A stretch of 64,000 bases of DNA from NCBI GenBank assembly GCA_964649675.1, contig CAZYPX010000001.1, forward strand, positions 10,470 to 74,469. The letters are read 5' to 3'. Under the pieces are notes generated by a model. It did no database searches, was not told the origin of the DNA, and saw only the letters and a list, made by a program, of their open reading frames with translations. Of the stretch, positions 1 to 64,000 are shown in pieces. Source of the DNA: an uncultured Rhodospirillaceae bacterium (GTDB lineage Bacteria > Pseudomonadota > Alphaproteobacteria > UBA9219). How positions within the stretch are numbered: the first letter of the stretch is position 1; each line of letters opens with the position of its first letter. Made by a program: the position numbers and the translations under genes.

Positions 1-136
1 CGAAGGCTTGGATATCACGTTGACGGACTCCTACGTCTACCAGCGCCAGATCTGGGAGAAGAACCCGGCAACCGCCGCCAACTGGAGCGAGGCCGATATC
101 AACGCCGCTGAGTTTGGCTACAAGGTTCAAACGTAA
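1..136 (+). CDS. 3' end of a phage-like structural (possibly tail-fibre-type) protein; 5' part lies outside the window
   Basis: Frame-2 reading frame is open from the window edge to TAA at 134-136 (…DITLTDSYVYQRQIWEKNPATAANWSEADINAAEFGYKVQT). The context is phage-like. No homology was verified. Confidence 0.3.
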   Translation, partial: EGLDITLTDSYVYQRQIWEKNPATAANWSEADINAAEFGYKVQT

Positions 137-360
137 GAAGAGATCGACATGCTCCGAATTACCCAAACCGCGACGGAAGTCATCCGCCGTCCTACGACTG
201 CGTCCCTGCGCACCTCGCATGTTACAGCCGAGGTTGTGTCACGTCCCGTAACGCGGCATGCTCGAACCACCCACGTCACCGTTGAAATCCTGCGCATGAA
301 CGCCGCACCGGCAACAAACGATCAGCAACCAATGGTCATCATCGTCGCTGGATAAAGCCC

Positions 361-663
361 ATGACTCACCCCCAATCACAACCTGCGCCCTTAGCGCCGG
401 GACAGGAGAACTTTGCCATGAGTCCCAATGAGCAAATCGAGTACTTCCGCAGTATCGGACGGCTAGAGGCGCAAGTTTCAGCGTTGGTCAGCGCTGTGGC
501 CGAACTCAAAACCAAAATGGATGGCATCGACGCGCGGCTCGATCAGCTCGACCGTTTGGCCAATCGATGGAAAGGCGGCTTCGCCGTGATCCTCAGCCTC
601 GGCGCGCTGGCTGGTTTCGTCCTCGACAACCTGTTCCGGTGGTGGACTGCCAAGGGCCAGTGA
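361..663 (+). CDS. hypothetical coiled-coil protein with C-terminal transmembrane helix (phage-associated; holin-like or tail-assembly-like)
   Basis: 100-aa ORF with a central heptad-like region (LEAQVSALVSAVAELKTKMDGIDARLDQLDRL) and a hydrophobic C-terminus (GGFAVILSLGALAGFVLDNLF). Confidence 0.35.
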   Translation: MTHPQSQPAPLAPGQENFAMSPNEQIEYFRSIGRLEAQVSALVSAVAELKTKMDGIDARLDQLDRLANRWKGGFAVILSLGALAGFVLDNLFRWWTAKGQ

Positions 664-785
664 ACACAGCCGGAACCGATCACATGATAATCAAAACGGG
701 CCAATAATCGCCATCAGATAACCCCTTATCTCCTTGATAATCAAGGCGGAAAGAGCGTGAATGATGGTGTGTTAAGGCAAGAATT

Positions 786-1103
786 ATGGAGGCTACTATG
801 AGCAGCAAATTGAATTACCGCGCCATCATTGACGACGTCCAATCCGAGAAATGCAGTGATGAAGAATTGGCAAACCTTCTCGAAATTTTTGAATACGCCG
901 TCAAGAGCATGGCTACGACCCTGGCCTGCAAGGCATGGTTTGATCTGAATGATTTCGCCACCGCAAAAAAGCGGGGCGTCGATGGCTTTATGCTCGTGCT
1001 TGATAAATATCCCCATGCACAGGCCAACCAATGGAAAGGCACCTTTGAGAAGGCAGGCAGGACGGTGAAGGTTTTTTGCACGCTGGAGAAAGATCAGTCT
1101 TGA
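786..1103 (+). CDS. hypothetical protein (105 aa)
   Basis: ORF with an AT-rich codon profile like the surrounding island; no recognisable motif. Confidence 0.25.
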   Translation: MEATMSSKLNYRAIIDDVQSEKCSDEELANLLEIFEYAVKSMATTLACKAWFDLNDFATAKKRGVDGFMLVLDKYPHAQANQWKGTFEKAGRTVKVFCTLEKDQS

Positions 1104-2029
1104 GGGATATCCCAATCGGCCATGCGGTGCTCCCCGGTCTGATAAAACTGACGCACCAATTTGATGCATTCGAGAAAGTCCACATTTTCTTCCGCAAGCC
1201 TGTTCGCTGCATTCCAGTCAACATCCATGCGCTCCCGTGAGGGGATTAGGATTTCGCTATCCGCAGGGCTCTCCACGTCAAGCTTGATAACGCCAATGCC
1301 ATGCAGCCCAGCCAGCATGCGTAATTCCTTTTCTGCACCCTGAATTTCGGCAGCAACAAGATAACCAAAGTTTGACCACGAAGAGTTGCTGACAGCCTGA
1401 AAATAAGCCTCGCGCACATTCGAACGATTGATCAGCTTTTTTACTTCAAAAGACCACAGCTTGGTTTTGCGATCAGCGATTTGCTTCACGCAATCCTTGA
1501 TTTCTTGATGCCACTCCCGGCTGAGGTCTTCCAAACCAACAAGATCAGGGTAAAGCCAGCGATTGCCTCCGGCACCATGATTGTTGTGCGCGCGTTTTTC
1601 GTTAATGCGCTTGCTAAAGACATTCAGTTCGCGCCATAGGAACTCACTGAGCATGGGATAAAGATCATGCTCGGTATATTTCAGAGATGCATCAGCGACA
1701 ACCTGACGTGTGTTTTCTACCGCCGCCGCCTCGGCTTCATCGGACTTGGTGCTGAAGTAGTATTTGCGCGGCCGACCATCGGTTGTTTTCAGTTGCGGGG
1801 ACCGTTTCTCCATTAGCGGACGTTGTGCACTAATCTCGGCGACCAGTTGTTGAACCAATGCGGCATCGGAATCGAGAGGGATAACCGTGGCCTTACTGCG
1901 CTGCTGTTTTTCACGGCACTCAGCCGGATAAGTCTTGAAAATCCAATCCGCGATTTGCCGCGCGGTGAATTTTTCGTCCGGATGAGACTGCAGGAATTCC
2001 AGAACAGTTTTCGACAGGTTCAGCAGCAT
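1094..2029 (-). CDS. Mrr-like restriction-endonuclease-type protein (N-terminal winged helix plus PD-(D/E)xK core)
   Basis: 311-aa ORF. N-terminal part looks like a wH DNA-binding domain. It carries the motif …NRWLYPDLVGLED…WSFEVKK…, which fits D…(D/E)xK. Confidence 0.45.
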   Translation of the reverse strand: MLLNLSKTVLEFLQSHPDEKFTARQIADWIFKTYPAECREKQQRSKATVIPLDSDAALVQQLVAEISAQRPLMEKRSPQLKTTDGRPRKYYFSTKSDEAEAAAVENTRQVVADASLKYTEHDLYPMLSEFLWRELNVFSKRINEKRAHNNHGAGGNRWLYPDLVGLEDLSREWHQEIKDCVKQIADRKTKLWSFEVKKLINRSNVREAYFQAVSNSSWSNFGYLVAAEIQGAEKELRMLAGLHGIGVIKLDVESPADSEILIPSRERMDVDWNAANRLAEENVDFLECIKLVRQFYQTGEHRMADWDIPQD

Positions 2030-2140
2030 GAGTCCTTCCTTGTTAGGACGCGATAATAAGCAATTTGCCTAAAACCACAATCAGGAAGCGCAAAGCCTGA
2101 CTTTTTCAGGATTTTCAACACACAGCCACAGGAGAACGAC

Positions 2141-2812
2141 ATGACTACCCATAAAACGGGGCTGACGCCGCGCGGCATACGCAACAACAACCCAGGCAAC
2201 CTCCGCAAAACGAATGACAAATGGCAAGGGCTGACGGATCCGCAGACAGACGCGGTTTTTTGCACGTTCAAAAGCCCAATTTATGGGATCCGTGCGCTAG
2301 CGCGAACGCTGATCGCCTATCAGGACGATCACAATCTTCGCACGATACGGCAGATCATAAGCCGCTGGGCACCGACCTTGGAAAACGACACGGTCGCCTA
2401 TATCAAGGCTGTCGTTGAAACCACCGGATTCACGCCAGATCAAACTCTCGACATGCATACCTATAATCATCTGAAGCCGCTGGTTCAGGCGATCATCAAA
2501 CACGAAAACGGTCAACAGCCCTACACAGCCACACAGATCGACAAAGCCTTGGTGCTGGCGGGTGTGGAGCCTCCGGCCAAGAACCTCCAACACACGCGCA
2601 CCGTAAAGGGCGGACAGGCCGCTACGGCGGCAACCGTGGGTCTTGGTGCGCTGGAATCCATCCGTGACAGCCTCGACCCGGCACGCGACACGCTGCAAAC
2701 GCTTGTTCCTTACCTCGACATCGCCAAATGGCTTCTGTTGGTAATCACGTTGCTCGGCGTTGGCGTCATGCTCTGGGCGCGGATTGACGATTACAGGAAA
2801 GGACTGCGCTGA
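2141..2812 (+). CDS. phage-derived protein with C-terminal membrane anchor, first gene of a lysis-type cassette
   Basis: 223-aa ORF with the motif GIRNNNPGNLR, which I recall from phage virion or lysis proteins. It has a C-terminal TM helix (WLLLVITLLGVGVMLWA) and is directly followed by spanin-like genes. Confidence 0.4.
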   Translation: MTTHKTGLTPRGIRNNNPGNLRKTNDKWQGLTDPQTDAVFCTFKSPIYGIRALARTLIAYQDDHNLRTIRQIISRWAPTLENDTVAYIKAVVETTGFTPDQTLDMHTYNHLKPLVQAIIKHENGQQPYTATQIDKALVLAGVEPPAKNLQHTRTVKGGQAATAATVGLGALESIRDSLDPARDTLQTLVPYLDIAKWLLLVITLLGVGVMLWARIDDYRKGLR

Positions 2813-3051
2813 TGTGGACGCTTTTATCTGGCTGGCTAACCAGCAACGTCCTGAAACTGATCGGCTGGAGCACAGTAGCTTTATCCGTCCTCGCCGTCCT
2901 ATTCGGCGCACGCCAATCCGGCAAAAACGCCGAGCGCTATGACCAACTCAAGAAAATCGTGGAGATCAAAGATGCGCAATTACGTGCAACGCTTTCTGCC
3001 CCTAGTACTCGCGCTGAGCTTGTTGAATGCCTGCGGGACGGGGATTTCTAG
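2812..3051 (+). CDS. i-spanin (Rz)-like inner-membrane protein
   Basis: 79-aa ORF with an N-terminal TM segment (LIGWSTVALSVLAVLFGA) followed by a charged or coiled region. Its start overlaps the stop of the upstream gene (ATGA). Confidence 0.4.
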   Translation: MWTLLSGWLTSNVLKLIGWSTVALSVLAVLFGARQSGKNAERYDQLKKIVEIKDAQLRATLSAPSTRAELVECLRDGDF

Positions 3052-3205
3052 ATCAGCCTGTGTTTGTCCTCCAATCAAGGCGTATAGCAAAGAGATTCAG
3101 GTTGCTCTAGCGGAAGAGATCAAAGCTGCTCCTTCCGGCGCTGTATTTCCTCAATTTTTAGGTGATTATGCGCTGCTACGAAATCAAATTGGTCTATGCA
3201 AATAA
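2972..3205 (+). CDS. o-spanin (Rz1)-like lipoprotein, encoded out of frame overlapping the i-spanin gene
   Basis: GGAG lies 7 nt upstream of ATG 2972. There is a signal peptide plus a lipobox-like LLNAC, and the mature part is Cys- and Pro-containing (CVCPPIK). This is the classical overlapped Rz/Rz1 geometry. Confidence 0.4.
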   Translation: MRNYVQRFLPLVLALSLLNACGTGISRSACVCPPIKAYSKEIQVALAEEIKAAPSGAVFPQFLGDYALLRNQIGLCK

Positions 3206-6200
3206 TCCATTTGCGTTGGGTCTGTACTCGAACTTCACACGCAATCGTTTGGCACGTTCTTTAAAAGCAGCCTCTCCACCTTCTAGAATTTCACAAACTT
3301 TCCGTCGAATTTCAGGATTTTCCAACCCACCGCTGAAGTACCGAATTTTTGGAAGCTGATTTTGTTGATGCTTTCCACAAGAAGCAATGATTATCTGGTC
3401 TGCATCAGTATTAACAACAAGATTAGCATTATGAGTCACGATAATAATTTGACGACGCTTTCGCGCTGATTTAAACAGAGGAACGAGTTCATCGAAGATT
3501 GATTTTGGATCAAGGTTTTCTTCCGGTTGATCAATAATAAGAGGGCGGTCATCTTCTTTGTCTACCAGTAAATACAATGATAACAACACGATTCCGCGAG
3601 TACCTGGCGATAGCTGCTTTATATCGACCCCTTCATGTTGGATGCCATATTTTACCGTTATGTGGGCTGTCCCATATAGCCAATCCGCAACGTTGTTTGC
3701 CCAGGATCTAAAAGCTGGACGGTCACTTTTTTCAACTTGTGAATGTTCCAGAAGCCCCTGATCATATTTTTCACGGAATAAATTAAGAGCAGACACTATT
3801 TCATCAGAATTTCCTTTCTCCCATGCCACCTGAAGCTCGTTCTGAACCGCAGTTAAAAGTGCTCCCTTACCCTTAAATGGACCTGCTTTTCGCAAATCAA
3901 GAAGCGATTCTCCGCGCTCCGACCAAGATTTTATATCAGCCCGACGCTGCACAATAAAAGAAAGCTTACCAACGGTGCCTTCCTGAGCCTGAAGGTGCTT
4001 CATTAGCGGTTGGTAAAGTGCCTTTAATTGATTTTCCTCTTCTTGAATTGCTTCCAGTACAGCTCTGTACGCTTTTTTCCGTTCATCAATGATATCTTTA
4101 ATTCGTCCAGAAGCTTTTTCAGCGGCTTCAATGTCGCGTTGCAGCTTAGCTTTCTCGGCCTCATCCTTGGCTATTTTTTGACTTATGCGTGCGTATTTTT
4201 TTGCGTTTTCGTTATCAACGCCAATGAGCTGCTGCAACCTAGCAAGCTCTGCGCTTAACAATTCAAACGTTTGTTCATTCAAAGGTACTCCGGTAGGAAT
4301 TAGCGAGTCCACATGAGAGTTCTGAGCCGAAATCGCAGTTCCCGTAATTGATTTTACCAATAAATCAACTTTCTCGTTTTCACATTTGAGAATGGCATCG
4401 ACATCTCCCGCAAATTGAAAGTGGAATTTGTTCCATTGATCCTCATCGAGAAGAGCCGCAGCATGGGTTGTATGTAGTTTTCTAAATGTTTGCGGAAACA
4501 CAGAAGCCTTTATGTTCTTAATTTCTTCCTGTAAGTTTTTGAGAGCTAGTTGCCGTCTTTTCGCGGCTTCGAGTTTCGCACGTACCGAGTCAAGCGCTAA
4601 TGCAACTTCTCCATGCTTTGTTGCACGCTCTTCTTTGCCTTTCCCGACAAGCGACTGTCGATCTTTCTTATCGTTTTCTATGGCTCTTTCTTTTTCTCTC
4701 AATTGTTTCTTTAGTGCTGGAAGACTATCTATTTTTTCACGTTCTGAATTAAGCTCATCCGAAAGTGCCGATAAATGTTTTTCATGGTAGTCCCGAGAGG
4801 CCTTTGCTTGCGCTGAGCGTAAATCAAGTAACTCTCGAAAACTTCCTGCACCCATTCGATCTTCTAACTTATGAGCTTGAAAGATAACCCGTTCTATCTC
4901 TTCCATTAACTTATCTGTCGGCCCTTCTGCGGTACATAAATCTTCAACAAACTGCTGTGAAAGATACTGGACACGAGGAACATCTAGTAACTCTTCGATT
5001 TCAACAAATCGAAGGCCGTTGCTTGTAGACTCTCCCGCGCCCCATACCAGAGTAGCCGTTTCGTCGGTAAATAACTCATTCGCACGATGAATAAATGATC
5101 TCTCGTTCAACTGCGATAATGCCGAATAGCCACCGACGGCAACAAGATCCGCAAGCGCTGTTTTTCCAGAGCCGCGTGCGCCGATGACCGCTATTAAACC
5201 GGAATTAAGTTGTATGCATGAGGTTTCCAGCCAAGCTGCATCGCTTACGTGAACACTTCGAATAATCTGCGAGGGCGTTCCTCCTGTCGGGCAATTCTCA
5301 GCGATGCAAACGCGTCCATCTGGTTCTATGCACGCTTGCCTAAGTGATTCAAATGTCAAATCACCCTTAATCCATGAATATCTGTTTAAAGCGGGATTTG
5401 CGACAGCAGCTTGCTCATGAGCATCGCAGCCATGTAAACATGGCTTTCTTCCATCGTACATTTCTTCGAGTTGAACGGTTGATAGCCTTCCTTTCCCCAA
5501 CCAAAACTCTCTTTGTTTGGGGTTCGATGAAAATATGATGTGCGATACCCGTTCAATTTCGATTCTGGTTGCAGCAAAAGTAGCATCTTGCTGCAGTCCT
5601 GAGGTTCCATCCGAACCATTACCAGAAACCGCAACGAGAATATTTTGAAGTGCCCATTCGTTCTGCCTGAAAACACCTCTTAGTTGATCTAGGGAGATTT
5701 TAAATTGATTGGTTCCTGCTGAAAGCGCCTGCTTTTCATCCAAGGTTGCACCGCAGCACGCCCTTCCAAGCAGTATTAGATCCTCGCGTTCACATCTGTA
5801 GGTTTCTTTGCCGTATTCAAAGGAAAAGTTCTTTAAAAAACGTTTGATTTGATCGACATGATCAGGATCGTCAGGTGATACGAGAAAATGAGTGTTTATA
5901 GCTGTCCCGCGAGATGTTCCAACGATTAGCCGAAATTCAATGTTCGGAAAAATTAATCCGACATTTTTTAGACGTCCTGTTGCTTTATATTCCAACACTT
6001 TCTCGTAGTTCTTCAGGCTTAAGTAATCTGTATAGCCGAGCTAAAATAAAATGATCAAAAGAAGGAAACCAAATGGGATCCCCGCCTTCGCGGGGATGAC
6101 GAGTATGGGATTCATTTCAAAATATAAAACCGTCATCCCCGCGAAGGCGGGGATCCCATTTTTTGAATCATTTTATTCTGGATCAGCTATAATGCCAAGG

Positions 6201-6394
6201 GCACGAATTTGAGGATCAGACGATTCAATTTGAGAAAGAAAGGAATTCCACGGATCTTCTCCATTAAATTGATCGTTTAATATTGTTTCAGGCGTATGTA
6301 TGTGGGGATCCCAGCGATGCCAAACTGATCCTTCAGGATTTTTTGTAAAATCTCTCTTTGTATTTGGTTCCTCTGTTTTAGCGGCAATTTGCAT
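3194..6394 (-). pseudogene. PHP-domain fused to ABC/SMC-like coiled-coil ATPase (about 1000 aa), reading frame interrupted by a palindromic insertion
   Basis: The upstream 73-aa ORF (6394-6173) carries WDPHIHTPET (PHP motif I). The 934-aa ORF continues the PHP fold (NIEFRL, INTHFLV, CLHGCDAHE matching GSDAH-like motif IV). It then carries Walker A VIGARGSGKT and a coiled coil of about 400 aa. The ABC signature LSPGTRG, Walker B LIIDQPEENLD and H-loop VTHN follow. Both ORFs are in the same frame (coordinate mod 3 = 1) and are separated by the 6041-6176 element, which supplies TAA and TAG stops. Confidence 0.6.
6041..6176. mobile_element. MITE-like palindromic element (about 136 bp) inserted inside the PHP-ATPase gene
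   Basis: Perfect 28-nt inverted repeat AATGGGATCCCCGCCTTCGCGGGGATGAC / GTCATCCCCGCGAAGGCGGGGATCCCATT around a 33-nt core. It is flanked by outer inverted ends AAAATAAAATGAT / ATCATTTTATT that carry stop codons. Confidence 0.6.
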
Positions 6395-6493
6395 AACTAT
6401 CTCCCCACGATATTCTGTCGTTCCAGATTAAACTCGATAGTTCACGAGCATACTGTTAGGCAATAAAAGACCGACTCGTTTGATAAAGCCGAG

Positions 6494-9001
6494 TTAACCC
6501 GCTACGTTTCCGCGATATTCCACAACAGTCAGAACGGTATCGTATAAACCAACATCTTCAAGCTCGTGCTTGTTGATACCAGTGTATTCAAGGCTAGCAT
6601 CCTCATAGCGTTTAAATTTGTAGACAGCATCATTCATCAATGCGCTGTTGAAAACGCCAAGGCTGACCAGTAGCTCGAAGTCTTTGACGATCAATCCCGT
6701 AACTTTTTTAAACAGGCCGGGTTCAAGCTGAGTGACAACATCTCTTAAGGCTTTCTCGCGGTAATCCGTGAGATACATAAAAACGGGAATACGCGTGGCA
6801 AACTTGATAAGCTTTTCTTGAATTTGCTTGCGAAGGCTTTTGTATTCTCTTTCTTCTTCGCTTAACTGCTTCTTTTCTTTAGCCGTCAGTTCACGCTCAT
6901 TGGCTGCTTGTTTGGCCTTTTGGACAGCATCTGATTTGTTAATGATCGTTTCAATATCCTCATTGAGTGTGCGAAACCCTTCAATTCGCATTAATGCATC
7001 CATCGCGTCCTTATTTTTCATCAAGCGGTGCAGAGTGTTGTTGTCCACATTGACCAACAGAGCACTTTCCCAACGCCGTGCCAGCAGCGTGGCTGTCGTA
7101 CCACTCATTGCCATATCTAATACACCGGCGGCATTGATTTGCTTCATCGAACTACCGTCGTAAGCCAGTACGGGCAGGAAGTGTATAAACTCCTCAACCT
7201 TTTTCTCGGGGTTCGCTTCATCAATGTTCAAACGGCAGCTGTAATCTGCGATCTGACGAAGCGCACGATCGGGTGCAAAATCAAAAACGTAACACTCACG
7301 CTTGATGATTTCCTGCTTGTTCGGTGATTTGCTATCAGGGTTTTTGATGACCCACGGCGTCTGTACGCGGAACGCGGCCTGAAAATATGTCTCAGGACTT
7401 GAGCAATTTCTCAACATGAGAATACCAGTCCAAGGCTTAACCGAGACACCAGTGGTTAACTTACCGCAAGAAAGTGTAATGGTCTTTGAAATTAAAGGGT
7501 TGTCCATTGCATCTTCAACAGGTGGTAATGCCGCAACACCGAGACCTGCCTCAGAACCTGCAGCAACAATAATCTTATAGTCCTGGTAAAATTTGTTCTG
7601 CCGTTGCTTAAGCAAGTTTTTCATCGCATGGCACGATGAGACAGAAGGCAAAAACCAAAAAGTATGAGAAAGCACGTTAAGCAGTCGCGCGTCTGAAAAA
7701 GGCATGGGTGGTTTTTCTGCACCAAGCTTCAAGTTATCGACAGTTGTTTCCAAGAACGCACCACGTATCAAATCCAGCCATTTCTGGACATCGCTTTCAT
7801 ATTTAAACTTAGCTTTTGAGCCTTCACCGTTCGCTGAAAAAAAGATGTTCAAGTCGAACTGGTTATACTCCCCGCCCATGGCGATCTCACGAATAGAATC
7901 CGGCAACTGGTAGGTTAGCATGACCAAACGTGGCAAAGACTCATAAGGGTTGTTTTCGCCCTTCCATTTTTCCTTGGCGCGCTGCTCATCAGAATATGTC
8001 CAATTATAAATCTGTTCCTCGATGAACTCACCAGCAGCAATAGCGCGGAAAGGAGTGCCTGAGAGATAAAGGTATGCCGAAGTTGTAATCGGCATATTGC
8101 TCTCGTCAAAAAATTCCAAGCCTCTACCTTCGGCATCACGTATTTCTCGCTCGTCCTCGGCTTCAAAGAGATCTTTCGCGTTCTCGCGCCACGCGCCGTA
8201 ATGATATTCGTCAAAGGCTACGCAATCCCAATTTGTGGTGTGCACCCATTCATTTCTCGCCTTGATGCCACCAGCGGAATTTTTGCCCAAATAGTCTTGA
8301 AATGAGCCAAAGCAAACGATAGGCCTCTTCGGGTCAGCTTCCTCAAAAGAAAGACCGTTCCTGGAAATAAACTGCCAGCCTTTGAAATCGACGTGAGATT
8401 TAAGATCTTCCTCCCAGGCGCTCTGCACAGCGGGCTTAAAGGTCAAAACTAAAATGCGCTTCCATCCCATCTTTTTGGCAAGCTGATAGGTGGCGAATGT
8501 CTTGCCAAAACGCATTTTCGCGTTCCAAAGGAAGTGTGGCGTCTTCTTAGGATTTTCTTTCCTGAAACTTTTAAAGTAGGCAGCTGTTTTCTCTACAGCT
8601 TCCTGCTGTTCGGGTCGCATCCCAAAATCCAGCGTCCGGTTCTCCTCATTCTCAATCCCATCACGCACGGCGACGATTGACGCCTTCACGTCTTTCACGG
8701 AACACTTGAACCATTCGCCATCAGGGTTCTTGAAACCCTTCTTCTTCAAATGGCGATGAATATCGTGATCAGTGAAAGAGCTGCCGTCCTTGCGCATGGC
8801 AGATTCTTCAAGCACGATTTCGTACGGAAGTTTTCCGGGACGAAGCGTCGGGTATTGTTGTGCAACACGACTTTTAACATCCACGCTGGTAAAGCCAACT
8901 TTTAACAACCCGGCATATTGGGGGTTTGTATCACGGTAAGCATAGATTGTTGGCTTAGCCTCTGGCCTTGGCGGAAAGAAAACATCACTCATCCGTGACA
9001 T
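6494..9001 (-). CDS. SF2 helicase (ResIII/DEAH-like) with N-terminal T5orf172 (GIY-YIG-like) domain
   Basis: 835-aa ORF. N-terminus [22 protein letters not shown]…EWFKCS fits T5orf172. It is followed by Walker A-like RFGKTF and a DEYHYG box. The gene overlaps the upstream MTase gene by 17 nt. Confidence 0.6.
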
Positions 9002-10553
9002 CCCCTATCAAATCACTATCCATTGGACGAACCATTGATTCAATAAATGCGATGTCCTTCTTGTCCAAAGCATATTTCTTGTACAACTTCTCGTCCGTCC
9101 ACTCCTTGGAAAAATCCTGCATAGGCACGAAGGTATAGACCCTACGGGTAGTATCCTGAGATGGCTTGTGCAGGAGAATTAGTAGCCGTGTAAGGCGGCA
9201 TGATAGGTAGGATAACACGCTCTCAGCTTGTTTTTGGGATTCTAGCGGCCCAATACATAAATATGTTTCAGAAGAGATCGTACCCGGCTCACCAATAAAA
9301 GGGGTGCTTATGATCTTATGTGGGTAGGTATCTTTGTTGCCAGTCCCTGGAGCAGCTCGACCAGTGAAAACTTTCCATTTATCGATGTATTGGGTTCCGG
9401 ATGTAATCCTTTCTCTTGGGGTGTAGCCTACGCCCCCGTTCTGATAAACTGTCACATCATTGCTACGTTTGGCTGTTTTACCCTTGAATGTAGTCTCTAA
9501 ACCGAACGGCTTCCTAGAACTAACCAAACGATCAAAGCGCTTTGTTTCAGGCAGAGCGAGTGTTTGGGTTTGACCAGTCTCGACAGCGATGACTTTCTTA
9601 AGAATAGAAAGGCCTTCATTGAAACGAATAAAGACATCAGCTCCTTCTTCTCTAAGAGGCCGAACGGTTGTCGAAACCGGCCAATCCTTAAAGTGAGTGC
9701 TTACCTTACAAGGACCTGGATTGTCGCGGTCCCAAAGAAAGTAACAGACGCCTCCTTTGAGGCCGACACCGGGAAAAACATCGGAAGCACTTAGATAGTC
9801 ATCAATAGAACGCAATCGGTTGTCGGAAAGCATCCCGTCTCTGAATTCATCCAGTCCCTTGCCACCAGAAAACCATCTGGAAGGAATAATCATGCTCAAA
9901 TATCGCGGATTTAATTTTTTAGCTTGTTCAACAAATTTATCGTAAATGGGTGCAGCGCTAGTTCCGAAGCCAGAGTCACTCAACTGGTAGGGCGGGTTTC
10001 CTACAATGACGTCAAATCTCATGTTGAATATCCTTTCCGGCTCGTTGGTATGTATAAATTCATAGGCATGTGTTTCTAGTCCTTCTTCGCGCGAATAATT
10101 CTCTTGGCTTGCTCCACAGAACTCGCATTTTCCATTTTTCCAAGCATGTTCGGTGTGCACGTAGCGAATGTTTCCCGCCTCCCGCTTAAACGCATTTGTG
10201 ACAGAATAGTCTCCGTTAGCTTTTTTCGAACAGTACACCGAACGTCGCGATAAAAGGGATGTCATCTCAGTGATGGAAATCCCGTAAAGCTGTTTTCCGT
10301 AGATATGGTCAATGCGCTTTTGCAAATCTGGAATTTCCTTTTCAAGTCCTTTCAAAAGGCGCTTCGCTATTTCTCTCAGGAACACACCAGATTTGCACAC
10401 AGGGTCAAGAAAAGTCGCGTTTTTGTCCTGCCAAATCGTTTCAGGCAAAAGGTTAAGAACAAGATTTGCGACTAGGGGCGGCGTAAAAACCTCGTCGTTG
10501 CTCAAGTTGGCAAGACAGCTCAAAACATCCGGATTGTAGTTGATCTTAAGCAT
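8985..10553 (-). CDS. gamma-class N6-adenine DNA methyltransferase
   Basis: 522-aa ORF with motif [13 protein letters not shown], motif [13 protein letters not shown] and motif IV NPPY in the order X-I-IV, as in the Eco57I/TaqI type. Confidence 0.6.
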
Positions 10554-11202
10554 TGTCGCTCAACTTCAAAAAATGCATCAGCGGAAATTCTCTGACAGGC
10601 TTCGGGATGATTGCTGGTTCGTTTAAATCGGAAAAAAGAGTCATTTCGCCCATTGGCTGGTAATCCAGCAAATGAGCTAAAGAATAGTCCCGGCGCTTGA
10701 TCATGCTTCCATTGACCGCAGACCATTCAGCAAAAATGATGGGTTCTTGCTTGCCACAAACCGTTTTCATAGTCAGCGCATCGCCCCACAGTATGTTTTT
10801 GCTAAAAATGAATTTGACCGACTGGCGACAGGCCTCGTTGCATTCTTTGCTATAAAGAGACGTATACCGGTCATCAAAAAGATCGAAAAGTCTCTGACGA
10901 CATTGAAAGACGTTATCCTCCAGAATGTCTACGCCGTAGATTGAAGAGACTGCTAAAACAGCGTATCTTTCGTATTCGAGTTTGCTTTTCTTATAGCGGC
11001 TCTCTACGATGGCCAACTTGCGCCGCAAAACCTCGATGAGAAAATTTCCCGTTCCGCAGGCAGGTTCCAAGAAGCGGGATTCGATCCTATCGGTTTCCTG
11101 CCTAACGAGATTAAGCATCGCATTTACTTCCCTTTCAGGAGTAAACACCTCTCCGTGATCATTCACACGTTGTTTTGATTTGATTTGCAAAGCGCTAAAC
11201 AT
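10546..11202 (-). CDS. MTase-like protein with motifs X and I only (truncated or degenerate N6A-MTase module)
   Basis: [14 protein letters not shown] and [12 protein letters not shown] are present but no NPPY/F. The likely start is ATG at 11202, which overlaps the Xis stop by 8 nt (ATGTTTAG). The ORF track extends to 11358 in overlap with xis. Confidence 0.45.
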
Positions 11203-11419
11203 TTCTTCCCTTCTTTTTGCTGCTGCGCGCCCAGGCGTCAATTTCATCCAATCGAAAGCGCCACGTGCCGCCGACTTTGAAGGCAGGAATTTCGCCTCGT
11301 GTAAGAAGGGTATAGATTGAGCGTTCCGTGACCTTGAGGTAAGCGGCGACTTCCTCAACGGTAAAGACCTCTGGCAAGCGTATCTTTTGCGACTCTGTCA
11401 TAGGGCGTAAAATATTCAA
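11195..11419 (-). CDS. AlpA/Xis-family (MerR-like HTH) excisionase/regulator
   Basis: 74-aa ORF: …FTVEEVAAYLKVTERSIYTLLTRGEIPAFKVGGTWRFRLDEIDAWA, a typical phage Xis/AlpA HTH_17. It is the first gene of the minus-strand operon. Confidence 0.55.
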   Translation of the reverse strand: MNILRPMTESQKIRLPEVFTVEEVAAYLKVTERSIYTLLTRGEIPAFKVGGTWRFRLDEIDAWARSSKKKGRNV

Positions 11420-11534
11420 AACTTTTCATTCCTGCAATCCTCCGTTTGACCCCTCCGTGCATGGCGGGGATCTTGTTGGAGGAATTGCTTCAAACGTGTC
11501 AGAAGTCCAGTTCTACGGCCCTTTCTTAAATTGG

Positions 11535-11993
11535 TTAATCCACCTGTTGCGCCGTCAGGAACATCGCTTTTTCGAGAGCGGCGAAAAACTGCTGGTATGG
11601 CTGCGGATCCTCGATGGCTTGAATGTTGTACTGGGCGTTGGCCCGGACGATGAGTTGGGTGGTGCCTCTGTCTCGGACGCTGACGGTCATGCGCATGGCA
11701 TAGCCGTTAAGCTTAGTGCCGCTAACGGTTCCAAGCGTGGCGTCGGCCTTGTCGATCACGAAGCCTAAATCCTGCAGGGTGGCTATGACTGTGCGCAGCG
11801 TTTTTTGCTTGTCCGTCGTATCGAAGGCACGGCTTTGCATGCTGCGTAAGGCGACTTGGCTCTCGGATGTGGCCAGGGCTTGATCGCGGCTGTTCGTCTG
11901 ACAGGCAGCCAGTGAAAAGGCCAGCAAGGAAAGGGCAAGCATTTTGGATAATTTGGAGGACATCGATTGTTCCTTTGACGAGTTAGATTTCAT
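11535..11993 (-). CDS. lipoprotein (paralogue 1)
   Basis: Signal peptide plus lipobox LAAC. Conserved block LQDLGFVIDKADATLGTV is shared with the next gene. Confidence 0.45.
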   Translation of the reverse strand: MKSNSSKEQSMSSKLSKMLALSLLAFSLAACQTNSRDQALATSESQVALRSMQSRAFDTTDKQKTLRTVIATLQDLGFVIDKADATLGTVSGTKLNGYAMRMTVSVRDRGTTQLIVRANAQYNIQAIEDPQPYQQFFAALEKAMFLTAQQVD

Positions 11994-12576
11994 GTGCGGT
12001 TAGGAAGACGGACTGGGAAAGTTTGTCGAAGAATTCCTGATAAAGCTTCGGATCGTCCAAGGGTTCGGTTGTGGAAACCTGCCCACGGTTGTTCCAAACC
12101 ACGCGCTGGAAGGTAACGCGAGCGGCTGTCTCATTGTCACCTGTTTGACGGGTAATAAGGCTCACGCGAATTTTTTGGTTTTGATCGATGGGCATGTTCA
12201 CGCCGAACATGACGGCCATAAAGACGGCTCCCGCGACCTGTCCAGCCTCTGTGGCATCTCGATCCTTCGAGCCAACAACGACGCCAAGATCCGTTTCGCT
12301 TTCCTCAAGATTGAAACCAAGATCCTGCAAGACTTGTGCGCCTGCCGTCAGGAGCTTTTTTTCATCCTTGGTTTCAAAGCGGCGGGTTTGTGACTGTCTC
12401 TGTTGAAGGTTTTCCTGGCTTAGTTCCAAAGCTTCCTTTGGTACGGTCTGTGCGCAAGCGGTCATAATGAGCAAAAGAGAAAGGCAAAAAGCAGCTTTAC
12501 GCATCACATCCCCCTTAGAAGCTGGAGGAACGATAAGCATAGTCGCGGACGCGGCCTGCTTCGTCGAATTTAACAA
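11983..12576 (-). CDS. lipoprotein (paralogue 2)
   Basis: Lipobox IMTAC. Block LQDLGFNLEESETDLGVV is paralogous to 11535-11993. The two genes are in a tandem, overlapping arrangement. Confidence 0.45.
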   Translation of the reverse strand: MLNSTKQAASATMLIVPPASKGDVMRKAAFCLSLLLIMTACAQTVPKEALELSQENLQQRQSQTRRFETKDEKKLLTAGAQVLQDLGFNLEESETDLGVVVGSKDRDATEAGQVAGAVFMAVMFGVNMPIDQNQKIRVSLITRQTGDNETAARVTFQRVVWNNRGQVSTTEPLDDPKLYQEFFDKLSQSVFLTAHEI

Positions 12577-12964
12577 TGATGGTCAAAGTCCGCTGCGTGG
12601 TACTGGATGCGCCGGCACCGCTGCTCATACCGCCGCCAAGACCGCCCAGCAACCCAGCGCCTCCCGTTGCCCCAGCACCGCCAAAAATCAGGCCAAGGCC
12701 GCCGGAGGACGTTGAATAAACCTTCTCGGTGGCCACTTTGTCATAAACCCAGCTTTCGCGTCGCTTTTCGTCAGTTGTGACCATGTTGGGCGAGCCAAGG
12801 ACTTCAACCACCTCTGCCGAGGTCATGCCGTTGCGTATTTCACGCTGTGCGGCAGCGACTGTAAGCCTCTCCTTGTCTTGATTGGACACAGCCGCGCGGT
12901 GATCCTGCGCCGACGCACAGGCAACCAGAGGCAAAAATAAGCCAATTGTCAGAATTTTACGCAT
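12515..12964 (-). CDS. BamE(SmpA/OmlA)-like lipoprotein with C-terminal glycine-zipper
   Basis: Likely start at M19 (MRKILTIGLFLPLVAC, lipobox). It has a GMTSAEVVEVLGSPN BamE-like motif and a Gly-rich GGAGATGGAGLLGGLGGGMSSGAG stretch. Confidence 0.45.
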   Translation of the reverse strand: MRKILTIGLFLPLVACASAQDHRAAVSNQDKERLTVAAAQREIRNGMTSAEVVEVLGSPNMVTTDEKRRESWVYDKVATEKVYSTSSGGLGLIFGGAGATGGAGLLGGLGGGMSSGAGASSTTQRTLTIIVKFDEAGRVRDYAYRSSSF

Positions 12965-13093
12965 ACAAATCTCCATAGCTGCGGGAAGCAAGCACGTGAT
13001 AGCACGGTGATGTGCCAATTCCGGTCACATTGCCCCTTGGTCGCATGAGGTTTTCTGTGGCAAGGTGAGGCAAATCATTAACGAGCTAAAACC

Positions 13094-14083
13094 ATGCGTT
13101 TTGAAAAAGCGGAAGACTTGCTTAACCTTGCCTTTGCCATGCAGTCATCTGCGGATGGTGTTGCACTGGCAGAAATAGAAGAGATGTTCGAGGTCTCGCG
13201 CCGAACAGCTATGCGAATGCGCGATGCAGTCGTTCGCGTCTATCCGCAGGCCGAGGAAACCACGGACGAGAACAGGATCAAGCGCTGGCGCATTCCGAAT
13301 GCGGTGAACGGCAGACATCTCTGCCTAACCCCCGACGAACTCGCGACCCTTGATATGGCTGCCAAGGCGTTCAACGGGAAAGGCCTTGCACTACAGTCCA
13401 AGGCGCTGCGTTCGTTATGCGGAAAAATCAAAAGCTTTCAACGATGTGACATTTCACGCCGTGTCGAACCCGATCTGGAGGCGCTGATCGAAGCCGAAGG
13501 GCTTGCCGCACGTCCTGGCCCGAAGCCCAAAATCCAAGTTGAACACCTTCATTCTTTGCGCGAAGCCATTAAAGCCTGCCGCATCGTAGAGCTTCATTAT
13601 CGTGGCAAAGGCAAGAAGGACGCCGAGGTCAAACGCATTTGCCCTTACGGCTTTCTTTACGGGCACCGCCACTATCTTGTTGGCGGCGCTGCTCAGAAGG
13701 ATCGCGCGGGATCCTATTATCTCTTTTGCCTCTCCCAGATTGATGGCGTAACCATCACAAAGGAAAGCTTCCGGCGGGATCCGTCATTCAACCTGCAATC
13801 CTATGCTGAACAAGCTTTTGGCGTATGGATGGAAAAGCCGCAGGAAATTGTCTGGAAGTTCTCACCGCGTGCTGCTGTTGCTGCACGGGATTTTGTGTTC
13901 CACCCCAAGCAGACGATTGAGGAAAAAAAGGACGGTTCTCTGATCGTGCGCTTCAAGGCAGGAGGCATGCTTGAGATGGCATGGCATCTGTACATGTGGG
14001 GTGATCAGGTTGAAGTGATTAAGCCACATGAACTGAAGAAAATGTTAAAGAGCAGACCGTCAAAGTGGGAAGGTTTGCCCTAA
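13094..14083 (+). CDS. WYL-domain transcriptional regulator (HTH-WYL-WCX; BrxR/CapW-like)
   Basis: 329-aa ORF with an N-terminal HTH and a WYL core …RHYLVGGAAQKDRAGSYYLFCLSQIDGVTI. Its stop overlaps the start of the downstream nuclease gene (TAATG). Confidence 0.65.
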   Translation: MRFEKAEDLLNLAFAMQSSADGVALAEIEEMFEVSRRTAMRMRDAVVRVYPQAEETTDENRIKRWRIPNAVNGRHLCLTPDELATLDMAAKAFNGKGLALQSKALRSLCGKIKSFQRCDISRRVEPDLEALIEAEGLAARPGPKPKIQVEHLHSLREAIKACRIVELHYRGKGKKDAEVKRICPYGFLYGHRHYLVGGAAQKDRAGSYYLFCLSQIDGVTITKESFRRDPSFNLQSYAEQAFGVWMEKPQEIVWKFSPRAAVAARDFVFHPKQTIEEKKDGSLIVRFKAGGMLEMAWHLYMWGDQVEVIKPHELKKMLKSRPSKWEGLP

Positions 14084-15390
14084 TGCTCAATCCATTCGAT
14101 CAATACGATGGCGATGAAAATAGGCTAACGCATGCGTTGGCGATCACCCTTGAACGTAGCTCCGCCTTTCTAGAAGCATTTGTTAATCAATGTGGTGCGA
14201 AGCGTGCACTCGGCAAAAAAGTCAGGGTGGAGATACAAGTTGTCATGCACTCTGCTGATGCTTCTGAGGAAACAGCCATCCCAGATCTCTTACTTGTTGA
14301 TGAGGAAGGACGGCGAGGTCTCATTTTTGAGGTTAAGGTAGGCTCTCCATTGAAATTAGAGCAACTAAAGCGCCATGAATCTCGCGCTCGTGACTATGGA
14401 ATAGATGTCGCAGGTAAATACGCGATCACAGGCAGACAAATTGATGCATTGAAGATTGAACAATGGAAGCAAACTTCTATTCAGAAAGACTGGCACCACA
14501 TCGCGTGGACTGCAATTTATGAGTCAGCCAACAAACTAAAAGCTAAATGCAGCTGGTCTGCTGATCTCGCTGATTACCTTGGAATTGTAGCGGCTCAGAG
14601 AGGAGATGACGATATGGATGGTAGGGTAAAATTGACAACATTTACCGGCATTCCCTTTAAAGCACCGCATAGAAAAAAAAATCAAGAAGGCATGTATGAC
14701 TACGATCCAAACCAAGCAAAGCGACATCTATTGGCTTTAGTCGACTGCCTCGAAAGTGATCAAAGATTATTGACCGACCTTGGTTTTCTTAAAGGACAGA
14801 AACCACGGCGTCGCGGCAGTGTCGAGGTATCGAACGCTGTATGGGATTATCTCTCACCGTTGGGGCAAGAGGATCACCACATTAGCGGCTATCATTTTAC
14901 CATCGGTATCGCCACAGATCATGCAAGTGCGATGCTGACGGTTCCGAATGCAAGTGACGAATTTAGAAAATTAAGGCGATTTGTGAAAGATAAAGGCGAA
15001 GCTGCATTTGAAAAGCTTATACATAGTTTTCTCCAGAGAATTAGAGATTTAAACCTCGACAGGTTTGGTTTTCAGCCATGCATTGTCATGAAACAGCGCC
15101 GCTATAGAACCATGCGAGAGGTTTATGCAGTCGATGGTTCTTTGACATTCGATTTAAGAACGCTTGTTGGTCGTCCTGCAGAGGGGAAAGCGCCCGCCAT
15201 ACATAGGCAGCCCGAATGGACATCGTTCTGTTATCAACTTCTGAAAGATAAAAATTCAAATATCCAGTTTCAGATCGGTCTTCATTTTATGTACGGTTTT
15301 ACAGAGGAATTAAATCGGGCAGAAGCGGCTGAATATTTTAAAAATTCGCTGAGAGCTACAACAGTCTTTTTGCAGGAGTTAAAGTCTTAA
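14083..15390 (+). CDS. PD-(D/E)xK nuclease-family protein
   Basis: Carries the motif AIPDLLLVDEEGRRGLIFEVKVGS (PD…E-V-K). It is translationally coupled to the WYL regulator. An A9 homopolymer lies at 14673-14681 inside the ORF. Confidence 0.5.
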   Translation: MLNPFDQYDGDENRLTHALAITLERSSAFLEAFVNQCGAKRALGKKVRVEIQVVMHSADASEETAIPDLLLVDEEGRRGLIFEVKVGSPLKLEQLKRHESRARDYGIDVAGKYAITGRQIDALKIEQWKQTSIQKDWHHIAWTAIYESANKLKAKCSWSADLADYLGIVAAQRGDDDMDGRVKLTTFTGIPFKAPHRKKNQEGMYDYDPNQAKRHLLALVDCLESDQRLLTDLGFLKGQKPRRRGSVEVSNAVWDYLSPLGQEDHHISGYHFTIGIATDHASAMLTVPNASDEFRKLRRFVKDKGEAAFEKLIHSFLQRIRDLNLDRFGFQPCIVMKQRRYRTMREVYAVDGSLTFDLRTLVGRPAEGKAPAIHRQPEWTSFCYQLLKDKNSNIQFQIGLHFMYGFTEELNRAEAAEYFKNSLRATTVFLQELKS

Positions 15391-18300
15391 GCCACTGCCT
15401 CTTTTTCCATTCCATTCACGTACGCAGAACGATCCGCATAAGCCTTCGCCCAACAGAGCGTGTTAACGAGGCGCATCTGATCGATTGTATTGCAGGATAT
15501 CTCCAACAACCGTGGATTGGCATAAATCACGGCCAAGCATCGGGCGCGGCTGATGGCGACGTTTAGCCGGTTTCTGCTGAATAAGAATTCAATGTTGCGA
15601 GGCAATTCCTCTGCCGACGAGGTCACCATCGAAATCAGCACAACAGGCGCTTCCTGCCCTTGAAACCGGTCAACAGTGCCAACGCGCGCGCCTTCCGGCA
15701 GCGTTTTTTCCAAAAGGTCAACTTGCATATTGTAGGGCGTGACGACCAGAATATCTTCAATGCCTAGTTCGTGCTTGTCGCCAACTTCATCCACCCACGT
15801 CATACCTAACAGGCTTTCATAGGTGTGTTTGAGACGCTCGGCTTCTTCCTCGCTCTTTTGCGAACATCCTTCATGCTCGACTTCAACAAACCGCAAGCCA
15901 GCGGATATGATGGCATCCGGATCCCGATTGCCATCAGCTACAATATGCCGTCTCGCGTTATCCAGATCTGGTTGCAAACGACCATCGTACACAGCGTCTG
16001 AAATAAAGTGGCAAATCGCCGGATGCATGCGCCGCGTTGTAGCCAGGAATATCCCCTGTTCAGGCGGCACAGTCGCCGCTTCGCCAAGAAGATACTCCAG
16101 CGCAGAAAGCCCTGAGCTGCCCGGATGAATGCCTTGAATAGGCTGGGACAACTGCATCTGATCGCCAACAAGAACAATGTTCCGCGCGGACGTCCCCATA
16201 GCGACGATATTGGCAATGCTGACTTGACCAGCCTCGTCGATGAACAGGTAATCCAAAACCTGATCGAATGCCGGACGCGAAAAGAGCCAAGCTGTTCCTG
16301 CGACCAGATTATAGGCTTCGCTTTCAGCCTCTTCATTTTTCTCCGTGTTTTGGATGAAGCCCTTGCTATCTATCGCATGATCCTCGCCAGAGCATTTTTT
16401 GACCCCACGAAAATGTATGTTCTGCTCAACGGCGCGCTTTTCCACGGCGGCAAGCAAGTTATTGATTGCTTTATGAGAGTTTGAGGCAACGCCCACCCGT
16501 TTACCCTGTTTTAGCAGCTCCACAATTGCATGAGAGGATGTGTACGTCTTGCCCGTGCCCGGCGGCCCTTGGATCAGGATATGGCTGTTATCCAAACGCG
16601 CTACGGCGCTCACTGCTGCTAACGTAGGATCATCTCCCGGTTTGATAATAGGGTCGCCGTGTTGGCAACCATTGATGTGTGGCAACTCTTTACGCAAGAT
16701 GCTCGTTACGGCTGGGTATTGTCCTTGATTGCCATTCGCGACGGCCTCGGCATAGCGGAGAATGGCACCGCGCAAGACTTTGTCCTCTAACGGCCCTGGC
16801 GGAATGAGCGACAGACAATCAGGCAGATCTGTCTGTTTGTTGCTAATCTTGAGAGCAATCCGTCGGGCTTTATCGTCCAGACCTACGATGGTGCCGAAAC
16901 GCTTGCCCGTTAATGAGCTGATCGGGTCAGTTCCAACACCCATTTTGAAATCTTGTGCTGGAAACTCGAACTCATAGACGAGTGATCTGTCGCGGGGACT
17001 CAATTTGTAAGGCGTAATGGATTTGTCGAGTGTGCACTTGCCGATGCACTCAGCGTCTTCGACCATTTCCTCATCCGACATATCCAAGCGTGTAAACAGC
17101 GCCCACCAACCCGGCTTTGACTCACGGCGATGAAACTCAAGCAAGTGACCGACAAGCTCACGCCACGGCTTCTCGGTTTCAGGAACGCCTTCCTGCAGTT
17201 TTGCGATGAGTTGGGCTGTACGCGCCTCAGCCTCTTGTCGTGCGGCGTCCTTCTCCGGATTTTCGGGTTCGTCAGAATTAGGGGAAAACCAATCGACATC
17301 TGAGGGCCGCAACCTCAACAACCAATCACGGCACATCAAGGTCGAGCGGCAGTCGAATTCGTTGTAATCGGAGATTTCTCTCAGAATGGCATCATCGCCC
17401 AAAGCCCGCCATTTCTCGTACATGACAATGCTGTCACCGGCTGTCTTGACTTCACCCGCGCGTTTCTCGGCATAGAATGTTTCCATATTCTTAATGGAAT
17501 AACGCGGCTCGGAAACGCGAACGGCCTCGCGGACGACTTTGTAAAGATCGACCAGCTTCCGGTTGCGCAGAAGGAAATCAACTTCGGCCTCGCGCGTGCC
17601 GTGGTACATGGCCAAATTCTTTAGAGCCGTCTCCTCATACGCGGCGTAGTGGTAGATGTAGGCATCTGGATAGGCCGCAAGCCGAGCCATGATGAAATCC
17701 ATGACAGCCTCAAAAGCCTTTTTCTCCTCCTGGCGATCATGCGCCCAGAAAGCCTTAAACTCTGGTTCTCGCTTTTCATTTAGTAGGACGAAGCCGAACA
17801 GATATTCAAGACGCGGATTTCCGTAGTGGGGATCGCCTTCCATATCGAAGAAGAGATCGCCATCGTTAGGCCTGGGAAGACGAGCAAAACCTTTATTCGC
17901 CTGAAGAGGCAAGATTTCGCATTTGTCCTGACCATCGTCTCTCTTGGCAATTTGTAAGCGGGCTTGTTCGCGCAGGCGCGTTAAGGCATCCGGTTGCAAC
18001 TTGGGAATGGCTTGATCAACTGAAAGATTGGCTAGCTCCCGCATGCTGTTGATACCGGCACGGCGTAATTTCTTGATCTGGCTGCCCTGTATATTGGCCA
18101 CCATACGTAGATGTTCGCTCCGTTCCCATTCCTCTTCGCAACGAAATGCCCAACGGCACTTGCTGCACCGCGAACAAGGCTCGCCGGTGCGAGGCATATA
18201 TTTCTGTTTAATGAAATCTAGAAAACGCTGCCCTGCCAACCCTTGATAGTACTGGAAATCAGAAACGCGCAGTGTGACCTTGCTCTTATTGCCGAGCACG

Positions 18301-18806
18301 ACATGCAGATCACGCGGGTAAAGCCCTTGTTCTTCGGCCAGAAGATCCGAATACACATAAAGCTGGACGACATATTCCGGCTTTGCGTGCAAGGCGAGCT
18401 TCGTATCTGCAACTTCATAACTAAAATTGCCAAGTTTCGATGGCTTTTCCGTACGCAAGAGAAAATCGGCAAAGCCGTTCCATGGATCCCTGAGAAAGGC
18501 AGCCTGATAGATTACATCGACTCCGGATGCCAAAGCTTCCTTCGTCAGGGCAACCCTGCGGGTTGTCGACGTATCCTGCGGGATTTCAGCAATAGAACAA
18601 CCCAACTGCCGCAAATGCTCCAAATAGTCGTATTCATGCTGCAGCCCTTTTTGTTTCAGAAGTTCAGAGCTTTCATCGGTTTCCTTGGGCAAATCGGCTG
18701 GCGAGAAAACCTGTTGCACATCGAATAGCGTGGCACACGGACATTCCAGATACGTCACCAGATCGGAGGGAGAAAGCAACAGCCTGTTCTGTTCATCGCG
18801 GCGCAT
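15387..18806 (-). CDS. Dna2/Nhi-like nuclease-helicase (N-terminal RecB/Cas4-like Fe-S nuclease plus C-terminal SF1 helicase)
   Basis: 1139-aa ORF. N-terminus has LVTYLECPCATLFD and a Cys cluster CSRCSKCRWAFRC. C-terminus has Walker A ILIQGPPGTGKTYT, the DEAGQVS box and SF1B motifs. It is convergent with the nuclease gene, with a 4-nt overlap. Confidence 0.6.
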   Translation of the reverse strand: MRRDEQNRLLLSPSDLVTYLECPCATLFDVQQVFSPADLPKETDESSELLKQKGLQHEYDYLEHLRQLGCSIAEIPQDTSTTRRVALTKEALASGVDVIYQAAFLRDPWNGFADFLLRTEKPSKLGNFSYEVADTKLALHAKPEYVVQLYVYSDLLAEEQGLYPRDLHVVLGNKSKVTLRVSDFQYYQGLAGQRFLDFIKQKYMPRTGEPCSRCSKCRWAFRCEEEWERSEHLRMVANIQGSQIKKLRRAGINSMRELANLSVDQAIPKLQPDALTRLREQARLQIAKRDDGQDKCEILPLQANKGFARLPRPNDGDLFFDMEGDPHYGNPRLEYLFGFVLLNEKREPEFKAFWAHDRQEEKKAFEAVMDFIMARLAAYPDAYIYHYAAYEETALKNLAMYHGTREAEVDFLLRNRKLVDLYKVVREAVRVSEPRYSIKNMETFYAEKRAGEVKTAGDSIVMYEKWRALGDDAILREISDYNEFDCRSTLMCRDWLLRLRPSDVDWFSPNSDEPENPEKDAARQEAEARTAQLIAKLQEGVPETEKPWRELVGHLLEFHRRESKPGWWALFTRLDMSDEEMVEDAECIGKCTLDKSITPYKLSPRDRSLVYEFEFPAQDFKMGVGTDPISSLTGKRFGTIVGLDDKARRIALKISNKQTDLPDCLSLIPPGPLEDKVLRGAILRYAEAVANGNQGQYPAVTSILRKELPHINGCQHGDPIIKPGDDPTLAAVSAVARLDNSHILIQGPPGTGKTYTSSHAIVELLKQGKRVGVASNSHKAINNLLAAVEKRAVEQNIHFRGVKKCSGEDHAIDSKGFIQNTEKNEEAESEAYNLVAGTAWLFSRPAFDQVLDYLFIDEAGQVSIANIVAMGTSARNIVLVGDQMQLSQPIQGIHPGSSGLSALEYLLGEAATVPPEQGIFLATTRRMHPAICHFISDAVYDGRLQPDLDNARRHIVADGNRDPDAIISAGLRFVEVEHEGCSQKSEEEAERLKHTYESLLGMTWVDEVGDKHELGIEDILVVTPYNMQVDLLEKTLPEGARVGTVDRFQGQEAPVVLISMVTSSAEELPRNIEFLFSRNRLNVAISRARCLAVIYANPRLLEISCNTIDQMRLVNTLCWAKAYADRSAYVNGMEKEAVA

Positions 18807-18920
18807 TCTAAATTATCCTTATTGGAAGCGTTTAATAAGATACGACAACATGCTACCAGACAAGGGGCGTTGTAAATAATGCACACGCCAGTTTTGGTCA
18901 CATAGGATTTACGTTCGTGT

Positions 18921-20339
18921 TTAATGAATTGCCCCAAACCTTTTCCGCGCATCCTTAACAGCCTTTTTGACCATGGCTGGAGACGTTCCACCATAACTTT
19001 TTCGGCTTTTCGCGGCGGTTTCCGGCGAAAGAATAGTGAAAATCGCTGGAGTTATCCGTGGTTCAGCCTTCTGTATTTCATCAAGCTTGAGTTGATCGAG
19101 CAGACATCCTTTCTCCTCTGCCATTCTCACGATATTTCCGGTCACGTGATGCGCTTGCCTGAATGGAAGACCAAGTTCTCGCACAAGCCAATCGGCCAAA
19201 TCAGTGGCCGTGATGAATCCTTCCTGTAAAGCTGAGTCCAGAGCTGCTTTGTTTGCTTTCATATCACGCACCATGCCCGCCATAGCTGCTATCACCAAGT
19301 GCAAGGTGTCTAGCGCGTCAAAAACAGGCTCCTTGTCTTCCTGCATGTCCTTGGCATACGTGAGCGCAAGACCTTTCATGACGACAAGCAGTGTACTAAA
19401 TGAGCCGAGCAATCGACCCGTTTTTCCTCGCACAAGTTCCGCAGCATCTGGATTGCGCTTTTGAGGCATGATCGAACTGCCGGAAGTAAATGCTTCGGAA
19501 AGTTTAACAAACCCAAAGCGCGGGTTGCACCAGATAACGAACTCTTCGGCCAATCTGGACAGGTTCATGCCGATAATGCTGGCCGTTGCAAGAAATTCGA
19601 GGGCAAAATCCCTTGCAGAAACGGCGTCCATTGAATTCGCCATGGGCTTTTCGAATCCCAGTTCTTTCGCAACCATGTGTCGATCAATCGGAAATGAAGT
19701 CCCGGCCAACGCAGCAGCACCTAGCGGCATTTCATTGACGCGTTTCCTGCAATCCACGAGGCGCGCCCGATCACGGCCCAACATCTCAACGTAAGCCAGC
19801 AGATGGTGACCCATTGTAACCGGCTGGGCCGGTTGCATATGCGTGAAGCCCGGCATCAAAACGGCGGCATATTCCTCAGCCTTGTCGATCAAAGCTGCTT
19901 GCAAGTCGCGAAGAGCGGAATCCAAACCGTCAATAGCGTCCCGAAGCCATAAGCGAAAGTCGGTCGTTACCTGATCGTTCCGTGAACGCGCGGTATGAAG
20001 CCTCTTGGCTGGTTCTCCGATCAATTCGCTCAGCCGAGATTCGATGTTCATATGAACGTCCTCAAGAGTACGCGAAAATTTGAACTGACCCGTCTCTATT
20101 TCCTTCTGTATCTTGTCCAGCCCTTTGTCGATCGCTTTCGCATCTTTCTGGCTGATGATCCCGCAAGCCGCGAGCATATTGGCATGGGCTTTCGAGGCGA
20201 GGATGTCGTGCGCATAAAGCCGCTTGTCCACGTCGACGGACGCGTTGATCTCGGCCATGATCGCGGCAGGCCCTTGCGAATAATGGCCACCCCACAATGG
20301 ATTAGCTGCATTCTTTTTTGATCCCAATTTGCGCTTCAT
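18921..20339 (-). CDS. argH: argininosuccinate lyase-family enzyme (ArgH-like; island copy)
   Basis: 472-aa ORF with the fumarase/aspartase-superfamily signature [12 protein letters not shown] and an N-terminal WGGHYSQGP, as in ArgH. Confidence 0.75.
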
Positions 20340-20342
20340 GTT

Positions 20343-21440
20343 TTATCCATTCGTGAAGGATTGGATGACGTTTTTGTAAACGGTTATGGCGCTTCGAATA
20401 GACGATAAGCTCGCATATTCATCAGCTATATGGGCCTGTTTAATGCTGCCGGGGCCAAGAATTATGCTTGGCGCTGTGGCAAAAGCCATATCACAGTTTC
20501 CGTTAAAAACGCACTCAGGCTCGTCTGAATAGTTTGCACGAAAGGCTTTCACAATTTTGGAATCCGGAGGGTTCTGCATAGGGTGCCTGCGATCAAACAA
20601 GACCTCTGCATCCACCCCTGTTTCCCGTATCGCCTGTATAACCCACTCGTTATTTCTCTCCGGTGTCGTGCGAATATCGAGGGTCGTTTCTATTAGCGAG
20701 GGTATCTGGTTGGCACTTTTACCACCTTGAACGATAGTCGGCTCTATCGTTGCCCCTCCCCACGGGGAATTGTCCTTTAGATCAATGGCACGAATAGCAA
20801 CTATATCTCGCAACAGCTTATCAATCGCGTTCTTGCCTTCCCACGGCGTGGAGGCATGGCATCCGATGCCACGTGATTTAATCTTGATGCCAATGGCTCC
20901 CCTCATTGCCGATGCCATTTGCAAATCGGTAGGTTCCCCAAAGATAGCGGCATCGTACCGAGGCAAGTCCGGCTCAATTTTAACAAAGCCATTCGGGCCT
21001 GTTTCCTCTTCCGCAACCAGACACAAAATTACCTTTCCGCATCTGAGTGGCTGCACAAGGCGGGTTGCTGCTATGAGGCTGACCACGGAGGCTCCAGCGT
21101 CATTCGCGCCAAGTCCAAAAAGTTTGTCGCCCTCAATTTCCGCGCCAAAAGGATTCTTCGTCCAGTTGTCCAGAACTTGTACAGTATCTATATGGCTGCA
21201 CAGAAGGAGCGTCGGGCCTTCTGATTGACCTTCCAATTCTACTATCAGGTTGTTGCCAATTCGCCTGACCTTGTCCGAAAAATAGGCGCGCAAAAGTCCT
21301 TGAAGATAATCGGCAGCTTTTGCTTCCTCCTTGGAAAGCGAGGGAATGGCAACCAACGATTGAAGAGTCGATATAGCCTCTTGAAAAATCAATTCCGCAT
21401 CCATTTTCTTCCTCCCCGAAAAATTGGTCACCATTCCCAT
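20343..21440 (-). CDS. M20-family metallopeptidase (ArgE/DapE-like deacylase)
   Basis: 365-aa ORF with LLLCSHIDTV…GANDAGASV…AEEETG motifs typical of M20 ArgE/DapE. It starts 4 nt after argH-like. Confidence 0.6.
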   Translation of the reverse strand: MGMVTNFSGRKKMDAELIFQEAISTLQSLVAIPSLSKEEAKAADYLQGLLRAYFSDKVRRIGNNLIVELEGQSEGPTLLLCSHIDTVQVLDNWTKNPFGAEIEGDKLFGLGANDAGASVVSLIAATRLVQPLRCGKVILCLVAEEETGPNGFVKIEPDLPRYDAAIFGEPTDLQMASAMRGAIGIKIKSRGIGCHASTPWEGKNAIDKLLRDIVAIRAIDLKDNSPWGGATIEPTIVQGGKSANQIPSLIETTLDIRTTPERNNEWVIQAIRETGVDAEVLFDRRHPMQNPPDSKIVKAFRANYSDEPECVFNGNCDMAFATAPSIILGPGSIKQAHIADEYASLSSIRSAITVYKNVIQSFTNG

Positions 21441-21448
21441 ATCAGCGT

Positions 21449-22684
21449 CTACACAGGCTCAGCCCCCATATAGACATTGCCGATCTTTTCTTTTTCCAAG
21501 GCGTGATAGAGCTTTTGCTCAAACCCATGCAGCAAAGCGCTGCCTGCAGCATCAGCCCCCGTGTATGCCTTCGAAAACTCGCCATATACGGCCCCATCTG
21601 CTTTCAGCAGGTCATACGGCGAAGTGACCAGAACGGCCTTGATCCTGCCCGGTACAAGAATGACACGGCAGGTTCCTGTGACACGCTTTTGCGAGCTGAC
21701 CAAAAAGGCCTTCAGATCGTCCATATAGGGATCGTAGGTTTTTGCCTCATGCAGCAGGATTCCAAAAGTTTCGGCGATCTGCTTTTTGCCGGTTATCTGG
21801 AATTGCGTCATGACGATAGCTTCGAGCCGCTTATGAGCCTCATAAATCAGATCGGCAGCCGGAGATTCAAAGGCAATACGGCCTTTCTTTCCCGGTGTCG
21901 TGGTGCTTAGGTAATAGTTACGGCCATATCCGAACCGGTTGCCAATCTCTGTAATGCGCTGGATAATGGCGACTTCGCCGGTCGTTTTCTGACCCTCGTA
22001 GCTGAGTTCAACTAGATTGCCTTGCTCAAAGGTGATGTCGAGAACAGCTTCAGTGGCATAGGGATCTGGCTGGCTGTACCATGCCTCCTCGGGTATCAGG
22101 CCATCAGCTTTGTGGGTCTCACCGCCGCCAATAGAAATTCCCCAAAGGCCAACGTTATAAGAATACGTAGTCTTTTTTTCTGTTATCGATATGCCGTGAT
22201 TACGCAGGTAATCTGCGGAAAATGTTCTGGTTATATCGAACTCGCGGATTGGCGATTTAGGAATGATTTTCCCGCCGCCCATGACTTGTGTGGCAACATC
22301 AAAGCGGTATTGATCATTACCCGCGCCTGTCGAACCATTAATGAAAAAGTTCGCGTCTTCTTTCTCGCAAATGTCCAGAACTTCCTTGGCAATCACAGGA
22401 CGTTCCGCGCTCACGCAAAGAGGATATCCGTCACGGGTCACGTTTCCGTAAATCAGATATTTTATAATGTGCTCGTAAAATTTGTCTGCGGCTTCAACAT
22501 AGATGTGCTTATCGGCACCAACTTCCTTACTTCTTTTGGCAATAGTTTCGGCTTCCGACGATCCGAAGCCTCCTGTGTTGACGGTGCAGGTTATGATTTT
22601 CTCTATTCCATAAGCCTCGCGGCAGTACGGAACCAGAAAGGAGGTATCGAGACCTCCCGAAAATGCGATTACGGCTATAGACAT
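21449..22684 (-). CDS. argG: argininosuccinate synthase-family PP-loop enzyme (ArgG-like; island copy)
   Basis: PP-loop AFSGGLDTS at the N-terminus plus downstream ArgG blocks (GSTGAGNDQYRFD, ISIGGGETH). The likely start is ATG 22684, which has an AGGAG RBS. The ORF track begins at the upstream GTG 22765. Confidence 0.75.
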   Translation of the reverse strand: MSIAVIAFSGGLDTSFLVPYCREAYGIEKIITCTVNTGGFGSSEAETIAKRSKEVGADKHIYVEAADKFYEHIIKYLIYGNVTRDGYPLCVSAERPVIAKEVLDICEKEDANFFINGSTGAGNDQYRFDVATQVMGGGKIIPKSPIREFDITRTFSADYLRNHGISITEKKTTYSYNVGLWGISIGGGETHKADGLIPEEAWYSQPDPYATEAVLDITFEQGNLVELSYEGQKTTGEVAIIQRITEIGNRFGYGRNYYLSTTTPGKKGRIAFESPAADLIYEAHKRLEAIVMTQFQITGKKQIAETFGILLHEAKTYDPYMDDLKAFLVSSQKRVTGTCRVILVPGRIKAVLVTSPYDLLKADGAVYGEFSKAYTGADAAGSALLHGFEQKLYHALEKEKIGNVYMGAEPV

Positions 22685-22712
22685 CTTTGTTCTCCTTCTG
22701 GAAACGGTTTCA

Positions 22713-23609
22713 TTACAGGTGGTAGCCTTGTGGACGCTCGATAATCGGCAAAAACACGCCATCACTGCGTGTTACGGAATACGGCGGAGCGATAATGTAG
22801 TGCTTTCCGCTCTCAATACCTTCCTGTATGCGTCGCTTTGTCGACATATCATGGGCGTTCAACCAGAAGGTCGGTTTGATCGGATGATCAGGTATTTCAA
22901 CGTGGTCGGGACTGTAATTCACGTTCATTTTCAAAATGAGCGTCATGTCCTTCCCTGGATGCAACGGAACCATTGATTGCTCTATTTCCATTGATTTGGA
23001 CACCCGTCCATGCACCTTGATTGAGGGGCTGTCGTATTGAGCAATAACGCGATACTCCTTGCCATTCGCCATGTGCGTTTCGAGGGACAGAATCTTGGTG
23101 TAGAGGCCGAGATTCTTAACCCCATCTATTTCCCTGCCGAGGCTAAACAGAGAGAAGTTTACGAAACTTCCGTCAGCTGCCATTGCATCAATCTGTCCCG
23201 AAACGGGAATATGAGAGAGTTGCTCAAGCTCGATGCAAGGATCATTTTGATAATGTTCCAGCATCACCTTGGGTATATCTCCTTTCGGCTTCATGAAGCC
23301 CACGACGCTTTCTTGCATCAGGACGCAATCGACATAGACCCATCCCGGCATCTTGTAGTCTGCTGATTTAAAGCTAAGCGAATTTGAGAGGAGATAGGCT
23401 TCAAGCAAGGCCTTATGTTCCTCAGCCTCCATGACAAAAGGGCAAAGGTCGATGCCGAAAGGCTTAAGGTTGAAGTGAGGCAAAAGCCGCTTGGACGTTG
23501 CTATATAGGGCACGTAACCGTGCTCTAGAAGTGAGGCAAGCCACGCAGGCGGCTTTTCTCTCACACTTTTTTCAATTTTAGACATTGGGGTACCTTCCTC
23601 CATTCCCAA
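22713..23609 (-). CDS. hypothetical protein (298 aa), first gene of the argG-like operon
   Basis: ORF with no motif I can assign. It ends 26 nt before the argG-like start. Confidence 0.35.
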   Translation of the reverse strand: MGMEEGTPMSKIEKSVREKPPAWLASLLEHGYVPYIATSKRLLPHFNLKPFGIDLCPFVMEAEEHKALLEAYLLSNSLSFKSADYKMPGWVYVDCVLMQESVVGFMKPKGDIPKVMLEHYQNDPCIELEQLSHIPVSGQIDAMAADGSFVNFSLFSLGREIDGVKNLGLYTKILSLETHMANGKEYRVIAQYDSPSIKVHGRVSKSMEIEQSMVPLHPGKDMTLILKMNVNYSPDHVEIPDHPIKPTFWLNAHDMSTKRRIQEGIESGKHYIIAPPYSVTRSDGVFLPIIERPQGYHL

Positions 23610-23858
23610 AACACAGAATTTGCGTTCAGGTCGGCGTTAAAAGTTTTGATGCAAGTCGGCATGCGCTTTTAACGCATGAAGACAAACACAGATGTAATTT
23701 AGGCAGGAGGATATGTGCGCCTAAGCGGCGCGTCGCAGCGTACGAAGAGCAGAAATGTGTGCGACATACTTCATGCGTCATATCCTATGCGAACGGGCCT
23801 GAAGATTCAATAGAAAACACAGGGTTTTTTACTTTCTTCGTGCCCATGGGCATGCCTA

Positions 23859-24836
23859 CTAAAACAACTCGCAAACCATGCAACGAACCGAACCGCCGCC
23901 GAATTTCTCAATCGTTGGGATTGGCGCTTTGATGAATCCCGTCACGTGATTTCGGTATTGCTTGATTTGCGTCCGTGTAAGTGCGCCAAAAGCGCACTGC
24001 GATAGAGCCAAATAACGTTCGTTACTACGGCCAACCACTTCCAGTGCATTTCCACTGAAACTGCGTACCTGATCTGATGTCAGCACGATTACTTCATGGT
24101 TTCGCTCAAGCTCGCTTACAACGCGCTGGCGGTCTCCCTGCACAATCATGTCGGCTGCTATAGCAGCGTACCCGGTACCGATATGGGCTACTACGTTCGT
24201 GTGATAAACAGGTTTGCCTGTGCTATCATCACAAGTGTCAAATACAACCGGTTTATAATCGGTAATCCTGCTCCAGATCTGGATTAAGTCGTCGTTGGTG
24301 CGGCGTGACCGCGCGACATAGGCTTCTCTGTTAATATGGTCGAGGACAAAAACACCCGTTCCCTCCAAACTTTGCCCCTGTCTTTCCGCGCGCGAAAGAT
24401 CAAAAACAAAGTCGTACTTTTCTTTAAGGAAGTTTGTTATGTCATCTCGTCGTTCACGACGGCGGCTTGGCGTCGCCATAGGATAAAGAAACATCGCACC
24501 ATCGGGCGTCGTTGACACCCAATTGTTTGGGAAAACATCATCGGGACAGTTTTTGCTTCCTACAAAACAGGTAACTTGGACACCAGCTTCCAAAAACCGA
24601 TCACGCAAATCGCGCATCTCACGTCTGGCATTTTCAGCGACCTCAGCAGCATTTAAGTCGTTTTTGTGCTGAAATCCGTTATCGACGCCTGTTTCGTGGT
24701 TGTAATTGAACGCAACCGGCTCGATCATAAGAATATGATTGGTAGATTGTGGTCTGTCTTGCATAAGCTCTCCTTTAAATGTCGTTTTGCTATAAAGTGA
24801 ATTGCTGTGCGGCCTCTTTGGGCGTTGAGAGCCCAC
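23859..24836 (-). CDS. guanidino-group modifying enzyme superfamily protein (DDAH/amidinotransferase/CtlX-like)
   Basis: 325-aa ORF with a C-terminal GGGSVRCMVCEL active-site Cys context typical of the amidinotransferase/DDAH/ADI fold. Confidence 0.5.
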   Translation of the reverse strand: MGSQRPKRPHSNSLYSKTTFKGELMQDRPQSTNHILMIEPVAFNYNHETGVDNGFQHKNDLNAAEVAENARREMRDLRDRFLEAGVQVTCFVGSKNCPDDVFPNNWVSTTPDGAMFLYPMATPSRRRERRDDITNFLKEKYDFVFDLSRAERQGQSLEGTGVFVLDHINREAYVARSRRTNDDLIQIWSRITDYKPVVFDTCDDSTGKPVYHTNVVAHIGTGYAAIAADMIVQGDRQRVVSELERNHEVIVLTSDQVRSFSGNALEVVGRSNERYLALSQCAFGALTRTQIKQYRNHVTGFIKAPIPTIEKFGGGSVRCMVCELF

Positions 24837-25854
24837 CGGGAACGCGGTGTTGATTGATGTTGTTTGTTAGGCAATGAATAGCCCCGCCTGCGGCAATGAA
24901 GCGGCTGACGTCTCTCGTAACAACTTCGTATCCAGCCTTGCGAATGCGTTCCTGAAGATCATTGCTGCATTCGGGAATGACGACCGTGCCATTCAGACAA
25001 ACAAGGTTACAGGCCAGCTTTTCGGCATCTTCTTTGGTCACGGGAATGAGGTAGTCATTTATTGGCAAGTCGTAATCGCCAAAAGCACGCTTTTTGAAAA
25101 ACTGAAGCGCTTTTGGAGAAATGCCCTTCTCGTAAAAAACGATGTGGCCCTTAGAGAGGGGCGCTAATGACGTATCAATATGAAAAAACGGTCGGCTTAC
25201 CGGGAGACTTACCACCTCTATTCCAGTCGTCGCTTTTAAAGCCTCATGCGCGCGTAAATCCGAACGCCCTGAAGCCGCGCAAGATCTGTCCGGCTGCTGA
25301 CAATATCCTGACCAAAAGACATCTCTGAAAGCATCATAGACATTATCGCCGGTACCCTCAGTCCGATAATAAGATTCGACAATAGGTCTGTTTGGAAGGT
25401 TGCGCTCGAAAAAAGCTGCATTTATTGCGACCTCGGTTTGCCGGTTTTCATTTGAAAAGCGGCTTAAGAGCGTAATTGATTTTGGCTGATTTGCCCTGCG
25501 CAAGTCCCAGCCATTCCCAATTACTGAAAGCGTTGGGTCGGCTGTAAACACCAAGTCCGGACAATTTCTATCCGGAGTGATTTCTACTACCTGAGCGCCG
25601 AGCGATACCAAAGTACGCTTTAAATCCTTCCATTGGGCATTTGCCTCGCGGCGAAACTTTTTAGGACTTTTTTGATATTCCCTGAATCCCTTAACTTCAA
25701 AATCGTTGGCAGCCCCAACCGCTAAGTCCGGTTCCCTGATCTCATAAAAATCTGGAGGACACATCAAAAAAACTGGGGCTTCACACGAGTTACCTGTCTC
25801 GTGTCCGCTTATGGCAAAATCTACGGCAGACATGGTTTTTGCGCTCCACAACAC
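24790..25854 (-). CDS. amidinotransferase-superfamily protein (second, overlapping paralogue-like gene)
   Basis: 354-aa ORF with C-terminal AAGGAIHCLTNN (conserved catalytic Cys). Its 3' end overlaps the next gene by 47 nt (translational coupling). Confidence 0.5.
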   Translation of the reverse strand: MLWSAKTMSAVDFAISGHETGNSCEAPVFLMCPPDFYEIREPDLAVGAANDFEVKGFREYQKSPKKFRREANAQWKDLKRTLVSLGAQVVEITPDRNCPDLVFTADPTLSVIGNGWDLRRANQPKSITLLSRFSNENRQTEVAINAAFFERNLPNRPIVESYYRTEGTGDNVYDAFRDVFWSGYCQQPDRSCAASGRSDLRAHEALKATTGIEVVSLPVSRPFFHIDTSLAPLSKGHIVFYEKGISPKALQFFKKRAFGDYDLPINDYLIPVTKEDAEKLACNLVCLNGTVVIPECSNDLQERIRKAGYEVVTRDVSRFIAAGGAIHCLTNNINQHRVPGGLSTPKEAAQQFTL

Positions 25855-26129
25855 AAATCAAATTATGTTGTTTGAGGTAACAAAATCCGCGCATACGAAG
25901 CCACGGCAGTAATGATCGCAAAGTGATCACCTTGTGAGCGCTTTCCGCTCAATTCTTTAAGGTGAGTGCACTGCTTTCATGCATTGATGCTTTATGGCTC
26001 AGTCGTTTCCTTTGATTCAAAATCGCTCATATAACGAGCGCAAAATGCTCATTAAACCCGATGCGGTTGCGCACACAAATTTGAAAAATGGAGGCATTCA
26101 ATGAACAGATTTTATGATCAGGAAACGTT

Positions 26130-27998
26130 ATGTGCAGGATATATGGGTATATTTCAGATGGGTCGGATCGCCTCGACCAAAAGATTTTTCAGGTCTCACA
26201 ATCCCAGATAAATGGTGGGCCTGACTCACAGAAAATGGTTGCTTTCCCCGAGTATGGGATTGGATGCAATCGTCTCGCCATAACCGACCCAAGCGGCGGC
26301 CTTCAACCCTATAATGGAGTGCCTGGTGTGTACGCCGTCCTGAATGGCGAAATTTATAATCACGATGAACTGCGACGCGAACTTGAAGGTTACGGATATC
26401 GGTTCAAAGACAGATGCGACGGCACAATTATACCTGCCTTATATGAGAAATACGGCGCGGCGTTCCCTGAATATCTCGATGGGATGTTTACAATTGCCGT
26501 TCTTGATTTGCGTCGAAACAAACCATCCTTGCTGTTGGCCTCCGACACATCTGGTATAAAACCGGTTTATTTTACCCATCGTTCTGGCAATGGCTCACTC
26601 GCTTTTGCGACCGAAATCCCGGCCTTGTTGAACTTCGGCATTGCGCCAGGCTCAATATGGAAAACAGGGATTGATCACTATCTGACAACCCGTAGCGTCA
26701 CAGGCCTTCGCACATTATTGGATGACGTGTATTCGTTGCCGCCGGGCAGCGTTTTACATAAACGATTTGGCAAAGAGCCGAAAATCTCAGCTTACAAGTC
26801 TCGCATTCAATATAACGGCCCTACGCCAAAAGATTTAAATGAAGCAAGCGAGATTTTCAGGGATCTTTTGGCACACGAAGTCAAAAGTCTGTCCAGAGCG
26901 GACGCAAAGGTCTGCAGCATAAACAGCGGAGGTCTGGACTCAAGCCTTGTCACCTCGCTCCTTTGCAGGGCGACTGAAAGTCAGGTCAGCTCGTTTCACG
27001 TCGCTGTCGCAGGCAACTGGCCCTTCGATGAACGCGTCTATGCACGTGAGCTGGCTACCACGTACGGTATCGATTATCACGAGGCCATCGTTCACCCCGA
27101 AGAGATACCGGCGCTGTTCTCAAAGATGGCCTACCATTTGGGACAGCCAAACTGCGCGCCCCACGCCCTAAGCACATTTCGATTGTTTGAAAAGGTCTCG
27201 CAGCATGGCTTCAGGGTTGCGCTAACCGGCGAAGGCTCTGATGAACTATTCTGCGGCCATAGCCGGATCGGGCTTGCCATTAGAGATCAGAATAGAAACT
27301 GGGCTTCGAATTATCTGGATCGCATGGCTCCTTGTCCAGAAGACATGCGTTGGTCGCTTTACAGCAGCGATTTTGCCCAGAGTTTGAAGGCTTCTCAATC
27401 CGTATGCAAAGACAAAAAGACTCAATGGCTCCACAGCATTGAAGACAGGTCGGTTGCGGTCAGAAAATTCGAGCAATGCTTTAGCTTGCCTTACTACATC
27501 CTCCATCGTGTCGAGCCACTCGCTATGGCATCGGGCGTTGAAGTGCGCGTGCCTTTCTGCCAGCCACGCATCATGGACTTTGCGTGGAAAGTTGATCCTA
27601 ATCTCTTTCTTGCCAATGGAGATCGCGGCAAGGCAATCGTCTACGGTGCGGCAGAAGGCCTTGTTCCCCGCTCGATCTTAGAGCGTCCCAAGCAGCCTTT
27701 CACTCTTCCTGTTATCAAATTGATGCACAAGGGAAGCCCGCTGATGGACTTCATTAAAAGCACTCTCTTTTCGCACAGCTTGGCTGAGGATGGAACATTC
27801 AACCAAAGCGGCCTTAAGCGCCTTATCGAAAGGCAAGAAGCCTCACCCTCCAAGGAGACCGCTTTCACCATCTGGGCCGTGGCGAATTACGCTGTCTGGA
27901 AGGACATGGTTGAGGAAATCGTGAAGCAAGCACCTGCGCCAGAGCGGGCTGCAACTCTCGTGGCACAGCCAACCTGCCGCTTGGCTGCATTACCTTAA
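26130..27998 (+). CDS. asparagine synthetase B-like glutamine-dependent amidoligase
   Basis: N-terminal MC nucleophile (class II GATase), PP-loop SINSGGLDSS, 622 aa. The divergent promoter region 25855-26129 is shared with the amidinotransferase operon. Confidence 0.7.
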   Translation: MCRIYGYISDGSDRLDQKIFQVSQSQINGGPDSQKMVAFPEYGIGCNRLAITDPSGGLQPYNGVPGVYAVLNGEIYNHDELRRELEGYGYRFKDRCDGTIIPALYEKYGAAFPEYLDGMFTIAVLDLRRNKPSLLLASDTSGIKPVYFTHRSGNGSLAFATEIPALLNFGIAPGSIWKTGIDHYLTTRSVTGLRTLLDDVYSLPPGSVLHKRFGKEPKISAYKSRIQYNGPTPKDLNEASEIFRDLLAHEVKSLSRADAKVCSINSGGLDSSLVTSLLCRATESQVSSFHVAVAGNWPFDERVYARELATTYGIDYHEAIVHPEEIPALFSKMAYHLGQPNCAPHALSTFRLFEKVSQHGFRVALTGEGSDELFCGHSRIGLAIRDQNRNWASNYLDRMAPCPEDMRWSLYSSDFAQSLKASQSVCKDKKTQWLHSIEDRSVAVRKFEQCFSLPYYILHRVEPLAMASGVEVRVPFCQPRIMDFAWKVDPNLFLANGDRGKAIVYGAAEGLVPRSILERPKQPFTLPVIKLMHKGSPLMDFIKSTLFSHSLAEDGTFNQSGLKRLIERQEASPSKETAFTIWAVANYAVWKDMVEEIVKQAPAPERAATLVAQPTCRLAALP

Positions 27999-28024
27999 AC
28001 CACAAAATTAACAGGAGAATACAA

Positions 28025-29137
28025 ATGAAAGATTTTTATAAAAAACATAAAGATGATTTTAAATTCGCTTGGGAAGTCGAATTGATGGTTACCGATGATA
28101 ACTACACACCTTTGTTTGGTGATACGTTACCGTTTGATCGTCTTCAAGACATCCTGAATTCCGTGCCAGTCAATGATATCCCGTATGTTGTCGAAAAATA
28201 CAAAGGGTCAGGTGTCCGTCCTTACTATATCGAAGGCTACGACGCCGGATATGAAGGGGAAAAAGTCCGAAGCGTCTTTGTAAAAGGGATCGAGATCCGC
28301 ACACCAATATCCTTCACAATAAATGACTCAGTTCAGTCCTTCGCTACATATTACGACAAGATGCAGACAGCGATAGAAGGCGAAAAACTTCACCTTACAT
28401 GTTTTGGTAATCATCCCTTCCAACCAGCCTTTAAAGGGGAACGAGGCCGCCGCAGTGTTATCGAATGGACTTCAGCAGAAGTAGCCACCACCACGCATGG
28501 GCTTGTCGTCAATATCAGTTTGCCCGACGCGCTTGAAGCCAAACTGGATCGGCAAAAGCTCGACATCCGCTTTTCCTACGCGGCCCCCACGATGGTGCTA
28601 TTTGCGGGAAACACGCCCTTCAGAAATGGCGAACTCTGGAAGCCCGATGGACGGCAAGCCTATTCAGATCGATCATACCGCAGATCATTCGTGCGCAATA
28701 CGGTCTATTACCGCGACGAGCATCACAATCGTAAGGAAGTGACATTGTTCGATATGACCAATGATCTGAACATGTACCGAGCTTTCGCGGCCCTTAGCCT
28801 TGGCATTATTCTCAGCGATGAGGAAGTTCCTGTAATCCCTGACCGTTTTTCGAAAGAAAATATCCGTCGCGTTACAAAGCATGGTTATGACGCACAACTC
28901 ATGAACAGGCACTTTGAAGAGGCTGCAGCTGAAACCGTAGCCCATCGCGTGCTCGACTTGGTCTCGACAGCCCTCAAGCAACATGGCTTTGACACCGCAA
29001 TGGTCAATCCATTATGGAAACAGGTCGAGGAGAAGGAAATGCCCGCTCATCGCACTATTCAAGCCTACAACGAAGGCGGGTCTATCCAGTCCGTGCTAAA
29101 GTCCCGTTCGCAGCTCATACGTCTGACCCGCGAATGA
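28025..29137 (+). CDS. divergent GCS2/YbdK-like carboxylate-amine ligase (tentative)
   Basis: 370-aa ORF. FAWEVELMV and VLFAGNTPF resemble the YbdK blocks LGVEFELGL and LSASSPF seen in the bona fide ybdK at 46280-47533 in this window. The similarity is weak. Confidence 0.35.
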   Translation: MKDFYKKHKDDFKFAWEVELMVTDDNYTPLFGDTLPFDRLQDILNSVPVNDIPYVVEKYKGSGVRPYYIEGYDAGYEGEKVRSVFVKGIEIRTPISFTINDSVQSFATYYDKMQTAIEGEKLHLTCFGNHPFQPAFKGERGRRSVIEWTSAEVATTTHGLVVNISLPDALEAKLDRQKLDIRFSYAAPTMVLFAGNTPFRNGELWKPDGRQAYSDRSYRRSFVRNTVYYRDEHHNRKEVTLFDMTNDLNMYRAFAALSLGIILSDEEVPVIPDRFSKENIRRVTKHGYDAQLMNRHFEEAAAETVAHRVLDLVSTALKQHGFDTAMVNPLWKQVEEKEMPAHRTIQAYNEGGSIQSVLKSRSQLIRLTRE

Positions 29138-29827
29138 TCACCGGCTTGACTTCGTGTGCTTCTGAACCATCGGCATTGTTTGCGTCGCCTTTTCCCACAG
29201 AGATGTGAAATGGCGACGCGCCGAAATAACCATCTTGGGCGACTCAACAAGAATGAGTTTGCCAAAAGGTTCTCCATTTGGAGCCACGATGCCGTATTTC
29301 TCGCCATAGACGCAAAATGGCACGGGATCCATAAAGGTGCGTGGCAGGACACGGAATTGAAACCGAGGTGTTGAAAATGGCGGTTCAATCTCATCCGTCA
29401 GCAAACATTTAATTGTCACAGTGCTGTTAAGATCAACAAGCGCGTCAAGGTCGGTAATACGTCCTATACCGCAATACTTGGCGAACGCAGCTGACGTTGG
29501 CGCAACAATAAGGACATCTCCGCCATAGTGCTGAACAGTTTGCTTCAGATCCTCGTAGAAATCTTTACCGCCGTGTCCGCCTTCGTAGATATGAACGCCG
29601 CTCAATCGCCTCCGGAGGCCATCCGACTCCAGAAACTCGATACCGGCAGTTTCAAGACATTGCCTTATCTGCGTGGTCGTTGCTCCACGCGGCATAAAGC
29701 CGGTTTCAATCCGTCTTATAGTTGCCAGCGATATGCCCGTGGCATTCGCCAATTCCTTTTGCGACCAGTCTAACAAAGCCCGCGCTGCTCTGATTTGCCG
29801 CGAGCTGATACTATCAACCCGCCACAT
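29138..29827 (-). CDS. XRE-type HTH protein with conserved C-terminal domain of about 150 aa (paralogue 1)
   Basis: N-terminus IRAARALLDWSQKELANATGISLATIRRIE. The C-terminus shares blocks (GIEF, GGDV, KCLL, FQFR, P.PF..YG.KY, F…WEK) with the ORFs at 31172, 33377 and 63110. Confidence 0.55.
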   Translation of the reverse strand: MWRVDSISSRQIRAARALLDWSQKELANATGISLATIRRIETGFMPRGATTTQIRQCLETAGIEFLESDGLRRRLSGVHIYEGGHGGKDFYEDLKQTVQHYGGDVLIVAPTSAAFAKYCGIGRITDLDALVDLNSTVTIKCLLTDEIEPPFSTPRFQFRVLPRTFMDPVPFCVYGEKYGIVAPNGEPFGKLILVESPKMVISARRHFTSLWEKATQTMPMVQKHTKSSR

Positions 29828-30335
29828 GATATTCTCCTAAATTTGCATTTTCGGGTAAAAAGAATTCAGCCATATCGATTAGCTCATGCAGGACAGGTGT
29901 CTCGGCATGTTTCAAAAGGCTAATTTTCTTTAGAAACCTGTGCTTGCGTTTTTGCTTCGGTAGAAGTGGATCTTCGGAGGCTACCCGACCGGAATAGACA
30001 AGCGTGTAGACCGGCTCGCCTTTATCATTCCTTCCCTCAAGAATACTTGAAACGCGCAGGTCGCCAAGCTTCACGTTGGCGGCTTCAATGGCTTCCCTTC
30101 TAGCCGCGTCCTCAGCGTCTTCATCATCCCACTCGACCTTACCGCATAAAATTGAGTACTTCCGGCCCTGCCTAAAGGACAAAATTCTATCCTGATCGTT
30201 AAACGCAATCACCTTGACCCTACGAACCCTATCGGGATCGTAAGGAAAAACAGGTTCATGAAGCTGGATATCTATCATCAATAAGCCTCCAGCCAATTCA
30301 ATTCGACTTTCGCGAGGCCATAAGCCATGCGCCAA
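29814..30335 (-). CDS. NUDIX-like hydrolase (degenerate Nudix box)
   Basis: GKVEWDDEDAEDAARREAIEAANV approximates GX5EX7REUXEEXGU. 173 aa. Confidence 0.35.
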   Translation of the reverse strand: MAHGLWPRESRIELAGGLLMIDIQLHEPVFPYDPDRVRRVKVIAFNDQDRILSFRQGRKYSILCGKVEWDDEDAEDAARREAIEAANVKLGDLRVSSILEGRNDKGEPVYTLVYSGRVASEDPLLPKQKRKHRFLKKISLLKHAETPVLHELIDMAEFFLPENANLGEYHVAG

Positions 30336-30487
30336 TGCTGCTCGATTTCTCCTTGAGTAAAACCTTCCGCCTTCAAGTCTTCGGGACGGCAGGATCCGTT
30401 GTTTTTCAGGAGTTCAATGATGGCGGTCGCCATGCGGTCGCAATCAGCAAAGAATCCTTTATCGCCTTGGATGCCAACGATTTTCAT
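30278..30487 (-). CDS. hypothetical small protein (69 aa)
   Basis: ORF only. It overlaps neighbours at both ends, so the start is uncertain. Confidence 0.2.
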   Translation of the reverse strand: MKIVGIQGDKGFFADCDRMATAIIELLKNNGSCRPEDLKAEGFTQGEIEQHWRMAYGLAKVELNWLEAY

Positions 30488-30924
30488 ATTTCCTCTCCTT
30501 CGTCGGCTTTTATTTCCTCGTCGATCATCGCCAAAACGCGGTTCGCGATCAGGTCGTCGGTAGCCATCTGGTAAAAATGCTGTTCCCGGAGGCGCGTTTG
30601 GCGAACTATGAGTTGTTCATAAAACTGAAGTAAGGTGGGTCGATCATGCGGAAGAGAGGCATCGCCTTTGTTCACGAGCTGACCTTTGAAATGATTGATC
30701 ATGTCGTTGATAGTGGTGCTGCTGACAGAAGGAACTTGATCGCATCTGCCAAATTGCTCTGGATGTGTTACTATGCAGAACTCTTCGATAAGACCGGCCA
30801 GCTTTCTTGCTTTATCCGCACCATCGTTATTGGCGTTTTCGCCCTTCATAACGACCGCTAAAAATCCCAAAGCTGTGAAAAGAACCTTAAAATCCGTGCG
30901 TGTCATGAAATCCTCTTTGATCAA
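30484..30924 (-). CDS. hypothetical protein (146 aa), first gene of the NUDIX/XRE operon
   Basis: ORF in the same orientation and tightly packed with the downstream genes. Confidence 0.3.
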   Translation of the reverse strand: MIKEDFMTRTDFKVLFTALGFLAVVMKGENANNDGADKARKLAGLIEEFCIVTHPEQFGRCDQVPSVSSTTINDMINHFKGQLVNKGDASLPHDRPTLLQFYEQLIVRQTRLREQHFYQMATDDLIANRVLAMIDEEIKADEGEEI

Positions 30925-31127
30925 ATATCACTTTGACCAAATGCGCAGGATCCCAAGCGTAAAACCACTTGTATATTTGTAGGTATTCAATGAAGTTTTG
31001 GAGGTTTCATACAAAAACAAGGACAGTTAGCGAAATTCGCTGATTTTTTGTATGTTTTTGCGAAGCTGAAAAGCAGGTGACGCAGATCGCGTATATTAAT
31101 TTGCTGTTATGAAGCACAAAAAACGAT

Positions 31128-31152
31128 AAGCGCGGCACCAACCGCGCTATAT
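31128..31152 (-). terminator. rho-independent terminator after XRE paralogue 2
   Basis: Minus-strand hairpin AGCGCGG-TTGGTG-CCGCGCT followed by a T-rich run (TATCGTTTTTTGTG). Confidence 0.35.
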
Positions 31153-31171
31153 CGAACCAATCCAAAATGTT

Positions 31172-31831
31172 TTAAGCGTTTGTGCGAGCGGTAAGCGGTC
31201 TGCCTTTTTCCCAAAAGACGTGAAATTGTGTGCGATGGGAGCTGGCCATACGTGTGGACGTGAAGACAAGATACCTGTAATTGCCGTTTTCTTCCAGGAG
31301 GACGTGAGCGTATTTATTGCCGTAAATATAAAACGGTGGCGGCATAATCGAGAAGCTGGTTATTGCGCGAAATTCAAACTGCGGAATTCTCATAGCAAAT
31401 TCGGAAGTTTGCGGCAGCAAGCATTTCACAGGAGCAATTTTGCCGATCTGCAGCAGTCGATCCATCGCATTTGGCCCAACGGCCCCACACGTATCGGCAA
31501 GCATCTCGGAGGATTCCATCATTGAAACCACGTCCCCGCCTCGCAGCTGTATAGTGGTCTTCAGGTCTTCGAGGAAACATTCGGTGCTTTTCTCGCCCAT
31601 AAAAACGTCAAAGTCTCGACGGCGTTGAACGCCTTCGGCGGTAGTAAACTCCAGTCCAGCCTTCTCGACAGCGCGTTTAATGTTTTCAGCAACTCTCACG
31701 CTTGGGACACAGCCCGTTTCGATGTTGCGGATCGTTGAAACGGCGACACCTGCTTCTTCAGCCATTCGTTCCTGAGACCAGTCAAGCATGGCTCTGGCGG
31801 CTTTGATTTGAGCTGGCTGCAAGCGGTACAT
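31172..31831 (-). CDS. XRE-type HTH protein with conserved C-terminal domain (paralogue 2)
   Basis: IKAARAMLDWSQERMAEEAGVAVSTIRNIE plus the shared C-terminal blocks. Confidence 0.55.
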   Translation of the reverse strand: MYRLQPAQIKAARAMLDWSQERMAEEAGVAVSTIRNIETGCVPSVRVAENIKRAVEKAGLEFTTAEGVQRRRDFDVFMGEKSTECFLEDLKTTIQLRGGDVVSMMESSEMLADTCGAVGPNAMDRLLQIGKIAPVKCLLPQTSEFAMRIPQFEFRAITSFSIMPPPFYIYGNKYAHVLLEENGNYRYLVFTSTRMASSHRTQFHVFWEKGRPLTARTNA

Positions 31832-31852
31832 AAGTTTGTCCTTGAAAATCTT

Positions 31853-32155
31853 TTATTCAAATACTTCGTTCGCCACCTTGGCATCTTCAGCTTGATCTGC
31901 GGAAGAGTGTTGCTGAAGTTTTTCCTTCAACGAAACCCCATGCTGCGTAAAAAACTCAACACCGTGATCTGAAAATACGCTTATAATTTTCTCAACTGTC
32001 GCAGCGGTCGGCATAAACTGACCGTGCTCGATATTTTTTACTGTTTCAGCGGAAATACCTACGAATTTCCCGCATTGCGCTCGACTCCAGTCCAACAGTG
32101 CTCTGGCAGCACGAAGTTGTACAGGTTTGATGGTTGTAGGGGTCTGCTGCTTCAT
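31853..32155 (-). CDS. short XRE-type HTH protein (HTH module only; paralogue 5)
   Basis: VQLRAARALLDWSRAQCGKFVGISAETVKNIE…HGVEFF. The likely start is M29 of the listed ORF (32155), which avoids overlap with the upstream gene. Confidence 0.45.
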   Translation of the reverse strand: MKQQTPTTIKPVQLRAARALLDWSRAQCGKFVGISAETVKNIEHGQFMPTAATVEKIISVFSDHGVEFFTQHGVSLKEKLQQHSSADQAEDAKVANEVFE

Positions 32156-32168
32156 AGTTCGGCTCTTG

Positions 32169-32489
32169 TTAGTTGATGGCCTCGGCAAAGTTAAAATTGA
32201 CGAGATAACGAACGACATCATCAAATTGATCTCGTTCAAAATCTTTGACGGCTTTAACGCCGAAGGCTGTCGTCAAAATTGCGACAACCAGTTCTGCACT
32301 AACGTTTTGTGAGTAGGCCACGTAGGCAACTACAGCAGAAACTGCTCTCAATTCCTGTTGTGCAAACTTCCCCGTATAAAGGGAGGCAAGCTCTATATTG
32401 ATGGGATTTGCGCGTTCGGCGAAGTAGTCATGCGCCGGTTTGGCTTCCTCAATCATTTTACGAATAAGAGCTTTACGATCTGACAACAT
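32169..32489 (-). CDS. small protein of unknown function (paralogue A)
   Basis: Shares a conserved core (…A.V.AYVA.SQ.V..E.V..I.TT..G..AV…Q…Y.D.VEYLV…) with 32506-32832. Confidence 0.35.
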   Translation of the reverse strand: MLSDRKALIRKMIEEAKPAHDYFAERANPINIELASLYTGKFAQQELRAVSAVVAYVAYSQNVSAELVVAILTTAFGVKAVKDFERDQFDDVVRYLVNFNFAEAIN

Positions 32490-32505
32490 GACGAACCTTA
32501 AATAA

Positions 32506-32832
32506 TTAGTTCACAACCTGATCCATCTTCAAATCTACCAGGTACTCAATGGCGTCTTGATAAAGGCGCGAAGGCAGCGCCGCCACGGCACCGATACCAT
32601 AATGAGTTGTAATGACCTCACACACGGTCTCTTCCCGAACTTTCTGCGTATGAGCTACATAAGCAATCAGGCCGAGAACAGCGGTCAGCTCAATTTTGTT
32701 CAGGGATTTTTCGTTGGCTTTCCGATGGGCAATGAGGGCAGAGGTCAAACGGTTAAGCTCGCCAGTCGAGATTTCACCATCTTCCGTTCGGTCGCTTGAG
32801 ATAATCGCTTTTTGAATTTTCGAACTGGTCAT
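32506..32832 (-). CDS. small protein of unknown function (paralogue B)
   Basis: 108-aa tandem paralogue of 32169-32489. Confidence 0.35.
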   Translation of the reverse strand: MTSSKIQKAIISSDRTEDGEISTGELNRLTSALIAHRKANEKSLNKIELTAVLGLIAYVAHTQKVREETVCEVITTHYGIGAVAALPSRLYQDAIEYLVDLKMDQVVN

Positions 32833-32853
32833 TTGAAATCCCTCTCTGTAAAA

Positions 32854-33060
32854 TTAGGCCATACCTGCGGCATACGCTCCCGTTTCACTGGTGAAATATT
32901 TGTCCGTTTCGCGGATGAAATAATTCCAGCGATCCTCTAAGGACATCACAACTTGATGTTTGATTTTCATGTGGCGTTCCCAGCCTTCGACAATCTCGTG
33001 GGCAACGCTTTCGCCGCGTGTTGCGACATATGTGTCAAAATGCATCGTCATTAATTTCAT
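32854..33060 (-). CDS. hypothetical small protein (68 aa), first gene of the small-protein/XRE operon
   Basis: ORF with a plausible RBS context, sitting at the head of a five-gene minus-strand array. Confidence 0.25.
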   Translation of the reverse strand: MKLMTMHFDTYVATRGESVAHEIVEGWERHMKIKHQVVMSLEDRWNYFIRETDKYFTSETGAYAAGMA

Positions 33061-33282
33061 CCCTTAAAAAATAACGTCAATTTACCCTTAATGTTTGTGA
33101 CCTTACCAAACGGGTCGGGTGAAAGCAAGGTAATAGTTTATGTGAGAGATACTCAAAGTTACTTTAATAGTAATATTGCAGCCACCAGAAAAGCCTGCAG
33201 AAGACCAAAATCTTTAACTACTTCTTAACACTTAACAGCGCCATACCCATAATTGGTAGATTAGTACCAATAACCGGTAAAA

Positions 33283-33304
33283 TTTTGCCGATCATCTTCT
33301 TGCT
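33283..33304 (+). promoter_or_regulatory. palindromic candidate operator AATTGGTA-N6-TACCAATA upstream of XRE paralogue 3 and AsnB-like 2
   Basis: The perfect 8-nt inverted repeat with a 6-nt spacer lies about 70 nt upstream of ATG 33377 in an AT-rich promoter region. That region also holds three CTTAAC direct repeats (33216-33240). Confidence 0.3.
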
Positions 33305-33376
33305 TTTCTTGTGCAACTATTTCTGCTATGGTAATTTAAAATTACTCTGAGAGATACATTTCAACAGGAACAAGCC

Positions 33377-34036
33377 ATGCCAACAGGGAAACAAGTCAGG
33401 GCTGCACGGGTTCTCGCTGGATGGGATGCGGAGCATCTTGCGCAAAGCACAGGTCTCACCGCCGTCACCATCCTAAAGATTGAGCGAGACGAAGCAATGC
33501 CACGTCCGGCCACGATGGAGAAAATTGTTCGGGCGTTTGACAAAGAAGGCATCGAGTTCACCGACAACCAAGGCGTTCGATTCAAACCAACGGGCGTTAC
33601 CGTATATGATGGTGTGGCTGCCTTCGAAGACTTCCATGAATTCCTGTATCTCCATTTGAAACAACACGGCGGTGAAGTTTGCCTGAGCATTTATGATGAA
33701 CCTTCGCTCGCCAAGTACCGTAAAGATCCTGAAATACATCGCTCACGCATGAGAGAGTTGGTAGGTAGCGGAAAAGTCACCTTCAGAATACTGACGACAC
33801 AAAGCAGTTGGAATACGCGTGGGTACATTCAATTTAAATGGCTGCGAAACCAACGGCCTTTACCTACAGGCTTTTATGCGTTCGGAGATTGCTTGGCATT
33901 GGTGTCATTTGTTGATCCGCAATCGCCATATGTTGTCGTTCTTCAATCAGGGCCAATGACTGAAGCCTATCGCCAAGGCTTCAATATCGCATGGGATTCA
34001 GCGGAGAATCCCCCAAGCGAAGGCACCGATAAATGA
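33377..34036 (+). CDS. XRE-type HTH protein with conserved C-terminal domain (paralogue 3)
   Basis: VRAARVLAGWDAEHLAQSTGLTAVTILKIE plus the shared C-terminal blocks. It is followed 13 nt later by AsnB-like 2. Confidence 0.55.
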   Translation: MPTGKQVRAARVLAGWDAEHLAQSTGLTAVTILKIERDEAMPRPATMEKIVRAFDKEGIEFTDNQGVRFKPTGVTVYDGVAAFEDFHEFLYLHLKQHGGEVCLSIYDEPSLAKYRKDPEIHRSRMRELVGSGKVTFRILTTQSSWNTRGYIQFKWLRNQRPLPTGFYAFGDCLALVSFVDPQSPYVVVLQSGPMTEAYRQGFNIAWDSAENPPSEGTDK

Positions 34037-34049
34037 GTGGGGAATAGCT

Positions 34050-35876
34050 ATGTGTCGAATCTTCGGACAATTAGGCCATCCTCATATTGATGAAAGAGTA
34101 TTGCAGCGAGTTGCGCTCGCTATGGTGCATGGCGGCCCAGATCGTCAAAATTACGTAGTCGGCAATATGTGGGCCATGGGCAGCGACCGCTTGGCTATAC
34201 AAGGAATCGAGGGCGGCAATCAGCCATTCACAGAGCACAAAGGTCTCTGCATTTTATTCAATGGCGAAATTTACAATCACCGTGCGCTCAGAGAAGACTT
34301 AAGAACACAAGGCTTCTCCTTTTCTGATGAATGTGACGGCAACGTTATTGCGCCGCTATTTTTGCTCCATGGGGCGGATTTTGTCAGATATCTTGAAGGC
34401 ATGTTTGCCATTGCTCTGTTGGACGAGCGCAGCCAGCCGACGCTTTATGTGTATTCAGATCCGTCTGGTATGAAATCCGTCTACTACCAATGGGACAGCA
34501 AAAACCAAGTTCTGAGTTTTGCTTCCGAAATTGAGGGTTTGGCTTTGTTGACGCAGACCCCGCTTACTATCAAGCCCAAGCCCCTTTACGATTACTTTTC
34601 TTTACGTGCTATTTGTGGCGAAGAAACGATTTTTCAGAACATTTCTACGCTGGGGCCAGCTCGCATGTTGCGCTATGAGTTGGGCAAAGAGCCACAAATT
34701 ACTACTTATTCCTCCGCCGCAAAGTCGGAAACACCCGATAACGATCTAACGAAGGCCGGACTTCAACTGCGTGACCTTCTGGACAAAGAAATCGCGTTGC
34801 AGCTGGCTTCAGATATGCCGGCGTGCCTTGTTATAAGCGGAGGTGTAGATTCGTCCCTAGTCGCGGCTTTGGCAGCTCGACAAAAGGATAATCTTCACTC
34901 ATTTCACCTTTGTTATAAGGGCAACTGGCCGTACGACGAACGAAGGTATGCGCGTGACACAGCCGAGAAATGGCGCATCAATCATCATGATGTCGAGCTT
35001 GATCCGGATACATTCCCTGCCTCTATTATGAAAATGGTTCGGCATCTCGGACAGCCTAACTGGGCACCCCATACCTTAAGCACCTACTGTTTATTCGAAG
35101 AAATTCACAACTCTGGATTTAGAGTTGCTATTACTGGTGAAGGTTCTGACGAGTTTTTTGGCGGTTACCAATATTACAGTTCAGCCTTGGCCGAGGGCAA
35201 TAACTGGGTTGATGACTTTTTGTATAAACTCAGTCCATTTACGAAAACAGTGCGCGACGATGTGCTTGCTTCCGATTATAAAGAACTTCTATGCAGCCAG
35301 ACAACTCACGTCGAAGAGTACACCAAACAATTAGAGAAAACGCGTCCTGGCGAGGAACGGCTCAATTTGATGCAATCCTTCGATCAACAAATGCGTTTTC
35401 CAAATTATATTTTGCGTCGCGGCGATCATTTGAGCATGGCACATGCTGTTGAGATGCGTGCTCCGTTTTGTCAACCACGCATCATGGATTTTGGATCACG
35501 CTTACCGTTTGGGCATCGCGTGTCAGTGGAACAAAGAAAACGCACAGTTTATGAAGCGGCACGCGGGCTTGTTCCCGACTCCGTAATGAACCGCGAAAAG
35601 CAAGCATTCGTTCTTCCGATTACAGAAATGATAAAACGTGGAAGTCGATTGTACGATTTTATGATGTCTATTTTTGAATCGGCATCATTTCGTCATCGTG
35701 GCTACTTTGATGCGGATAGGATATTGGCTTATTCCCAGCAACAAGCCAAAACTCCAAGCGTTGATGTTGCCAATGCGATGTGGGCGGCAATGTCTCTTGA
35801 ATTATGGCTTCAATATATTGACGAAATAAATTCGGAACTTGAGTTGTCCCCCTTGGTCGAGCAGGAAGTGGCTTGA
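34050..35876 (+). CDS. asparagine synthetase B-like glutamine-dependent amidoligase (second copy)
   Basis: MC N-terminus, PP-loop VISGGVDSS, 608 aa; paralogous to 26130-27998. Confidence 0.7.
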   Translation: MCRIFGQLGHPHIDERVLQRVALAMVHGGPDRQNYVVGNMWAMGSDRLAIQGIEGGNQPFTEHKGLCILFNGEIYNHRALREDLRTQGFSFSDECDGNVIAPLFLLHGADFVRYLEGMFAIALLDERSQPTLYVYSDPSGMKSVYYQWDSKNQVLSFASEIEGLALLTQTPLTIKPKPLYDYFSLRAICGEETIFQNISTLGPARMLRYELGKEPQITTYSSAAKSETPDNDLTKAGLQLRDLLDKEIALQLASDMPACLVISGGVDSSLVAALAARQKDNLHSFHLCYKGNWPYDERRYARDTAEKWRINHHDVELDPDTFPASIMKMVRHLGQPNWAPHTLSTYCLFEEIHNSGFRVAITGEGSDEFFGGYQYYSSALAEGNNWVDDFLYKLSPFTKTVRDDVLASDYKELLCSQTTHVEEYTKQLEKTRPGEERLNLMQSFDQQMRFPNYILRRGDHLSMAHAVEMRAPFCQPRIMDFGSRLPFGHRVSVEQRKRTVYEAARGLVPDSVMNREKQAFVLPITEMIKRGSRLYDFMMSIFESASFRHRGYFDADRILAYSQQQAKTPSVDVANAMWAAMSLELWLQYIDEINSELELSPLVEQEVA

Positions 35877-35892
35877 ACGATTTAAACTTCTG

Positions 35893-37770
35893 TTACTTGT
35901 TGGAATTGATAATTTCTCGCAGAAATGCTTCCCCATATCGCTCCAGCTTAGCCGCGCCAATCCCCGAAATGTTCCCCATCTCCTGTAACGTCTTTGGCTG
36001 CGCTTTGGCTAAACCAATCAGGGTTGTGTCATGGAAAATGACATAAGGTGGCACGTTTTGCGCCTTGGAGAGTTCGAGACGCAAAGCACGCAAGCGTTGG
36101 AAAAGTTGTTCGTCGTCCGCATTGTCCAGAGTTGGTTTGCCCTTTGGGCCTTCGGAGGCTGAAACGCGCTTTGATTTAACCTCACGTCTAAGCGCAAAAG
36201 TGGCATCCTCACGCAGCGTCACTTTCTTCTCGCCGCGTAAGACCGGTTTGCATAGCTCGTCGGATCCCAACCGTAAACCGCCATGCCCTTCCATGTCTGT
36301 AACAAGCAATCCATGAACGACAAGCTGGCGAAAAATGTCGCGCCACTGAACGCGGCTGAACTCCTTGCCCACACCATAGGTCGGCAACTGGTTGTGCCGG
36401 AACTGGCGAATGCGTTCGGTATCCGCGCCAACGAGCACGTCCGTCAGATGGGCCGCGCCGAACCTCTGGCCGGTGCGGATCGCGCACGACAACGCCTTTT
36501 GCGCGGCTACGGTGCCGTCAAAAGAGGGAACAGGGTGAAGGCACAGGTCACAGTTGCCGCAGGGTTCGGCAAGTGTTTCCCCAAAGTATTCCAGCAGAAC
36601 CTGCCTGCGGCATCGGGGGCTTGAGCAATAACCGATCAAGGCATCCAGCTTGCGGCGCTCCAGTTGCTTGCGCTGTTCGCTTGCTTCGCCGTCCTCGATC
36701 ATCTAGCGCAGCTTGGCGACATCCTCAATGCCGTAGAGCAGCAATGCTTCCGAAGGCAGGCCATCGCGTCCGGCACGGCCTGTTTCCTGATAGTAGGCCT
36801 CGATGCTTTTGGGCATATCCATGTGAACAACAAAGCGCACATCCGGCTTGTCGATCCCCATGCCAAAGGCGATGGTTGCCACGATGATCACGCCTTCGTC
36901 TTTGATAAACCTGTCTTGGTTTCGCGCACGGACATCGGCTGCCAGTCCTGCGTGATAAGGAAGCGCGTTATAGCCTTGTCGTGCCAACCAATCGGCGATC
37001 TCCTCAACACGAGCGCGGGACAAGCAATAGACGATTCCGGATTCCCCGGCGTGATCTTTCTTTAGAAACCGCAACAACTGCTCGCGCGGCTTGGCTTTCG
37101 GCGTGACATGATAGCGGATGTTTGGACGATCAAAGCTGGAAATAAAGATGCGCCCGCGTTCCAATTTCAGCTTTTTGACAATCTCATTACGAGTCGGCAC
37201 ATCGGCGGTGGCCGTCAAAGCGATGCGCGGGACATTCGGGAAGCGTTCATGCAAAACAGTCAGTTGCAGGTATTCAGGTCGGAAATCGTGCCCCCATTGG
37301 GAGACGCAATGCGCCTCATCAATGGCAAACAGAGAAATCTGGCATTCGCCCAACAGGTTGAGCGTTCCCTCCATCAACAGTCGTTCTGGCGCAACGTAAA
37401 GAAGATCAAGTTCCCCGGAGCGCATCTTCCCGATAATCCGTGCAGCTTCGCCATTCCCCAGTGTTGAATTGAGCGCTGCTGCCCGAACTCCAAGCTGCTT
37501 TAAAGCCTCCACCTGATCTCGCATCAGGGCAATCAGCGGCGATATCACAACTCCAACGCCTGGACGGCATAGGGCGGGTATTTGAAAGCACAGTGACTTT
37601 CCTCCGCCCGTAGGCATCAGCACAAGAGCCTCGCCGCCGTTTACCGCATGCGTGATAATTTCTTCTTGCCTGCCCCGAAAAGAGTCAAAACCAAAAACAT
37701 TGCGCAGAACATCAAATGAATCGGCTTGCTTTGCTTTTGTGATTTCACAGTTTGGCGAGGACAATTGCAT
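35893..37770 (-). pseudogene. recQ: recQ helicase gene interrupted by a single in-frame TAG (helicase core, then Zn-binding/WH/HRDC part)
   Basis: The 355-aa ORF (DEAH helicase, …[25 protein letters not shown]) stops at TAG 36703-36705. The next codon is the ATG of a 269-aa ORF in the same frame (…CGNCDLC… then an HRDC-like C-terminus). Together they align collinearly with RecQ as I recall it. Confidence 0.7.
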
Positions 37771-37776
37771 ATGTTC

Positions 37777-38208
37777 TTATCGGTTTTTCAAATTTCCAAA
37801 TTTTTCTTCTAGATTTTTTCCTGTCAGCCAATCCTCCAAAATCTCTGGTTCGTCCCATTTGCTTGTCCAAGCTTTAGTCTGCTTATCCATGTTGTCCTCG
37901 AACTCAAAGTCGCCATCCTCCATGCGATTGAAAATCGTATAAATCCGGTTCACAACCTGTTTCATGAATTCGCGCATTTCTTCTTCGTTTATGTGTGAAA
38001 CCTGTTTCCAAGGAATCTCACCGTACGGCGAAACCACTTTGACATCCGAATAATCGCCTGTTTTGCTGTCGGGATATGTGCCCCTGTGGAACTGCTCAAG
38101 CATTGTCGTGCGTACGCAATGGAAGGCAAAGTTTTTTGCCACACGTTTCAGCGTTTCTTCTTTGATGGACATATTCGACTCGTAAGTAAGGAAAAAACGT
38201 GAGTACAT
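37777..38208 (-). CDS. hypothetical protein (143 aa), AT-rich
   Basis: ORF only; its composition resembles the island. Confidence 0.3.
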   Translation of the reverse strand: MYSRFFLTYESNMSIKEETLKRVAKNFAFHCVRTTMLEQFHRGTYPDSKTGDYSDVKVVSPYGEIPWKQVSHINEEEMREFMKQVVNRIYTIFNRMEDGDFEFEDNMDKQTKAWTSKWDEPEILEDWLTGKNLEEKFGNLKNR

Positions 38209-38429
38209 TAGATGAAATTTTCCGTGCTCGCGATCCCTATAAAACTGGCATATTTCAATTTACTCCGCTCTTTCGATCCCAATCCCGCGCGACATCCAGC
38301 CCGTAACTGATAGACACAAGTATGGGTAAAACATGGGTAAGAATTATGGGAAAAACTGACAATTTCCGATGCATAACGAACAAAAATATGCAAAAATATC
38401 AAAATTGAGTGGTAAAATAATGGGTTAGG

Positions 38430-38482
38430 AGACCCGTTGACATGGTAGGGGTCACAGGTTCAATCCCTGTCGCACCCACCAC
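38430..38482 (+). other. 3' fragment of a tRNA gene (T-arm plus acceptor plus CCA); probable att-site remnant marking the island boundary
   Basis: …ACAGGTTCAATCCCTGTCGCACCCACCA has a perfect T-stem/loop and a 3' acceptor strand with discriminator A and CCA. No complementary 5' acceptor strand (GGGTGCG) or D-arm exists upstream, so it is not an intact tRNA. Confidence 0.5.
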
Positions 38483-38621
38483 TGATTTCATTCGGCGTTT
38501 GTTGGTGATTTTGTCGCCGGGCTTGTTCAGAGTCCGTCTAGCGACTTCATGAAGGACTACAAAGTTTCCGTCTTTTTGACAGGCGTTTGAAGGAGGGTTT
38601 TCTCCTTGCCTTCTCAATAAA

Positions 38622-38668
38622 GGACGGTTTCGGGCTTTTTTATGGGCAAAAAAAGCCCGAAAACGGGC
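38622..38668 (-). terminator. rho-independent (bidirectional-type) terminator downstream of polA
   Basis: GGGCTTTTTT-ATGGGC-AAAAAAAGCCC palindrome lies 57 nt after the polA stop. Confidence 0.5.
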
Positions 38669-38724
38669 TATGCGACGTATCGTTGGCGCTACTAAACAGT
38701 CGTGCTTGGCTCAACCTGCGCGTG

Positions 38725-41649
38725 TCAATGCGCCTCGGCCCAGTTTTTGGCGTGCCCCGCTTCGGCCACCAAAGGCACGTTCAATTTCACCGCCGGAAGC
38801 GGCGCGTCCCGCATCACCTTTTTCACCGTCGCTGCCGTGGCCTCGATCTCTTTCAACGGAACCTCGAACACGAGTTCGTCATGCACCTGAAGCAACAGCT
38901 TTGCCTTCAGCCCATCGGCTTCCAGAGCGGGAGGCACGCGGATCATCGCGCGTTTCATGATGTCCGCCGCCGTGCCCTGAATGGGCGCGTTGATCGCTTG
39001 CCGCTCGGCGGCATTCCGGCGCACCGCCGTCTTTTCGTGGATTCCGGCGATATGCACACGCCGACCGAACAGCGTTTCGACAAAGCCGTGCTGCCGCGCG
39101 AAGGCCTTCGTTGCCTCCATCCAGTCGCGCAGTTCGTGGAAACGGTCGAGGTATTGGCGGATGAACTCCGCCGCCTCGCCTGGTGTCGTGCCGATCTGTT
39201 TCGCCAGCCCGAACCCGCTGATGCCGTAAATGATGCCGAAATTGATGGCCTTGGCCTGACGGCGTTTTTCCGGTGTCATATCTTTCAGCGGAATGTCAAA
39301 AACCTGGCTGGCGGTGATGGCGTGAATGTCCGCGCCGTCATGAAACGCCTGAATGAGCGCCTCTACGCCCGCCATTTCAGCCGCCAAGCGCATCTCGATC
39401 TGCGAATAATCGACCGACATTAATTCATAACCATCGGCGGCGACGAACGCGCGGCGGATCGCGCGGCCATCCTCCGTGCGGATGGGTATGTTCTGCAAAT
39501 TGGGGGCGGTCGACGACAAGCGGCCCGTGGCCGCGCCCACCATCGAGTACGACGTGTGCACGCGGCCCGTTTTGGGGTCGATCTGCTCCGGCAGCGCATC
39601 GGTGTAGGTGGATTTCAGCTTGGAAAGGCCGCGCCAATCCAACACTTTGGCCACAACCTCAGGCCCTTGCTCAGCCAGCGGCTCAAGGACATCGACGCTA
39701 GTGGAATACGAGCCCGTTTTGCCTTTGCTGCCGCCCTGTAAGCCCATCTCTCCGAACAAAACGTCGCCCAATTGCTTGGGCGAGCCGACGTTGAACGGAT
39801 GGCCCGCGAGTTTGTGAATTTCTTCTTCCAAGGCTTGCAAGCGCTTGGCAAGGCCGCCGCTTTGGGCCTTCAGTATGGCGGGGTCTATCCGCACGCCCGC
39901 GCGTTCCATGGCGGCTACCACGGGAATCAAGGGCTTTTCGATCCGCTCGTAAACGCGGGTTACATGCTGTTGCGCCACAAGCGGCTTAAGCAGCGTCCAC
40001 AAGCGCAGGGTATAGTCCGCGTCTTCGGCGGCATAGTCGGTTGCCTTATCCAGCGGCACGCGGTCGAAAGTGATGCGGTTGCGGCCCGTTCCGGTCATGT
40101 CATCGAACGAGATCATCTTGTGCTGGAGGTGCTTAAGGGCCAGTTCGTCCAGTCCATGTCCGTGAAGGCCTGCGCCCAGCGCGTACGACATCAAAATCGT
40201 GTCGTCGTATGAAATTATTTCAAGCCCAAACTGCCCTAAAACTTGCATGTCGAACTTGAGGTTGTGCGCTATCTTTAGGATGGCGGGATCAGCCAACAAC
40301 GCCTTCAAACCGTTGATAAGTTCCGCGGGCTTGATCTGGCGCGGGGGCTTGCTCTCGTCTGAAAAAAGCCCTTCGCCTCCTGTGCTGGAGGGATCGACGT
40401 GACCGACAGGAACATAACAGGCTTTGCCGGGTTTTATGGCCAGCGATACGCCCACAAGTTGCGTGGTGGAGGGAGTTAGCGAGGTCGTCTCGGTGTCGAA
40501 GGCGACGAAGCCCTGCTCATGCGCCGCATCAATCCACCAGCGCAACCTCTTGGTATCCTGAACAACTTCGTAATCGCGATCCTCGTGGCTCAGCATCTTT
40601 TGGAGCGCGGCATGGGACTCGCGATCGTAAGGGTTCGCGCCCATGCCAAGGTAGTCGGACACACGGCGCAGTTGCGCCGGTTGGGCTTGGTGAATTTCGG
40701 GAGTTTTGAGCGGCTCTTTTGCCGGTATCGGCGATTCTTTTGCAGGCCCTAAACCGCATTCTTCGACATCGCCTGTGGCAAGGCCTTTTTGCTCGATCCG
40801 CGCGAGGATGGAGCGGAAACCCTGAGTTTCCAGAAAGCTTTTCAGGCCGTCGAGGTGATCGGGCCGCGCCACCAGTTCATTGAGCGGCATAGGCAGCGGG
40901 GCCTTGTCGGTCAACGTCACCAGTTTTTTGGAAATGCGGGCCTGCTCGGCGAACTCGGTAAGCGCTTCACGGCGTTTGGGCTGCCTGATCTCGCTTGCCT
41001 TGGCGAGCAAGGTTTCCAGATCGCCGTATTCGTTGATGAGTTGGGCCGCCGTTTTTACCCCGATTCCGGGGACGCCGGGGATGTTGTCGGTGCTGTCGCC
41101 CGCCAAAGCCTGAACGTCGATGACCTTCGACGGCATCACGCCGAACTTGGCCTCGACTTCCTTGTGGCCGATGGGTGTGGCTTTCATGGGGTCGAACATC
41201 TCGATCCCCGGGCGGACCAGCTGCATCAAGTCCTTATCAGTCCCGACGATGCGCACGTTCCGCCCATGCGCCAAGGCTTCCGTGGCATACGAGGCGATCA
41301 GGTCGTCGGCCTCATAGCCCTGCAGCTCCAGCGCGGGAATTCCATAGGCTCTCGTGGCCTCGCGGATCAGCGGAAACTGGGGGATCAGCTCGGGCGGCGG
41401 CGGCGGCCTGTGGGCCTTATAGTCGGGGTAGATGTCGTTGCGGAAGGTCTTCCTTTCCGCGTCAAAAATCACAGCGATGTGCGCAGCCTTAAGGTCAGTA
41501 AGCAGCTTTTGCAGCATGTTGCAAAAGCCATAGACCGCGTTGACAGGCGTGCCGTCGGCTCGCGTCATGGGCGGCAGGGCATGAAAAGCCCGAAAGATAA
41601 AGCCGGAGCCATCAACAAGGTACAAAGTTTCGGAATGAGCGGGGTTCAT
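38725..41649 (-). CDS. polA: DNA polymerase I
   Basis: 974 aa with a 5'-3' exonuclease N-terminus (LYLVDGSGFIFRAFHA), a 3'-5' exonuclease domain and polymerase motifs (…RRAAKAINFGIIYG…, QVHDELVFE). Confidence 0.9.
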   Translation of the reverse strand: MNPAHSETLYLVDGSGFIFRAFHALPPMTRADGTPVNAVYGFCNMLQKLLTDLKAAHIAVIFDAERKTFRNDIYPDYKAHRPPPPPELIPQFPLIREATRAYGIPALELQGYEADDLIASYATEALAHGRNVRIVGTDKDLMQLVRPGIEMFDPMKATPIGHKEVEAKFGVMPSKVIDVQALAGDSTDNIPGVPGIGVKTAAQLINEYGDLETLLAKASEIRQPKRREALTEFAEQARISKKLVTLTDKAPLPMPLNELVARPDHLDGLKSFLETQGFRSILARIEQKGLATGDVEECGLGPAKESPIPAKEPLKTPEIHQAQPAQLRRVSDYLGMGANPYDRESHAALQKMLSHEDRDYEVVQDTKRLRWWIDAAHEQGFVAFDTETTSLTPSTTQLVGVSLAIKPGKACYVPVGHVDPSSTGGEGLFSDESKPPRQIKPAELINGLKALLADPAILKIAHNLKFDMQVLGQFGLEIISYDDTILMSYALGAGLHGHGLDELALKHLQHKMISFDDMTGTGRNRITFDRVPLDKATDYAAEDADYTLRLWTLLKPLVAQQHVTRVYERIEKPLIPVVAAMERAGVRIDPAILKAQSGGLAKRLQALEEEIHKLAGHPFNVGSPKQLGDVLFGEMGLQGGSKGKTGSYSTSVDVLEPLAEQGPEVVAKVLDWRGLSKLKSTYTDALPEQIDPKTGRVHTSYSMVGAATGRLSSTAPNLQNIPIRTEDGRAIRRAFVAADGYELMSVDYSQIEMRLAAEMAGVEALIQAFHDGADIHAITASQVFDIPLKDMTPEKRRQAKAINFGIIYGISGFGLAKQIGTTPGEAAEFIRQYLDRFHELRDWMEATKAFARQHGFVETLFGRRVHIAGIHEKTAVRRNAAERQAINAPIQGTAADIMKRAMIRVPPALEADGLKAKLLLQVHDELVFEVPLKEIEATAATVKKVMRDAPLPAVKLNVPLVAEAGHAKNWAEAH

Positions 41650-41737
41650 GAGCCCATTCTGGCAGGAACAAAGGGGTGGGGCTAGGGGTTACTGTCTTGT
41701 ATGGACACGACGTTAATTCGTGTTTTAGTGTCGTGAC

Positions 41738-42316
41738 ATGGGTACGATTTTCGCCGAAACCGACCGCCTTCGCTTGCGCGCTCTTGAAAAACGCGACCTG
41801 CCGCGCTTTCCCGAATTCCTCAATGACTGGGATGTCGTGAAATGGTTGGCGCGCGTTCCCTATCCTTACAGCATGGATGACGCCATGTGGTGGTTCGATC
41901 ATATCCAAGAAGCCTATCGCAAGAACCAATCGGAATTTTTTGTCATCGCCAGCAAAGAAGATGTGCTTATGGGCGCGCTTGGCTTTCATGCGCTTACCCT
42001 GTCCGAGCCAAAAGAGGGCGAACTTGAAATCGGCTATTGGTTGGCTAAACCTTATTGGGGAAGCGGCTTGATGAGTGAAGCGGTGACCGCTGCATTGCCG
42101 CTCGTGTTTGCGCGCCCCGAAATTACAAAACTTACGTCATTCACCGATCCCGACAATCAAGCCTCGCAAAACGTGTTGCGTAAATCAGGCTTGCGCTATC
42201 TCGGCATTCATCCCTGCACAGCAAAAGGCCGTCTTCGCGGCAGCGATACCGCCACGCTTTGGGAAATGACGCGGGAGGATTACCTCACCAATTTCCCCAC
42301 AACCTGCGCGGTGTAG
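41738..42316 (+). CDS. GNAT-family N-acetyltransferase (RimJ/RimL-like)
   Basis: 192-aa ORF with a GNAT core (…IGYWLAKPYWGSGLMSEAV…). Confidence 0.55.
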   Translation: MGTIFAETDRLRLRALEKRDLPRFPEFLNDWDVVKWLARVPYPYSMDDAMWWFDHIQEAYRKNQSEFFVIASKEDVLMGALGFHALTLSEPKEGELEIGYWLAKPYWGSGLMSEAVTAALPLVFARPEITKLTSFTDPDNQASQNVLRKSGLRYLGIHPCTAKGRLRGSDTATLWEMTREDYLTNFPTTCAV

Positions 42317-43314
42317 TCGACCATCGGGATGATGCGGGCGTAGTTCATGCGCACGGGACCGATGACGCCGATGGCGCCGATCACGTGTTCCTGACGGTTT
42401 TTATAAGGCGCGACGATCACGCTGCAGCCCGCATTGGCGAACAGAGCGTTTTCCGCACCGATGAAAATCTGCACACCTTCCGCGCCTTGCGTGGCTTGGA
42501 GCAAACGAGCCATAGCTTCCTCGGTTTCCAGTGCATCGAACAACTGACGCACGCGTTCGACATCGGCCAAGGCGTTCACATCTTCGAGCAAGCGCGCCTG
42601 ACCGCGAATGAGAAGCTGCCCCGCGCCTTGCTGGCCCGACCAAACGGCAAGGCCCGCCTCGATCAGCTTGCGCGTGAGTTCATCAATCTCGGCGCGGCGT
42701 TGGTTCATATCGTTTTCGATGTCGCGCTGAACTTCGGCTAGATTGCGTCCCGCAAGCTGGCGGTTCAGATAATTCGCCGCCATCGTGAGCGTGCCCGCAT
42801 CAAGGCCGAGCGGCGCTTCGATCACGCGGTTTTCGACAAGCCCGTCTTCAGTCACAAGAATAACGAGAACGCGGCCTGGCGAAAGATTCACAAACTCTAT
42901 CTGACGCAAAGGTCGATCCATCTTCGGCGCAAGCACAAGGCCCGCGCATGATGACAAGCCCGCCAGCGCGTTCGTGGCATTCGCCAATACATCGGCGAGA
43001 TTTTTGCCTTGCGCGGCGCATTGAGCCTCGATGTTTTTCTTTTCATCCGCCGCAAGGTCGCCGACTTCCAGCAAGCCATCGACGAAAAAGCGCAGGCCCC
43101 TATCGGTAGGCACGCGGCCCGCCGAAATGTGCGGCGCGTGGAGCAGGCCATGGCCTTCCAACTCGGCCATCACGTGGCGGATGCTAGCGGGCGAGAGCGT
43201 CATGCCCAAGCGTTCGGCAACCGCGCGCGAGCCGACTGGCTCGCCCGTCGACATGTAGGCGTCGACGATTTGTTTCAAAACGTCGCGCGAACGTTGGTTG
43301 AGGGTGGAGAACAT
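42280..43314 (-). CDS. hrcA: heat-inducible transcription repressor HrcA
   Basis: N-terminus LNQRSRDVLKQIVDAYMSTGEPVGSRAVAERLGMTLSPASIRHVMAELE is typical HrcA; 344 aa. Confidence 0.85.
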   Translation of the reverse strand: MFSTLNQRSRDVLKQIVDAYMSTGEPVGSRAVAERLGMTLSPASIRHVMAELEGHGLLHAPHISAGRVPTDRGLRFFVDGLLEVGDLAADEKKNIEAQCAAQGKNLADVLANATNALAGLSSCAGLVLAPKMDRPLRQIEFVNLSPGRVLVILVTEDGLVENRVIEAPLGLDAGTLTMAANYLNRQLAGRNLAEVQRDIENDMNQRRAEIDELTRKLIEAGLAVWSGQQGAGQLLIRGQARLLEDVNALADVERVRQLFDALETEEAMARLLQATQGAEGVQIFIGAENALFANAGCSVIVAPYKNRQEHVIGAIGVIGPVRMNYARIIPMVDYTAQVVGKLVR

Positions 43315-43504
43315 GGGGGGATGTTAGGATAGAAAGGCTTGTTTGGTCAAAAGGGCCTTTCCTTTGCAATCATCCCCGTTATTCTCCTTCGCCGAGGCAA
43401 AGGAGGACATGTGCCGTAAAAACCCTGCGAAGCTTTCGTATAGTAGGGAAACGTGGGTTCAGTGGCGCCGGGTTACTGTTCTTGCGGGAAAGCCATCAAT
43501 CGCT

Positions 43505-45319
<1,815 letters not shown>

Positions 45320-45351
45320 TTTGCGTCCCTTGTCTTTTCCTAAGTTTTCTA

Positions 45352-46020
45352 TCAGCCTGAAAAATATCCCCTAACGCCGGCGACAAGCGCCCAAACCGCC
45401 AACGGGGTCAAAGCAACGGCGGTGACGCGGTTGATTAAAACCACCGCCCCCTCGGTGAAATGGCGTCGGATCAACGCTGTTCCACCGCTCAACAAAAACC
45501 ACCACAAAGACGAACCCAGAAAAATGCCACCGACGATGATGGCCGCTTCCTTACGGCCCTGCAAGCCTCCGAATGTCGCAACGACAGCCATAACGCCGAA
45601 AAGCGTCGCGGGGTTAGTAATGGTGATCAGAAAGCTGCTGACCATAGCTTTAGCAAGACCTGTAACTTTAACGCCAAGTTTGGCTAATCGCTTTTCCTCA
45701 ACATCTTCAGGCTCAGGCTGGCGCGGCTTGTCACGCCAAGTGTGCCAAGCGATGAAAAGCAAAAAAGCCCCGCCGACAATATAAATCGGGTGAGTGTGGT
45801 TCCGTATAATTTCCATAATTGCCGCAAGAGCAAATGCGGCAACCGCGCTAAAAAGAGCGTCCGCAAAAGCCGCACCGAATCCCGTTGCAAACCCAGCCAT
45901 CATGCCTTTTTGAAGGGTGCGGCGGATGCAAAGCAAACCGACCGGACCGACCGGAGCCGCCACCATAATCCCCAGCATGATGCCACGGTATAAAACGCCA
46001 ATTTCGTCAAACAGACTCAA
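45352..46020 (-). CDS. LysE/RhtB-family amino-acid exporter
   Basis: 222-aa polytopic membrane protein with an N-terminal …MLGIMVAAPVGPVGLLCIRRTLQKG… LysE-type signature. Confidence 0.7.
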   Translation of the reverse strand: MSLFDEIGVLYRGIMLGIMVAAPVGPVGLLCIRRTLQKGMMAGFATGFGAAFADALFSAVAAFALAAIMEIIRNHTHPIYIVGGAFLLFIAWHTWRDKPRQPEPEDVEEKRLAKLGVKVTGLAKAMVSSFLITITNPATLFGVMAVVATFGGLQGRKEAAIIVGGIFLGSSLWWFLLSGGTALIRRHFTEGAVVLINRVTAVALTPLAVWALVAGVRGYFSG

Positions 46021-46279
46021 AATTACCTCAGGGTTCCGTCTTTATCGCTGGGAGCTTATGACATTATTGCGTAGGGATCGCAAGATAGCAGCCTTTCATG
46101 GTTTATTACGTGTTTTCCTATGGAATTCCTTATGTTTCAAGCGACTCGCCCCCATCGTTGCACAAGCCAAATAACATTAATGGGCCGGAGAGCGCAAAGG
46201 CCCTGTCCGGGAAAATGTCTTTTCTTCTCTTCTGTGGCTCAACCTTTTGCGTTTCGCAGATAAAAAAGCCGTGGACTTT

Positions 46280-47533
46280 TTATCCGGCTGCGGTCTTTGG
46301 TCCAAGAGCGTTTGTTATCGCTTCGAGTTTTTCCCACAACGGTGTCTGCGCGGCGAATTCGGCGCAGTTGAACCTGGCGACTTCTTCAAGGCTTTGCGTT
46401 GCCTCCCAAAGCCGTTGTTGCCTTTTGGCGCTGTTCCCACGCTCTAATATATTCTCAAGCATCTTCATGTGCGGCTCATAACCGAGTTTTTTGGTGATGT
46501 TTTCGACACGTGAAGCCCAGCTTTTTATATCGTCGCAAAGAGGCGTAGTGTCGCCTTGGTTGTTCATAACAAGCCGCGCATCCAGGCCATAGCGCATGGT
46601 GCGCCATTTGTTTTCACGCGAGCGCCATACATTTGGCCGCGGCATTTCGTCGATCCAACTTTGGTGTTCGTCAAACCAGTGCGCCAAAAGATGAACAAAG
46701 GCGACGATGGCCATGCCCTCGGTTATGGTGGAAGGCTGGTCACAAACCCTGATCTCGAGCGTACCGTAATTGGGCGAAGGCCGTAGATCCCACCACAAAT
46801 CCTTAAGTTTATGGATCGAGCCGGCGCGAAACAGAGCGCGGCATAACTGGACGTAGCCCTGCCAATCCTGAAAGTAATAAGGCGATCCGGAAATAGGCAT
46901 GGATTCCGCCACGGTCGGCCGCATGGAAGCAAGCCCCGTAAAAACGCCTTCCTCAAAAGGCGAGCTGGCGCTAAGCGCGATCAGATGCGGCAGGAAGTGC
47001 ATAAAGAAGTTGTTGTAGCGGACACACTCTTCCGCGTCCTTCATGCCCAAATGAATGTGCATGCCCAGCGCGCCAAAACGCGTGCGTAAAATCTGCCGTT
47101 CTTCGGTCAGCCGGAAATAGCGCTCGTTCTGTGTGCTGACCGTGTCGGCCTGTTTGATGGTCGGAGGTCTGCCGGTTCCCGTCAACAAAAGCTCGCGTTT
47201 TTCGCAAGCCTGCGACAGTTTGGCTATTTCCTGCATGATTTGAGATTCGGTCTCGCCAACGGTCTCGCCAATGGCCGATGTGACTTCAACCATGTGCTGT
47301 AAGCCCTCTTCCTTAATGTAAGGGGAAGCCAAAGTGCCAACGATATCGGGTCCAACGTTGGCCGGCAAAAGGGTTTTATGGTCAAGCAAGCCCAGCTCGA
47401 ACTCTACCCCTAGCGTCAAATGCTTGCTTGCCGCGAAAACAAGTTGATCGTCGATTTCCTTAAATTGACGCCGTTCGTTGGTGTTGCGCTTTTTCGCATC
47501 GAACAAATTGGTTAACCACTTGACGACAGCCAA
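46280..47533 (-). CDS. ybdK: carboxylate-amine ligase YbdK (GCS2 family)
   Basis: 417 aa with LGVEFELGLLD, GMHIHLG and LSASSPF blocks characteristic of YbdK/GCS2. Confidence 0.75.
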   Translation of the reverse strand: MAVVKWLTNLFDAKKRNTNERRQFKEIDDQLVFAASKHLTLGVEFELGLLDHKTLLPANVGPDIVGTLASPYIKEEGLQHMVEVTSAIGETVGETESQIMQEIAKLSQACEKRELLLTGTGRPPTIKQADTVSTQNERYFRLTEERQILRTRFGALGMHIHLGMKDAEECVRYNNFFMHFLPHLIALSASSPFEEGVFTGLASMRPTVAESMPISGSPYYFQDWQGYVQLCRALFRAGSIHKLKDLWWDLRPSPNYGTLEIRVCDQPSTITEGMAIVAFVHLLAHWFDEHQSWIDEMPRPNVWRSRENKWRTMRYGLDARLVMNNQGDTTPLCDDIKSWASRVENITKKLGYEPHMKMLENILERGNSAKRQQRLWEATQSLEEVARFNCAEFAAQTPLWEKLEAITNALGPKTAAG

Positions 47534-47676
47534 AACCGACCTCTTCTGTGTTGTTGACGTGAATTTGCAAAAGGAGCGTTGATTTTTAGCAAAAAAATCC
47601 TGAAACGAGAAACAATTTCGCTTTCATGCGCGGAAGGCACTAAAATTGCTTGTTATTTTTCTCTGTCTCAAGATCG

Positions 47677-48144
47677 CTAATAAGACGAATTCCGCATTAA
47701 ACAGTTTCTCACCGCATAGGCGCATTGCTCGTCTTCGGTTAGAAACCCTCCGGTAGGGCCGCTGTAATTCACCCTTTTTACAAGGCTTTTTTCAAAAATC
47801 ACGTGTACGGCGCAAAAGCGGCGCTCGCTTACATCGCCGCCAAACGACAAGCTTTCACCAAGCGCATCCCAAAAATTCCCAGTCGGCCGCCCCCGCCGGT
47901 TAAAGGACGTTACGGTTCGCGTCCGCTCGATCCTCCCGTTACCAGAATCATAGGCCCAGACCTCAAGGCCACCCTCTTTTCCTTTGCGCTTGGGAATTCC
48001 CATGCAGGCAAAAACCTGTTCTTTCGTCATGCCAAGCATAAGCTGTTGGGCCGTTTCGGAGTCTTGCGCTCGTTGAACGGCGCAGGCGGAGACAAACAAC
48101 AGGAAAAGGGCGATGCAAGGAGATTTCATGCGATTTTTCTTCAT
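47677..48144 (-). CDS. lipoprotein
   Basis: Signal peptide with lipobox FVSAC; 155 aa. Confidence 0.4.
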   Translation of the reverse strand: MKKNRMKSPCIALFLLFVSACAVQRAQDSETAQQLMLGMTKEQVFACMGIPKRKGKEGGLEVWAYDSGNGRIERTRTVTSFNRRGRPTGNFWDALGESLSFGGDVSERRFCAVHVIFEKSLVKRVNYSGPTGGFLTEDEQCAYAVRNCLMRNSSY

Positions 48145-48306
48145 ACGGGACGGGGCTTTGTGCTTGATGAATTCGGCCTGTTCAAAAAGAGCGTCATGGG
48201 ACGCTTTTCCTTTTTATAATATTAGACTCACACGGCGCGTCTTGCCAACAGGCAGAATCGCCGCAATACTGAACCCGTCTTGTTGGCACCAAAGATAAAG
48301 GCCTGA

Positions 48307-49296
48307 ATGACACAGCCGGATAAACGCGAGGCCTATGACCCGGAAAACACATGGCTCCATGATCTTGATTTCGTGGATATGTACGTTTCCCTGTATCGTG
48401 ACTTTCCAAGTTACTGCCAAGTCATAGAACCCGACGCCTTTTCAGTAATTACGCGACATGTGCCGCAATCATATCAAGCCGATATTCGCCAATTGCGCCA
48501 CGAACTGGAAATGGCGCTTGAGGGCCGCGAGGAAGCCAGCATCCTTTATGATGGCTTACGTCTGCGCGCGAGCAAAATTGTCACCACACGGGGTGAAACG
48601 TGGGTCGCGTTGCGTCGCGTTGCGGATAGGCCGCCCTTGATCGAAAGTTTGGGCTTCACCATCCCCATTACGCAATTGCTCCGTGAATTGGGAAGGCGCG
48701 AAGGACTCGTCCTCGTTTGCGGAGGGACGGGTCAAGGCAAGACCACCACGGCCAGCGCGCTGCTTTATGATTATCTCAATCGCTTTGGCGGCCTGGCGTT
48801 TAGCATAGAAGATCCTGTGGAATATCTGCTGGACGGAAGTCATGGCGAGTCGGGCCTCTGTTACCAGGTCGAAGCTCAACACGATGACGATTGGGCAAAA
48901 TACTTGAAGCGCGGGTTGCGATGGAATCCCCGTTACATTATGGTCGGCGAGGTGCGCACGCCTCAGGCAGCCAACCAATTGCTGCGCGCAGCGAATTCCG
49001 GCCATCTGGTGATTACAACGATGCATGCCGGCTCCATTGAGGAAGCGCTGGATGGTCTGTTGCAACTTGCTTTCCAAGCCATCGGCGAGATGGCGCCGAC
49101 ATTGCTGGCTTCGGGCCTTACGGCGGTCATGCACCAAAGTTTTCTTTCCCACTCGGTCGGAACGCGATTGTACGTCACGGAAAGCGCAAGCCTAGGAGAA
49201 CCTGTGCGGGCGCTTATACGCGAACGCCGTATCGGTCAAATCACAACGTTCGTCGATCAGCAGGAAGCACGGAGGGCGCATAAGCCAAGGGGATAG
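48307..49296 (+). CDS. PilT/VirB11-family secretion-type ATPase
   Basis: Walker A VCGGTGQGKTTT, Asp box IEDPVEY and His box TTMHAGS; 329 aa. Confidence 0.55.
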   Translation: MTQPDKREAYDPENTWLHDLDFVDMYVSLYRDFPSYCQVIEPDAFSVITRHVPQSYQADIRQLRHELEMALEGREEASILYDGLRLRASKIVTTRGETWVALRRVADRPPLIESLGFTIPITQLLRELGRREGLVLVCGGTGQGKTTTASALLYDYLNRFGGLAFSIEDPVEYLLDGSHGESGLCYQVEAQHDDDWAKYLKRGLRWNPRYIMVGEVRTPQAANQLLRAANSGHLVITTMHAGSIEEALDGLLQLAFQAIGEMAPTLLASGLTAVMHQSFLSHSVGTRLYVTESASLGEPVRALIRERRIGQITTFVDQQEARRAHKPRG

Positions 49297-49302
49297 CAGC
49301 GG

Positions 49303-50259
49303 TTATGAGCTCCCAATCAAAACACCCGCGAGAAGCACCAGACTGCCCCCCAAGACGACCTGCACGAGCGCGGAAGTAAACGGCGTTTCCATATATTTCC
49401 AGCGAATCCAACAAATGGCCAACAATTCGAACAGCACAAGAACGCCGGCAACGGCCGTCGCCGTCCAGAAATCGGCAATAAGGTATGGCAGCGTGTGGCC
49501 AAGCCCCCCAGCGGTTGTCATAAGGCCACAAGCCGTGCCGCGTATCCACGGATGCCCTCGGCCCGTAAGAGTTCCATCGTCCGACATGGCCTCGGTGAGG
49601 CCCATGCTGATGCCGGAACCTATGGAGGCCGCCAAGCCGACAAGGAAAGCATCCCACGTTTGCCGCGTCGCAAAAGCCGCAGCAAAGATAGGCGCCATTG
49701 TGGAAACGGATCCGTCGATTAATCCGGCAAGGCCAGGCTGCACGATCTGCAGCAAAAACATCCGTCGCGCCACGCTGTTTTCGGCTTTTTGGGCATCTTC
49801 GGGGACAAGCGCCTTTTCCGTGGCGTCCGCTTTCGCGGCATGTCCCACCTCTTCGGCGGCTAGATCCCCCAACAATTTGCGCACGTCGATATCCGTCGAA
49901 CGACGCGCGGCGCGGTTATAGAAATTGGCGGCTTCAACCTCCATCATGGCCGCTTGCCGTCGAACAGCATCGATACGAAGGTTGTTCATGAGCCAAATCG
50001 GACGACGCTTCATGAAGCCCCGCACGTCTTGCCGCGTGATGTAGGGCATGCGCTCGCCGAACTTCCTGCGGAAGAGTTCAAGCAAGCGGTTTTTATGCCC
50101 TTGTTCTTCCGCAGCCATGGTCTCGAACATTTTCGCCGTTGCGGGATATTCGTCACGCAACCTGCTGGCAAAGCTAAGATAAATTTGCATGTCCTCTTCC
50201 TCGCTGGAGATAGCAAGGGCGAGAACTTCGCTTTCGTCAAGCTCGCAAAAACGTTTCAT
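49303..50259 (-). CDS. mbfA: membrane-bound ferritin-like / VIT1 (CCC1) family iron exporter, MbfA-like
   Basis: An N-terminal ferritin/rubrerythrin-like domain (likely start MKRFCELDE… at 50259) is fused to a C-terminal VIT1-family membrane domain. The ORF track start at 50505 is probably a spurious extension. Confidence 0.65.
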   Translation of the reverse strand: MKRFCELDESEVLALAISSEEEDMQIYLSFASRLRDEYPATAKMFETMAAEEQGHKNRLLELFRRKFGERMPYITRQDVRGFMKRRPIWLMNNLRIDAVRRQAAMMEVEAANFYNRAARRSTDIDVRKLLGDLAAEEVGHAAKADATEKALVPEDAQKAENSVARRMFLLQIVQPGLAGLIDGSVSTMAPIFAAAFATRQTWDAFLVGLAASIGSGISMGLTEAMSDDGTLTGRGHPWIRGTACGLMTTAGGLGHTLPYLIADFWTATAVAGVLVLFELLAICWIRWKYMETPFTSALVQVVLGGSLVLLAGVLIGSS

Positions 50260-50333
50260 AGGAATGGCCTTTGTTTGGGGAAGCTTATACAGATAAGCCT
50301 TCGAAACGGCGAAAAGCAAGCGCAGGAATCTTG

Positions 50334-50954
50334 TCAGATCGCGCCTGTGTGTTCGAGTACGATAATGACGCCTATGCCGATCAGTACGGCGCCACCAAAG
50401 GCACCTGCGATTTTTCCTCCCCGCTTTCCGATAGCATGGCCGATCGTCACGCCGGCAGCGGACATTGTGAACGTTGCTAAACCAATAGTCACCGCAGCGA
50501 TCCATATGTTGGCGTCGATGAACGCCAATGAAACGCCCACCCCCATGGAATCAATGCTTGTCCCAAATGCGGTTACGAGCAGCAGTTGTTTTTTATGCTT
50601 CTTGGGTTCTTGTTTGTGTTCAAACACCATGTTTTCCACAATCATTTTTACACCCAAAGCCGTAAGTATGAAAAACGCGATCCAATGGTCGAGCATCGTG
50701 ATAATCGAGCTGGCCATAAGCCCGAAAAACCACCCCACTATTGGCATGCACCCTTCTACCGCGCCGAAAATTGAGGCTATTCGAAGAGCTTCGGTTGGCT
50801 TGGGGCGACGCAATTCGGCGCCTTTGGCCACGGATGCGGCAAAAGCGTCCATCGACAAACCAAGAGCGACGAGGATGGTTGCAGCAGGAGTCATAAAAGC
50901 GTCATTTTCGGGAAAACACCAACGACAAAACACAGGCAAAAACGCCCAGGGCAA
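50334..50954 (-). CDS. mntP: manganese efflux pump MntP
   Basis: 206-aa membrane protein with the MntP/YebN repeat architecture (…GLSMDAFAASVAKG…). Confidence 0.8.
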   Translation of the reverse strand: MPWAFLPVFCRWCFPENDAFMTPAATILVALGLSMDAFAASVAKGAELRRPKPTEALRIASIFGAVEGCMPIVGWFFGLMASSIITMLDHWIAFFILTALGVKMIVENMVFEHKQEPKKHKKQLLLVTAFGTSIDSMGVGVSLAFIDANIWIAAVTIGLATFTMSAAGVTIGHAIGKRGGKIAGAFGGAVLIGIGVIIVLEHTGAI

Positions 50955-50959
50955 ACCTC

Positions 50960-51165
50960 ACCCTGGACCCCTTTGCGTACAAGACAGGGCCTCTTTTGTT
51001 ATAGAGGAAGCGTTAATACAATCCGAAAAGGAAGTGGCCGGACAAGGCGAGAAAGACCACAAAAAGAAAAATCATTGCTTTCTCATGACCACATAGCCCT
51101 TTTATATGCTGACACCCCTCCATTTTGCACATTATCGACATAGCTCTCCCCTTGGTTTGATGTGA
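50960..51165 (-). promoter_or_regulatory. candidate yybP-ykoY-type Mn(2+) riboswitch leader of mntP-mbfA
   Basis: The minus-strand leader contains AAGGGGAGAGC…CAGCAUAU, resembling conserved yybP-ykoY elements. This riboswitch class is classically found upstream of mntP. The structure was not folded. Confidence 0.3.
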
Positions 51166-51245
51166 TCTAGAATATATTCTATCATAGTTTTACTAAGGCC
51201 TTGAAGGGCAAGACAAGGATAAAGCCGTGTTGGCTTCGGTTCTTT

Positions 51246-52529
51246 TCAAGGAGTTTTGTCATCGAACTCCTTCATCTTCGGCACGCGGGAAAAGGCGATT
51301 TTGCTGGTCATGGAAGGCAAATACGCGCCGAAAGCCAGCGTGCCTTTGCCATAGCGCGCGTTGATCTTGTCGACGGCGAGCGAAAGTGCTTCCGGCGCGC
51401 GGCTGTCGAACAGGTCGGGCTGGTGGGCTTCGCGCGGCCTCAAGTCAGCAAGCGTGATGCCGACGCGCAAGGGCTTCAGCGACGGAGCGGCGTGCCACAG
51501 CGGCAGCATGACTTTCAGCAAAAACGCCGTATCCTGTGTTTCCTGAAAACGGCTCTCCTGCACGTAATAGCCGAGATCCTGCACCCATTTCACCTCGAGG
51601 ATCAGGCGACGGCAGTAAAAGCCTTCGTCGCGCAAACGTTGCGCCGCGCGCACGAGCAATTGCCGGATCACGGGAGCGGCAAGATCGAGCCGCCGTTCAT
51701 CGGGCGGCAAAACATGCTGATGCCCGAGGCTGCGTCGCGGGTGGCTGGGGCTCGGCAAATCCTCGCCGTGCAAAAGCGCATGAAAACGCGCGCCCGTCAC
51801 GCCGCGCCAGATAGAGCGCAAACGTCCGGCATCCGCTGTCCATAGCGTCGCGATGTCGGGAATGCCCGCCGCGCGCAGGCGCGCAGCCATGTTCGCGCCA
51901 ATGCCGGGAACGTCTTCGAGGCTGAGACGTAAAATGGCTTGTGGCAGGATTTTGAGCGGCAAGAGCGTAAGGCCGTCGGGCTTGTGCATGTTCGAAGCCA
52001 GCTTGGCGAGCAGCTTGTTCGGCGCGATGCCGATGGAGCTTGTCAAACAGGCTCCCACGCGCTGGCGGATAGCGACCTTCAGCGCGAACGCCAATTTACG
52101 CGCTTCATCGGGTTCACGCTGTACGCGGTCGAGACGGCACGCGACTTCGTCGATGGATAAAACATCGTCGATAGGGATGAGCGTTTCGATCGCTTCAAGA
52201 AACCTGTGGTGATATTCGACGTAAAGCTTGGGCCGCGCCTGAACGAGCTTGAGGTGTGGGCACATCAATCTGGCTTCGCGCACCATCGTGCCGGTTTTGA
52301 CGCCGAAAGCCTTGGCTTCGTAACTGGCCGCGATGGCGCAGGTGGTGTCCGCCATCATCGGCACGACCGCAACGGGTTGACCACGCAAGGCAGGGACAGC
52401 CTGCTGCTCGCACGAAGCGAAAAAACTGTTCATGTCAAGAAAAAGCCAACGCAAACAAAAGGATAAGCTGGATTCGCCTTGGCCCAAGCCGTCTAAAATG
52501 TTCATGTTTCGTTCTATAACCCAAAACAT
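51246..52529 (-). CDS. dinB: Y-family DNA polymerase IV (DinB-like)
   Basis: Catalytic N-terminus LDMNSFFASCEQ and Y-family palm/fingers blocks. The true start is probably an internal Met (52505 or 52433). Confidence 0.7.
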   Translation of the reverse strand: MFWVIERNMNILDGLGQGESSLSFCLRWLFLDMNSFFASCEQQAVPALRGQPVAVVPMMADTTCAIAASYEAKAFGVKTGTMVREARLMCPHLKLVQARPKLYVEYHHRFLEAIETLIPIDDVLSIDEVACRLDRVQREPDEARKLAFALKVAIRQRVGACLTSSIGIAPNKLLAKLASNMHKPDGLTLLPLKILPQAILRLSLEDVPGIGANMAARLRAAGIPDIATLWTADAGRLRSIWRGVTGARFHALLHGEDLPSPSHPRRSLGHQHVLPPDERRLDLAAPVIRQLLVRAAQRLRDEGFYCRRLILEVKWVQDLGYYVQESRFQETQDTAFLLKVMLPLWHAAPSLKPLRVGITLADLRPREAHQPDLFDSRAPEALSLAVDKINARYGKGTLAFGAYLPSMTSKIAFSRVPKMKEFDDKTP

Positions 52530-52644
52530 GCCCTGTATGCAATTACGTTATGAAAGGAAGTTTTTTGCTGATAATTAAGGAGGAAAGGATGAGTTGAGGA
52601 AAGACACCAGCTACCATGAGAAAACAACTGGATAGGAGCGGTCC

Positions 52645-53109
52645 TTGGAGATAAGACAGCTAAGCCATCAGGATTTGCCACCTCTTCTGGAACTTTACAA
52701 ACACCTGAATAAAACCGATGCTCCCTTGCCGCCTATGGAGCAAGTTGAAGGGGTTTGGAGTTGCATCATCTCCAGCGATATATGTTCATGTTTTGGCGGA
52801 TTCGTAAACGACGTGTTGGTTTGCTGTTGCATTCTTTCCATTATCCCAAACCTTTCGCGCGGATGTCGGCCTTATGGTGTTATGGAGAACATCGTGACGC
52901 ACACAAACCACAGAAAACGAGGCTTTGGCGGCGGTCTCTTGAAATATGTGTTGGCGTATGCGTGGTCGAAAAATTGTTATAAAGTGATGCTGTCAACGGG
53001 CCGTAAAGACGAAGAAATCGAGCGCTTTTATGTCTCTGTCGGTTTTGATCCCAAGGCAAAAAGGGCGTTTGTCGCCACCCCCCCTGTTGTTGAACACGAC
53101 AATGCATAG
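52645..53109 (+). CDS. GNAT-family acetyltransferase
   Basis: 154-aa ORF with an HRKRGFGGGLLKYVL acetyl-CoA-binding motif. Confidence 0.55.
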   Translation: MEIRQLSHQDLPPLLELYKHLNKTDAPLPPMEQVEGVWSCIISSDICSCFGGFVNDVLVCCCILSIIPNLSRGCRPYGVMENIVTHTNHRKRGFGGGLLKYVLAYAWSKNCYKVMLSTGRKDEEIERFYVSVGFDPKAKRAFVATPPVVEHDNA

Positions 53110-53446
53110 CCCGTCCTTCAGAAAAGTAACAGACAGAGATTCGCCTTTCCTGATCGCCCTCAGGGAGTTCACGATGCGTGAACATGTTGAGCGTTCAGCT
53201 TACATCATGCGTTATGCGTTGCTTATAACGGAAAACACCTTACATGACCGCGCAAGGCCAGAACAGTCCTTTGCACGCACAGTGCCCTGATATTCCCGCT
53301 TTGTTCTGCGCAAAACCAGAGAAAAGGTTTCCAGCCTTTCACGAGAAAGATGTTGGCCTTTTCAAAAGCTCAGGTCCTTCCGCCCAAAGCGTTTTTAGTG
53401 GCCAGCTTTGGCGCAATTATGTAGAAGACATCCCGCTTACCGTTAA

Positions 53447-54619
53447 ATGCAATGGATGATTCCATTTTTCATGTCTACGCCCCAGAAACCCGAACGCATC
53501 GTTTCCCTTGATTTCTGGCGTGGCGCTTTTCTGCTCATGATCTATGTCAACCATGTGCCCAACAATTTTTTAGCGTCGGTTACTTTGCGAAACTGGGGCT
53601 TTGCGGACTCAGCCGAGCCTTTCGTTTTCATCTCCGGTTTCAGCGCTATGCTGGCTCTAGGCCGTTATTTCGAGACAGGGGGGATAGGCATCGGTCTTTT
53701 GCGGGTTTTAAAGCGCATATGGCAGCTGTTTTGCGCTCATGTGCTTCTTGTCTTTGCTCTTTCGGCCATTATTGCTTTCGCGGGCGAGTTTACGGATAGC
53801 AAATCGATCATGGAACAACTCAACTTCTCACCGTTTTTTGTCGAAACGGACATAGCCATCAAAAAACTCCTTAAACTCGGATATATGCCAAATTTGACGG
53901 ATATCTTGCCGCTTTATATCGTTCTGGTCTTCCTGTTTCCCATAGCGTGGGCGTTGACAAAAACATCTTCTCTTCTTGCCCTTCTGGCATCCCTATCACT
54001 GTGGCTTTTTGTCACGCTGACAAACCACAGTTTATCGAATTATCCGGAAGGTGCGGTCTGGTTTTTCAACCCTCTGGCCTGGCAAGTTTTGTTTGTCGCC
54101 GGCATGGTGACGTATAAGGAGCGCGCCCGTCTTCCGCGAGTGCTTCAATCAAACAGCCTGCTCTGGCTGTCCCTCATCATCGTATTCGCTAGTATGGTCG
54201 CTGTGGCCCCATGGACGCATATTCCTTCCTTGAGGGAATACAGGCTTGTGCCCACCGCGTTTCTTTCCATCGATAACAAAACCAACTTGTCATGGGTGCG
54301 TATCGTTCATTTTATGGCTCTGGCTTTCCTCGCCGCGCGTCTGGTTCCAGCCAGCGCGAGCCTTTGGAAGAACAGAATCGTTAAGGCGGTTTCTCTTTGC
54401 GGGCAGCATTCTCTGACGATTTATTGCGCAGGCTCGGCCCTGTCCCTGGCCGCGCACATCATTTTGCACATAGGTGGCCTCGGGCCGGTTGTCGCCATGT
54501 GGCCTGTGGCGGCTGGCGTAGTCCTTCTTGTTTTTTTGGCCATGGCCTTACAGACGGCCAAAGTCTTGCTTATGCACAACGGAGCTCGCAGCAAAATCGC
54601 AAGCACTGCGGCACTCTAG
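53447..54619 (+). CDS. opgC: OpgC-like membrane acyltransferase (acyltransferase_3 family)
   Basis: Ten or more TM segments and an N-terminal FWRGAFLLMIYVNH motif typical of OpgC/acyltransferase 3. Confidence 0.55.
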   Translation: MQWMIPFFMSTPQKPERIVSLDFWRGAFLLMIYVNHVPNNFLASVTLRNWGFADSAEPFVFISGFSAMLALGRYFETGGIGIGLLRVLKRIWQLFCAHVLLVFALSAIIAFAGEFTDSKSIMEQLNFSPFFVETDIAIKKLLKLGYMPNLTDILPLYIVLVFLFPIAWALTKTSSLLALLASLSLWLFVTLTNHSLSNYPEGAVWFFNPLAWQVLFVAGMVTYKERARLPRVLQSNSLLWLSLIIVFASMVAVAPWTHIPSLREYRLVPTAFLSIDNKTNLSWVRIVHFMALAFLAARLVPASASLWKNRIVKAVSLCGQHSLTIYCAGSALSLAAHIILHIGGLGPVVAMWPVAAGVVLLVFLAMALQTAKVLLMHNGARSKIASTAAL

Positions 54620-54647
54620 GCGCCCGCGCAAGGGGACTTTCCTAAGT

Positions 54648-56396
54648 CTAGATATGCACAAACGACCCAATATGAACTTGCGCAAGAGCCCCGCCATTGC
54701 TCGCGCCAGACAAGCCGGATCCCAGCATGCCTTGCGTTTTGCCTTCGGGCGCTTCGGCCCCCCTCAGGTCAAGCCAGGGCCGCTCCAGTGAAGGGCGTCC
54801 AAAATAATAGCCTTGCATCATGTCGACTTTTTCCTCACGCAGCCATTGCGCTACGTCTTCGGTTTCCACACCTTCGGCGACCGTTTTCAGCCCAAGGCCC
54901 CGCGCAATCTGGATCAACATACGGACAAGATGCTGTTGTTCGTTATTGCCGATCAGATTCAAAAGAAGCTCACGGTCAATTTTCATGATGGACAAAGAAA
55001 GCGTACGAAGGTGGCGAATCGAGGTCGACCCTGCCCCGAAGTCGTCAAGCGCGACTTGACTGCCTAACCTGTTAAGGGATTCCACAAGTCGCTTTGTTTC
55101 GGCGACATCCATGATGGCAGCCGTTTCCGTAATCTCGATAATAAGCCGTTTTGCCACTTCAGGTTTTGAAGACAAAAGCTTGTTCATGTAATTTGGCCAT
55201 TCGGCCTGCGCCGCCGTCAATCCGGAAACGTTTACGGCCAGCTGCAGCCTATCGTAGGCTTCCAGCTCGCGAATGGCGAGCTTTAGGACGTGGCGATCGA
55301 GCTCCGATGCCAGACCTTGTTGCTCAACAATCGGGATAAATTCTGCGGCGGGCATAATACGGCCGTCGTCGCGGTATAGGCGCGCCAAGGCTTCGTAAAA
55401 CAAAACCTGTCCCGTTTCGGTTTCAATGATCGGTTGAAAAGCCAGCTTTAAGCGATCGTTTTTCAGCGCATGTTTAACGCGTTCAGCTATTTCGAGAACA
55501 TTGCGGTTTTCTTGAGATCTTCCGGGCGACACCTGATATTCGACAAATTGGTTGCGGCCCTTTTGCCGAGCTTCACGCAACGCCTGTTCCGCGCGGATCA
55601 TAACCTCGCGCGCATCGAGTTTCGAGCCGTTTATATGCATGAAACCGATGGAAACCGTGATGTGGATGGACGATACCGCCGTTATGACGGGGCGATCGCG
55701 AAAGCTTTGGAGAACACGATCGGTAAAATCGAGGGTTCCGCTAGCAAGTCCCGGCAAAATGATGCCGAAGGTATCACCGCCGCAACGCCCTACAATGGCT
55801 TTGAAAGGACTCAGGTTGCTAAGACGGTCAGCGACGGCGCATAAAATAGTGTCTGCGGGCTTGGTGCCTACGGCTTCGTTTACAAAGGCCATATCGTCGA
55901 TGCCGATAACAAGGTATGCGGTGGATTGCCTGCTTTCTTGAGGCCCCTCAAGAATGCGTTTAAGCTGCGTTAGAAGTCCGTTCCGGTTTAATCGTCCGGT
56001 AAGGTGGTCTCTCTCATTGGGCGCTGCCGCCAAAGGCAAAAGACGCTGATGGGGGCCGTCAATAATGCGTATCAGACCATTCTGGCGAACGGAGCGGCCA
56101 TTGTCGTGGTCTGTCGAACCATGTTCGCAAACCCACACAACACGTCCATCAGCCAAGAGGACGCGATATTCGCGATCAAACTCCGGGGAGCTGTCGTTAA
56201 AGACAAGATAGTGGTCGTCAGGCAAAACATGCCGTGCCAATGTTTCCGCGTTATGCGGCGGTGCGTCGATATCTCCGAAAAGTTTTTGCCACGGCCCCAT
56301 CCAGACAAGCGAGTCGTTGACGAGATCCCAGCTATAGGCGATATGGCCTGAAGCGGCCAAGATATCGGCTAGAGAGGTTGGGGTGTGGTCTGTCAT
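54648..56396 (-). CDS. PAS-GGDEF-EAL signalling protein (c-di-GMP turnover)
   Basis: Degenerate GGDTF in the GGDEF domain; EAL-domain blocks (QPIIETETG, ETA…KID) follow. Confidence 0.75.
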   Translation of the reverse strand: MTDHTPTSLADILAASGHIAYSWDLVNDSLVWMGPWQKLFGDIDAPPHNAETLARHVLPDDHYLVFNDSSPEFDREYRVLLADGRVVWVCEHGSTDHDNGRSVRQNGLIRIIDGPHQRLLPLAAAPNERDHLTGRLNRNGLLTQLKRILEGPQESRQSTAYLVIGIDDMAFVNEAVGTKPADTILCAVADRLSNLSPFKAIVGRCGGDTFGIILPGLASGTLDFTDRVLQSFRDRPVITAVSSIHITVSIGFMHINGSKLDAREVMIRAEQALREARQKGRNQFVEYQVSPGRSQENRNVLEIAERVKHALKNDRLKLAFQPIIETETGQVLFYEALARLYRDDGRIMPAAEFIPIVEQQGLASELDRHVLKLAIRELEAYDRLQLAVNVSGLTAAQAEWPNYMNKLLSSKPEVAKRLIIEITETAAIMDVAETKRLVESLNRLGSQVALDDFGAGSTSIRHLRTLSLSIMKIDRELLLNLIGNNEQQHLVRMLIQIARGLGLKTVAEGVETEDVAQWLREEKVDMMQGYYFGRPSLERPWLDLRGAEAPEGKTQGMLGSGLSGASNGGALAQVHIGSFVHI

Positions 56397-56673
56397 TTTT
56401 GTGCTTACAGCTCTTATGGTAAAATGCGCAATTTTTTTTCTGTATTACCGTTGAGCCCTCAAGGGTTAGCTTTTCGAATTCATTAATTATCATAGGCCTA
56501 GCTCTCTTAATTTTTCCTAAAATCGCGCAAAACCTTTTGCTTTTGCTGCGCCTCGCGGCAAGGCGCTGAAATATCAGGAAAAATGTCCTTACGCGCTTTG
56601 GGAGCACGCTGCGAACACGCCTTTTTGTCTTAATGTGCAGTTAGGCGTTTTATGTAAAAAAACGTTGCTGCTT

Positions 56674-57723
56674 TTATTGGGATTGTTTGTTCTCGATACG
56701 GCTTTCCTGAAAAACCGTTTCAGCCAGTCTCTTGATCGTTTTTTTGAGAGAATCGCGGACGTCAATCGCCGCTTGCATGTCGGCAACCTTGCCCTCATGG
56801 GTAAAGACCGTAAAGCGGTGTGAGGGGGTTATATAGAATAAAAGGGCTCCAGAAATGCCGTTTTCGCCCGCGCTTTTTTTGTTTGAATTCGCCACGCATT
56901 GCACATCAACAACACGCATAACAAGGTCGCCTGCTTGCTCTTCTTGGCCAATCTCGACGTCAAAAGAACCTGCACACTTTTTTTTCAGGCCATTCACATA
57001 AAGGCCGATCAGATCGCTCAGACTTTTGCCTTTTACGACAAGGCGTTCGCGCACGCCACCCTTAAGCGCCCCCGTTTGCCACATGTAATCGGCGGGCCTT
57101 CGGTCGACAGGCAAACCTTCGAGGCTAAGGGGCACGACATTTTTAAGGCCGGATTCGAATAAAAGAGCCTTAAGCGCATCCGGCAAGTCTTCAGAAGCTA
57201 CGGCTTTTTTCGTCTTTTTTTTGTTGTCGCGGGTGCATTTTTGTAAATCATTTATTGTCCCGCGCATATTGTTCAAGGAATAATCCAGTCTTTTGCCGGC
57301 CGCCTCGACGCTGAGCCGGTTGGCCTTGATCAAAGATTCCGTGAAAGCCGGATTATTTCCCATCTGTAAAATGAGGGAGTCGGCATCGATGGCTATGGAA
57401 CGAATGGCCCGTTCGTATTTTCCGCTCTGTTCTTTCTGTGAAGTCTCCAGAGAGAGCGTCAGATCGTACTGGGCGTTCGCCACGAAGCCTGCGTCAGGAA
57501 TCACAAGCCCAATGTTGAGCTTGTTTGACGGCGCAAAGGCAAAAGCAAGCTTGCGCCCATCGGCATAACTCTTTTCGACAAGGCAAAAACCGAAGGTTCC
57601 ATCTTGCTCGAAGATGGGCCACGCCCTCAGATCTTCGCTCTTTTGCTGGCCTAAAACGGGCGCGACCGAGGCAATCAGAACCCCTAGACCGAAAAAAACT
57701 GCTCTTGCTATGATCCGCGCCAT
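56674..57723 (-). CDS. secreted protein of unknown function
   Basis: The likely start is MARIIARAVFFGLGVLIASVAPVLG (signal peptide) at 57723. The longer listed ORF overlaps lpxD on the opposite strand. Confidence 0.4.
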   Translation of the reverse strand: MARIIARAVFFGLGVLIASVAPVLGQQKSEDLRAWPIFEQDGTFGFCLVEKSYADGRKLAFAFAPSNKLNIGLVIPDAGFVANAQYDLTLSLETSQKEQSGKYERAIRSIAIDADSLILQMGNNPAFTESLIKANRLSVEAAGKRLDYSLNNMRGTINDLQKCTRDNKKKTKKAVASEDLPDALKALLFESGLKNVVPLSLEGLPVDRRPADYMWQTGALKGGVRERLVVKGKSLSDLIGLYVNGLKKKCAGSFDVEIGQEEQAGDLVMRVVDVQCVANSNKKSAGENGISGALLFYITPSHRFTVFTHEGKVADMQAAIDVRDSLKKTIKRLAETVFQESRIENKQSQ

Positions 57724-57864
57724 GAACGATCCATAAAAACGGCCTTTTTTTAAAAGACGCCTTGTTTTCAACATTATGAGGGGTAAAGTACGCTTGCGGA
57801 CCTTGTAAGGCAAGCCGTATGCAACCTCCTGTTTTTCACCTTGTAAACGGGCTAAACCAAAAAC

Positions 57865-58968
57865 ATGAAAAAAAGCTATTCCATGCAAGTTGTGGCCGAG
57901 GCTCTCGGCGGACATCTCATAGGCGACGGTACTCATCAAGTCGAACGCCTTGTTCACCCTGCTGAGGTTAGGGGGGCTCAAGACCTCGTTCTCGCCACCG
58001 ACAAAGCGCTCTTGCCTCTTTTGGCCGGATCCCTCGCGAAGGCCGCTGTCATTGCCGATATGGATGCCGTGAACCAGAAAGCCTTCGCGGCACTTATCGT
58101 CGTGGAGCGGCCTCGCTTCGCGATGGCAGCGTTGACCCGCGTGTTCGAGCAAAGGCCACAAGTGGCTGTTGGCGTTCACCCGACAGCGATTGTCGAGAAA
58201 GGCGCCAAGCTTGCTGATAACGTGTCCATCGGACCCATGGTTTACATCGGGGCCGACGCAATCATCGGCGCGAACAGCATCGTGCATCCACATGTTTATA
58301 TAGGCCCAGAAGCCCAAATCGGGGACGGATGCCTGATTCATGCGGGCGTAAAGATCGGTGCGCGCGTCAAAATCGGGAAACGAAACATCCTTCACTTTAA
58401 CGCGTCGGTCGGCGCGGACGGCTTTAGTTTTGTAACGCCCCAAATAGGCAGCGTCGAGGCCGCCAAAGCCACAGGCGAGGTTGTGGCGACGAACGATCAA
58501 CTTGTCCGCATTGCCTCGCTTGGCACAGTCATTCTGGGCGATGACGTCGAAGTCGGGGCCAACACCTCAATTGACCGTGGCACGATTACGGCTACCCGTA
58601 TCGGCAACGGCTCAAAAATCGACAATCAGGTTCAGATAGGACACAACGTTACGGTTGGCGAAAACTGTATGCTGTGCGGACGCGTAGGTATCGCGGGAAG
58701 CGCCGTGATCGGCGACAGAGTCGTGCTCGGCGGCGCCGTGGGCGTTGCGGATCACGTGAAGATAGGAGATGACGCTATCGCCATGGGCATGAGCGGCATA
58801 GCCTCCAATGTTCCGCCCAAAACCATCGTAGGCGGGATGCCGGCCAAGCCGCGCGAAAGGGCCTTGCAGGAGCAATTGTTCCTTGGGCGCTCCAAGTCTT
58901 TGGTTAAAAAGATCGAATTATTGGCTGAGCGTCTCGAGAAGCTTGAGCGGCAGGCCAATAACGACTAG
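57865..58968 (+). CDS. lpxD: UDP-3-O-acylglucosamine N-acyltransferase-like (LpxD family, hexapeptide repeats)
   Basis: 367 aa with LbH hexapeptide repeats and an LpxD-like N-terminus. Confidence 0.7.
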
Positions 58969-59000
58969 TTTGCCTTTAGGAAGCATCAAGGGGAAACGCG

Positions 59001-59255
59001 ATGTCCCAAATTGACGAAATTCTGGATGTAGTTGCCGAAAAGGCCATGGTGGACCGGAGTAAGCTTGTGCCCGAAGCCAAGCTGAGCGACTTGGAAATCA
59101 GCTCGCTTGACATGGTCGAAGTGATTTTTGCTCTTGAAGACAAGCTTGGAATTGAGATGCCGTTCAACGCCAACGTCAACGCGCAGGAATTCCAAACGCT
59201 CGGCGATGTCATTACGGCTGTTGAAAAACAGCTTGCGAACAAGAAAAGCGCATAA
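59001..59255 (+). CDS. acyl carrier protein (specialised ACP)
   Basis: 84 aa with a DLEISSLDMVE phosphopantetheine-attachment Ser motif. Confidence 0.75.
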   Translation: MSQIDEILDVVAEKAMVDRSKLVPEAKLSDLEISSLDMVEVIFALEDKLGIEMPFNANVNAQEFQTLGDVITAVEKQLANKKSA

Positions 59256-59278
59256 CAAGCTTAAGAGAAACGGTTTCG

Positions 59279-60499
59279 ATGAATCACTCCCGCCGCATCG
59301 TTATCACGGGCTTAGGCGTTGTCAGCCCCATTGGCCTTGATGTTCTTACGTTCAAGAATAATTTATTCAACGGCGTTTGCGGCATCGAAAGCGCCGTATT
59401 TTCTTATCGCGGAGACGACGTGCGCTTTCCGGCCGCGCCCGTTAAAAATTTTGACGTCACGCGTTATATGGACACGAAGAAAGCATCGTTGCTTGATCGC
59501 TTCTCACAGCTTTCCGTGGCCGCCGCCATGCAAGCGATGGAAGATTCCGGCCTGAAGCTTACGCCCGAAAAGGCAGAGCGCATGGCCGTAATAACGGGCA
59601 CCGGCGTAGGCGGCCAGAACACGCTGGAAGATTCCTATATGAAGCTTCTGGGCAACGGGCCTCCGCGCGTGCACCCCTTTACGATTCCGCGCCTTATGGC
59701 GAACGCCGGTTCAAGCCAAATCAGCATGGCGCTTGGCATACAAGGTCCTGGCTTTACGGTTGCAAGCGCATGCGCTTCGGCCATTCATGCTATGGGCGTG
59801 ACCCTGCACATGATGCGCTCGGGCCTTTTCGATATGGCCATCACCGGGGGCGCTGAATCGTGTCTTACGTTCGGTACCCTGAAAGGATGGGAAGCTCTGC
59901 GGGTTATGGCTCCGGACATTTGCCGCCCGTTTTCGATCAATCGTGCCGGAATGGTCATCGGCGAAGGCGCGGCGATGTTTGTTCTGGAGACCTTGGAGTC
60001 CGCCAAAGCGCGCGACGCAAAGATCTATGCCGAATTTCTTGGTTTTGGGATGAGTTCGGATGCTAAAGACCTCACAACGCCCGATGTGAACGGCGCTGCT
60101 CGCGCGGTCATAAACGCGCTTAAAGATTCCGGAATCAAACCCGATGACGTCGATTATATCAACGCGCACGGCACAGGCACGCGCATCAACGACCTCACCG
60201 AAACGGCGGTGATAAAACAGGTGTTCGGCGACAAAGCAAAAAAGCTCGCCGTTTCTTCAAGCAAGTCCTTGTTCGGCCACGCCTTGGGGGCGGCAGGCGC
60301 GCTGGAAATGCTAGCCACGGTTATGGCGGTGACCGACGATAAAGCCCCGCCAACGGTCAACTACCTTGGTCTTGATCCCGAATGCGATCTTGATGTTGTG
60401 CCTAACCAAGCGCGCGCTATGCCAATCCATATTGCCCTTAATAACTCTTTCGCCTTTGGTGGCTTAAACGCGGTCGTCGCCATTAAAAAGGCCGTTTAA
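59279..60499 (+). CDS. fabF: beta-ketoacyl-ACP synthase II (FabF-like)
   Basis: 406 aa with the active-site Cys in ASACAS, His blocks (HGTGT, GHALGAAG) and C-terminal NSFAFGGLNA. Confidence 0.85.
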   Translation: MNHSRRIVITGLGVVSPIGLDVLTFKNNLFNGVCGIESAVFSYRGDDVRFPAAPVKNFDVTRYMDTKKASLLDRFSQLSVAAAMQAMEDSGLKLTPEKAERMAVITGTGVGGQNTLEDSYMKLLGNGPPRVHPFTIPRLMANAGSSQISMALGIQGPGFTVASACASAIHAMGVTLHMMRSGLFDMAITGGAESCLTFGTLKGWEALRVMAPDICRPFSINRAGMVIGEGAAMFVLETLESAKARDAKIYAEFLGFGMSSDAKDLTTPDVNGAARAVINALKDSGIKPDDVDYINAHGTGTRINDLTETAVIKQVFGDKAKKLAVSSSKSLFGHALGAAGALEMLATVMAVTDDKAPPTVNYLGLDPECDLDVVPNQARAMPIHIALNNSFAFGGLNAVVAIKKAV

Positions 60500-60634
60500 G
60501 CCGTATGTTTACACGCGGCGCAGGCTTTATATGCGTGAAGGCTTTTTTGTTTGCGGATAACACCCATTCCTTGCTTTTGTGCTATAATCGATCCAGTTTT
60601 CTTGGGCTTTCGCTCTGAAAAAAGGAGGATGACA

Positions 60635-61318
60635 ATGCGCACATGCCGAAAAATAGTCCTTTTCAGCCTGTTTTTGGCCATGACCGCAGCTTCTTTCGCC
60701 TCATATCCTCAAGCGGCTGAAACGGACGCTGCCAACCAGGCTCGATCCATCAGAAACGAGGAAGCCCTGAAAAGTCCGGCAGGTCGGTATATTCAGGACT
60801 TGGGCCATCGCGCCATCAAAATTTTAAGCGATCAACGCCTTACGCTCGAACAGCGTAAGATCGAATATCACACCATTTTGCGCGATTCGTTCGATGTTCC
60901 GACTATGGGAAAATTTGTGGCCGGTCGAGCCTGGAATTTGGCCGCGCCCGAAAAGCAGAAGGAGTATTTGCGCCTCTTTGAGGAACTTCTTGTCAAGATC
61001 TACGCTGAGCGTCTCGCCTCCTATAAAGGGGAGGATCTGATGGTGACAGGCGTTCGGCAAGAAAGCGAACGCGACTATGTTGTCTCCAGCGAAATACTCC
61101 ACCTTCGCACGGGGGCGCCGCCTACTGCCGTGGATTGGCGCGTGCGCAAAAACAATGACAAGCTGGCCATCGTCGATGTTGTGATCGAAGGCGTCAGCCA
61201 AAGCGTTTCCCAACGCGAGGAATACGCCTCGATCATCCATCGGGATGGAGGAAAGCTTGACGCCCTTTTGTCCCAGATGCGCGAGCAACTGCAAGCCCTT
61301 AATCATGCAAAAGGGTAG
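60635..61318 (+). CDS. mlaC: MlaC/Ttg2D-like periplasmic phospholipid-binding protein
   Basis: Signal peptide, then Tol-tolerance Ttg2D-type blocks (…FDVPTMGKFVAGRAW…). Confidence 0.5.
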   Translation: MRTCRKIVLFSLFLAMTAASFASYPQAAETDAANQARSIRNEEALKSPAGRYIQDLGHRAIKILSDQRLTLEQRKIEYHTILRDSFDVPTMGKFVAGRAWNLAAPEKQKEYLRLFEELLVKIYAERLASYKGEDLMVTGVRQESERDYVVSSEILHLRTGAPPTAVDWRVRKNNDKLAIVDVVIEGVSQSVSQREEYASIIHRDGGKLDALLSQMREQLQALNHAKG

Positions 61319-61350
61319 TCTTTGGCCGCTTGGGTTGATAAGGGCTTTCG

Positions 61351-61965
61351 ATGAATTCCAGCGTCTTTAATGCAGAAAAGGGTCGTAAACCTTTGGTGTT
61401 TCCGTCTGACGTACGACGGGTTTTGCTTCACTCCTGCTGTGCGCCTTGCTCCGGCGAAATTATCGACGCGATTCATGAAACGGGAACGGCTTTCACGGTA
61501 TATTACTACAATCCCAATATATATCCTCGCGATGAATACGAAAAACGCAAGGCCGAGAATAAGCGCTTTGCCGAAAAACTTGGCGTGCCCTTTGTTGACG
61601 TTGATTACGACAACGATTGCTGGTTGGCTCGCGTGAAGGGTTTGGAAAACGAACCCGAACGAGGAGCCCGATGCACGATATGCTTTTCTATGCGCCTAGA
61701 ACGCGCTGCGCTTTATGCGCACGAAAACGGTTTTGATACGCTGGCGACCAGCCTCGGCATTTCACGGTGGAAAAACCTGAATCAGGTGAACGCCTGCGGT
61801 CTCAAAGCGGCTGAGCCTTATGCAGGCTTGCGTTTTTGGGATTACAACTGGCGGCAAAACGGCGGCGCTGATCGTCGCTTCGTCATCGCAAGACGCGAAG
61901 GTTTTTACCAACAGGATTATTGCGGTTGTATGTATTCGCTTAAGGCCGCGCAGAAAAAAACATAA
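61351..61965 (+). CDS. queH: epoxyqueuosine reductase QueH (DUF208)
   Basis: [11 protein letters not shown]-terminal Cys cluster and C-terminal QDYCGCMYS; 204 aa. Confidence 0.75.
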
Positions 61966-62135
61966 AAGCAGAACGCTTCACAAAGCCTAGCTCATTGATA
62001 GGCGCAGACCCTGACTCTGCTTGATTGTTGCCGTTTCACCAGCAAAAACCAGGGGCTTTTTGCGCAAGCCCTCGTTCCCCCCCCCCCCTTCTCGCAGAGG
62101 AGCGGAACGCCGCTTTATCTTTTTCGCTATTGAGA

Positions 62136-62693
62136 CTACTTGGCGCTGAGGATCATGACGATCTGGCGGCCTTCGAAGCTGGGTTCGCTTTCGACCTTGC
62201 CGATGGCATCCAGTTCCTCGCGGACGCGTTTAAGCAGGGTTTGCGCGATTTCCTGATGCGACATCTCGCGGCCGCGGAAGCGCAGCGTGATTTTCACCTT
62301 GTCGCCGTTTTCCAGAAACGATTTGGCGTTCTTCATTTTGATGTTGAAGTCATGATCGTCGATCATCGGGCGAAGCTTGATTTCCTTAAGCTCGATCACC
62401 TTTTGCTTTTTGCGCGCTTCGGCGGCTTTCTTTTGCATCTCGTATTTATATTTGCCCGAGTCGAGAATCTTGCATACGGGCGGATCGGCGTTGGGCGAAA
62501 TTTCTACGAGATCAAGTCCGGCTTCTTCGGCCAAGGCCATGCCTTCTCGTACCGTCATGACGCCGCGCATTTCTCCTGCCGCATCGATTACACGAATTTG
62601 CCTTGCGACGATGGCGCCGTTAATGCGGGGGCCATCCGTTTTATCTTTCCGGAAGCCGTCTTGGCGATCCCGGGCTGGTTGTGGACGAACGAT
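62136..62693 (-). CDS. infC: translation initiation factor IF-3 with non-AUG (AUC) start
   Basis: …[22 protein letters not shown]… is classical IF-3. The frame is open upstream with no ATG. An ATC codon at 62691-62693 lies 8 nt after an AAGGAG RBS. Confidence 0.75.
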
Positions 62694-63109
62694 GGAAAAA
62701 TCTCCTTTGGTTGTTGTCTATATCTTGATGACCGAAAAACGCTTGTTTTTTTAATTAGCCCCAAAAGCCAGAGCATGATGTACAGATACGCGCGTCCAAG
62801 GCCAGATCTATAATTAGGCGGTCTACGCTATTTTGGTCAAGTAAGGAACGTTAAATGTGGGCCGGAGAATTTCTCATTGCATGGCGTTGGTTAAAGGCTT
62901 TTTTACGTAAAAGTGAGGCACCCATGATTGTTTTTCGACGTTTTTGGGTGTAAGAGAGCCGTTCCTGAGAGGGCCCAAAGACACAGCCATCAAAAACCCC
63001 TAAAAAGCCTTTGAAAAAAAAGGGTTTTTACTTCTAGAGAATATTTGGGATTATAGCCTTGATTTTGTATAGTAGAGTTAACTTTTATATTTAGGCAATA
63101 GAACACCCC

Positions 63110-63763
63110 ATGAGCAATGGACAATCTGTAATGATCACAATCCCGCAGATCAAGGCCGCCCGAGCTCTTTTGGGATGAACGCAGCGGGATTTGGCCAAGA
63201 CAAGCGGCATTTCGTTGGCGGCAATAGCCCAGATCGAGAGCGGCGCAGGCAATCCGCGTCTTGGAACGATGCGTGTCATTCAAAACGCTTTTGAGAGGCA
63301 TGGGGTCGAATTTTCTGATGATCCGGGGGTTCGCGTTCAGGCGGAACCGTTCGACGTTATAGTGTGGCAGGGGCGCGAGGCTGTTGAACGGCTTTGGAAC
63401 GATATCGAGGAGACGATGGGCGATGGCGGCGTATTATCGGTCAGTGCGATGCGTCACCACATCTGGGAGGAGTTGTTTCCCGGGCGCGTAAAAGAAGTTT
63501 ATGAAAGCCGCGTCAAGAAGAACATAAGCATGCGTGGGCTGTTCGCGAAGATAGAAGACAACACGACGTGGCCGTCCGAGAGTTGCCGTCTTGTGCCGCT
63601 TGACGCGCTCAACACGCACACGCCGCACTACATCTATGCCGACAAAGTGGCGCTCGTAAAGCTGACCGATCCCTTGCGCGTCGTCTTGATCCGCAATCCA
63701 ACGCTGGCGGAAAGCTTTCTCAAACAGTTCCAGTTTCTGTGGGACACCGGTAAAAAATTCTAG
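63110..63763 (+). pseudogene. XRE-type HTH protein, paralogue 4, with in-frame TGA replacing the conserved Trp codon
   Basis: ATG 63110 gives MSNGQSVMITIPQIKAARALLG-TGA-TQRDLAKTSGISLAAIAQIESG… In the paralogues this position is W (ALLDWSQ, VLAGWDA). The rest of the 217 codons are intact and carry the shared C-terminal blocks. Confidence 0.5.
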
Positions 63764-64000
63764 CGCAAATCCGGCGGCGTCGATTCCATGACGATCAGCT
63801 TGACCGCATCTTCGAGCTTCAGGATTTCCTGAGCCTCGCCTCCAAGGCGGCGTAATGCCACCGTGTGTCCTTCGGCTTCCTTCTTGCCGACGACAAGGAT
63901 CAAAGGAACCTTTTGTAAACTGTGATCGCGGATTTTGGCGTTGATCTTTTCCGGACGCAGGTCCGTTTCAACGCGCAGACCCGCCGCATCCAACGCCTTG
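63760..64000 (-). CDS. thrS: threonyl-tRNA synthetase, 3' (anticodon-binding) part; gene continues beyond the window
   Basis: …[41 protein letters not shown]… is a typical ThrS C-terminus. It has the conserved thrS-infC synteny. Confidence 0.8.

Follow-up and report, generated by a model that had tools for sequence, protein, structure and literature searches.

Organization of the locus

Within the window, the whole 64-kb stretch of DNA analysed here (64,000 nucleotides), three genes lie end to end: a WYL regulator gene (13094-14083, plus strand; 329 aa), a middle gene (14083-15390, plus strand; 435 aa counted from its ATG), referred to below as the cargo gene, and a large nuclease-helicase gene on the opposite strand (15387-18806, minus strand; 1139 aa). 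The TAA stop of the regulator (14081-14083) and the ATG of the cargo gene (14083-14085) have one base in common (ccCTAATGctc), and at CTTAAG the convergent cargo and large genes run 4 nt into each other (15387-15390). Both overlaps, and with the first the translational coupling of a WYL regulator to a PD-(D/E)xK-type protein, had been proposed in a sequence-only reading of this DNA and are borne out by the open reading frames. Homologue N-termini of the form MLNPF or MRNxF favour this ATG as the cargo start over an upstream GTG at 14065.

The regulator belongs to the DriD family

The regulator (13094..14083, plus strand) is, judged from its sequence, a homologue of DriD in which the DNA-reading residues are retained. 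It matches the Pfam WYL (E 1.1e-6) and WCX (E 1.1e-13) models, and a phmmer search of PDB sequences aligns residues 1-319, in effect the full length, with 8TP8, 8TPK, 9PFQ, 7TZV and 7U02 at E 2e-58, of which 8TP8 and 8TPK are described as DriD of Caulobacter crescentus (PMC10853764). Identity to that protein (CCNA_01151) is 36% over 319 aligned positions, and the two share the wHTH-WYL-WCX architecture and a near-equal length (329 versus 327 aa). DriD is an ssDNA-activated transcriptional activator of the DNA-damage response (PMC9186387, PMC10853764), in which Arg37 and Arg41 read bases and Glu40 touches box position C1 (PMC10853764). The recognition helix of the present regulator keeps R36, R37, T38, R41 and R43, whereas Met replaces Glu40, a difference matched by T/A instead of C/G at the outer positions of its box; the homologues listed with the same RRTAMRMR helix all have TGNC-N7-GNCA boxes, with T/A at box positions 1 and 15. 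The ssDNA pocket is less well kept. In an alignment with a gap near this region, Y168 and Y192 are retained, Y240W, W206Y and R178K are substituted, and several arginines are lost (R176E, R204G, R207Y and R288L), so that, with the pocket only partly conserved, the ligand could differ from that of DriD. The presence of a co-directional cargo gene is a further difference, as most DriD homologues are monocistronic, and no link between DriD and the TM0106-type helicase family discussed below is described in the cited DriD literature.

The assignment of this regulator to the BrxR/CapW type, as first suggested, was not supported. Structures of BrxR and CapW are deposited in the PDB. At E <= 0.01 the regulator nonetheless matched DriD chains only among the PDB sequences, with no BrxR or CapW chain among them, and its PADLOC matches are generic CRISPR-associated WYL models. 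What it has in common with BrxR and CapW is the overall wHTH-WYL-WCX layout and a position directly 5' of genes of nuclease type within a defence-rich island; CapW is also reported to sense ssDNA (PMC11662680). The differences are that BrxR and CapW are both repressors whereas DriD is an activator, and that the recurrent partner here is one specific helicase-nuclease family.

A two-domain cargo protein without a family name

The cargo gene (14083..15390, plus strand), whose start overlaps the regulator stop, encodes a two-domain protein that finds no match in Pfam, NCBIfam or PADLOC. Its AF2 model (pLDDT 87.7, pTM 0.85) comprises an N-terminal restriction-endonuclease-like PD-(D/E)xK domain (approximately residues 1-150; 14083..14532) and a putatively YktB/DUF1054-like C-terminal domain (approximately residues 200-435; 14680..15387). 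The N-terminal domain has an alpha/beta core of the restriction-endonuclease kind that carries the D...(D/E)xK triad, and the motif residues predicted for it are indeed conserved, with P67-D68, E83-x-K85 and Q94/R97/H98 invariant among 25 homologues of 26-73% identity. This fold and the D...ExK triad are shared with R.BspD6I, the FokI cleavage domain, Shedu SduA and Cap4. A relationship to Shedu (DUF4263) or NERD, for which domain searches had been suggested, was not recovered with Pfam or PADLOC models, and at the level of sequence the same holds for DUF1054; the C-terminal domain may resemble YktB/DUF1054 (UPF0637, PF06335) but is not a Pfam member by sequence. Among 1.84 billion representatives the family, itself without a Pfam entry, accounts for about 455 clusters at E <= 1e-30. 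It is found elsewhere without the regulator or the helicase, often in defence islands, and stand-alone homologues adjoin TIR/ThsB, Mrr/GIY-YIG/YprA-like, HNH/AAA_13 or integrase genes.

A Dna2-like enzyme with three catalytic modules

The large gene (15387..18806, minus strand) encodes a Dna2-like nuclease-exonuclease-helicase of the TM0106 family, recognised by TIGR03491, RNase_H_2 and AAA_11/AAA_12. The NCBIfam model TIGR03491, "TM0106 family RecB-like putative nuclease", scores 278.2 bits against a cut-off of 97.45 and aligns residues 14-496 with model positions 4-462 of 462. The N-terminal part (approximately residues 14-260; 18027..18767) is a Cas4/RecB-type "iron-staple" PD-(D/E)xK nuclease domain, in which D114, D134-T-K136 and Q148..Y152 are invariant in 13 homologues, along with Cys22 and C214-x2-C217-x5-C223 (with C211), which are predicted to hold an Fe-S cluster; weak PADLOC matches to DruK and Cas4 fall in this domain. 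The C-terminal part is an Upf1/Dna2-like SF1B helicase core (residues 730-1100; 15507..16619; AAA_11, AAA_12 and AAA_30), and the presence of its later motifs, which had been left for inspection, is confirmed: the Walker A motif GPPGxGKT (747-754), DEAGQ (857-861), GDQMQL (881-886), RRMHP (925-929), VGTVDxFQGQ (1042-1051) and LNVAISRAR (1081-1089) are all invariant in the same 13 homologues. Profile comparison of the core with the PDB returns IGHMBP2 (3e-25), Upf1 (2.5e-21) and Dna2 (3e-18).

Between these two parts lies a DEDDy-type exonuclease domain of RNase-H fold (residues 318-496; 17319..17855), matched by PF13482 RNase_H_2 at E 1.4e-25 and bearing the residues D321-x-E323, D420 and Y481-x3-D485, invariant across the 13 homologues. 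It constitutes a third catalytic module of the protein and had been missed in the sequence-only reading.

The earlier view of the protein as a fusion between a Cas4/RecB-like Fe-S nuclease and a helicase of the Upf1/Dna2 type is supported, and Foldseek with the model of the large protein (pLDDT 71.7) places Dna2 (5EAX, 5EAN; E about 3e-22) at the top of its PDB matches, in an alignment of about 1,070 columns. Eukaryotic Dna2 and Bad, the bacterial DNA2-like helicase-nuclease, show the same order of domains, with an "iron-staple" Fe-S nuclease of RecB type at the N-terminus and an Upf1-like SF1B helicase at the C-terminus. Sequence identity to Dna2 is only 12-14%, and the DEDDy exonuclease between the two parts is an additional feature of the present protein. 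The staphylococcal nuclease-helicase immunity protein Nhi also carries a nuclease and an SF1 helicase on a single polypeptide. The proposed resemblance to Nhi did not extend to sequence, with the PADLOC model PDLC02372 covering only the Walker A region (residues 740-773; E 0.056, 10 bits), and MkoA, MkoC and DpdJ matching better, each through the helicase core only. Bad of Geobacillus combines 5'-3' helicase and ssDNA endonuclease activities (PMC7430649), and like Bad the present enzyme is spread sporadically among bacteria and has restriction-modification-type neighbours.

Candidate operators before both transcription units

Palindromic DriD-type boxes, candidate operators by their sequence, precede the operon of regulator and cargo as well as the helicase gene that converges on it. 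The first, TGTGCCAATTCCGGTCACA (13011..13029), lies 65-83 nt 5' of the regulator ATG, with its core TGCC-N7-GTCA (TGCC-AATTCCG-GTCA) at 13013-13027. It is consistent with the motif CGXC(X)7GXCG published for driD promoters (PMC10853764). As in DriD, the regulator's own promoter thus bears a GxC-N7-GxC palindrome whose centre is AT-rich, here farther from the start codon than the roughly 10-17 nt of DriD. The second, TGTGACCAAAACTGGCGTG (18884..18902, read on the minus strand; core TGAC-N7-GGCG), lies 78-96 nt 5' of the helicase ATG, within the 114-bp spacer that follows argH.

The matrices with which these sites were scored are small and were built from other genomes only, some of the sites having been spotted by eye beforehand. 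With a matrix of 12 other-genome sites the regulator box is the best match in the window (15.2), and with one of five sites from the three close relatives (L088-L090) it reaches 22.5, compared with a shuffle maximum of 14.2 +/- 1.6; in that matrix the helicase box follows at 17.8 and the third match at 12.3. A matrix of 10 sites from distant genomes ranks the helicase box first among 127,964 positions. The same box recurs at about -82 of the regulator gene in the relatives L089, L090 and L092.

It might be argued that the three genes are mere neighbours without a functional link and that the helicase-upstream box is a chance match. The distant-genome matrix by itself leaves room for this, since 43% of shuffled 64-kb sequences give a maximum at least as high as the one observed and its score alone is therefore unremarkable genome-wide; each of the three families, moreover, is found mostly apart from the other two. 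Against this, the box sits in a single 114-bp spacer specified in advance, for which the expectation is about 0.001 matches at its score; the second, independent matrix finds the same two sites well apart from the rest; and each of the three close relatives (L088, L089 and L090) has a related site 5' of its helicase gene, albeit with low scores under the distant matrix in L089 (8-9) and L090 (about 7). The regulator-helicase spacers of two plasmids outside the training set contain boxes as well, and the adjacency recurs across classes and on plasmids. Chance is accordingly the least probable of the explanations considered, and a very improbable one.

A conserved pair with exchangeable cargo

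In about 16 of 80 genomes, among them examples from several classes, the helicase gene has the regulator gene as its direct neighbour, and so it does on Sphingobium and Rhizobium plasmids. Of the 80 loci in genomes, 13 have a full-length DriD-type gene directly divergent from the helicase gene, and about 25 have a WYL regulator no more than 10 kb away. The three closest relatives retain the regulator-cargo-helicase order with a different helicase-side flank, and four relatives carry four different inserts between regulator and helicase, none of which is recognised by PADLOC and two of which include Sel1/MliC-like lipoproteins, unlike defence genes. A homologue of the present cargo gene was found at none of the 80 helicase loci, and its base composition (GC 0.44, GC3 0.39) differs from that of the regulator and large genes (GC 0.52-0.53, GC3 0.56-0.57); the cargo nuclease gene thus appears to be rare, recently acquired and compositionally foreign at this locus. 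The alternatives of one three-gene system or two single-gene systems, between which the sequence-only reading had left a choice, both give way to a conserved pair of regulator and helicase with the nuclease as replaceable cargo. Because most helicase loci lack a DriD box, the regulator-helicase link is specific to some lineages, and DriD homologues for their part mostly occur without the helicase nearby (50 of 52 metagenome loci).

Two independent adjacent defence systems, namely a BrxR/CapW-like repressor with a PD-(D/E)xK effector and a self-contained Nhi-like nuclease-helicase, would fit the overlap of the regulator stop with the nuclease start, the stand-alone occurrence of the cargo family, and the known gating of defence genes by WYL regulators (PMC9122601, PMC11662680). 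Such an arrangement is nevertheless unlikely, given that the regulator matches DriD only among PDB sequences, that the helicase gene is preceded by the same type of operator, that the regulator recurs beside the helicase elsewhere without the nuclease, and that the match of the Nhi model is confined to the Walker A region.

A proposed unit for DNA degradation, inducible by damage or phage

The reading preferred here, with a probability of roughly 0.55, is that the locus forms one regulatory unit under a DriD-type WYL factor, rather than an obligate three-protein machine, and that it most likely serves as an inducible defence. The DriD-type regulator appears to control both the cargo nuclease gene and the Dna2-like nuclease-helicase, and the whole appears to be a unit for DNA degradation, induced by damage or phage and made of one known part and two uncharacterised ones. 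In such a unit, ssDNA arising from DNA damage, or from phage or plasmid replication, would bind the WYL/WCX pocket of the regulator, whose dimer would then engage both boxes and switch on both promoters. The 1139-aa enzyme would load on ssDNA or on ss/ds junctions, move 5' to 3' by analogy with Dna2 and Bad, and degrade DNA with two activities, the Cas4-type Fe-S nuclease and the 3'-5' exonuclease of DEDDy type. The co-induced cargo protein may add a cut like that of a restriction endonuclease, with its YktB-like C-terminal domain directing where it falls. Defence against invading DNA is taken as the most likely purpose because the helicase and cargo families occur mainly in variable, mobile and defence-gene-rich regions.

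The same regulatory architecture could instead serve repair of the cell's own DNA, in which case the damage response would induce an end-resecting enzyme of the Dna2/AddAB kind along with an accessory endonuclease. The known targets of DriD, which switches on recA, recJ, dnaG and bapE after double-strand breaks (PMC9186387), are repair genes and favour this role, as do the operons of pSF1 and L035 in which SbcCD-like genes accompany the helicase or the regulator, the start/stop coupling of a cargo homologue of 59% identity to a DNA-binding protein of the MGMT/ATL type (PF01035), and the host-like GC3 of regulator and helicase. The helicase family, however, has more than 5,000 homologues spread patchily over phyla without conserved housekeeping synteny, and is carried on 74 plasmids, 26 of them conjugative. 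Alongside RmuC and SbcCD-like genes, its neighbours are mostly restriction-modification, McrBC, dGTPase, multiubiquitin/E1, HEPN and integrase genes, and the cargo family itself resides in TIR/Thoeris-like and Mrr/YprA-like islands. Repair is for these reasons the less probable role, though a good deal more plausible than two unconnected systems.

A bolder version of the defence reading, put forward tentatively and rated as rather less likely than not, is that the regulator and the TM0106 triple enzyme form an undescribed, widespread and mobile anti-phage or anti-plasmid module, and that the cargo represents a new single-gene defence family. Such a module would be switched by an activator, unlike systems repressed by BrxR or CapW, and in some lineages could act as a docking site that places further effector genes under the same damage signal.

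Significance

The WYL regulators known to gate defence genes, typified by BrxR and CapW, act as repressors, and DriD is known only as a chromosomal activator of the DNA-damage response. If the reading given here is true, a plasmid-borne DriD-type regulator sharing its operator with a Dna2-like nuclease-helicase would join both fields. It would also provide a testable regulatory input, ssDNA, for the TM0106 family, which numbers more than 5,000 matches in many phyla and has so far been annotated only under its putative-nuclease label. The unannotated two-domain nuclease family is a candidate stand-alone defence or repair gene, and the locus as a whole offers a concrete example of how cargo is exchanged while the anchor genes on either side are conserved.

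Organization of the three-gene unit

The locus is best read as a single DriD-type regulon whose conserved core comprises a regulator and a Dna2-like nuclease-exonuclease-helicase, with a PD-(D/E)xK/YktB-like gene as recently acquired cargo in the regulator's operon. The three open reading frames are present exactly where the sequence-only reading had placed them, encoding the WYL regulator (13094-14083, plus strand; 329 aa), the middle protein (14083-15390, plus strand; 435 aa) and the large helicase (15387-18806, minus strand; 1139 aa). The last base of the regulator's TAA stop (14081-14083) is also the first of the middle gene's ATG, giving the TAATG overlap originally described, and this start is confirmed by the N-termini of homologues; the 4-nt convergent overlap between the middle and large genes is likewise confirmed, at CTTAAG. 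Pfam searches recover WYL and WCX domains in the regulator, no domain in the middle protein, and RNase_H_2 (residues 318-496) and AAA_11, AAA_12 and AAA_30 (residues 730-1100) in the large protein, of which residues 14-496 score 278 bits (cut-off 97) with the NCBIfam model TIGR03491, "TM0106 family RecB-like putative nuclease".

A phmmer search of the PDB with the regulator returned five sequences only (chains of 8TP8/8TPK, 9PFQ, 9CU3, 7TZV and 7U02), the best matching over its full length with an E-value of 2e-58. Entries 9PFQ, 9CU3, 7TZV and 7U02 are presumably all DriD. The remaining two, 8TP8 and 8TPK, are DriD from Caulobacter crescentus (PMC10853764), which holds ssDNA in its WYL/WCX pocket and then binds a palindromic box of consensus ATACGAC(N7)GTCGTAT, activating didA, recA, recJ, bapE and dnaG and also binding its own promoter (PMC9186387; PMC10853764). 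Judged by sequence, the window regulator is a DriD-type protein and so a member of a characterised family. The base-reading Arg37 and Arg41 of DriD are retained, and Met takes the place of Glu40, the DriD residue in contact with the box's outer C; all listed homologues sharing the RRTAMRMR helix carry T/A at the outer positions of their boxes, in keeping with contact of residue 40 with the outer base. The ssDNA pocket of DriD is conserved only in part, and the ligand of the window regulator is therefore one that we infer.

The large protein combines three catalytic modules. Among 13 homologues, every SF1 helicase motif is invariant, upholding the original helicase call, as are the RecB nuclease motifs (D114, D134-T-K136, Q148..Y152), Cys22 with C214-x2-C217-x5-C223, and a DEDDy exonuclease signature (D321-x-E323, D420, Y481-x3-D485), the last marking a third module that had been overlooked. 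The AF2 model (pLDDT 71.7) finds its best PDB match in eukaryotic Dna2 (about 1,070 columns aligned, E about 3e-22), followed by IGHMBP2 and Upf1, and a profile-sequence search agrees with these fold matches; the label "Dna2-like" is therefore a fair one. The proposed likeness to Nhi does not hold, as the PADLOC Nhi profile covers only the Walker A stretch (E 0.056), and the UvrD-Cas4 fusions described in a phylogenomic study of Cas4 differ from this protein in architecture. Dna2 and Geobacillus Bad (PMC7430649) are the closest analogues among proteins that have been studied; literature searches on the TM0106 family, or on PF13482 in defence, found nothing relevant.

Linkage of regulator and helicase

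The helicase belongs to a very large family with members in many phyla. A full-length DriD-type gene lies directly divergent from the helicase gene at 13 of 80 genome loci, and a WYL regulator occurs within 10 kb at about 25. The window and the three helicase relatives nearest to it (88, 70 and 66% identity; loci L088, L089 and L090 among the comparison genomes) share one arrangement, in which the regulator is followed by cargo and then by the convergent helicase, and the unit is kept while the helicase-side flank differs in all four. The sequence-only reading had left open one three-gene system or two adjacent single-gene ones; the reading best supported is a single DriD-type regulon, with the regulator and helicase as its core, and a homologue of the middle gene is found at 0 of the 80 helicase loci. 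The link is mainly one-way. The converse rule, that DriD genes usually neighbour cargo or a helicase, was rejected, since the helicase is next to just 2 of the 52 DriD homologues from metagenomes and few of these loci have a co-directional downstream gene, most being monocistronic. No paper linking DriD-type regulators to this helicase family was found in the literature searched.

Beside the regulator, three small lipoprotein-like genes (11535-13018; one BamE-like) are syntenic with L090 (12794-14235), which suggests that the unit belongs to the resident chromosome on this side.

Predicted operators and promoters

A GTGACA-N5-TGTCAC-like palindrome occupies the spacer at loci of other genomes in which a DriD-type gene adjoins the helicase gene. 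A matrix of 10 such sites from distant genomes has its best match in the 64-kb window at 18884-18902, inside the 114-bp spacer that precedes the helicase gene, where about 0.001 matches of that score are expected. When two sites from L089 and L090 were added to these ten, the resulting 12-site matrix ranked 13011-13029, upstream of the regulator, first. A 5-site matrix from the three closest relatives only scored the two sites at 22.5 and 17.8, with the next match at 12.3 and a shuffle maximum of 14.2 +/- 1.6. All three relatives have related sites ahead of their helicase genes, and predicted boxes also occur in the regulator-helicase spacer of two plasmid loci outside all matrices. A third matrix match (48567-48585) falls within a PilT-like open reading frame and was taken as chance. 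The notion that the helicase is a general DriD target was likewise rejected, because boxes upstream of helicase genes are largely limited to loci where a DriD-type gene is adjacent. In an Ignavibacteria MAG (L026), one box of this type (TGTCAAATTGTGGCA, score 13.9) stands 84 nt ahead of the helicase gene, with no WYL gene detected within 10 kb, and may reflect control in trans.

A sigma-70 consensus scan detected no promoter near either box, and promoter positions at both are putative. The regulator box and the helicase box are both followed by a common element, GCCCCTTG, at distances of 3 nt and 17 nt respectively (13029-13050; 18855-18884), which may be a -35 region, the consensus scan being blank there. 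In L088-L090 (about 6795-6980), a small open reading frame with a hydrophobic end (45 aa in L089, 52 aa in L090, the same frame visible in L088) directly precedes the helicase gene, and the DriD-type site lies upstream of that frame. No such frame is present in the window, where the predicted box is 78-96 nt from the helicase ATG.

The cargo slot

The PD-(D/E)xK assignment of the middle protein withstands comparison with 25 homologues (26-73% identity), among which P67-D68, E83-x-K85 and also Q94/R97/H98 are invariant. The family is rare, undescribed and without a Pfam family: a profile search of 1.84 billion representatives yielded 1,528 with E <= 1e-3, and 455 when the limit was E <= 1e-30. 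The window protein itself matched nothing in the curated phage and plasmid collections and no PDB sequence, and literature searches on DUF1054/YktB turned up no functional work. The GC3 of the gene is 0.39, against 0.57 for the regulator and 0.56 for the helicase. Its homologues, including those of 73% and 59% identity, occur elsewhere without regulator or helicase, beside integrase/resolvase, HNH/AAA_13, AAA_15/DUF3226, SLFN/DUF429/TIR-ThsB or Mrr/GIY-YIG/YprA-like genes, and in one case in an ordinary, non-defence context. At L004 (7486-9266) and L005 (4729-6458), a 59%-identical homologue shares an overlap with the end of a gene for an MGMT/ATL-type DNA-binding protein (PF01035), which would be an alternative upstream partner and hints that alkylated or modified DNA may be involved.

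In the three relatives the same slot holds a Sel1/MliC-like gene with a 334-aa unknown, a DUF4238 gene, and a 232-aa unknown with a small lipoprotein. As these cargo genes gave no PADLOC match and only DUF4238, Sel1 and MliC-like domains in Pfam, the idea of a strict site for defence cassettes was dropped.

Helicase neighbourhoods

Members of the helicase family are carried on 74 plasmids, 26 of them conjugative. On Sphingobium pSF1 the helicase sits beside a divergent WYL gene, HEPN and DUF3883 genes and an SbcCD-like operon. On a Rhizobium plasmid, one flank of the helicase gene carries a divergent WYL gene together with a dGTPase gene, and the other a multiubiquitin/ThiF/DUF6527 operon and rmuC. 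McrB and McrC homologues each occur within 5 kb at 9 genome loci, 7 of them downstream and co-directional. Immediate neighbours at the 80 loci represent 110 different Pfam families; those recurring besides WYL include RmuC, integrases and transposases, and restriction, AAA_13 and PDC-type candidates appear mostly once each. Such a pattern is characteristic of accessory genes in variable, defence-gene-rich islands but does not in itself prove a defence function.

On the plasmid of Rhizobium sp. Pop5 (L145), a near-perfect DriD-type palindrome, TGACAGTTTCTGACA (9300-9314), lies 49 nt upstream of the multiubiquitin/ThiF/DUF6527 operon that comes next to the helicase gene on its downstream side, so the plasmid's WYL regulator may also control this ubiquitin-like system. 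In two Rhodobacterales loci (L040 and L062, 8187-8858), the gene after the DriD-type gene encodes a 223-aa protein that carries the HEPN-like Rx4H motif RNQIMH and is recognised by neither Pfam nor PADLOC; in L062 McrB and McrC homologues come next (4268-8226).

Directly upstream of the unit, the window carries a low-GC (0.43-0.46) defence-type island on the minus strand (3194-11419), encoding a 934-aa AAA_21/SMC_N ATPase with a partial PADLOC Ppl match, an 835-aa T5orf172 and ResIII protein and a 522-aa Eco57I-type methylase that between them span the PADLOC type IIG REase-MTase model, as well as a further methylase of 270 aa and an HTH_17 gene. The region 39000-45000 (GC 0.57-0.61, window mean 0.51) may be another compositionally distinct segment.

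The regulatory link among the genes of the unit is well supported computationally. We infer the ssDNA signal, activation as the direction of control and the physiological role, for which defence is weighed against repair at roughly 2:1. The locus unites a regulator of a characterised family with a helicase of a family that is annotated yet unstudied and a cargo protein of an undescribed family.

Follow-up and report, generated by a model that had tools for sequence, protein, structure and literature searches.

An argininosuccinate-synthase relative with a GNAT-fold partner, and its neighbours, in an uncultured alphaproteobacterium

Organisation of the locus

Does the stretch from 18921 to 35876 of the window, by which we mean the whole 64,000 nucleotides of DNA analysed from an uncultured Rhodospirillaceae bacterium, encode one dedicated pathway, or do separate sets of genes lie next to each other there? 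The initial annotation took these 17 kb as one set, inside a defence island, that builds or edits a guanidino compound. The gene families it named are all present where it placed them according to Pfam and NCBIfam (save for a displaced NUDIX-like domain, see below), and the combination is more than chance, with parts recurring in other genomes. What recurs is a pair of genes for a GNAT-fold protein and an ArgG-like ligase, and a pair for AsnB-type and GCS2-like enzymes, both being found side by side in the distant genome of Agrobacterium rosae, but not the whole set. On balance, and with a modest preference, we read the stretch as three adjacent units rather than one pathway: an arginine-metabolism operon (unit A, 18921-25833, minus strand), an amide-forming cassette (unit B, 26130-29137, plus strand) and a third group of genes (unit C, 29138-35876). 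From the earlier interpretation an altered ArgG-like enzyme and a plausible link of the ligases to arginine chemistry survive, whereas the single pathway, the extra island copies and the defence role are unsupported.

Unit A is an operon for arginine metabolism of a kind typical for uncultured Micavibrio-like bacteria; its argininosuccinate-synthase relative is unusual, and the acyltransferase-fold partner of that protein is new. Two members of the DDAH/guanidino-modifying superfamily precede the other genes. One is an arginine-dihydrolase-like enzyme of 347 aa (24790..25833, minus strand; 121 bits on NF052232 Arg_dihydro, under the cutoff), whose best solved relatives are ArgZ Sll1336 and AgrE Alr4995 (86 bits) and which has a 70% identical orthologue in L007, the related locus closest to the window. 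The other is a CtlX-like citrulline-type hydrolase of 301 aa (23859..24764, minus strand; Pfam DDAH_eukar 1.1e-77; 311 bits on NF046062 CtlX against a cutoff of 334), the gene for which also lies beside the GNAT-fold/ArgG-like module in L002 and L007. The catalytic Cys of this superfamily sits in a conserved C-terminal motif, and a Cys is kept there in both proteins. The two genes had been described as translationally coupled, but they do not overlap, the CtlX-like ATG at 24764 standing 25 nt past the upstream stop and having its own Shine-Dalgarno sequence, AAGGAG.

Downstream of the GNAT-fold and ArgG-like genes come an M20 deacylase of the ArgE/DapE family (353 aa, 20343..21404, minus strand; Pfam Peptidase_M20 and M20_dimer; TIGR01910 161 bits, under the cutoff), with 3ct9, an "acetylornithine deacetylase", as its best solved relative (171 bits), and lastly a 472 aa lyase (18921..20339, minus strand). 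The latter matches Pfam Lyase_1 and ASL_C2, scores 592 bits on TIGR00838 against a cutoff of 279.5 and is 79% identical to the ArgH behind the module in L012, and so by its sequence can be assigned as a bona fide ArgH, the standard equivalog.

The GNAT-fold and ArgG-like module

The region 22713-23609 had been left as a plain unknown, but its open reading frame (22713..23585, minus strand, 290 aa, here "Unk290") has a GNAT fold. Unk290 represents a new GNAT-fold protein family and is the obligate upstream partner of the ArgG-like gene; it matches no Pfam GNAT model, belongs to no Pfam family and carries an extra C-terminal subdomain. Of 27 distinct loci from Micavibrionales-like MAGs, 26 have the two genes side by side, for the most part in housekeeping surroundings, and we hence take the module to belong to host arginine-family metabolism and not to be defence cargo. 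Its neighbours include genes for ribosomal proteins, nusG, secE and typA (L003), folD (L009), dxs and tol-pal (L069) and recQ (L020), and in L012 the gene order is the same as in the window. In 12 of the 27 loci an M20 gene comes straight after the ArgG-like one, and ArgH adjoins the module in six.

The ArgG-like gene had been seen as an extra copy on an island. However, no scanned species-representative genome has a second GNAT-fold/ArgG-like locus, and this module is therefore probably where the lineage normally carries both genes. Against our reading, the GC content of the arginine module (0.48-0.52) is nearer to that of the island genes than to that of the polA-typA core (around 0.59).

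In arginine operons of Bacteroidetes it is well established that a GNAT gene can immediately precede argG, as with BT3761 of Bacteroides thetaiotaomicron (PMC8121099), where the operon uses N-succinylated intermediates (PMC8121099; PMC9026213). That operon (argR, the GNAT BT3761/ArgA2, argG BT3760, argC and further genes; the system has an N-succinylornithine carbamoyltransferase) shares with the window the GNAT to argG order, and in its N-acylated intermediates and ArgE-like M20 deacylase resembles a locus whose own M20 enzyme is closest to 3ct9. It differs in that Unk290 is outside the Pfam GNAT models and has the additional subdomain, in that the window locus has no argB, argC, argD or argF', and in that the window ArgG-like protein lacks E191 and E270 (by comparison with human ASS1). 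For a remote-GNAT unannotated protein in arginine operons a role as alternative ArgA has likewise been put forward (preprint 10.1101/2024.10.14.618325). ACG33_RS14135 of Steroidobacter denitrificans (UniProt A0A127FCT3), a predicted N-succinylglutamate synthase, can be likened to Unk290 by description only: this hypothetical protein too has no more than a remote GNAT-like fold, and its gene nearly always lies in an arginine operon that has argG and argH and in some cases a candidate argE (GapMind 2026). However, its reported best fold match, 7XRJ, is outside the top 50 Foldseek hits of the Unk290 model, and its operons have argB/C/D/F' where window-type loci do not.

These precedents bear on whether unit A is simply for arginine synthesis, with Unk290 an ArgA analogue making N-acyl-glutamate, the ArgG-like enzyme acting on free citrulline, the M20 enzyme an ordinary ArgE, the remaining arginine genes dispersed, and the AsnB and GCS2-like genes unrelated neighbours. 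The known GNAT-argG adjacency with ArgA2, the GapMind 2026 proposal of a remote-GNAT hypothetical protein as ArgA, the canonical ArgH, the public annotation of ArgG-like homologues as "argininosuccinate synthase" already, and OTCace-family and AA_kinase-family genes on contigs with a related cassette all speak for it. Nevertheless argB, argC, argD and argF are near the module in none of the 27 loci, and nearly all of the arginine pathway is reported to be missing from the cultured relative Micavibrio aeruginosavorus (PMC3189940), and so a biosynthetic role from glutamate is uncertain. Plain synthesis would also leave the repeated adjacency of cassette and arginine genes unexplained, and given the pocket described below we regard it as improbable.

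The pocket of the ArgG-like ligase

The ArgG-like protein (411 aa, 21449..22684, minus strand) is a divergent PP-loop ligase that matches both ArgG Pfam domains and scores 227.5 bits on TIGR00032, under the cutoff of 268.2. In human ASS1 numbering it keeps T119, N123, D124, R127, Y87, S180 and S189 but has G for E191 and S for E270. Among 120 close homologues T119, N123, D124, R127, Y87 and S180 are each kept in all and S189 in 119, whereas not one has either glutamate: position 191 is always G, and position 270 always G or S. The two glutamates of canonical enzymes presumably bind the free alpha-amino group of citrulline. As judged by alignment to residues whose ligand roles are described for human ASS1 (PMC13289927), the subfamily has retained all the aspartate and ureido ligands and has lost both citrulline-holding glutamates. 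Since E191Q and E270Q abolish the activity of the human enzyme (PMC13289927), residues intolerant to substitution there are missing from 120/120 members of this family, which argues against plain arginine synthesis. The suspicion that the enzyme is out of the ordinary was thus well placed. Compared with canonical ArgG and ArgH, the PP-loop, aspartate ligands and ureido ligands are kept and the window ArgH is canonical, but the ArgG-like protein has lost the two citrulline ligands, scores under the equivalog cutoffs and is obligately coupled to a GNAT-fold gene.

From the gene families, their order and their conservation we infer how unit A may function within host arginine metabolism. Unk290 would acylate the alpha-amino group of an arginine-pathway intermediate, either glutamate (as does Bacteroidetes ArgA2) or ornithine/citrulline. 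The ArgG-like enzyme would then adenylate the ureido oxygen of an N-alpha-acylated citrulline and add aspartate, ArgH would remove fumarate and the M20 enzyme would take off the acyl group. An N-alpha-acylated citrulline as the substrate is suggested by the two lost ligands and the gene context, although the ArgG-like enzyme might hold free citrulline in another way. Counting against this view of unit A is L028, a single locus in which the GNAT-fold gene is paired with a canonical ArgG. Finally the arginine-dihydrolase-like and CtlX-like hydrolases may regenerate ornithine from arginine and citrulline or from the acylated forms of these; an adjacent ArgZ-like dihydrolase recalls the cyanobacterial ornithine-ammonia cycle with ArgZ, in which arginine passes to ornithine and back to arginine.

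The amide-forming cassette

Unit B starts with AsnB1 (622 aa, 26130..27998, plus strand), a glutamine-type amidotransferase and adenylating synthetase with Pfam GATase_7 and Asn_synthase domains, the motifs MCRIYG and SGGLDSS, and 297 bits on TIGR01536 against a cutoff of 267. Met-Cys N-termini, SGGxDSS PP-loops and TIGR01536 scores over the cutoff are shared with a second such enzyme, AsnB2, in unit C. The next gene (28025..29137, plus strand) encodes a 370 aa carboxylate-amine ligase with a Pfam GCS2 match below threshold (17.7 bits against 21). Its AF2 model (pLDDT 89.9) finds YbdK 1r8g by Foldseek with E 7.6e-14 and TM 0.67-0.70, ahead of plant GCL, GshF, PafA/Dop and GS, and at the level of the model the YbdK/GCS2 fold is confirmed. 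Residues E17, E19, E70, E90 and E152 are invariant in the family, which amounts to just 21 clusters among 5.8e9 proteins with a patchy taxonomic spread.

The cassette is rare, patchily distributed and horizontally scattered. In the window, in Pseudomonas, in A. rosae and on two metagenome contigs the GCS2-like gene comes immediately after AsnB, and the two genes occur in one cluster but in another order in Niallia and on an actinobacterial contig. On the two metagenome contigs the cassette is upstream of argS and an OTCace-family gene, and on an A. rosae replicon it adjoins the GNAT-fold/ArgG-like pair, with 53-61% identity to the window for three proteins and 38% for the GNAT-fold protein. 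In L007 another GCS2-family ligase and an ASL-like lyase occupy the AsnB1/GCS2-like position. Given the A. rosae adjacency and the L007 pair, amide ligases and this arginine-type chemistry are plausibly linked in function, and because the cassette repeatedly adjoins arginine genes the substrate of unit B is probably an arginine-family metabolite.

Units A and B may even form one pathway after all, as the A. rosae cluster and the L007 pair argue. A wider version has the whole of 18921-35876 making or editing a small molecule or peptide that carries a guanidino or amidino group, such as an antimetabolite resembling a dipeptide or a solute of the N-acyl dipeptide amide type, the ArgG-like enzyme and ArgH installing the guanidino group and three ligases forming amide bonds. 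It gains from the altered pocket of the ArgG-like enzyme, from the L007 pair, from GCS2-like relatives in clusters resembling biosynthetic gene clusters (Niallia, the actinobacterium) and from the repABC-type A. rosae contig, where AsnB, GCS2-like, FAD oxidoreductase and RidA genes sit beside the ArgG-like and GNAT-fold genes with an ATP-grasp ligase and an MFS transporter alongside. However the 17 kb are not inherited as one set: in 25 of the 27 distinct loci the module, with or without M20 and ArgH, is accompanied by neither an AsnB nor a GCS2-like gene and sits in housekeeping surroundings. The window also has no FAD oxidoreductase, ATP-grasp ligase or exporter of the kind accompanying the cassette elsewhere, AsnB2 has no conserved tie to the module and ArgH is a standard equivalog, and so we consider a single pathway unlikely and keep to three adjacent units.

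The NAGGN osmoprotectant system makes an N-acyl dipeptide amide with the Ngg GNAT-ligase, the amidotransferase AsnO and a peptidase. The window shares with it the combination of AsnB-type amidotransferase, amide ligase, GNAT and metallopeptidase, and both AsnBs match TIGR03104, but at 245-247 bits, far under the cutoff of 570, and the window ligase is not of the Ngg type. For a GS-fold ligase working with an AsnB homologue whose donor is a gamma-glutamyl-X compound there is precedent in the fosfazinomycin/kinamycin cassette, which comprises the GS-like ligase FzmN, the AsnB homologue FzmA, the GNAT FzmQ, the ASL-like lyase FzmR and the amidase FzmO (PMC6133997). With this cassette and TsnB9 the window has in common a GS/GCL-fold ligase, an AsnB homologue, a GNAT, a Lyase_1 member, a deacylase and aspartate/glutamate as nitrogen carriers. 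The likeness is in logic only; the window ligase has the YbdK/GCS2 fold and not that of GS type I, and the window has no nitrous-acid-forming FzmM/FzmL-type genes. If FzmN/FzmA and TsnB9 are a guide, the YbdK-fold ligase could convert an amine to its gamma-glutamyl (or similar) amide, and the AsnB-type enzyme could amidate an adenylated carboxylate with glutamine or the gamma-glutamyl-amine as donor.

Unit C and surrounding genes

The defence island inferred earlier holds for the left side, where 3194-18806 contains a type IIG RM system, a Ppl-like ATPase, a WYL regulator and an MkoA-like helicase, but not for the right side, which has recQ, polA, hrcA and typA. These left-hand genes are neighbours and not partners of the cluster. 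They do give some colour to the idea of an anti-phage system that responds to infection by depleting or modifying arginine-family metabolites, as do the many XRE-type regulators in the region and the type I-C CRISPR-Cas locus following the module in L007, where, as in the window, it borders defence genes. However PADLOC matches no cluster enzyme, none of the cluster proteins matches a known defence family, AsnB2 and the XRE protein have no relatives in viral contigs, and in most genomes the module is in core contexts far from defence genes, all of which makes a defence function very improbable.

Unit C comprises XRE-type paralogues, small proteins, a degenerate NUDIX gene and AsnB2. An XRE-HTH protein of 229 aa with a C-terminal domain of about 150 aa (29138..29827, minus strand; Pfam HTH_3) has homologues flanking the module in L002, L007 and L012 and is a likely candidate regulator of the arginine module. 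The NUDIX-like domain, earlier placed at 30484-30924, is in fact at 29814..30278 (154 aa, minus strand; Pfam NUDIX 8.3e-8); this gene shares 14 nt with the beginning of the 229-aa HTH gene, and its Nudix box reads REAIEAANV, with the second Glu and the Gly replaced. The 146-aa protein at 30484..30924 (minus strand) has no match in Pfam, NCBIfam or PADLOC, and a 41% identical homologue is encoded in the syntenic L007 segment.

AsnB2 (608 aa, 34050..35876, plus strand) scores 340 bits on TIGR01536 against the cutoff of 267, is 39% identical to AsnB1, is near the arginine module in no related locus and may be an ordinary asparagine synthetase. Directly upstream, by 14 nt, lies an XRE paralogue of 219 aa (33377..34036, plus strand; Pfam HTH_3), which aligns along its whole length with the 229-aa HTH protein at 29% identity. 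Two further XRE paralogues (219 aa and 128 aa; Pfam HTH_3) share 31172..32832 (minus strand) with two small paralogous proteins of 106 aa and 108 aa. The region thus has four XRE-type paralogues, which the initial annotation did not mention; by pairwise BLAST the HTH proteins are 27-40% identical and the small proteins 29-36%.

Organisation of the region

That the region is a composite is well supported. An operon of arginine-type genes is transcribed on the minus strand, a two-gene cassette runs divergently from it, and a segment rich in XRE-type genes lies beyond. In transcription order the operon encodes an arginine-dihydrolase-like protein (24790-25833), a CtlX-like protein (23859-24764), a 290-aa protein of no sequence family (22713-23585), an ArgG-like protein (21449-22684), an ArgE/DapE-type M20 enzyme (20343-21404) and ArgH (18921-20339). 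On the plus strand are AsnB1 (26130-27998), with GATase_7 and Asn_synthase domains, and a 370-aa protein with a weak GCS2 match (28025-29137). Then come a 229-aa XRE-type protein, a NUDIX protein, a 146-aa protein, two XRE proteins, two small paralogues, a fourth XRE protein and AsnB2 (34050-35876, plus strand).

ORF listing, Pfam and NCBIfam bore out the gene list and the gene families of the initial annotation, and two of its details need correction. The two DDAH-type genes, described as translationally coupled, do not overlap, the CtlX-like gene having its own Shine-Dalgarno sequence and a start 25 nt past the upstream stop. The NUDIX domain is at 29814-30278 and not at 30484-30924, for which no match turned up. 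A promoter and terminator scan gave sites no more numerous than in shuffled sequence, and so was left out of the operon definition.

The whole set had been placed inside a defence island. Since defence genes lie to its left (3194-18806: a Ppl-like ATPase, a split type IIG restriction-modification system, a WYL regulator and an MkoA-like helicase) and core genes to its right (recQ, polA, hrcA, typA and others), it is at the edge of a defence-gene patch and not within one. The arginine genes have a GC content of 0.48-0.52, against 0.43-0.53 in the defence genes and 0.50-0.60 in the core genes. The 64-kb window, a metagenome contig (ENA ERZ17914141), has no tRNA genes. A megablast query with the whole region found no match among complete E. 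coli genomes.

The ArgG-like enzyme and its neighbours

The ArgG-like protein has an AFSGGLDTS PP-loop and matches Pfam Arginosuc_synth (1.2e-32) and Arginosuc_syn_C (3.5e-26). It scores 227.5 bits against a TIGR00032 cutoff of 268.2 and also falls under the cutoffs of NF010392, NF003385 and NF001770. Its pocket was analysed by alignment to human ASS1, whose numbering is used here, with residues counted over the 120 closest homologues. In the ASS1 sequence used, the published ligand residues fall at the right positions, and HMMER alignments made independently to the solved bacterial enzymes 6xnq and T. thermophilus 1j1z give the same assignment.

The aspartate ligands T119, N123 and D124, the ureido ligand R127, and Y87 and S180 are kept in all 120 homologues, and S189 in 119. 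E191 has become glycine in every one of the 120, and E270 glycine in 112 and serine in the other 8. Both glutamates are citrulline ligands, and the E191Q and E270Q substitutions abolish the activity of human ASS (PMC13289927). That the ArgG-like enzyme is non-canonical is well supported. The ureido group would still be adenylated and aspartate added to it. We take the part of the pocket formed by E191 and E270 to be where citrulline places its free alpha-amino group. Because both glutamate ligands are lost, a substrate with a blocked alpha-amino group is suggested, which fits the flanking acyltransferase-fold protein and the ArgE-like deacylase, and N-acyl-citrulline may be that substrate.

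Among the neighbours ArgH is a clear equivalog (592 bits to TIGR00838, cutoff 279.5) with the Lyase_1 plus ASL_C2 architecture. The best solved relative of the M20 enzyme is 3ct9, named acetylornithine deacetylase, at 171 bits, and for the dihydrolase-like protein the nearest match is cyanobacterial ArgZ/AgrE. The CtlX-like protein narrowly misses NF046062 (311.4 bits, cutoff 334) and retains the Cys of the conserved C-terminal motif GGGSVRCM, the position of the catalytic Cys in this superfamily.

A GNAT-fold partner without a family

The 290-aa protein was found to belong to the GNAT fold. A Pfam scan of 40 family members at E values up to 10 gave no consistent family, the acyl-CoA pyrophosphate loop motif Q/R-x-x-G-x-G/A is not recognisable in the family alignment, where the beta4-alpha3 loop is variable, and the family profile found nothing meaningful among PDB sequences. 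A profile search of 1.84 billion representatives returned 308 relatives, all without names and some with tandem duplications. Since no Pfam model, no usual loop motif and no named relative is to be had, the assignment to a new family with a GNAT fold is well supported. The exhaustive profile search with cluster-name look-up gave neither a functional clue nor a link to a Steroidobacter protein, and tblastn against the PLSDB plasmids found no match. Distant relatives from high-GC uncultured organisms (P0288, P0296, P0327, P0338, P0360, P0303, P0347 and P0358) are tandem duplications, with two copies in each 540-690-aa protein.

The module across genomes

Homologues of the 290-aa protein form 116 clusters, all from uncultured bacteria, and those with names are Alphaproteobacteria, Micavibrio and Micavibrionaceae. 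In a context survey of 27 distinct loci the ArgG-like gene directly follows the 290-aa gene in 26, the M20 gene comes next in 12 and ArgH is adjacent in 6. The neighbours of this module are ribosomal protein genes, nusG, secE and typA at loci L003/L004, an ABC-F gene and folD at L009, recQ at L020, and dxs and tol-pal genes at L069, the latter on a 1.42-Mb contig. At L012 the gene order is that of the window, with an ArgH 79% identical. No second module locus in one genome was found among the species-representative genomes scanned. Because the pair is conserved, the surroundings are housekeeping genes and no loci are doubled, the operon appears to be vertically kept by the lineage and not to be island cargo. 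Its standing as a lineage-typical arginine-family operon is well supported, as is that of the GNAT-fold family as a fixed partner of the ArgG-like enzyme.

At one locus, in a single MAG (L028, 4170-6284), the GNAT-fold gene is convergent to a canonical ArgG in which E191 and E270 are kept, beside an AsnC-type regulator and PutA. The tie of the partner protein to this chemistry is thus a general one. In the closest relative of the window (L007/L011, GCA_028692635.1, 13195-20864) an ornithine/arginine decarboxylase gene comes after the arginine module, with a type I-C CRISPR-Cas locus next to it, and the flank beyond the module appears to be a variable hot spot.

The AsnB1 and GCS2-like cassette

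AsnB1 and AsnB2 both have MCRI N-termini, an SGG(L/V)DSS PP-loop and GATase_7 plus Asn_synthase domains, and score 297 and 340 bits against TIGR01536 (cutoff 267). The 370-aa protein encoded after AsnB1 reaches 17.7 bits, under the Pfam PF04107 gathering score of 21. Its structural model (pLDDT 89.9) matches YbdK 1r8g in Foldseek (E 7.6e-14, TM 0.67-0.70), and also plant glutamate-cysteine ligase, GshF, PafA/Dop and glutamine synthetase. The acidic metal-ligand positions E17, E19, E70, E90 and E152 are invariant in its family, and the protein is a distant branch of the GCS2/YbdK ligases. A conventional YbdK-family carboxylate-amine ligase is also encoded in the core region of the window (46280-47533, minus strand; 224 bits to TIGR02050, cutoff 176), with no detectable BLAST similarity between the two.

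Just 21 homologous clusters of the 370-aa protein were found, spread over Pseudomonas, Agrobacterium, Niallia, Streptomyces and MAGs. Tblastn against PLSDB plasmids gave a single distant Serratia match, and a metagenome scan with the family profile returned mostly distant GCS2 proteins (<30% identity) in unrelated contexts, only loci L037-L040 being useful. In every informative context an AsnB-type gene accompanies the GCS2-like gene: with an FAD oxidoreductase, M20, LysR and exporters in Pseudomonas; with PrpD, PrpF, an FAD enzyme and two ATP-grasp ligases in Niallia; and further on one actinobacterial contig, in Agrobacterium rosae and on two metagenome contigs. The AsnB/YbdK-fold pair is well supported as a portable cassette. 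At L007, where the arginine-module proteins are 70-83% identical to those of the window, a different GCS2-family ligase and a divergent ASL-type lyase take the cassette position.

Three contexts tie the cassette to arginine genes. It is divergent from the arginine operon in the window; on a repABC-type contig of A. rosae it adjoins an ArgG-like gene that is 61% identical and shares the G/G substitutions, together with a GNAT-fold gene at 38% identity; and on two metagenome contigs it immediately precedes the genes for arginyl-tRNA synthetase and an OTCase-family protein. The cassette therefore probably acts on an arginine-family metabolite. The recurrence elsewhere of the gene combination, raised in the initial annotation, thus holds in part: the AsnB/GCS2-like pair recurs beside arginine genes in A. 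rosae and on the two contigs, whereas AsnB2 was never found linked to the module in related loci.

The A. rosae locus (L036, FMUE01000019.1, 3208-13341) is next to repB/parA-type genes and comprises an MFS transporter, an ATP-grasp ligase, AsnB, the GCS2-like gene, an FAD oxidoreductase, a RidA-like gene, the ArgG-like gene, the GNAT-fold gene and LysR. It is the sole named-species (non-MAG) locus with all four shared genes together. On the two contigs of JGI sample 3300059473 (P0125 and P0122) the co-directional AsnB, GCS2-like and arginyl-tRNA synthetase genes are separated by gaps of 2-30 nt, and the OTCase-family gene and then an AstE/AspA-family gene follow.

A comparable pairing is known from FzmN/FzmA and TsnB9, where a GS-fold ligase joins an amine to glutamate, giving a gamma-glutamyl compound that an AsnB homologue uses instead of glutamine (PMC6133997). 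The likeness is one of enzyme pairing only, and by this analogy the cassette might run a gamma-glutamyl relay. Membership of the fzm/kin hydrazine pathway was rejected, no nitrite-forming genes being present.

Relation to known arginine pathways

In B. thetaiotaomicron a GNAT gene, BT3761, is in the arginine operon beside argG (BT3760) and is genetically required for arginine synthesis (PMC8121099), the pathway using N-succinylated intermediates (PMC8121099; PMC9026213). A 2026 preprint proposes a remotely GNAT-like protein of arginine operons, without annotation, as an alternative N-succinylglutamate synthase (10.1101/2024.10.14.618325). The window operon has the same kind of arrangement as these GNAT-argG operons, and differs from them in that its GNAT-fold family escapes all sequence models, its ArgG pocket is altered, and argB, argC, argD and argF are absent nearby. 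The latter had been noted for argF, argB and argC in the initial annotation, and in the 64-kb window argB, argC, argD, argF/F' and carAB were indeed not found. Almost the entire arginine pathway is reported missing from Micavibrio aeruginosavorus (PMC3189940), and a complete route starting at glutamate is thus uncertain for the lineage. A LysW-type carrier pathway was rejected, with no ATP-grasp ArgX/LysX and no carrier gene present.

A tentative reading of the whole, which we consider rather doubtful, would make the module an undescribed arginine branch in which an N-alpha-acyl group stays in place during the synthase step. That would cast the ArgG-like enzyme as an N-acylcitrulline:aspartate ligase and give the M20 enzyme N-acyl-argininosuccinate or N-acyl-arginine as its substrate, and the AsnB/YbdK-fold cassette would be a gamma-glutamyl-amine relay drawing on the same pool to give an arginine-derived amide. 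If the N-acyl part were true, it would take the N-acetyl and N-succinyl variants known for arginine synthesis one or two steps further and lend a function to a new protein family. The initial annotation had read the cluster as one dedicated pathway with a possible part in defence; this reading is borne out in part, the ArgG-like enzyme being non-canonical but the region itself composite and a defence role unlikely.

At least 120 protein clusters bear the name argininosuccinate synthase without two ligands essential in the human enzyme, each with a GNAT-fold partner lacking annotation, so that tools looking for pathway gaps would get arginine prototrophy wrong for these predatory or epibiotic alphaproteobacteria. 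AsnB and the YbdK-fold ligase make up a compact, portable cassette of two enzymes, which its recurring arginine context opens to experiment.

The XRE-rich segment and AsnB2

The stretch 29138-34036 encodes four XRE-type paralogues of 229, 219, 219 and 128 aa, together with two small proteins of 106 and 108 aa. At 27-36% identity the three long XRE proteins are paralogous over their whole length, and the two small proteins are paralogues of each other. The C-terminal domain of the XRE proteins, about 150 aa long, matches no known family. The 229-aa XRE protein, with homologues on the flank of the arginine module at L002, L007 and L012, is the best candidate for the regulator of the module. A similar segment, with XRE, small-protein and 146-aa-protein genes, is beside the arginine module at L007. 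The NUDIX gene (29814-30278, minus strand) has a degenerate Nudix box, REAIEAANV, without the second catalytic Glu and the Gly, and shares 14 nt with the start of the XRE gene downstream. AsnB2 has 39% identity with AsnB1, scores above the generic asparagine-synthase cutoff and may be an ordinary asparagine synthetase. Scans of viral contigs for AsnB2 and an XRE paralogue were empty, and a prophage origin of the segment was rejected, there being no viral relatives, no integrase and no tRNA.

The defence question and the flanking genes

Matches to PADLOC-DB v2 within the cluster are confined to generic HTH matches and one to a QueC-type PP-loop at 2e-4; the ArgG partner, the DDAH-type proteins, AsnB1, the GCS2-like protein, NUDIX and the 146-aa protein have none. 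With no PADLOC enzyme match, no viral relatives of AsnB2 or XRE, and most module copies far from defence genes, the defence role entertained earlier for the cluster is unlikely. A metabolic operon that borders a defence hot spot is not to be taken for defence cargo.

The patch at 3194-18806 itself comprises a Ppl-like ATPase of 934 aa, a T5orf172/helicase protein with a split Eco57I-type methyltransferase (type IIG-like), a WYL/WCX regulator, a 441-aa protein without known family, and a 1139-aa helicase with an RNase-H-like domain, whose likeness to MkoA is confined to its C-terminal part. On the other side recQ (35893-37770, minus strand) scores 538 bits to TIGR01389 across its N-terminal half and is interrupted by one in-frame TAG at 36703-36705 (…EDVAKLR*MIEDGE…), giving ORFs of 355 and 269 aa; the split could reflect loss of function as a pseudogene, an error in sequencing or suppression of the amber codon.

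Follow-up and report, generated by a model that had tools for sequence, protein, structure and literature searches.

A widespread family of probable bacterial transcription regulators with a predicted phospholipase-D-fold domain, and evidence for exchange of that domain together with an adjacent enzyme gene

We examined a window of 64,000 nucleotides from an uncultured Rhodospirillaceae bacterium in which five ORFs, at 29138, 31172, 31853, 33377 and 63110, belong to one protein family, here abbreviated HP (Table 1). The existence and positions of these ORFs agree with a preliminary description of this DNA, but their arrangement differs from it: instead of each flanking a small operon, the copies belong to a single conserved module made up of three closely packed transcription units. 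Two units lie on the minus strand, running from 33060 to 31172 and from 30906 to 29138 with the family gene last in each, and the third runs on the plus strand from 33377 to 35876 with 33377 first, 13 nt ahead of a gene for an AsnB-like amidotransferase. A position as the last gene therefore applies to 31172 and 29138 only. This placement, which had been regarded as unusual, is conserved in a recurring module and is not peculiar to the island. The 33377-type copy leads its unit in the conventional manner, and a palindrome overlaps its promoter.

Several small conserved genes accompany the family members on the minus strand. F2, for which no family match was found, has homologs adjoining family members in seven loci, and is followed by F1 and its paralog F1'. 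The next gene, 31853, had been described as encoding the HTH only and does so: the family HMM matches positions 2-72 alone, the C-terminal domain is absent and the product stops about 32 aa past the GVEF junction. A counterpart in another genome (L003, 1492-1818) shows 50% identity across the HTH and breaks off at that junction too. The full-length member that ends this operon keeps its position in four further loci (L025, L027, L029 and L018). In the second unit F3 and F4 precede a NUDIX hydrolase gene; in L003 F4 and F3 are fused and a NUDIX homolog occupies the same position. Consensus matches of the kind used to mark the promoter of 33377 and the terminator-like hairpin at 31129-31148 are no commoner than in shuffled sequence.

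Table 1. Features of the HP loci in the 64 kb window, with scores against Pfam HTH_3 and the family HMM
Feature	Position	Strand	Remarks
Weak candidate operator GCTCATATAACGAGC	26025..26039	.	RCTCAT-N5-GAGY; in divergent promoter of enzyme cluster
HP, 229 aa	29138..29827	-	HTH_3 35.8 bits, HMM 225 bits; last of F3-F4-NUDIX unit, tail to tail with GCS2-like gene
NUDIX hydrolase, 154 aa	29814..30278	-	Pfam NUDIX 8e-8; 14-nt overlap with start of 29138
F4, conserved 69-aa protein	30278..30487	-	4-nt overlap with F3
F3, conserved 140-aa protein	30484..30906	-	First gene of second minus-strand unit; found in 6 loci
Terminator-like hairpin	31129..31148	-	8 pairs (6 GC), T-rich tail, just after 31172; pattern match only
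HP_B, full-length family member	31172..31831	-	HTH_3 32.1 bits, HMM 193 bits; last of F2-F1-F1'-HTH operon
HTH-only paralog	31853..32155	-	100 aa from called ATG; HTH_3 29.4 bits
F1', F1 paralog, 106 aa	32169..32489	-	27% identical to F1; both carry YVA..Q.V...YLV motif
F1, conserved 108-aa helical protein	32506..32832	-
F2, conserved 68-aa protein	32854..33060	-	C-terminus ..AAGMA; first gene of divergent operon
Putative sigma-70-like promoter of 33377	33225..33253	+	TTAACA, 17 nt spacer, CATAAT; consensus match, 10/12 positions
Candidate operator O1 TACCCATAATTGGTA	33244..33258	.	TACC-N7-GGTA; contains -10 hexamer CATAAT
Candidate operator O2 TACCAATAACCGGTA	33265..33279	.	TACC-N7-GGTA; 21 bp (two helical turns) after O1
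HP_A, XRE HTH (aa 1-57) and predicted PLD-fold C-domain (aa 58-219)	33377..34036	+	HTH_3 33.8 bits, HMM 354 bits
Exchanged cassette (from sliding DNA identity)	33565..35876	+	C-domain-coding part of 33377 and entire AsnB-like gene
AsnB-like glutamine amidotransferase, 608 aa	34050..35876	+	N-terminal Cys2; ORF, 13 nt downstream of 33377
Fifth family member, between infC and thrS	63110..63763	+	TGA at 63176-63178; most divergent C-domain; 63191 ORF: HMM 118 bits

The copy near thrS and infC, previously assigned to the core and not to the island, has a homologous C-domain but lacks an intact ORF. Its codon 23, normally a conserved Trp, is TGA through a TGG to TGA nonsense change; the other five Trp codons of this ORF are TGG, and TGA terminates 8 of the 24 long ORFs. 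This copy is either a pseudogene or the source of an N-truncated product from TTG 63191. The shorter ORF, of 190 aa and on record in identical form in NCBI, ENA and Logan, scores 20.2 bits against HTH_3; helix 1 is lost to the nonsense codon, which places the score below the cut-off.

The assignment of an XRE-type HTH is borne out by the other four ORFs, all of which exceed the Pfam HTH_3 (PF01381) gathering score of 23 bits, and by 113 of 115 family members that match this model. BLASTP and the family HMM likewise uphold the proposed homology of the C-terminal halves of 29138, 31172, 33377 and 63110. With C-domains alone BLASTP gave 80 bits for 29138 and 31172, 40 bits for 29138 and 33377, and 33 bits for 33377 and 63110; the weakest pair, 29138 and 63110, did not reach significance by BLASTP alone. 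The five ORFs are therefore a real paralogous family in which an XRE HTH is fused to a common C-terminal domain of about 150 aa, except in the HTH-only 31853. The conserved blocks quoted earlier needed revision, with KCLL and P.PF.IYG.KYA being features of subgroups; the positions conserved across the family are G62, E64, F65, G70, G83, F90, G102, G103, K/R159, F171, G175, S196, R204, F207 and W211. Public data contain 1508 clusters at 50% identity, nearly all of 210-235 aa with the C-domain beginning at residue 58-63, so that the suggested lineage-specific expansion is not specific to a lineage, although expansion in copy number does occur (a stretch of 8.5 kb in a related MAG carries about 10 copies). 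Family members come from bacteria, for the most part uncultured Alphaproteobacteria. With 23-39% identity among them, the paralogs within the window are, to judge from their sequences, old. HP most likely represents a widespread and so far unnamed class of one-component transcription regulators.

The C-domain has no match to any Pfam, NCBIfam, PHROG or PADLOC model, and its nature was approached through the AlphaFold (AF2) model of the 229-aa 29138 protein (pLDDT 91.4, pTM 0.76), in which it adopts a phospholipase-D (PLD) fold. The closest structures are TrmBL2 and TrmB, then Nuc (Foldseek: TrmBL2 best with E 8e-8; TrmB, NucT and Nuc all below 3e-4), and the domain is of the TrmB/TrmBL2 type, corresponding to the first subdomain, a sheet flanked by helices. 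At about residue 215, where the one alpha/beta domain finishes, the model stops, and the second, beta-barrel subdomain that bears the sugar-binding residues of TrmB is absent. No His is invariant or near-invariant across the domain in the 115 members, and position 157, which matches the catalytic His by order of secondary structure (the strand position before K/R159) and not by superposition, is Q60/E17/T15/K9. These results show, at the level of a predicted structure, that the C-terminal half is a single PLD-fold domain that has lost the catalytic His.

Kinship with TrmB extends to sequence. The same C-domain occurs in three to seven tandem copies behind Pfam TrmB winged helices (PF01978) in P0130, P0232, P0237 and P0244, the second of which is named 'sugar sensing transcriptional regulator' by JGI. 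The link to these relatives has an hmmsearch E of 4e-32 and an hhalign probability of 93%, and in BLASTP six places in P0130 align with the 63191 ORF (E < 0.01); profile comparison thus shows the C-domain to be homologous to the C-terminal domains behind TrmB-type winged helices. Pfam TrmB C-terminal models match neither the window proteins nor the 115 members, and the window proteins carry HTH_3 in place of PF01978. HP proteins and the TrmB family (TrmBL2, 5bpd/5bpi; TrmB, 2f5t and 3qph), their best structural matches, both place a DNA-binding domain before a PLD-fold domain, and like TrmBL2 HP lacks the second sugar-binding subdomain; HP differs in having an XRE/Cro-C1 HTH instead of a winged helix, no coiled-coil arm, and bacterial instead of archaeal hosts. 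The presence of the domain behind genuine TrmB winged helices, together with the lack of a conserved catalytic His, indicates a regulatory or oligomerization domain rather than an enzyme. Between the two functions offered in the preliminary description, sensor-regulator is therefore the better, whereas an HTH-enzyme is at odds with a PLD-like fold devoid of a conserved His.

A candidate target for such regulators lies at 33377. The palindrome TACC-N7-GGTA occurs exactly twice in the 64 kb window, against 0.19 expected, and both sites fall over the 33377 promoter. Within 386 kb, 11 of the 12 exact matches lie at most 600 bp upstream of a family gene (8 loci; P = 6e-13), and the motif is found upstream of family members in seven loci besides the window. 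The exact motif is absent in about half of the fetched loci, and HP_A proteins with this site in common differ in their recognition helices, which makes HP_A of 33377 one candidate among the proteins of the module for binding the palindrome. Of the palindromes previously put forward for binding tests, only those upstream of 33377 gained comparative support; a palindrome that we located at 25916-25937, within the 25855-26129 promoter, gained none. A weaker candidate in the latter region, RCTCAT-N5-GAGY, has a single match in the window and two in the orthologous promoter of L025, although the pattern was defined post hoc and at least one match arose in 29 of 100 shuffles.

The module recurs as small genes (F2-F1) divergent from an HP gene that is followed by a variable enzyme, and HP genes adjoin enzyme genes in the window and at least 15 loci. 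A tie to one orphan enzyme cluster, as had been suggested, is not supported for the 33377-type copy, whose partners are AsnB-like, GCS2-like, GNAT, formyltransferase-like, hydrolase or methyltransferase proteins; only the 29138 orthogroup stays beside the arginine-type cluster. The 33377 protein is the consensus-like member of the family; its gene opens a unit of two genes, and its AsnB-like partner clusters with 26130 of the window (GATase_7 and Asn_synthase) and the identically annotated neighbour in L027. Sliding DNA identity of the window to L027 and L016 rises from 45-55% to 80-88% at about 33,560-33,580 and drops to 20-40% past about 35,845, these sharp steps coinciding with the domain junction and the end of the AsnB-like gene. 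The C-domain of 33377 is 87-89% identical to those of the L016 and L027 copies and the HTH 38-43%. This pattern of identity indicates that a 2.3 kb cassette of C-domain and enzyme, about 80% identical in nucleotides to two other loci, has been exchanged between genomes. More broadly, C-domains are 72% identical within same-enzyme groups against 52% between groups, while HTH identity is 45% in both.

Our preferred explanation, to which we give somewhat better than even weight as a whole, is that HP proteins are XRE one-component regulators with a non-catalytic PLD-fold domain, acting locally by repression through palindromes and responding to a ligand through the C-domain; local one-component repression is the most likely role. 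The PLD-fold domain would dimerize the protein, as the fold does in Nuc and TrmBL2, and so set two HTHs on TACC-N7-GGTA, whose half-sites are about one helical turn apart. With two candidate sites 21 bp apart covering the -10 hexamer and start region, the 33377 protein would repress its own gene and the AsnB-like enzyme gene transcribed with it, and probably also the F2-F1 operon running the other way. The 31172 and 29138 proteins, whose recognition helices differ, would be produced from genes at the 3' ends of the divergent units, with the 29138 orthogroup probably controlling the arginine-type enzyme cluster next to it; the 31853 product, with its HTH only, may occupy operators without a C-domain, and the 63110 copy is probably inactivated. 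A comparable arrangement is known from the XRE-cupin regulators (PauR, PsdR, ErfA, PuuR), local repressors of neighbouring enzyme genes (PMC7901475), which likewise combine an XRE HTH with a C-terminal companion domain, occur as several paralogs per genome and adjoin a small set of enzyme genes. In HP, where regulation is deduced, the companion has a predicted PLD fold and no cupin Pfam match, and C-domain and enzyme move as a cassette. R-M controller proteins such as C.Kpn2I (4yba) have a similar HTH, but measure about 80-100 aa without a companion domain and reside in R-M operons; this identity was rejected for HP, which has no adjoining R-M genes and in which four of five copies carry the extra 150-aa domain.

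That the C-domain may sense a small molecule connected with the enzyme encoded alongside is suggested by its co-variation and physical travel with the enzyme gene, in which the HTH does not share. Co-inheritance with the downstream gene could, however, be plain physical linkage, and a ligand is not guaranteed, because TrmBL2 has no effector-binding domain or sugar-binding residues listed (PMC4158304) and HP lacks the subdomain that provides six of the seven sugar contacts in TrmB (PMC4158304). These observations give some weight to the main alternative, a minority possibility in our judgement, that HP proteins are ligand-independent repressors of a mobile-element module, in which the PLD fold serves only to build dimers or tetramers and to support DNA binding that is cooperative or filament-like, with the paralogs forming a CI/Cro-like set of immunity and switch regulators for an island-borne cassette. 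Two candidate operators in helical phase, divergent units with an HTH-only paralog, the position of the L027 module in an ICE-like element, with AlpA and a tyrosine integrase as neighbours, and that of the window module at the edge of a low-GC island carrying defence genes all fit this alternative. Against it, many family members lie in ordinary chromosomal contexts without mobile-element genes, C-domain identity follows the type of neighbouring enzyme, and the many conserved basic or polar positions of the C-domain (R119, R126, R140, K/R159, S182, S196, Y203 and R204) look more like a pocket than a plain interface.

We consider it improbable that the module is a type II toxin-antitoxin system in which the HTH protein neutralizes and co-represses a variable downstream enzymatic toxin (GNAT and others). 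The HTH does resemble HipB, MqsA and HigA-type antitoxins, the regulator is followed in tight linkage by a gene that varies, and GNAT partners occur in three loci; but among the partners are AsnB-like amidotransferases of 610-630 aa whose catalytic Cys is intact, together with GCS2-like ligases, methyltransferases and hydrolases, none of them a known toxin family, PADLOC and NCBIfam gave no toxin matches, and the best NCBIfam HTH scores (31-32 bits) fall far below the cut-off of 71.65. Still less probable is an HTH-tethered nuclease or phosphodiesterase of the PLD family, for instance a defence or restriction effector like BfiI, NgoAVII or Nuc. An island location with defence genes would suit such an enzyme, and K/R159 and S182/S196 might, by strand order and not superposition, equal the HKD Lys and Ser. 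Compared with the HKD phospholipase D/Nuc superfamily (Nuc 1bys, NucT 6ehi, Zucchini 4ggj) and the pseudo-PLD FAM83 (DUF1669), HP proteins are fused to an HTH and, despite the PLD fold, lack the HxK(x)4D motif. Pfam PLDc has no match in the window proteins at E <= 1 or the 115 members at E <= 0.01, faint PLDc_2 matches (E 0.009-0.05) being restricted to two multi-copy relatives; moreover, His is not conserved in 115 sequences, PADLOC matches the HTH only, the 63110 copy lacks even the basic residue, and the domain serves behind TrmB winged helices in multi-copy regulators. A chance likeness among five unrelated XRE regulators is virtually ruled out by transitive BLASTP, HMM scores of 118-354 bits on all four long copies and the 1508 clusters of the same architecture, and the single confident predicted fold also counts against it.

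Here we have named a large unannotated class of bacterial regulators, two thirds of whose protein is without a Pfam or NCBIfam model, and supplied a concrete candidate operator (TACC-N7-GGTA) with a putative promoter, both open to testing. For annotation, the fold alone is no ground for calling HP proteins nucleases or phospholipases. The cassette at 33377 provides a clean natural case of domain-boundary recombination that carries a regulator's C-domain along with the adjacent enzyme gene. A bolder reading, which we hold to be unlikely, is that the module is a plug-and-play sensor-enzyme system, in which recombination at the regulator gene's invariant G-I-E-F..G-V-R linker swaps matched cassettes of C-domain and enzyme among genomes and mobile islands, tandem arrays of up to ten paralogs being the reservoir. 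If so, a single step would give a resident promoter and HTH unit both a new activity and a new response to a metabolite. Such a route for the evolution of one-component regulators would be previously undescribed, and the module might represent a new signalling or defence system in uncultured Alphaproteobacteria. Finally, structure and sequence join this class to the archaeal TrmB family, so that the TrmB-type PLD-fold domain is portable as a regulatory module, being paired with at least two DNA-binding domains that are unrelated to each other.

The HP family, in which an XRE-type helix-turn-helix (HTH) is joined to a C-terminal half of about 150 aa (the C-domain), was recovered in the window as the preliminary description had proposed. 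All five ORFs (29138, 31172, 31853, 33377 and 63110) were located, and 29138, 31172, 31853 and 33377 exceed the Pfam gathering score for HTH_3. We cut the four long proteins at their common G-[ILV]-E-F motif and compared the C-terminal parts alone by BLASTP, obtaining 80 bits for 29138 versus 31172, 40 bits for 29138 versus 33377, 33 bits for 33377 versus 63110 and 29 bits for 31172 versus 63110. A family HMM of 115 database relatives scored 225 bits for 29138, 193 for 31172, 354 for 33377 and 118 for 63110. Because of these scores we take the C-domain common to the four long ORFs to be real; they support a paralogous family and refute the null of five unrelated XRE proteins. The shorter ORF 31853 is indeed HTH only, its HMM match being confined to positions 2-72.

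The 63110 copy is interrupted at codon 23 by a TGA that falls at the exact site of a Trp conserved in all other copies, and databases carry it as a 190-aa ORF with a TTG start (P0020). Recoding was rejected as an account of this codon, as the other five Trp codons of the ORF are TGG and TGA ends 8 of the 24 long ORFs in the window; the TGA is a nonsense mutation. The recQ gene contains an in-frame TAG (..CTG CGC TAG ATG ATC..) that divides it into 355-aa and 269-aa ORFs. These two nonsense interruptions in 64 kb could reflect decaying genes, or else a variant of the assembly or of the population. The interrupted HP copy lies between infC and thrS, and an HP gene also adjoins infC in an unrelated metagenome contig (L032, 5001-7648, with HP, Methyltransf_33 and IF3), which may be coincidence.

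The four island copies fall into three tightly packed units (see table), with gaps of 13-21 nt in unit 1 and overlaps at every junction of unit 2. The claim that HP genes close their operons stands for 31172 and 29138 but not for 33377, a conventional first gene. Among the small conserved proteins, F2 (homologs in L005, L010, L013, L015, L025 and L027) and the related F8 share a conserved N-terminal 45 aa, and their variable tails end in ..LAA, ..MAA, ..AAA or ..GMA. This likeness to ssrA-type C-terminal degradation signals suggests that they may be unstable regulators. GC content is 0.44-0.50 across the defence-type gene set versus 0.53-0.58 beyond 36 kb. Neither a tRNA nor an integrase was detected at an island edge within the window.

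Features of the HP island and its surroundings, in window coordinates
Feature	Position	Strand	Content
Defence-type gene set	3194-18806		AAA_21/AbiEii-like ATPase (934 aa); T5orf172 + ResIII helicase (835 aa); WYL-WCX regulator; SF1 helicase with RNase-H-like domain (1139 aa)
Eco57I-type methyltransferase	8985-10553, 10546-11358		two overlapping ORFs
Arginine-type enzyme cluster	18921-29137		argininosuccinate lyase; M20 peptidase; argininosuccinate synthase; 298-aa unknown; two DDAH-like; AsnB-like amidotransferase; weak GCS2-like ligase
Candidate site	26025-26039		GCTCATATAACGAGC
Unit 2	30906->29138	-	F3, F4, NUDIX hydrolase, HP 29138
Terminator-like hairpin	31129-31148		belongs to unit 1
Unit 1	33060->31172	-	F2 (68 aa), F1 (108 aa), F1' (106 aa), HTH-only gene, HP 31172
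HTH-only ORF	31853-32155		called product 100 aa
F2 gene	32854-33060	-	small conserved protein
Candidate operator, first site	33244-33258		TACCCATAATTGGTA
Candidate operator, second site	33265-33279		TACCAATAACCGGTA
Perfect palindrome	33331-33345		GTAATTTAAAATTAC
Unit 3	33377	+	HP 33377, then AsnB-like amidotransferase 13 nt downstream
recQ	35893-37770	-	in-frame TAG at 36703-36705
Interrupted HP copy with infC and thrS	62136-64000		TGA at 63176-63178; TTG start at 63191

The units belong to a module that recurs elsewhere. With the family HMM, a genome scan and contig look-ups we collected 34 loci, duplicate assemblies included, with a recurrent layout in which F2 (~55-90 aa) and F1 (~75-140 aa), sometimes followed by HP, F3, F4 and F6, run divergently from an HP gene and the one or two genes for enzymes that go with it. 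Which enzyme this is depends on the locus: AsnB-like (the window, L016, L027), GCS2-like (L031, L034), GNAT (L012, L015, L022), formyltransferase-like (L009, L018), alpha/beta-hydrolase with or without His-phosphatase (L010, L013, L033), methyltransferase (L006, L029, L032) or an unknown 240-aa protein (L007, L014, L021). The 29138 ortholog in MAG STD2_20 (P0022, 70% identity) occupies the same position after F3-F4, beside an arginine-type cluster; this locus (L025) keeps the cluster layout, with an added ornithine decarboxylase and without the AsnB-like gene. In L027 (JGI Ga0455843_0000011, 1-12400) an F6/HP/F1/F2 plus HP/AsnB-like module is the immediate neighbour of AlpA and a tyrosine integrase on an ICE-like element, whose other genes include ArdC, DUF736 and DUF2958; an element of this kind can thus carry the module. 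In L003 (JAQUYN010000002.1, 1-8600, MAG STD2_238) about ten HP genes stand back to back on both strands across 8.5 kb. As their mutual identity is only 23-57%, they are old paralogs, as are those of the window. In front of this array come a fused F3-F4, NUDIX and an HTH-only gene cut at the same junction as 31853; its HTH is 50% identical to that of 31853, and the recognition helices of the two read SAETIKNIEHG versus SAETVKNIEHG. At least five separate HP loci were seen in MAG binchicken_co3_43.

A conserved palindrome over a promoter accompanies the conserved module. Upstream of 33377, TACCCATAATTGGTA and TACCAATAACCGGTA lie 21 bp apart in the 316-bp divergent region; they are the only two TACC-N7-GGTA sites in the 64-kb window (0.19 expected), and two matches were reached by 1 of 100 shuffles. 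In 386 kb of non-redundant loci the exact motif occurs 12 times, and 11 of these sites, from eight loci, fall within the 600 bp that precede an HP gene, windows that make up 6.2% of the sequence (binomial P = 6e-13). The exact motif is missing from about half of the fetched loci, and the HP proteins that adjoin it differ in their recognition helices. A sigma-70-like promoter (TTAACA, 17 nt, CATAAT; a consensus match only) places its -10 hexamer within the first site, and the layout of the two candidate operators is what one would expect if an HTH repressor, as a dimer, occluded its own promoter. The site GCTCATATAACGAGC, from the divergent promoter of the enzyme cluster, has two RCTCAT-N5-GAGY counterparts in the orthologous L025 promoter; this pattern was set post hoc and matches to it are not uncommon in shuffled sequence, making it a weak lead as an operator candidate. 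Two other palindromes were set aside. TCGCAAAGTGATCACCTTGTGA, in the 25855-26129 promoter, is missing from the orthologous L025 promoter and every other locus, and the perfect palindrome GTAATTTAAAATTAC, which lies 32 bp ahead of the start codon of 33377 and is present once in the window (0 expected), has no counterpart in any of the 34 related loci.

The C-domain has no model in Pfam, NCBIfam, PHROGs or PADLOC, where scans gave HTH matches only, and a PDB sequence search with the family profile returned HTH relatives, chance-level deoxycytidine kinase matches and Nuc at no better than E ~0.6-1. A confident AlphaFold2 model of the 29138 protein (pLDDT 91.4, pTM 0.76), with the 115-sequence alignment as input, shows an HTH of four helices and, after it, a single alpha/beta domain. 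Foldseek with the modelled alpha/beta domain placed TrmBL2 at the top (E 8e-8). On the strength of these structural matches, the C-domain is predicted to have the phospholipase D / Nuc superfamily fold, with archaeal TrmB-type regulators as the nearest solved proteins. We read it as non-catalytic because no invariant or near-invariant His occurs anywhere in the family alignment and because the residue before the conserved basic K/R159, which strand order would equate with the catalytic His, is Q/E/T/K.

An exhaustive HMMER search with only the four window C-domains as query against 1.84 billion representatives gave 1508 clusters at E <= 1e-3, of which 582 reach E <= 1e-10. HTH plus C-domain is the standard architecture, as nearly all matches are 210-235 aa long and their domain begins at residue 58-63; P0154 is a head-to-tail fusion of two complete HP proteins. 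Other relatives, P0130 (926 aa), P0232 (1079 aa; labelled 'sugar sensing transcriptional regulator' by JGI), P0237 (524 aa) and P0244 (509 aa), begin with a Pfam TrmB winged helix (E 1e-6 to 3e-15) followed by 3-7 tandem C-domains; such tandems also occur in P0233 and P0246. The window profile matches P0130 with 93% probability in hhalign, and the window's fifth copy aligns with it by BLASTP in six places at E < 0.01, at best with 27% identity across 139 aa. The analysis has thereby established an HTH attached to a non-catalytic PLD-fold domain homologous to the C-domains of TrmB-type regulators. As it is also found behind TrmB winged helices, the C-domain is a portable regulatory module, which pairs with either of two DNA-binding domains unrelated to each other.

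Cassette exchange at the domain junction is evident in the HP_A genes, the 33377-type copies with an enzyme downstream. In the C-domain, the 33377 protein shares 87-89% identity with the copies of L016 and L027, but in the HTH only 38-43%. DNA identity to both loci rises abruptly from 45-55% to 80-88% at ~33,560-33,580, the G-I-E-F junction, stays at ~80% along the entire AsnB-like gene and collapses past ~35,845. When 15 HP_A genes were grouped by downstream enzyme, C-domain identity was 72% within and 52% between groups, while HTH identity was 45% in both cases; cross-group pairs exist with HTHs 76-82% but C-domains only ~50% identical. L009 and L012 have similar flanks on both sides and different enzymes. 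The C-domain therefore moves with the enzyme gene, and the HTH stays with the side of the promoter. A sensor matched to its enzyme would fit this pattern, and physical linkage combined with selection for breakpoints at the domain boundary would give an equal picture.

We propose that HP dimerizes through its PLD-fold domain and would repress its own gene along with the enzyme gene transcribed with it and the divergent unit, until a metabolite related to the neighbouring enzyme relieves repression. Paralogs with different recognition helices would serve other promoters, 29138 probably that of the arginine-type cluster, and the HTH-only protein may be a competitor. The chief rival model has the HP proteins as a TrmBL2-like set of repressors in a mobile module, acting without a ligand. 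The effector domain of TrmB has two subdomains, the second of which, a beta-barrel, carries six of seven sugar contacts, and TrmBL2 is listed without an effector-binding domain or sugar-binding residues (PMC4158304). HP proteins have the first TrmB-type subdomain only, so ligand sensing is plausible, though homology does not imply it. An enzymatic role and a toxin-antitoxin role for the HP proteins are both unlikely.

In function, the closest analogue is the XRE-cupin family, whose members are local repressors of adjacent enzyme genes and of which Pseudomonas aeruginosa has eight paralogs (PMC7901475); in structure, HP is closest to TrmBL2/TrmB. HP belongs to neither family, for its companion domain is no cupin, its DNA-binding domain is no TrmB winged helix and the sugar-binding subdomain is missing; unlike phospholipase D enzymes, it is without the HKD motif. 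Nothing specific on an XRE regulator with a PLD-like or TrmB-like domain was found in our incomplete coverage of the literature. We class HP as a one-component regulator whose domains are combined in a new way, and its most unusual features are the cassette exchange at the domain boundary and the arrays of paralogs.

Follow-up and report, generated by a model that had tools for sequence, protein, structure and literature searches.

Does the in-frame TGA at a conserved tryptophan codon of the regulator gene between infC and thrS mark a gene that has just been lost, a codon that is still decoded as tryptophan, or an error in the assembled sequence? We analyzed this locus together with its relatives and with the rest of the window (the whole stretch of DNA under study, 64 kb in length). 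The reading that best accounts for the evidence, to which we give a probability of roughly 60%, is that the TGA is real and arose very recently from TGG, as a nonsense allele (TGG>TGA) that knocks out a conserved, syntenic regulator of an alphaproteobacterial metagenome-assembled genome (MAG). The initial annotation had listed a very recent nonsense mutation among its explanations, and that is the option that the comparisons described below favor. The features of the locus and its paralogues are collected in Table 1.

Table 1. Positions of the regulator gene, its neighbours and its paralogues in the window.
Feature	Position	Strand	Basis or detail
promoter-like site TTGGGA-17-TATAGT	63045..63073	+	consensus scan, 9/12 matches; upstream of regulator gene
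regulator, 5' part before the stop	63110..63175	+	encodes HTH helix 1; translation and alignment
in-frame TGA at conserved Trp codon	63176..63178	+	sequence; TGG/W in relatives; TGA in ENA and Logan assemblies
regulator, remainder	63179..63763	+	HTH helices 2-4 and ~150-aa C-terminal domain, open to TAG 63761-63763
infC (translation initiation factor IF-3), left neighbour	62136..62570	-	Pfam IF3_N and IF3_C on called gene
thrS 3' end, right neighbour	63760..64000	-	Pfam TGS, tRNA_SAD, tRNA-synt_2b and HGTP_anticodon on 657-aa gene in L004
paralogue, ~28% identity	33377..34036	+	TGG 33422-33424; ends with TGA
paralogue, ~29% identity	29138..29827	-	TGG 29765-29767; ends with TGA
paralogue, ~28% identity	31172..31831	-	TGG 31778-31780
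short HTH-only paralogue	31853..32239	-	TGG 32087-32089

The TGA interrupts a genuine gene. The regulator gene (63110/63131-63763) translates from 63110 as MSNGQSVMITIPQIKAARALLG*TQRDLAKTSGISLAAIAQIESG... and stays open through to its terminal TAG. The TGA shares its frame with that TAG and with both upstream ATG codons, of which ATG 63110 comes first in the frame and ATG 63131 corresponds to the start of the orthologues (MITIPQIK...). The 15 residues from ATG 63131 to the TGA, MITIPQIKAARALLG, match the N-terminus of the closest orthologue at 14 positions and align residue by residue with the N-termini of at least 30 homologues, beginning at the equivalent of ATG 63131. Because of this alignment, we conclude that the segment 5' of the TGA belongs to the gene rather than being open by chance. 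Downstream of the TGA there are 190 open codons, so the earlier description of an ORF intact on both sides of the stop was correct. That description also placed the tryptophan in a motif ALLDWSQ; this is the version found in the paralogues, whereas the window gene itself reads ALLG*TQ. The lost residue is W16 counted from ATG 63131, or W23 from ATG 63110, and a stop at codon 16 of 210 is a disabling mutation relative to the intact orthologues. Gene callers annotate only 63191-63763, with a TTG start, as a 190-aa hypothetical protein (P0001) that has no recognised domain. The promoter-like site upstream of the gene is a pattern match only, as the number of such matches was no better than in shuffled sequence.

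Every relative has tryptophan at the position of the stop. We found 33 homologues of the regulator in a search of a large protein collection. The best match was P0001, the product of the window gene itself, and the next best, P0002, was a protein of 210 aa from GCA_964626265.1 with 79% amino acid identity. The tryptophan is invariant in the alignment of full-length family homologues (29/29), and the homologous codon is TGG in all seven related DNA loci (L001-L003, L006, L008-L010) and in all four window paralogues. The contrast between the TGA and the TGG of the paralogues, which had first drawn attention to this gene, was therefore confirmed, and the comparison with orthologous loci that the initial annotation proposed has now been made, with the same outcome at each locus, including the one between infC and thrS. 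Three of the paralogues are 28-29% identical to the regulator over their full length, and the HTH-only copy is 40% identical. All four lie in a low-GC stretch at ~28-36 kb.

We noted several other features of this stretch. Two genes for AsnB-like asparagine synthases (26130-27998 and 34050-35876) also lie within its limits (26130-35876), together with a NUDIX gene and a number of small ORFs that belong to no family. The contig of the ENA assembly stops among the clustered paralogues, at about window position 32268, suggesting that a repeat broke the assembly there.

The regulator is conserved in its position as well as in its sequence. The gene for P0002 is flanked by infC and thrS, has the same orientation and overlaps thrS by the same 4 nt, and we consider P0002 the orthologue because this 79% identical match sits in the same infC-thrS slot. 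It is intact and has TGG followed by ACG at the site. In the window, the regulator and thrS are convergent and overlap by the four nucleotides CTAG (63760-63763), with TAG as the stop codon of both genes, and this overlap is kept at positions 5630-5633 of the orthologous locus (L006) in GCA_964626265.1. The window infC and the infC beside the orthologue share 95% amino acid identity. The gene is thus where it had been placed, next to thrS and infC.

The TGA allele was carried by only one genome among those compared. When we scanned JGI metagenome contigs for the exact pattern across the site, leaving the third base of the codon as N, there were 0 matches and so no second strain with the allele. 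A profile-based search for the locus in metagenomes yielded only five distant loci, all with TGG, and a scan of a genome collection for the regulator found relatives at 37% identity only.

One other family member appeared to be disrupted. P0032 (a hypothetical protein; L013 ~2455-2640, JGI Ga0645786_2547) has a frameshift in an A-run, GAAAAAATACG, that splits the HTH from the C-terminal domain. We rejected it as a second case of a stop at the tryptophan, as its Trp codon is TGG and the frameshift lies further downstream. Either the homopolymer was misread during sequencing or P0032 is a further disrupted copy.

The rest of the regulator gene showed no sign of decay. Comparison with the orthologue gave a dN of 0.143 and, with dS saturated, a dN/dS of 0.037; the corresponding ratios were 0.041 for infC and 0.077 for the 3' end of thrS. 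There was no significant acceleration on the window branch in relative-rate tests with six outgroups (chi2 of 2.6 or less). At highly conserved columns, the window protein and the orthologue have one deviation each, and the gene has no further stops or frameshifts. Because we found neither relaxed constraint nor further decay, the gene, if it is a pseudogene, must be a very young one. These results fit either a very young stop or a gene that is still in use.

The stop falls within the DNA-binding domain of a two-domain protein family. With the TGA read as tryptophan, the regulator matches Pfam HTH_3 with 44.6 bits against a cutoff of 23, in agreement with the XRE-family membership assigned to it initially, and all 29 full-length family members match the same model. 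We obtained an AlphaFold model (AF2) of the orthologue from the family alignment, with a pLDDT of 93.2. The HTH helices of the model comprise residues 4-14, 18-25, 29-36 and 44-56, with the tryptophan between helices 1 and 2, so that in the window gene the TGA interrupts the HTH reading frame between these two helices. After the HTH, the model has a mixed alpha/beta domain of ~150 residues that is an independent, confident fold. This C-terminal domain sets the family apart from other XRE / Cro-C1 (Pfam HTH_3) regulators, and neither Pfam nor NCBIfam has a model for it.

The C-terminal domain of the family is predicted to have a non-catalytic PLD/Nuc-like fold. Unlike the PLD-superfamily nucleases Nuc, NucT and Zucchini, the family has no conserved HxK(x)4D motif in its alignment: the invariant and near-invariant columns contain no His, there is no invariant Lys, and K172 is the sole near-invariant Lys. 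Members of the family thus appear to join an XRE-type DNA-binding domain to a PLD-like domain without catalytic function. The arrangement resembles that of TrmB and TrmBL2, which combine a DNA-binding domain with a PLD-like sensor domain, but the DNA-binding domain of TrmB is a winged helix and that of the window family is XRE-type. With neither these regulators nor the PLD-superfamily nucleases does the family share similarity at the sequence level (no Pfam match). By analogy with TrmB, and going by the fold alone, the PLD-like domain may serve in sensing or in oligomerisation.

TGA is a normal stop codon in this window. The stop codons of 48 long, non-overlapping ORFs are TAA in 22 cases and TGA and TAG in 13 each. 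polA ends in TGA two amino acids after the end of its Pfam domain, and two of the paralogues of the regulator itself also end in TGA. We searched for a second in-frame TGA in a conserved window gene by scanning mechanically for long open segments separated by an in-frame stop, combined with Pfam on 30 ORFs, and found none; the only genes recovered were recQ, which is interrupted by a TAG, and a possibly split methyltransferase. The argument that global recoding is unlikely because other genes in the window end with TGA was thus well founded.

It is conceivable, though unlikely, that the regulator is still functional. In this case decoding of the UGA by Trp-tRNA would be frequent enough for a small amount of regulator to be made, possibly because selection favors lower or conditional expression or because the tRNA-Trp of the lineage is unusually good at decoding UGA. 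The stop is followed by A, and UGA-A is a relatively weak termination context in E. coli. The remainder of the gene is intact and there is a promoter-like site upstream. In E. coli, near-cognate Trp-tRNA competes with RF2 at UGA (PMC10570021); the regulator likewise has UGA at a Trp position, where readthrough would restore the native residue and yield exactly the wild-type product. In addition, tRNA-Trp(CCA) whose anticodon stem is 4 bp long, or which carries A9C/G24A, promotes UGA readthrough, and such enhancing variants exist in many standard-code bacteria (PMC13092985). Resemblance to this 4-bp anticodon-stem or Hirsh-type readthrough is a possibility only, as the window stop is not conserved and has no stimulatory element beside it.

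Several observations argue against continued use of the gene through readthrough. A stop that is programmed to be read through would be expected to be conserved among orthologues, and we found a stop at this site in 0 of 7 DNA loci, all with TGG, and in 0 of 29 full-length proteins, all with W. We found no stimulatory structure, and TGA is a frequent genuine stop in the window, also in two members of the same family. The intact remainder is equally expected of a very young pseudogene; by the same token it counts against the knockout, since it is equally expected if the gene is used via readthrough. The second split gene in the window, recQ, uses TAG, which leakiness of Trp-tRNA does not explain. 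The 64-kb window contains no tRNA genes, including any nearby suppressor tRNA, and the trnW and prfB genes of this genome are located outside it. Incidental readthrough by Trp-tRNA, giving a low level of wild-type protein, is plausible in principle, by analogy with E. coli. With the stop not conserved and no stimulatory structure beside it, nothing suggests that readthrough of the regulator is programmed. We regard as very improbable the more specific proposal that competition between Trp-tRNA and RF2 sets the level of the regulator, as a conditional UGA-Trp switch that occurs naturally in an alphaproteobacterium with the standard code.

The recQ gene is also interrupted by a nonsense codon. 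recQ (35893-37770, minus strand) is split by one in-frame TAG at 36703-36705 into fragments of 355 aa (the helicase domains) and 269 aa (Zn-binding, RQC and HRDC), and the split is identical in the ENA assembly. Solved RecQ structures have Arg at the column of the TAG. Among the best 120 homologues listed, the residue is Gln in 63, Arg in 26 and Ser in 6, with Ser in the two closest; one of the 120, P0047, is the 269-aa fragment from the window itself and does not span the column, leaving 119 informative. The TAG likely, but not certainly, originated as CAG>TAG, judging from these residues. Two nonsense codons of different kinds within 64 kb argue against one Trp-tRNA-specific explanation for both. 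The stops in the regulator and recQ fit either a population with recent loss-of-function alleles or an imperfect consensus in a low-coverage MAG.

The possibly split methyltransferase consists of two ORFs at 8985-11358 (minus strand) that overlap by 8 nt. One encodes 270 aa with a weak, partial match to MmeI_Mtase that scores 23.8 bits where the gathering score is 27, and the other 522 aa with Eco57I and N6_Mtase. The pair may be one type IIG/IIL-like methyltransferase gene, possibly split by a frameshift. Around it, at ~3-19 kb, is an apparent defence island with an AAA_21/SMC-like ATPase, a T5orf172-helicase, a WYL/WCX regulator and a 1139-aa protein with RNase_H_2 and an SF1 helicase. An arginine-related cluster follows at 18921-25854 (minus strand), with two adjacent DDAH-like (PF19420) ORFs, a 298-aa ORF that has no assignment, argininosuccinate synthase, an M20 peptidase and argininosuccinate lyase. 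The last two are in the same frame, with a stop and one codon between them, and are clearly separate genes.

It is also unlikely that the TGA is an artefact of sequencing, consensus or assembly, or a minority variant raised to consensus, with TGG in the real gene. The TGA is read in three assemblies from different pipelines: that of the window, ENA contig NODE_952 (38.7 kb) and the Logan contig of SRR5581382. These contigs are 100% identical over 49279-64000 (14.7 kb), and in a further 7 kb there are only two SNPs between assemblies, both in polA. However, the three assemblies are the same genome and probably derive from one low-coverage read set. Given a shared read set, their agreement on the TGA is not independent confirmation but only the same consensus reached by different assemblers. 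The k-mer coverage of NODE_952 is only ~5.2, the polA differences and the calling of polA in pieces indicate that the consensus is imperfectly stable, and two nonsense-split genes per 64 kb are many for a free-living bacterium. On the other hand, random Illumina errors seldom win the consensus, even at 5-10x. Logan contigs drop k-mers that are seen once only, so the A at the site should rest on at least two reads. An artefact at the level of the reads is therefore unlikely at 63178. The sequencing error considered in the initial annotation is weakened by the agreement of three assemblies, but it is not removed by assemblies that probably share one low-coverage read set.

The differences in polA (38725-41649, minus strand) are at window positions 39662 and 38872, at which the ENA assembly (L007 positions 1109 and 1899) departs from the window. 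Two genes of 299 and 645 aa are called there in the ENA assembly, compared to one 974-aa ORF in the window. This indicates micro-heterogeneity or consensus instability in the MAG.

A downstream restart that produces an HTH-less protein is less probable still. Translation would resume at TTG 63191, TTG 63215 or ATG 63269, all three in frame and at most 31 codons past the stop, and would give a PLD-like protein with a ligand-binding or oligomerisation role or with a dominant negative effect. The 190-aa product annotated by gene callers is such a TTG-start protein, and the C-terminal domain is independently and confidently folded in the orthologue model. However, inspection by eye of the 20 nt upstream of each start revealed no convincing Shine-Dalgarno sequence, and the 190-aa product would begin inside HTH helix 2 and have no working HTH. 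Our search found no natural HTH-less homologue except for fragments and one frameshifted copy.

Finally, although the stop falls exactly on a Trp codon, we excluded genome-wide UGA=Trp (code 4-like) because of the 13 of 48 long ORFs that end in TGA at expected gene ends, polA and two paralogues included, and the lack of any other in-frame TGA in a conserved window gene, and we excluded selenocysteine because there is no SECIS-like hairpin downstream of the TGA (the fold of 63170-63250 gave a z of 0.63 against shuffles), no match to an Rfam element, SECIS among them, and no homologue with Cys at a column that is always W, leaving recoding with a negligible probability.

Based on these comparisons, we favor a young nonsense allele because every relative has TGG, the syntenic orthologue has TGG, there is no other decay in the gene, and TGA is a normal stop. 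We also count the split in recQ in favor of the young nonsense allele, as it would fit a genome or population with a few fresh nonsense alleles. We infer that the reads truly carry the A and that the allele abolishes function. A single G-to-A transition would have turned the conserved TGG into TGA, and a product ending at codon 16, or at codon 23 if translation starts from the upstream ATG, would comprise HTH helix 1 only. The regulator would then be essentially knocked out, as a young pseudogene or as a segregating loss-of-function variant, and any low-level decoding of the UGA by Trp-tRNA would be incidental leakiness and not a designed mechanism. Nothing distinguishes the window gene from an ordinary nonsense-mutation pseudogene (TGG>TGA), in which the same single-base transition occurs at a Trp codon, the rest is intact, and orthologues and paralogues have TGG. 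The phenomenon is most likely an ordinary one of a well-known kind, with no new way of reading the genetic code.

These results bear on how the gene, the genome and the family are described. The stop would be of interest, as a natural example of conditional expression through UGA-Trp, only if it were kept across strains and read through. Together, the TGA in the regulator and the TAG in recQ flag the MAG as one with either recently arisen loss-of-function alleles or flaws in its consensus. We recommend annotating the gene as an XRE-family regulator with a nonsense interruption, whether as a pseudogene or as a low-coverage variant, in place of the 190-aa hypothetical protein, and for the family as a whole, the architecture of an HTH with a predicted non-catalytic PLD-like domain is a modest gain in annotation.
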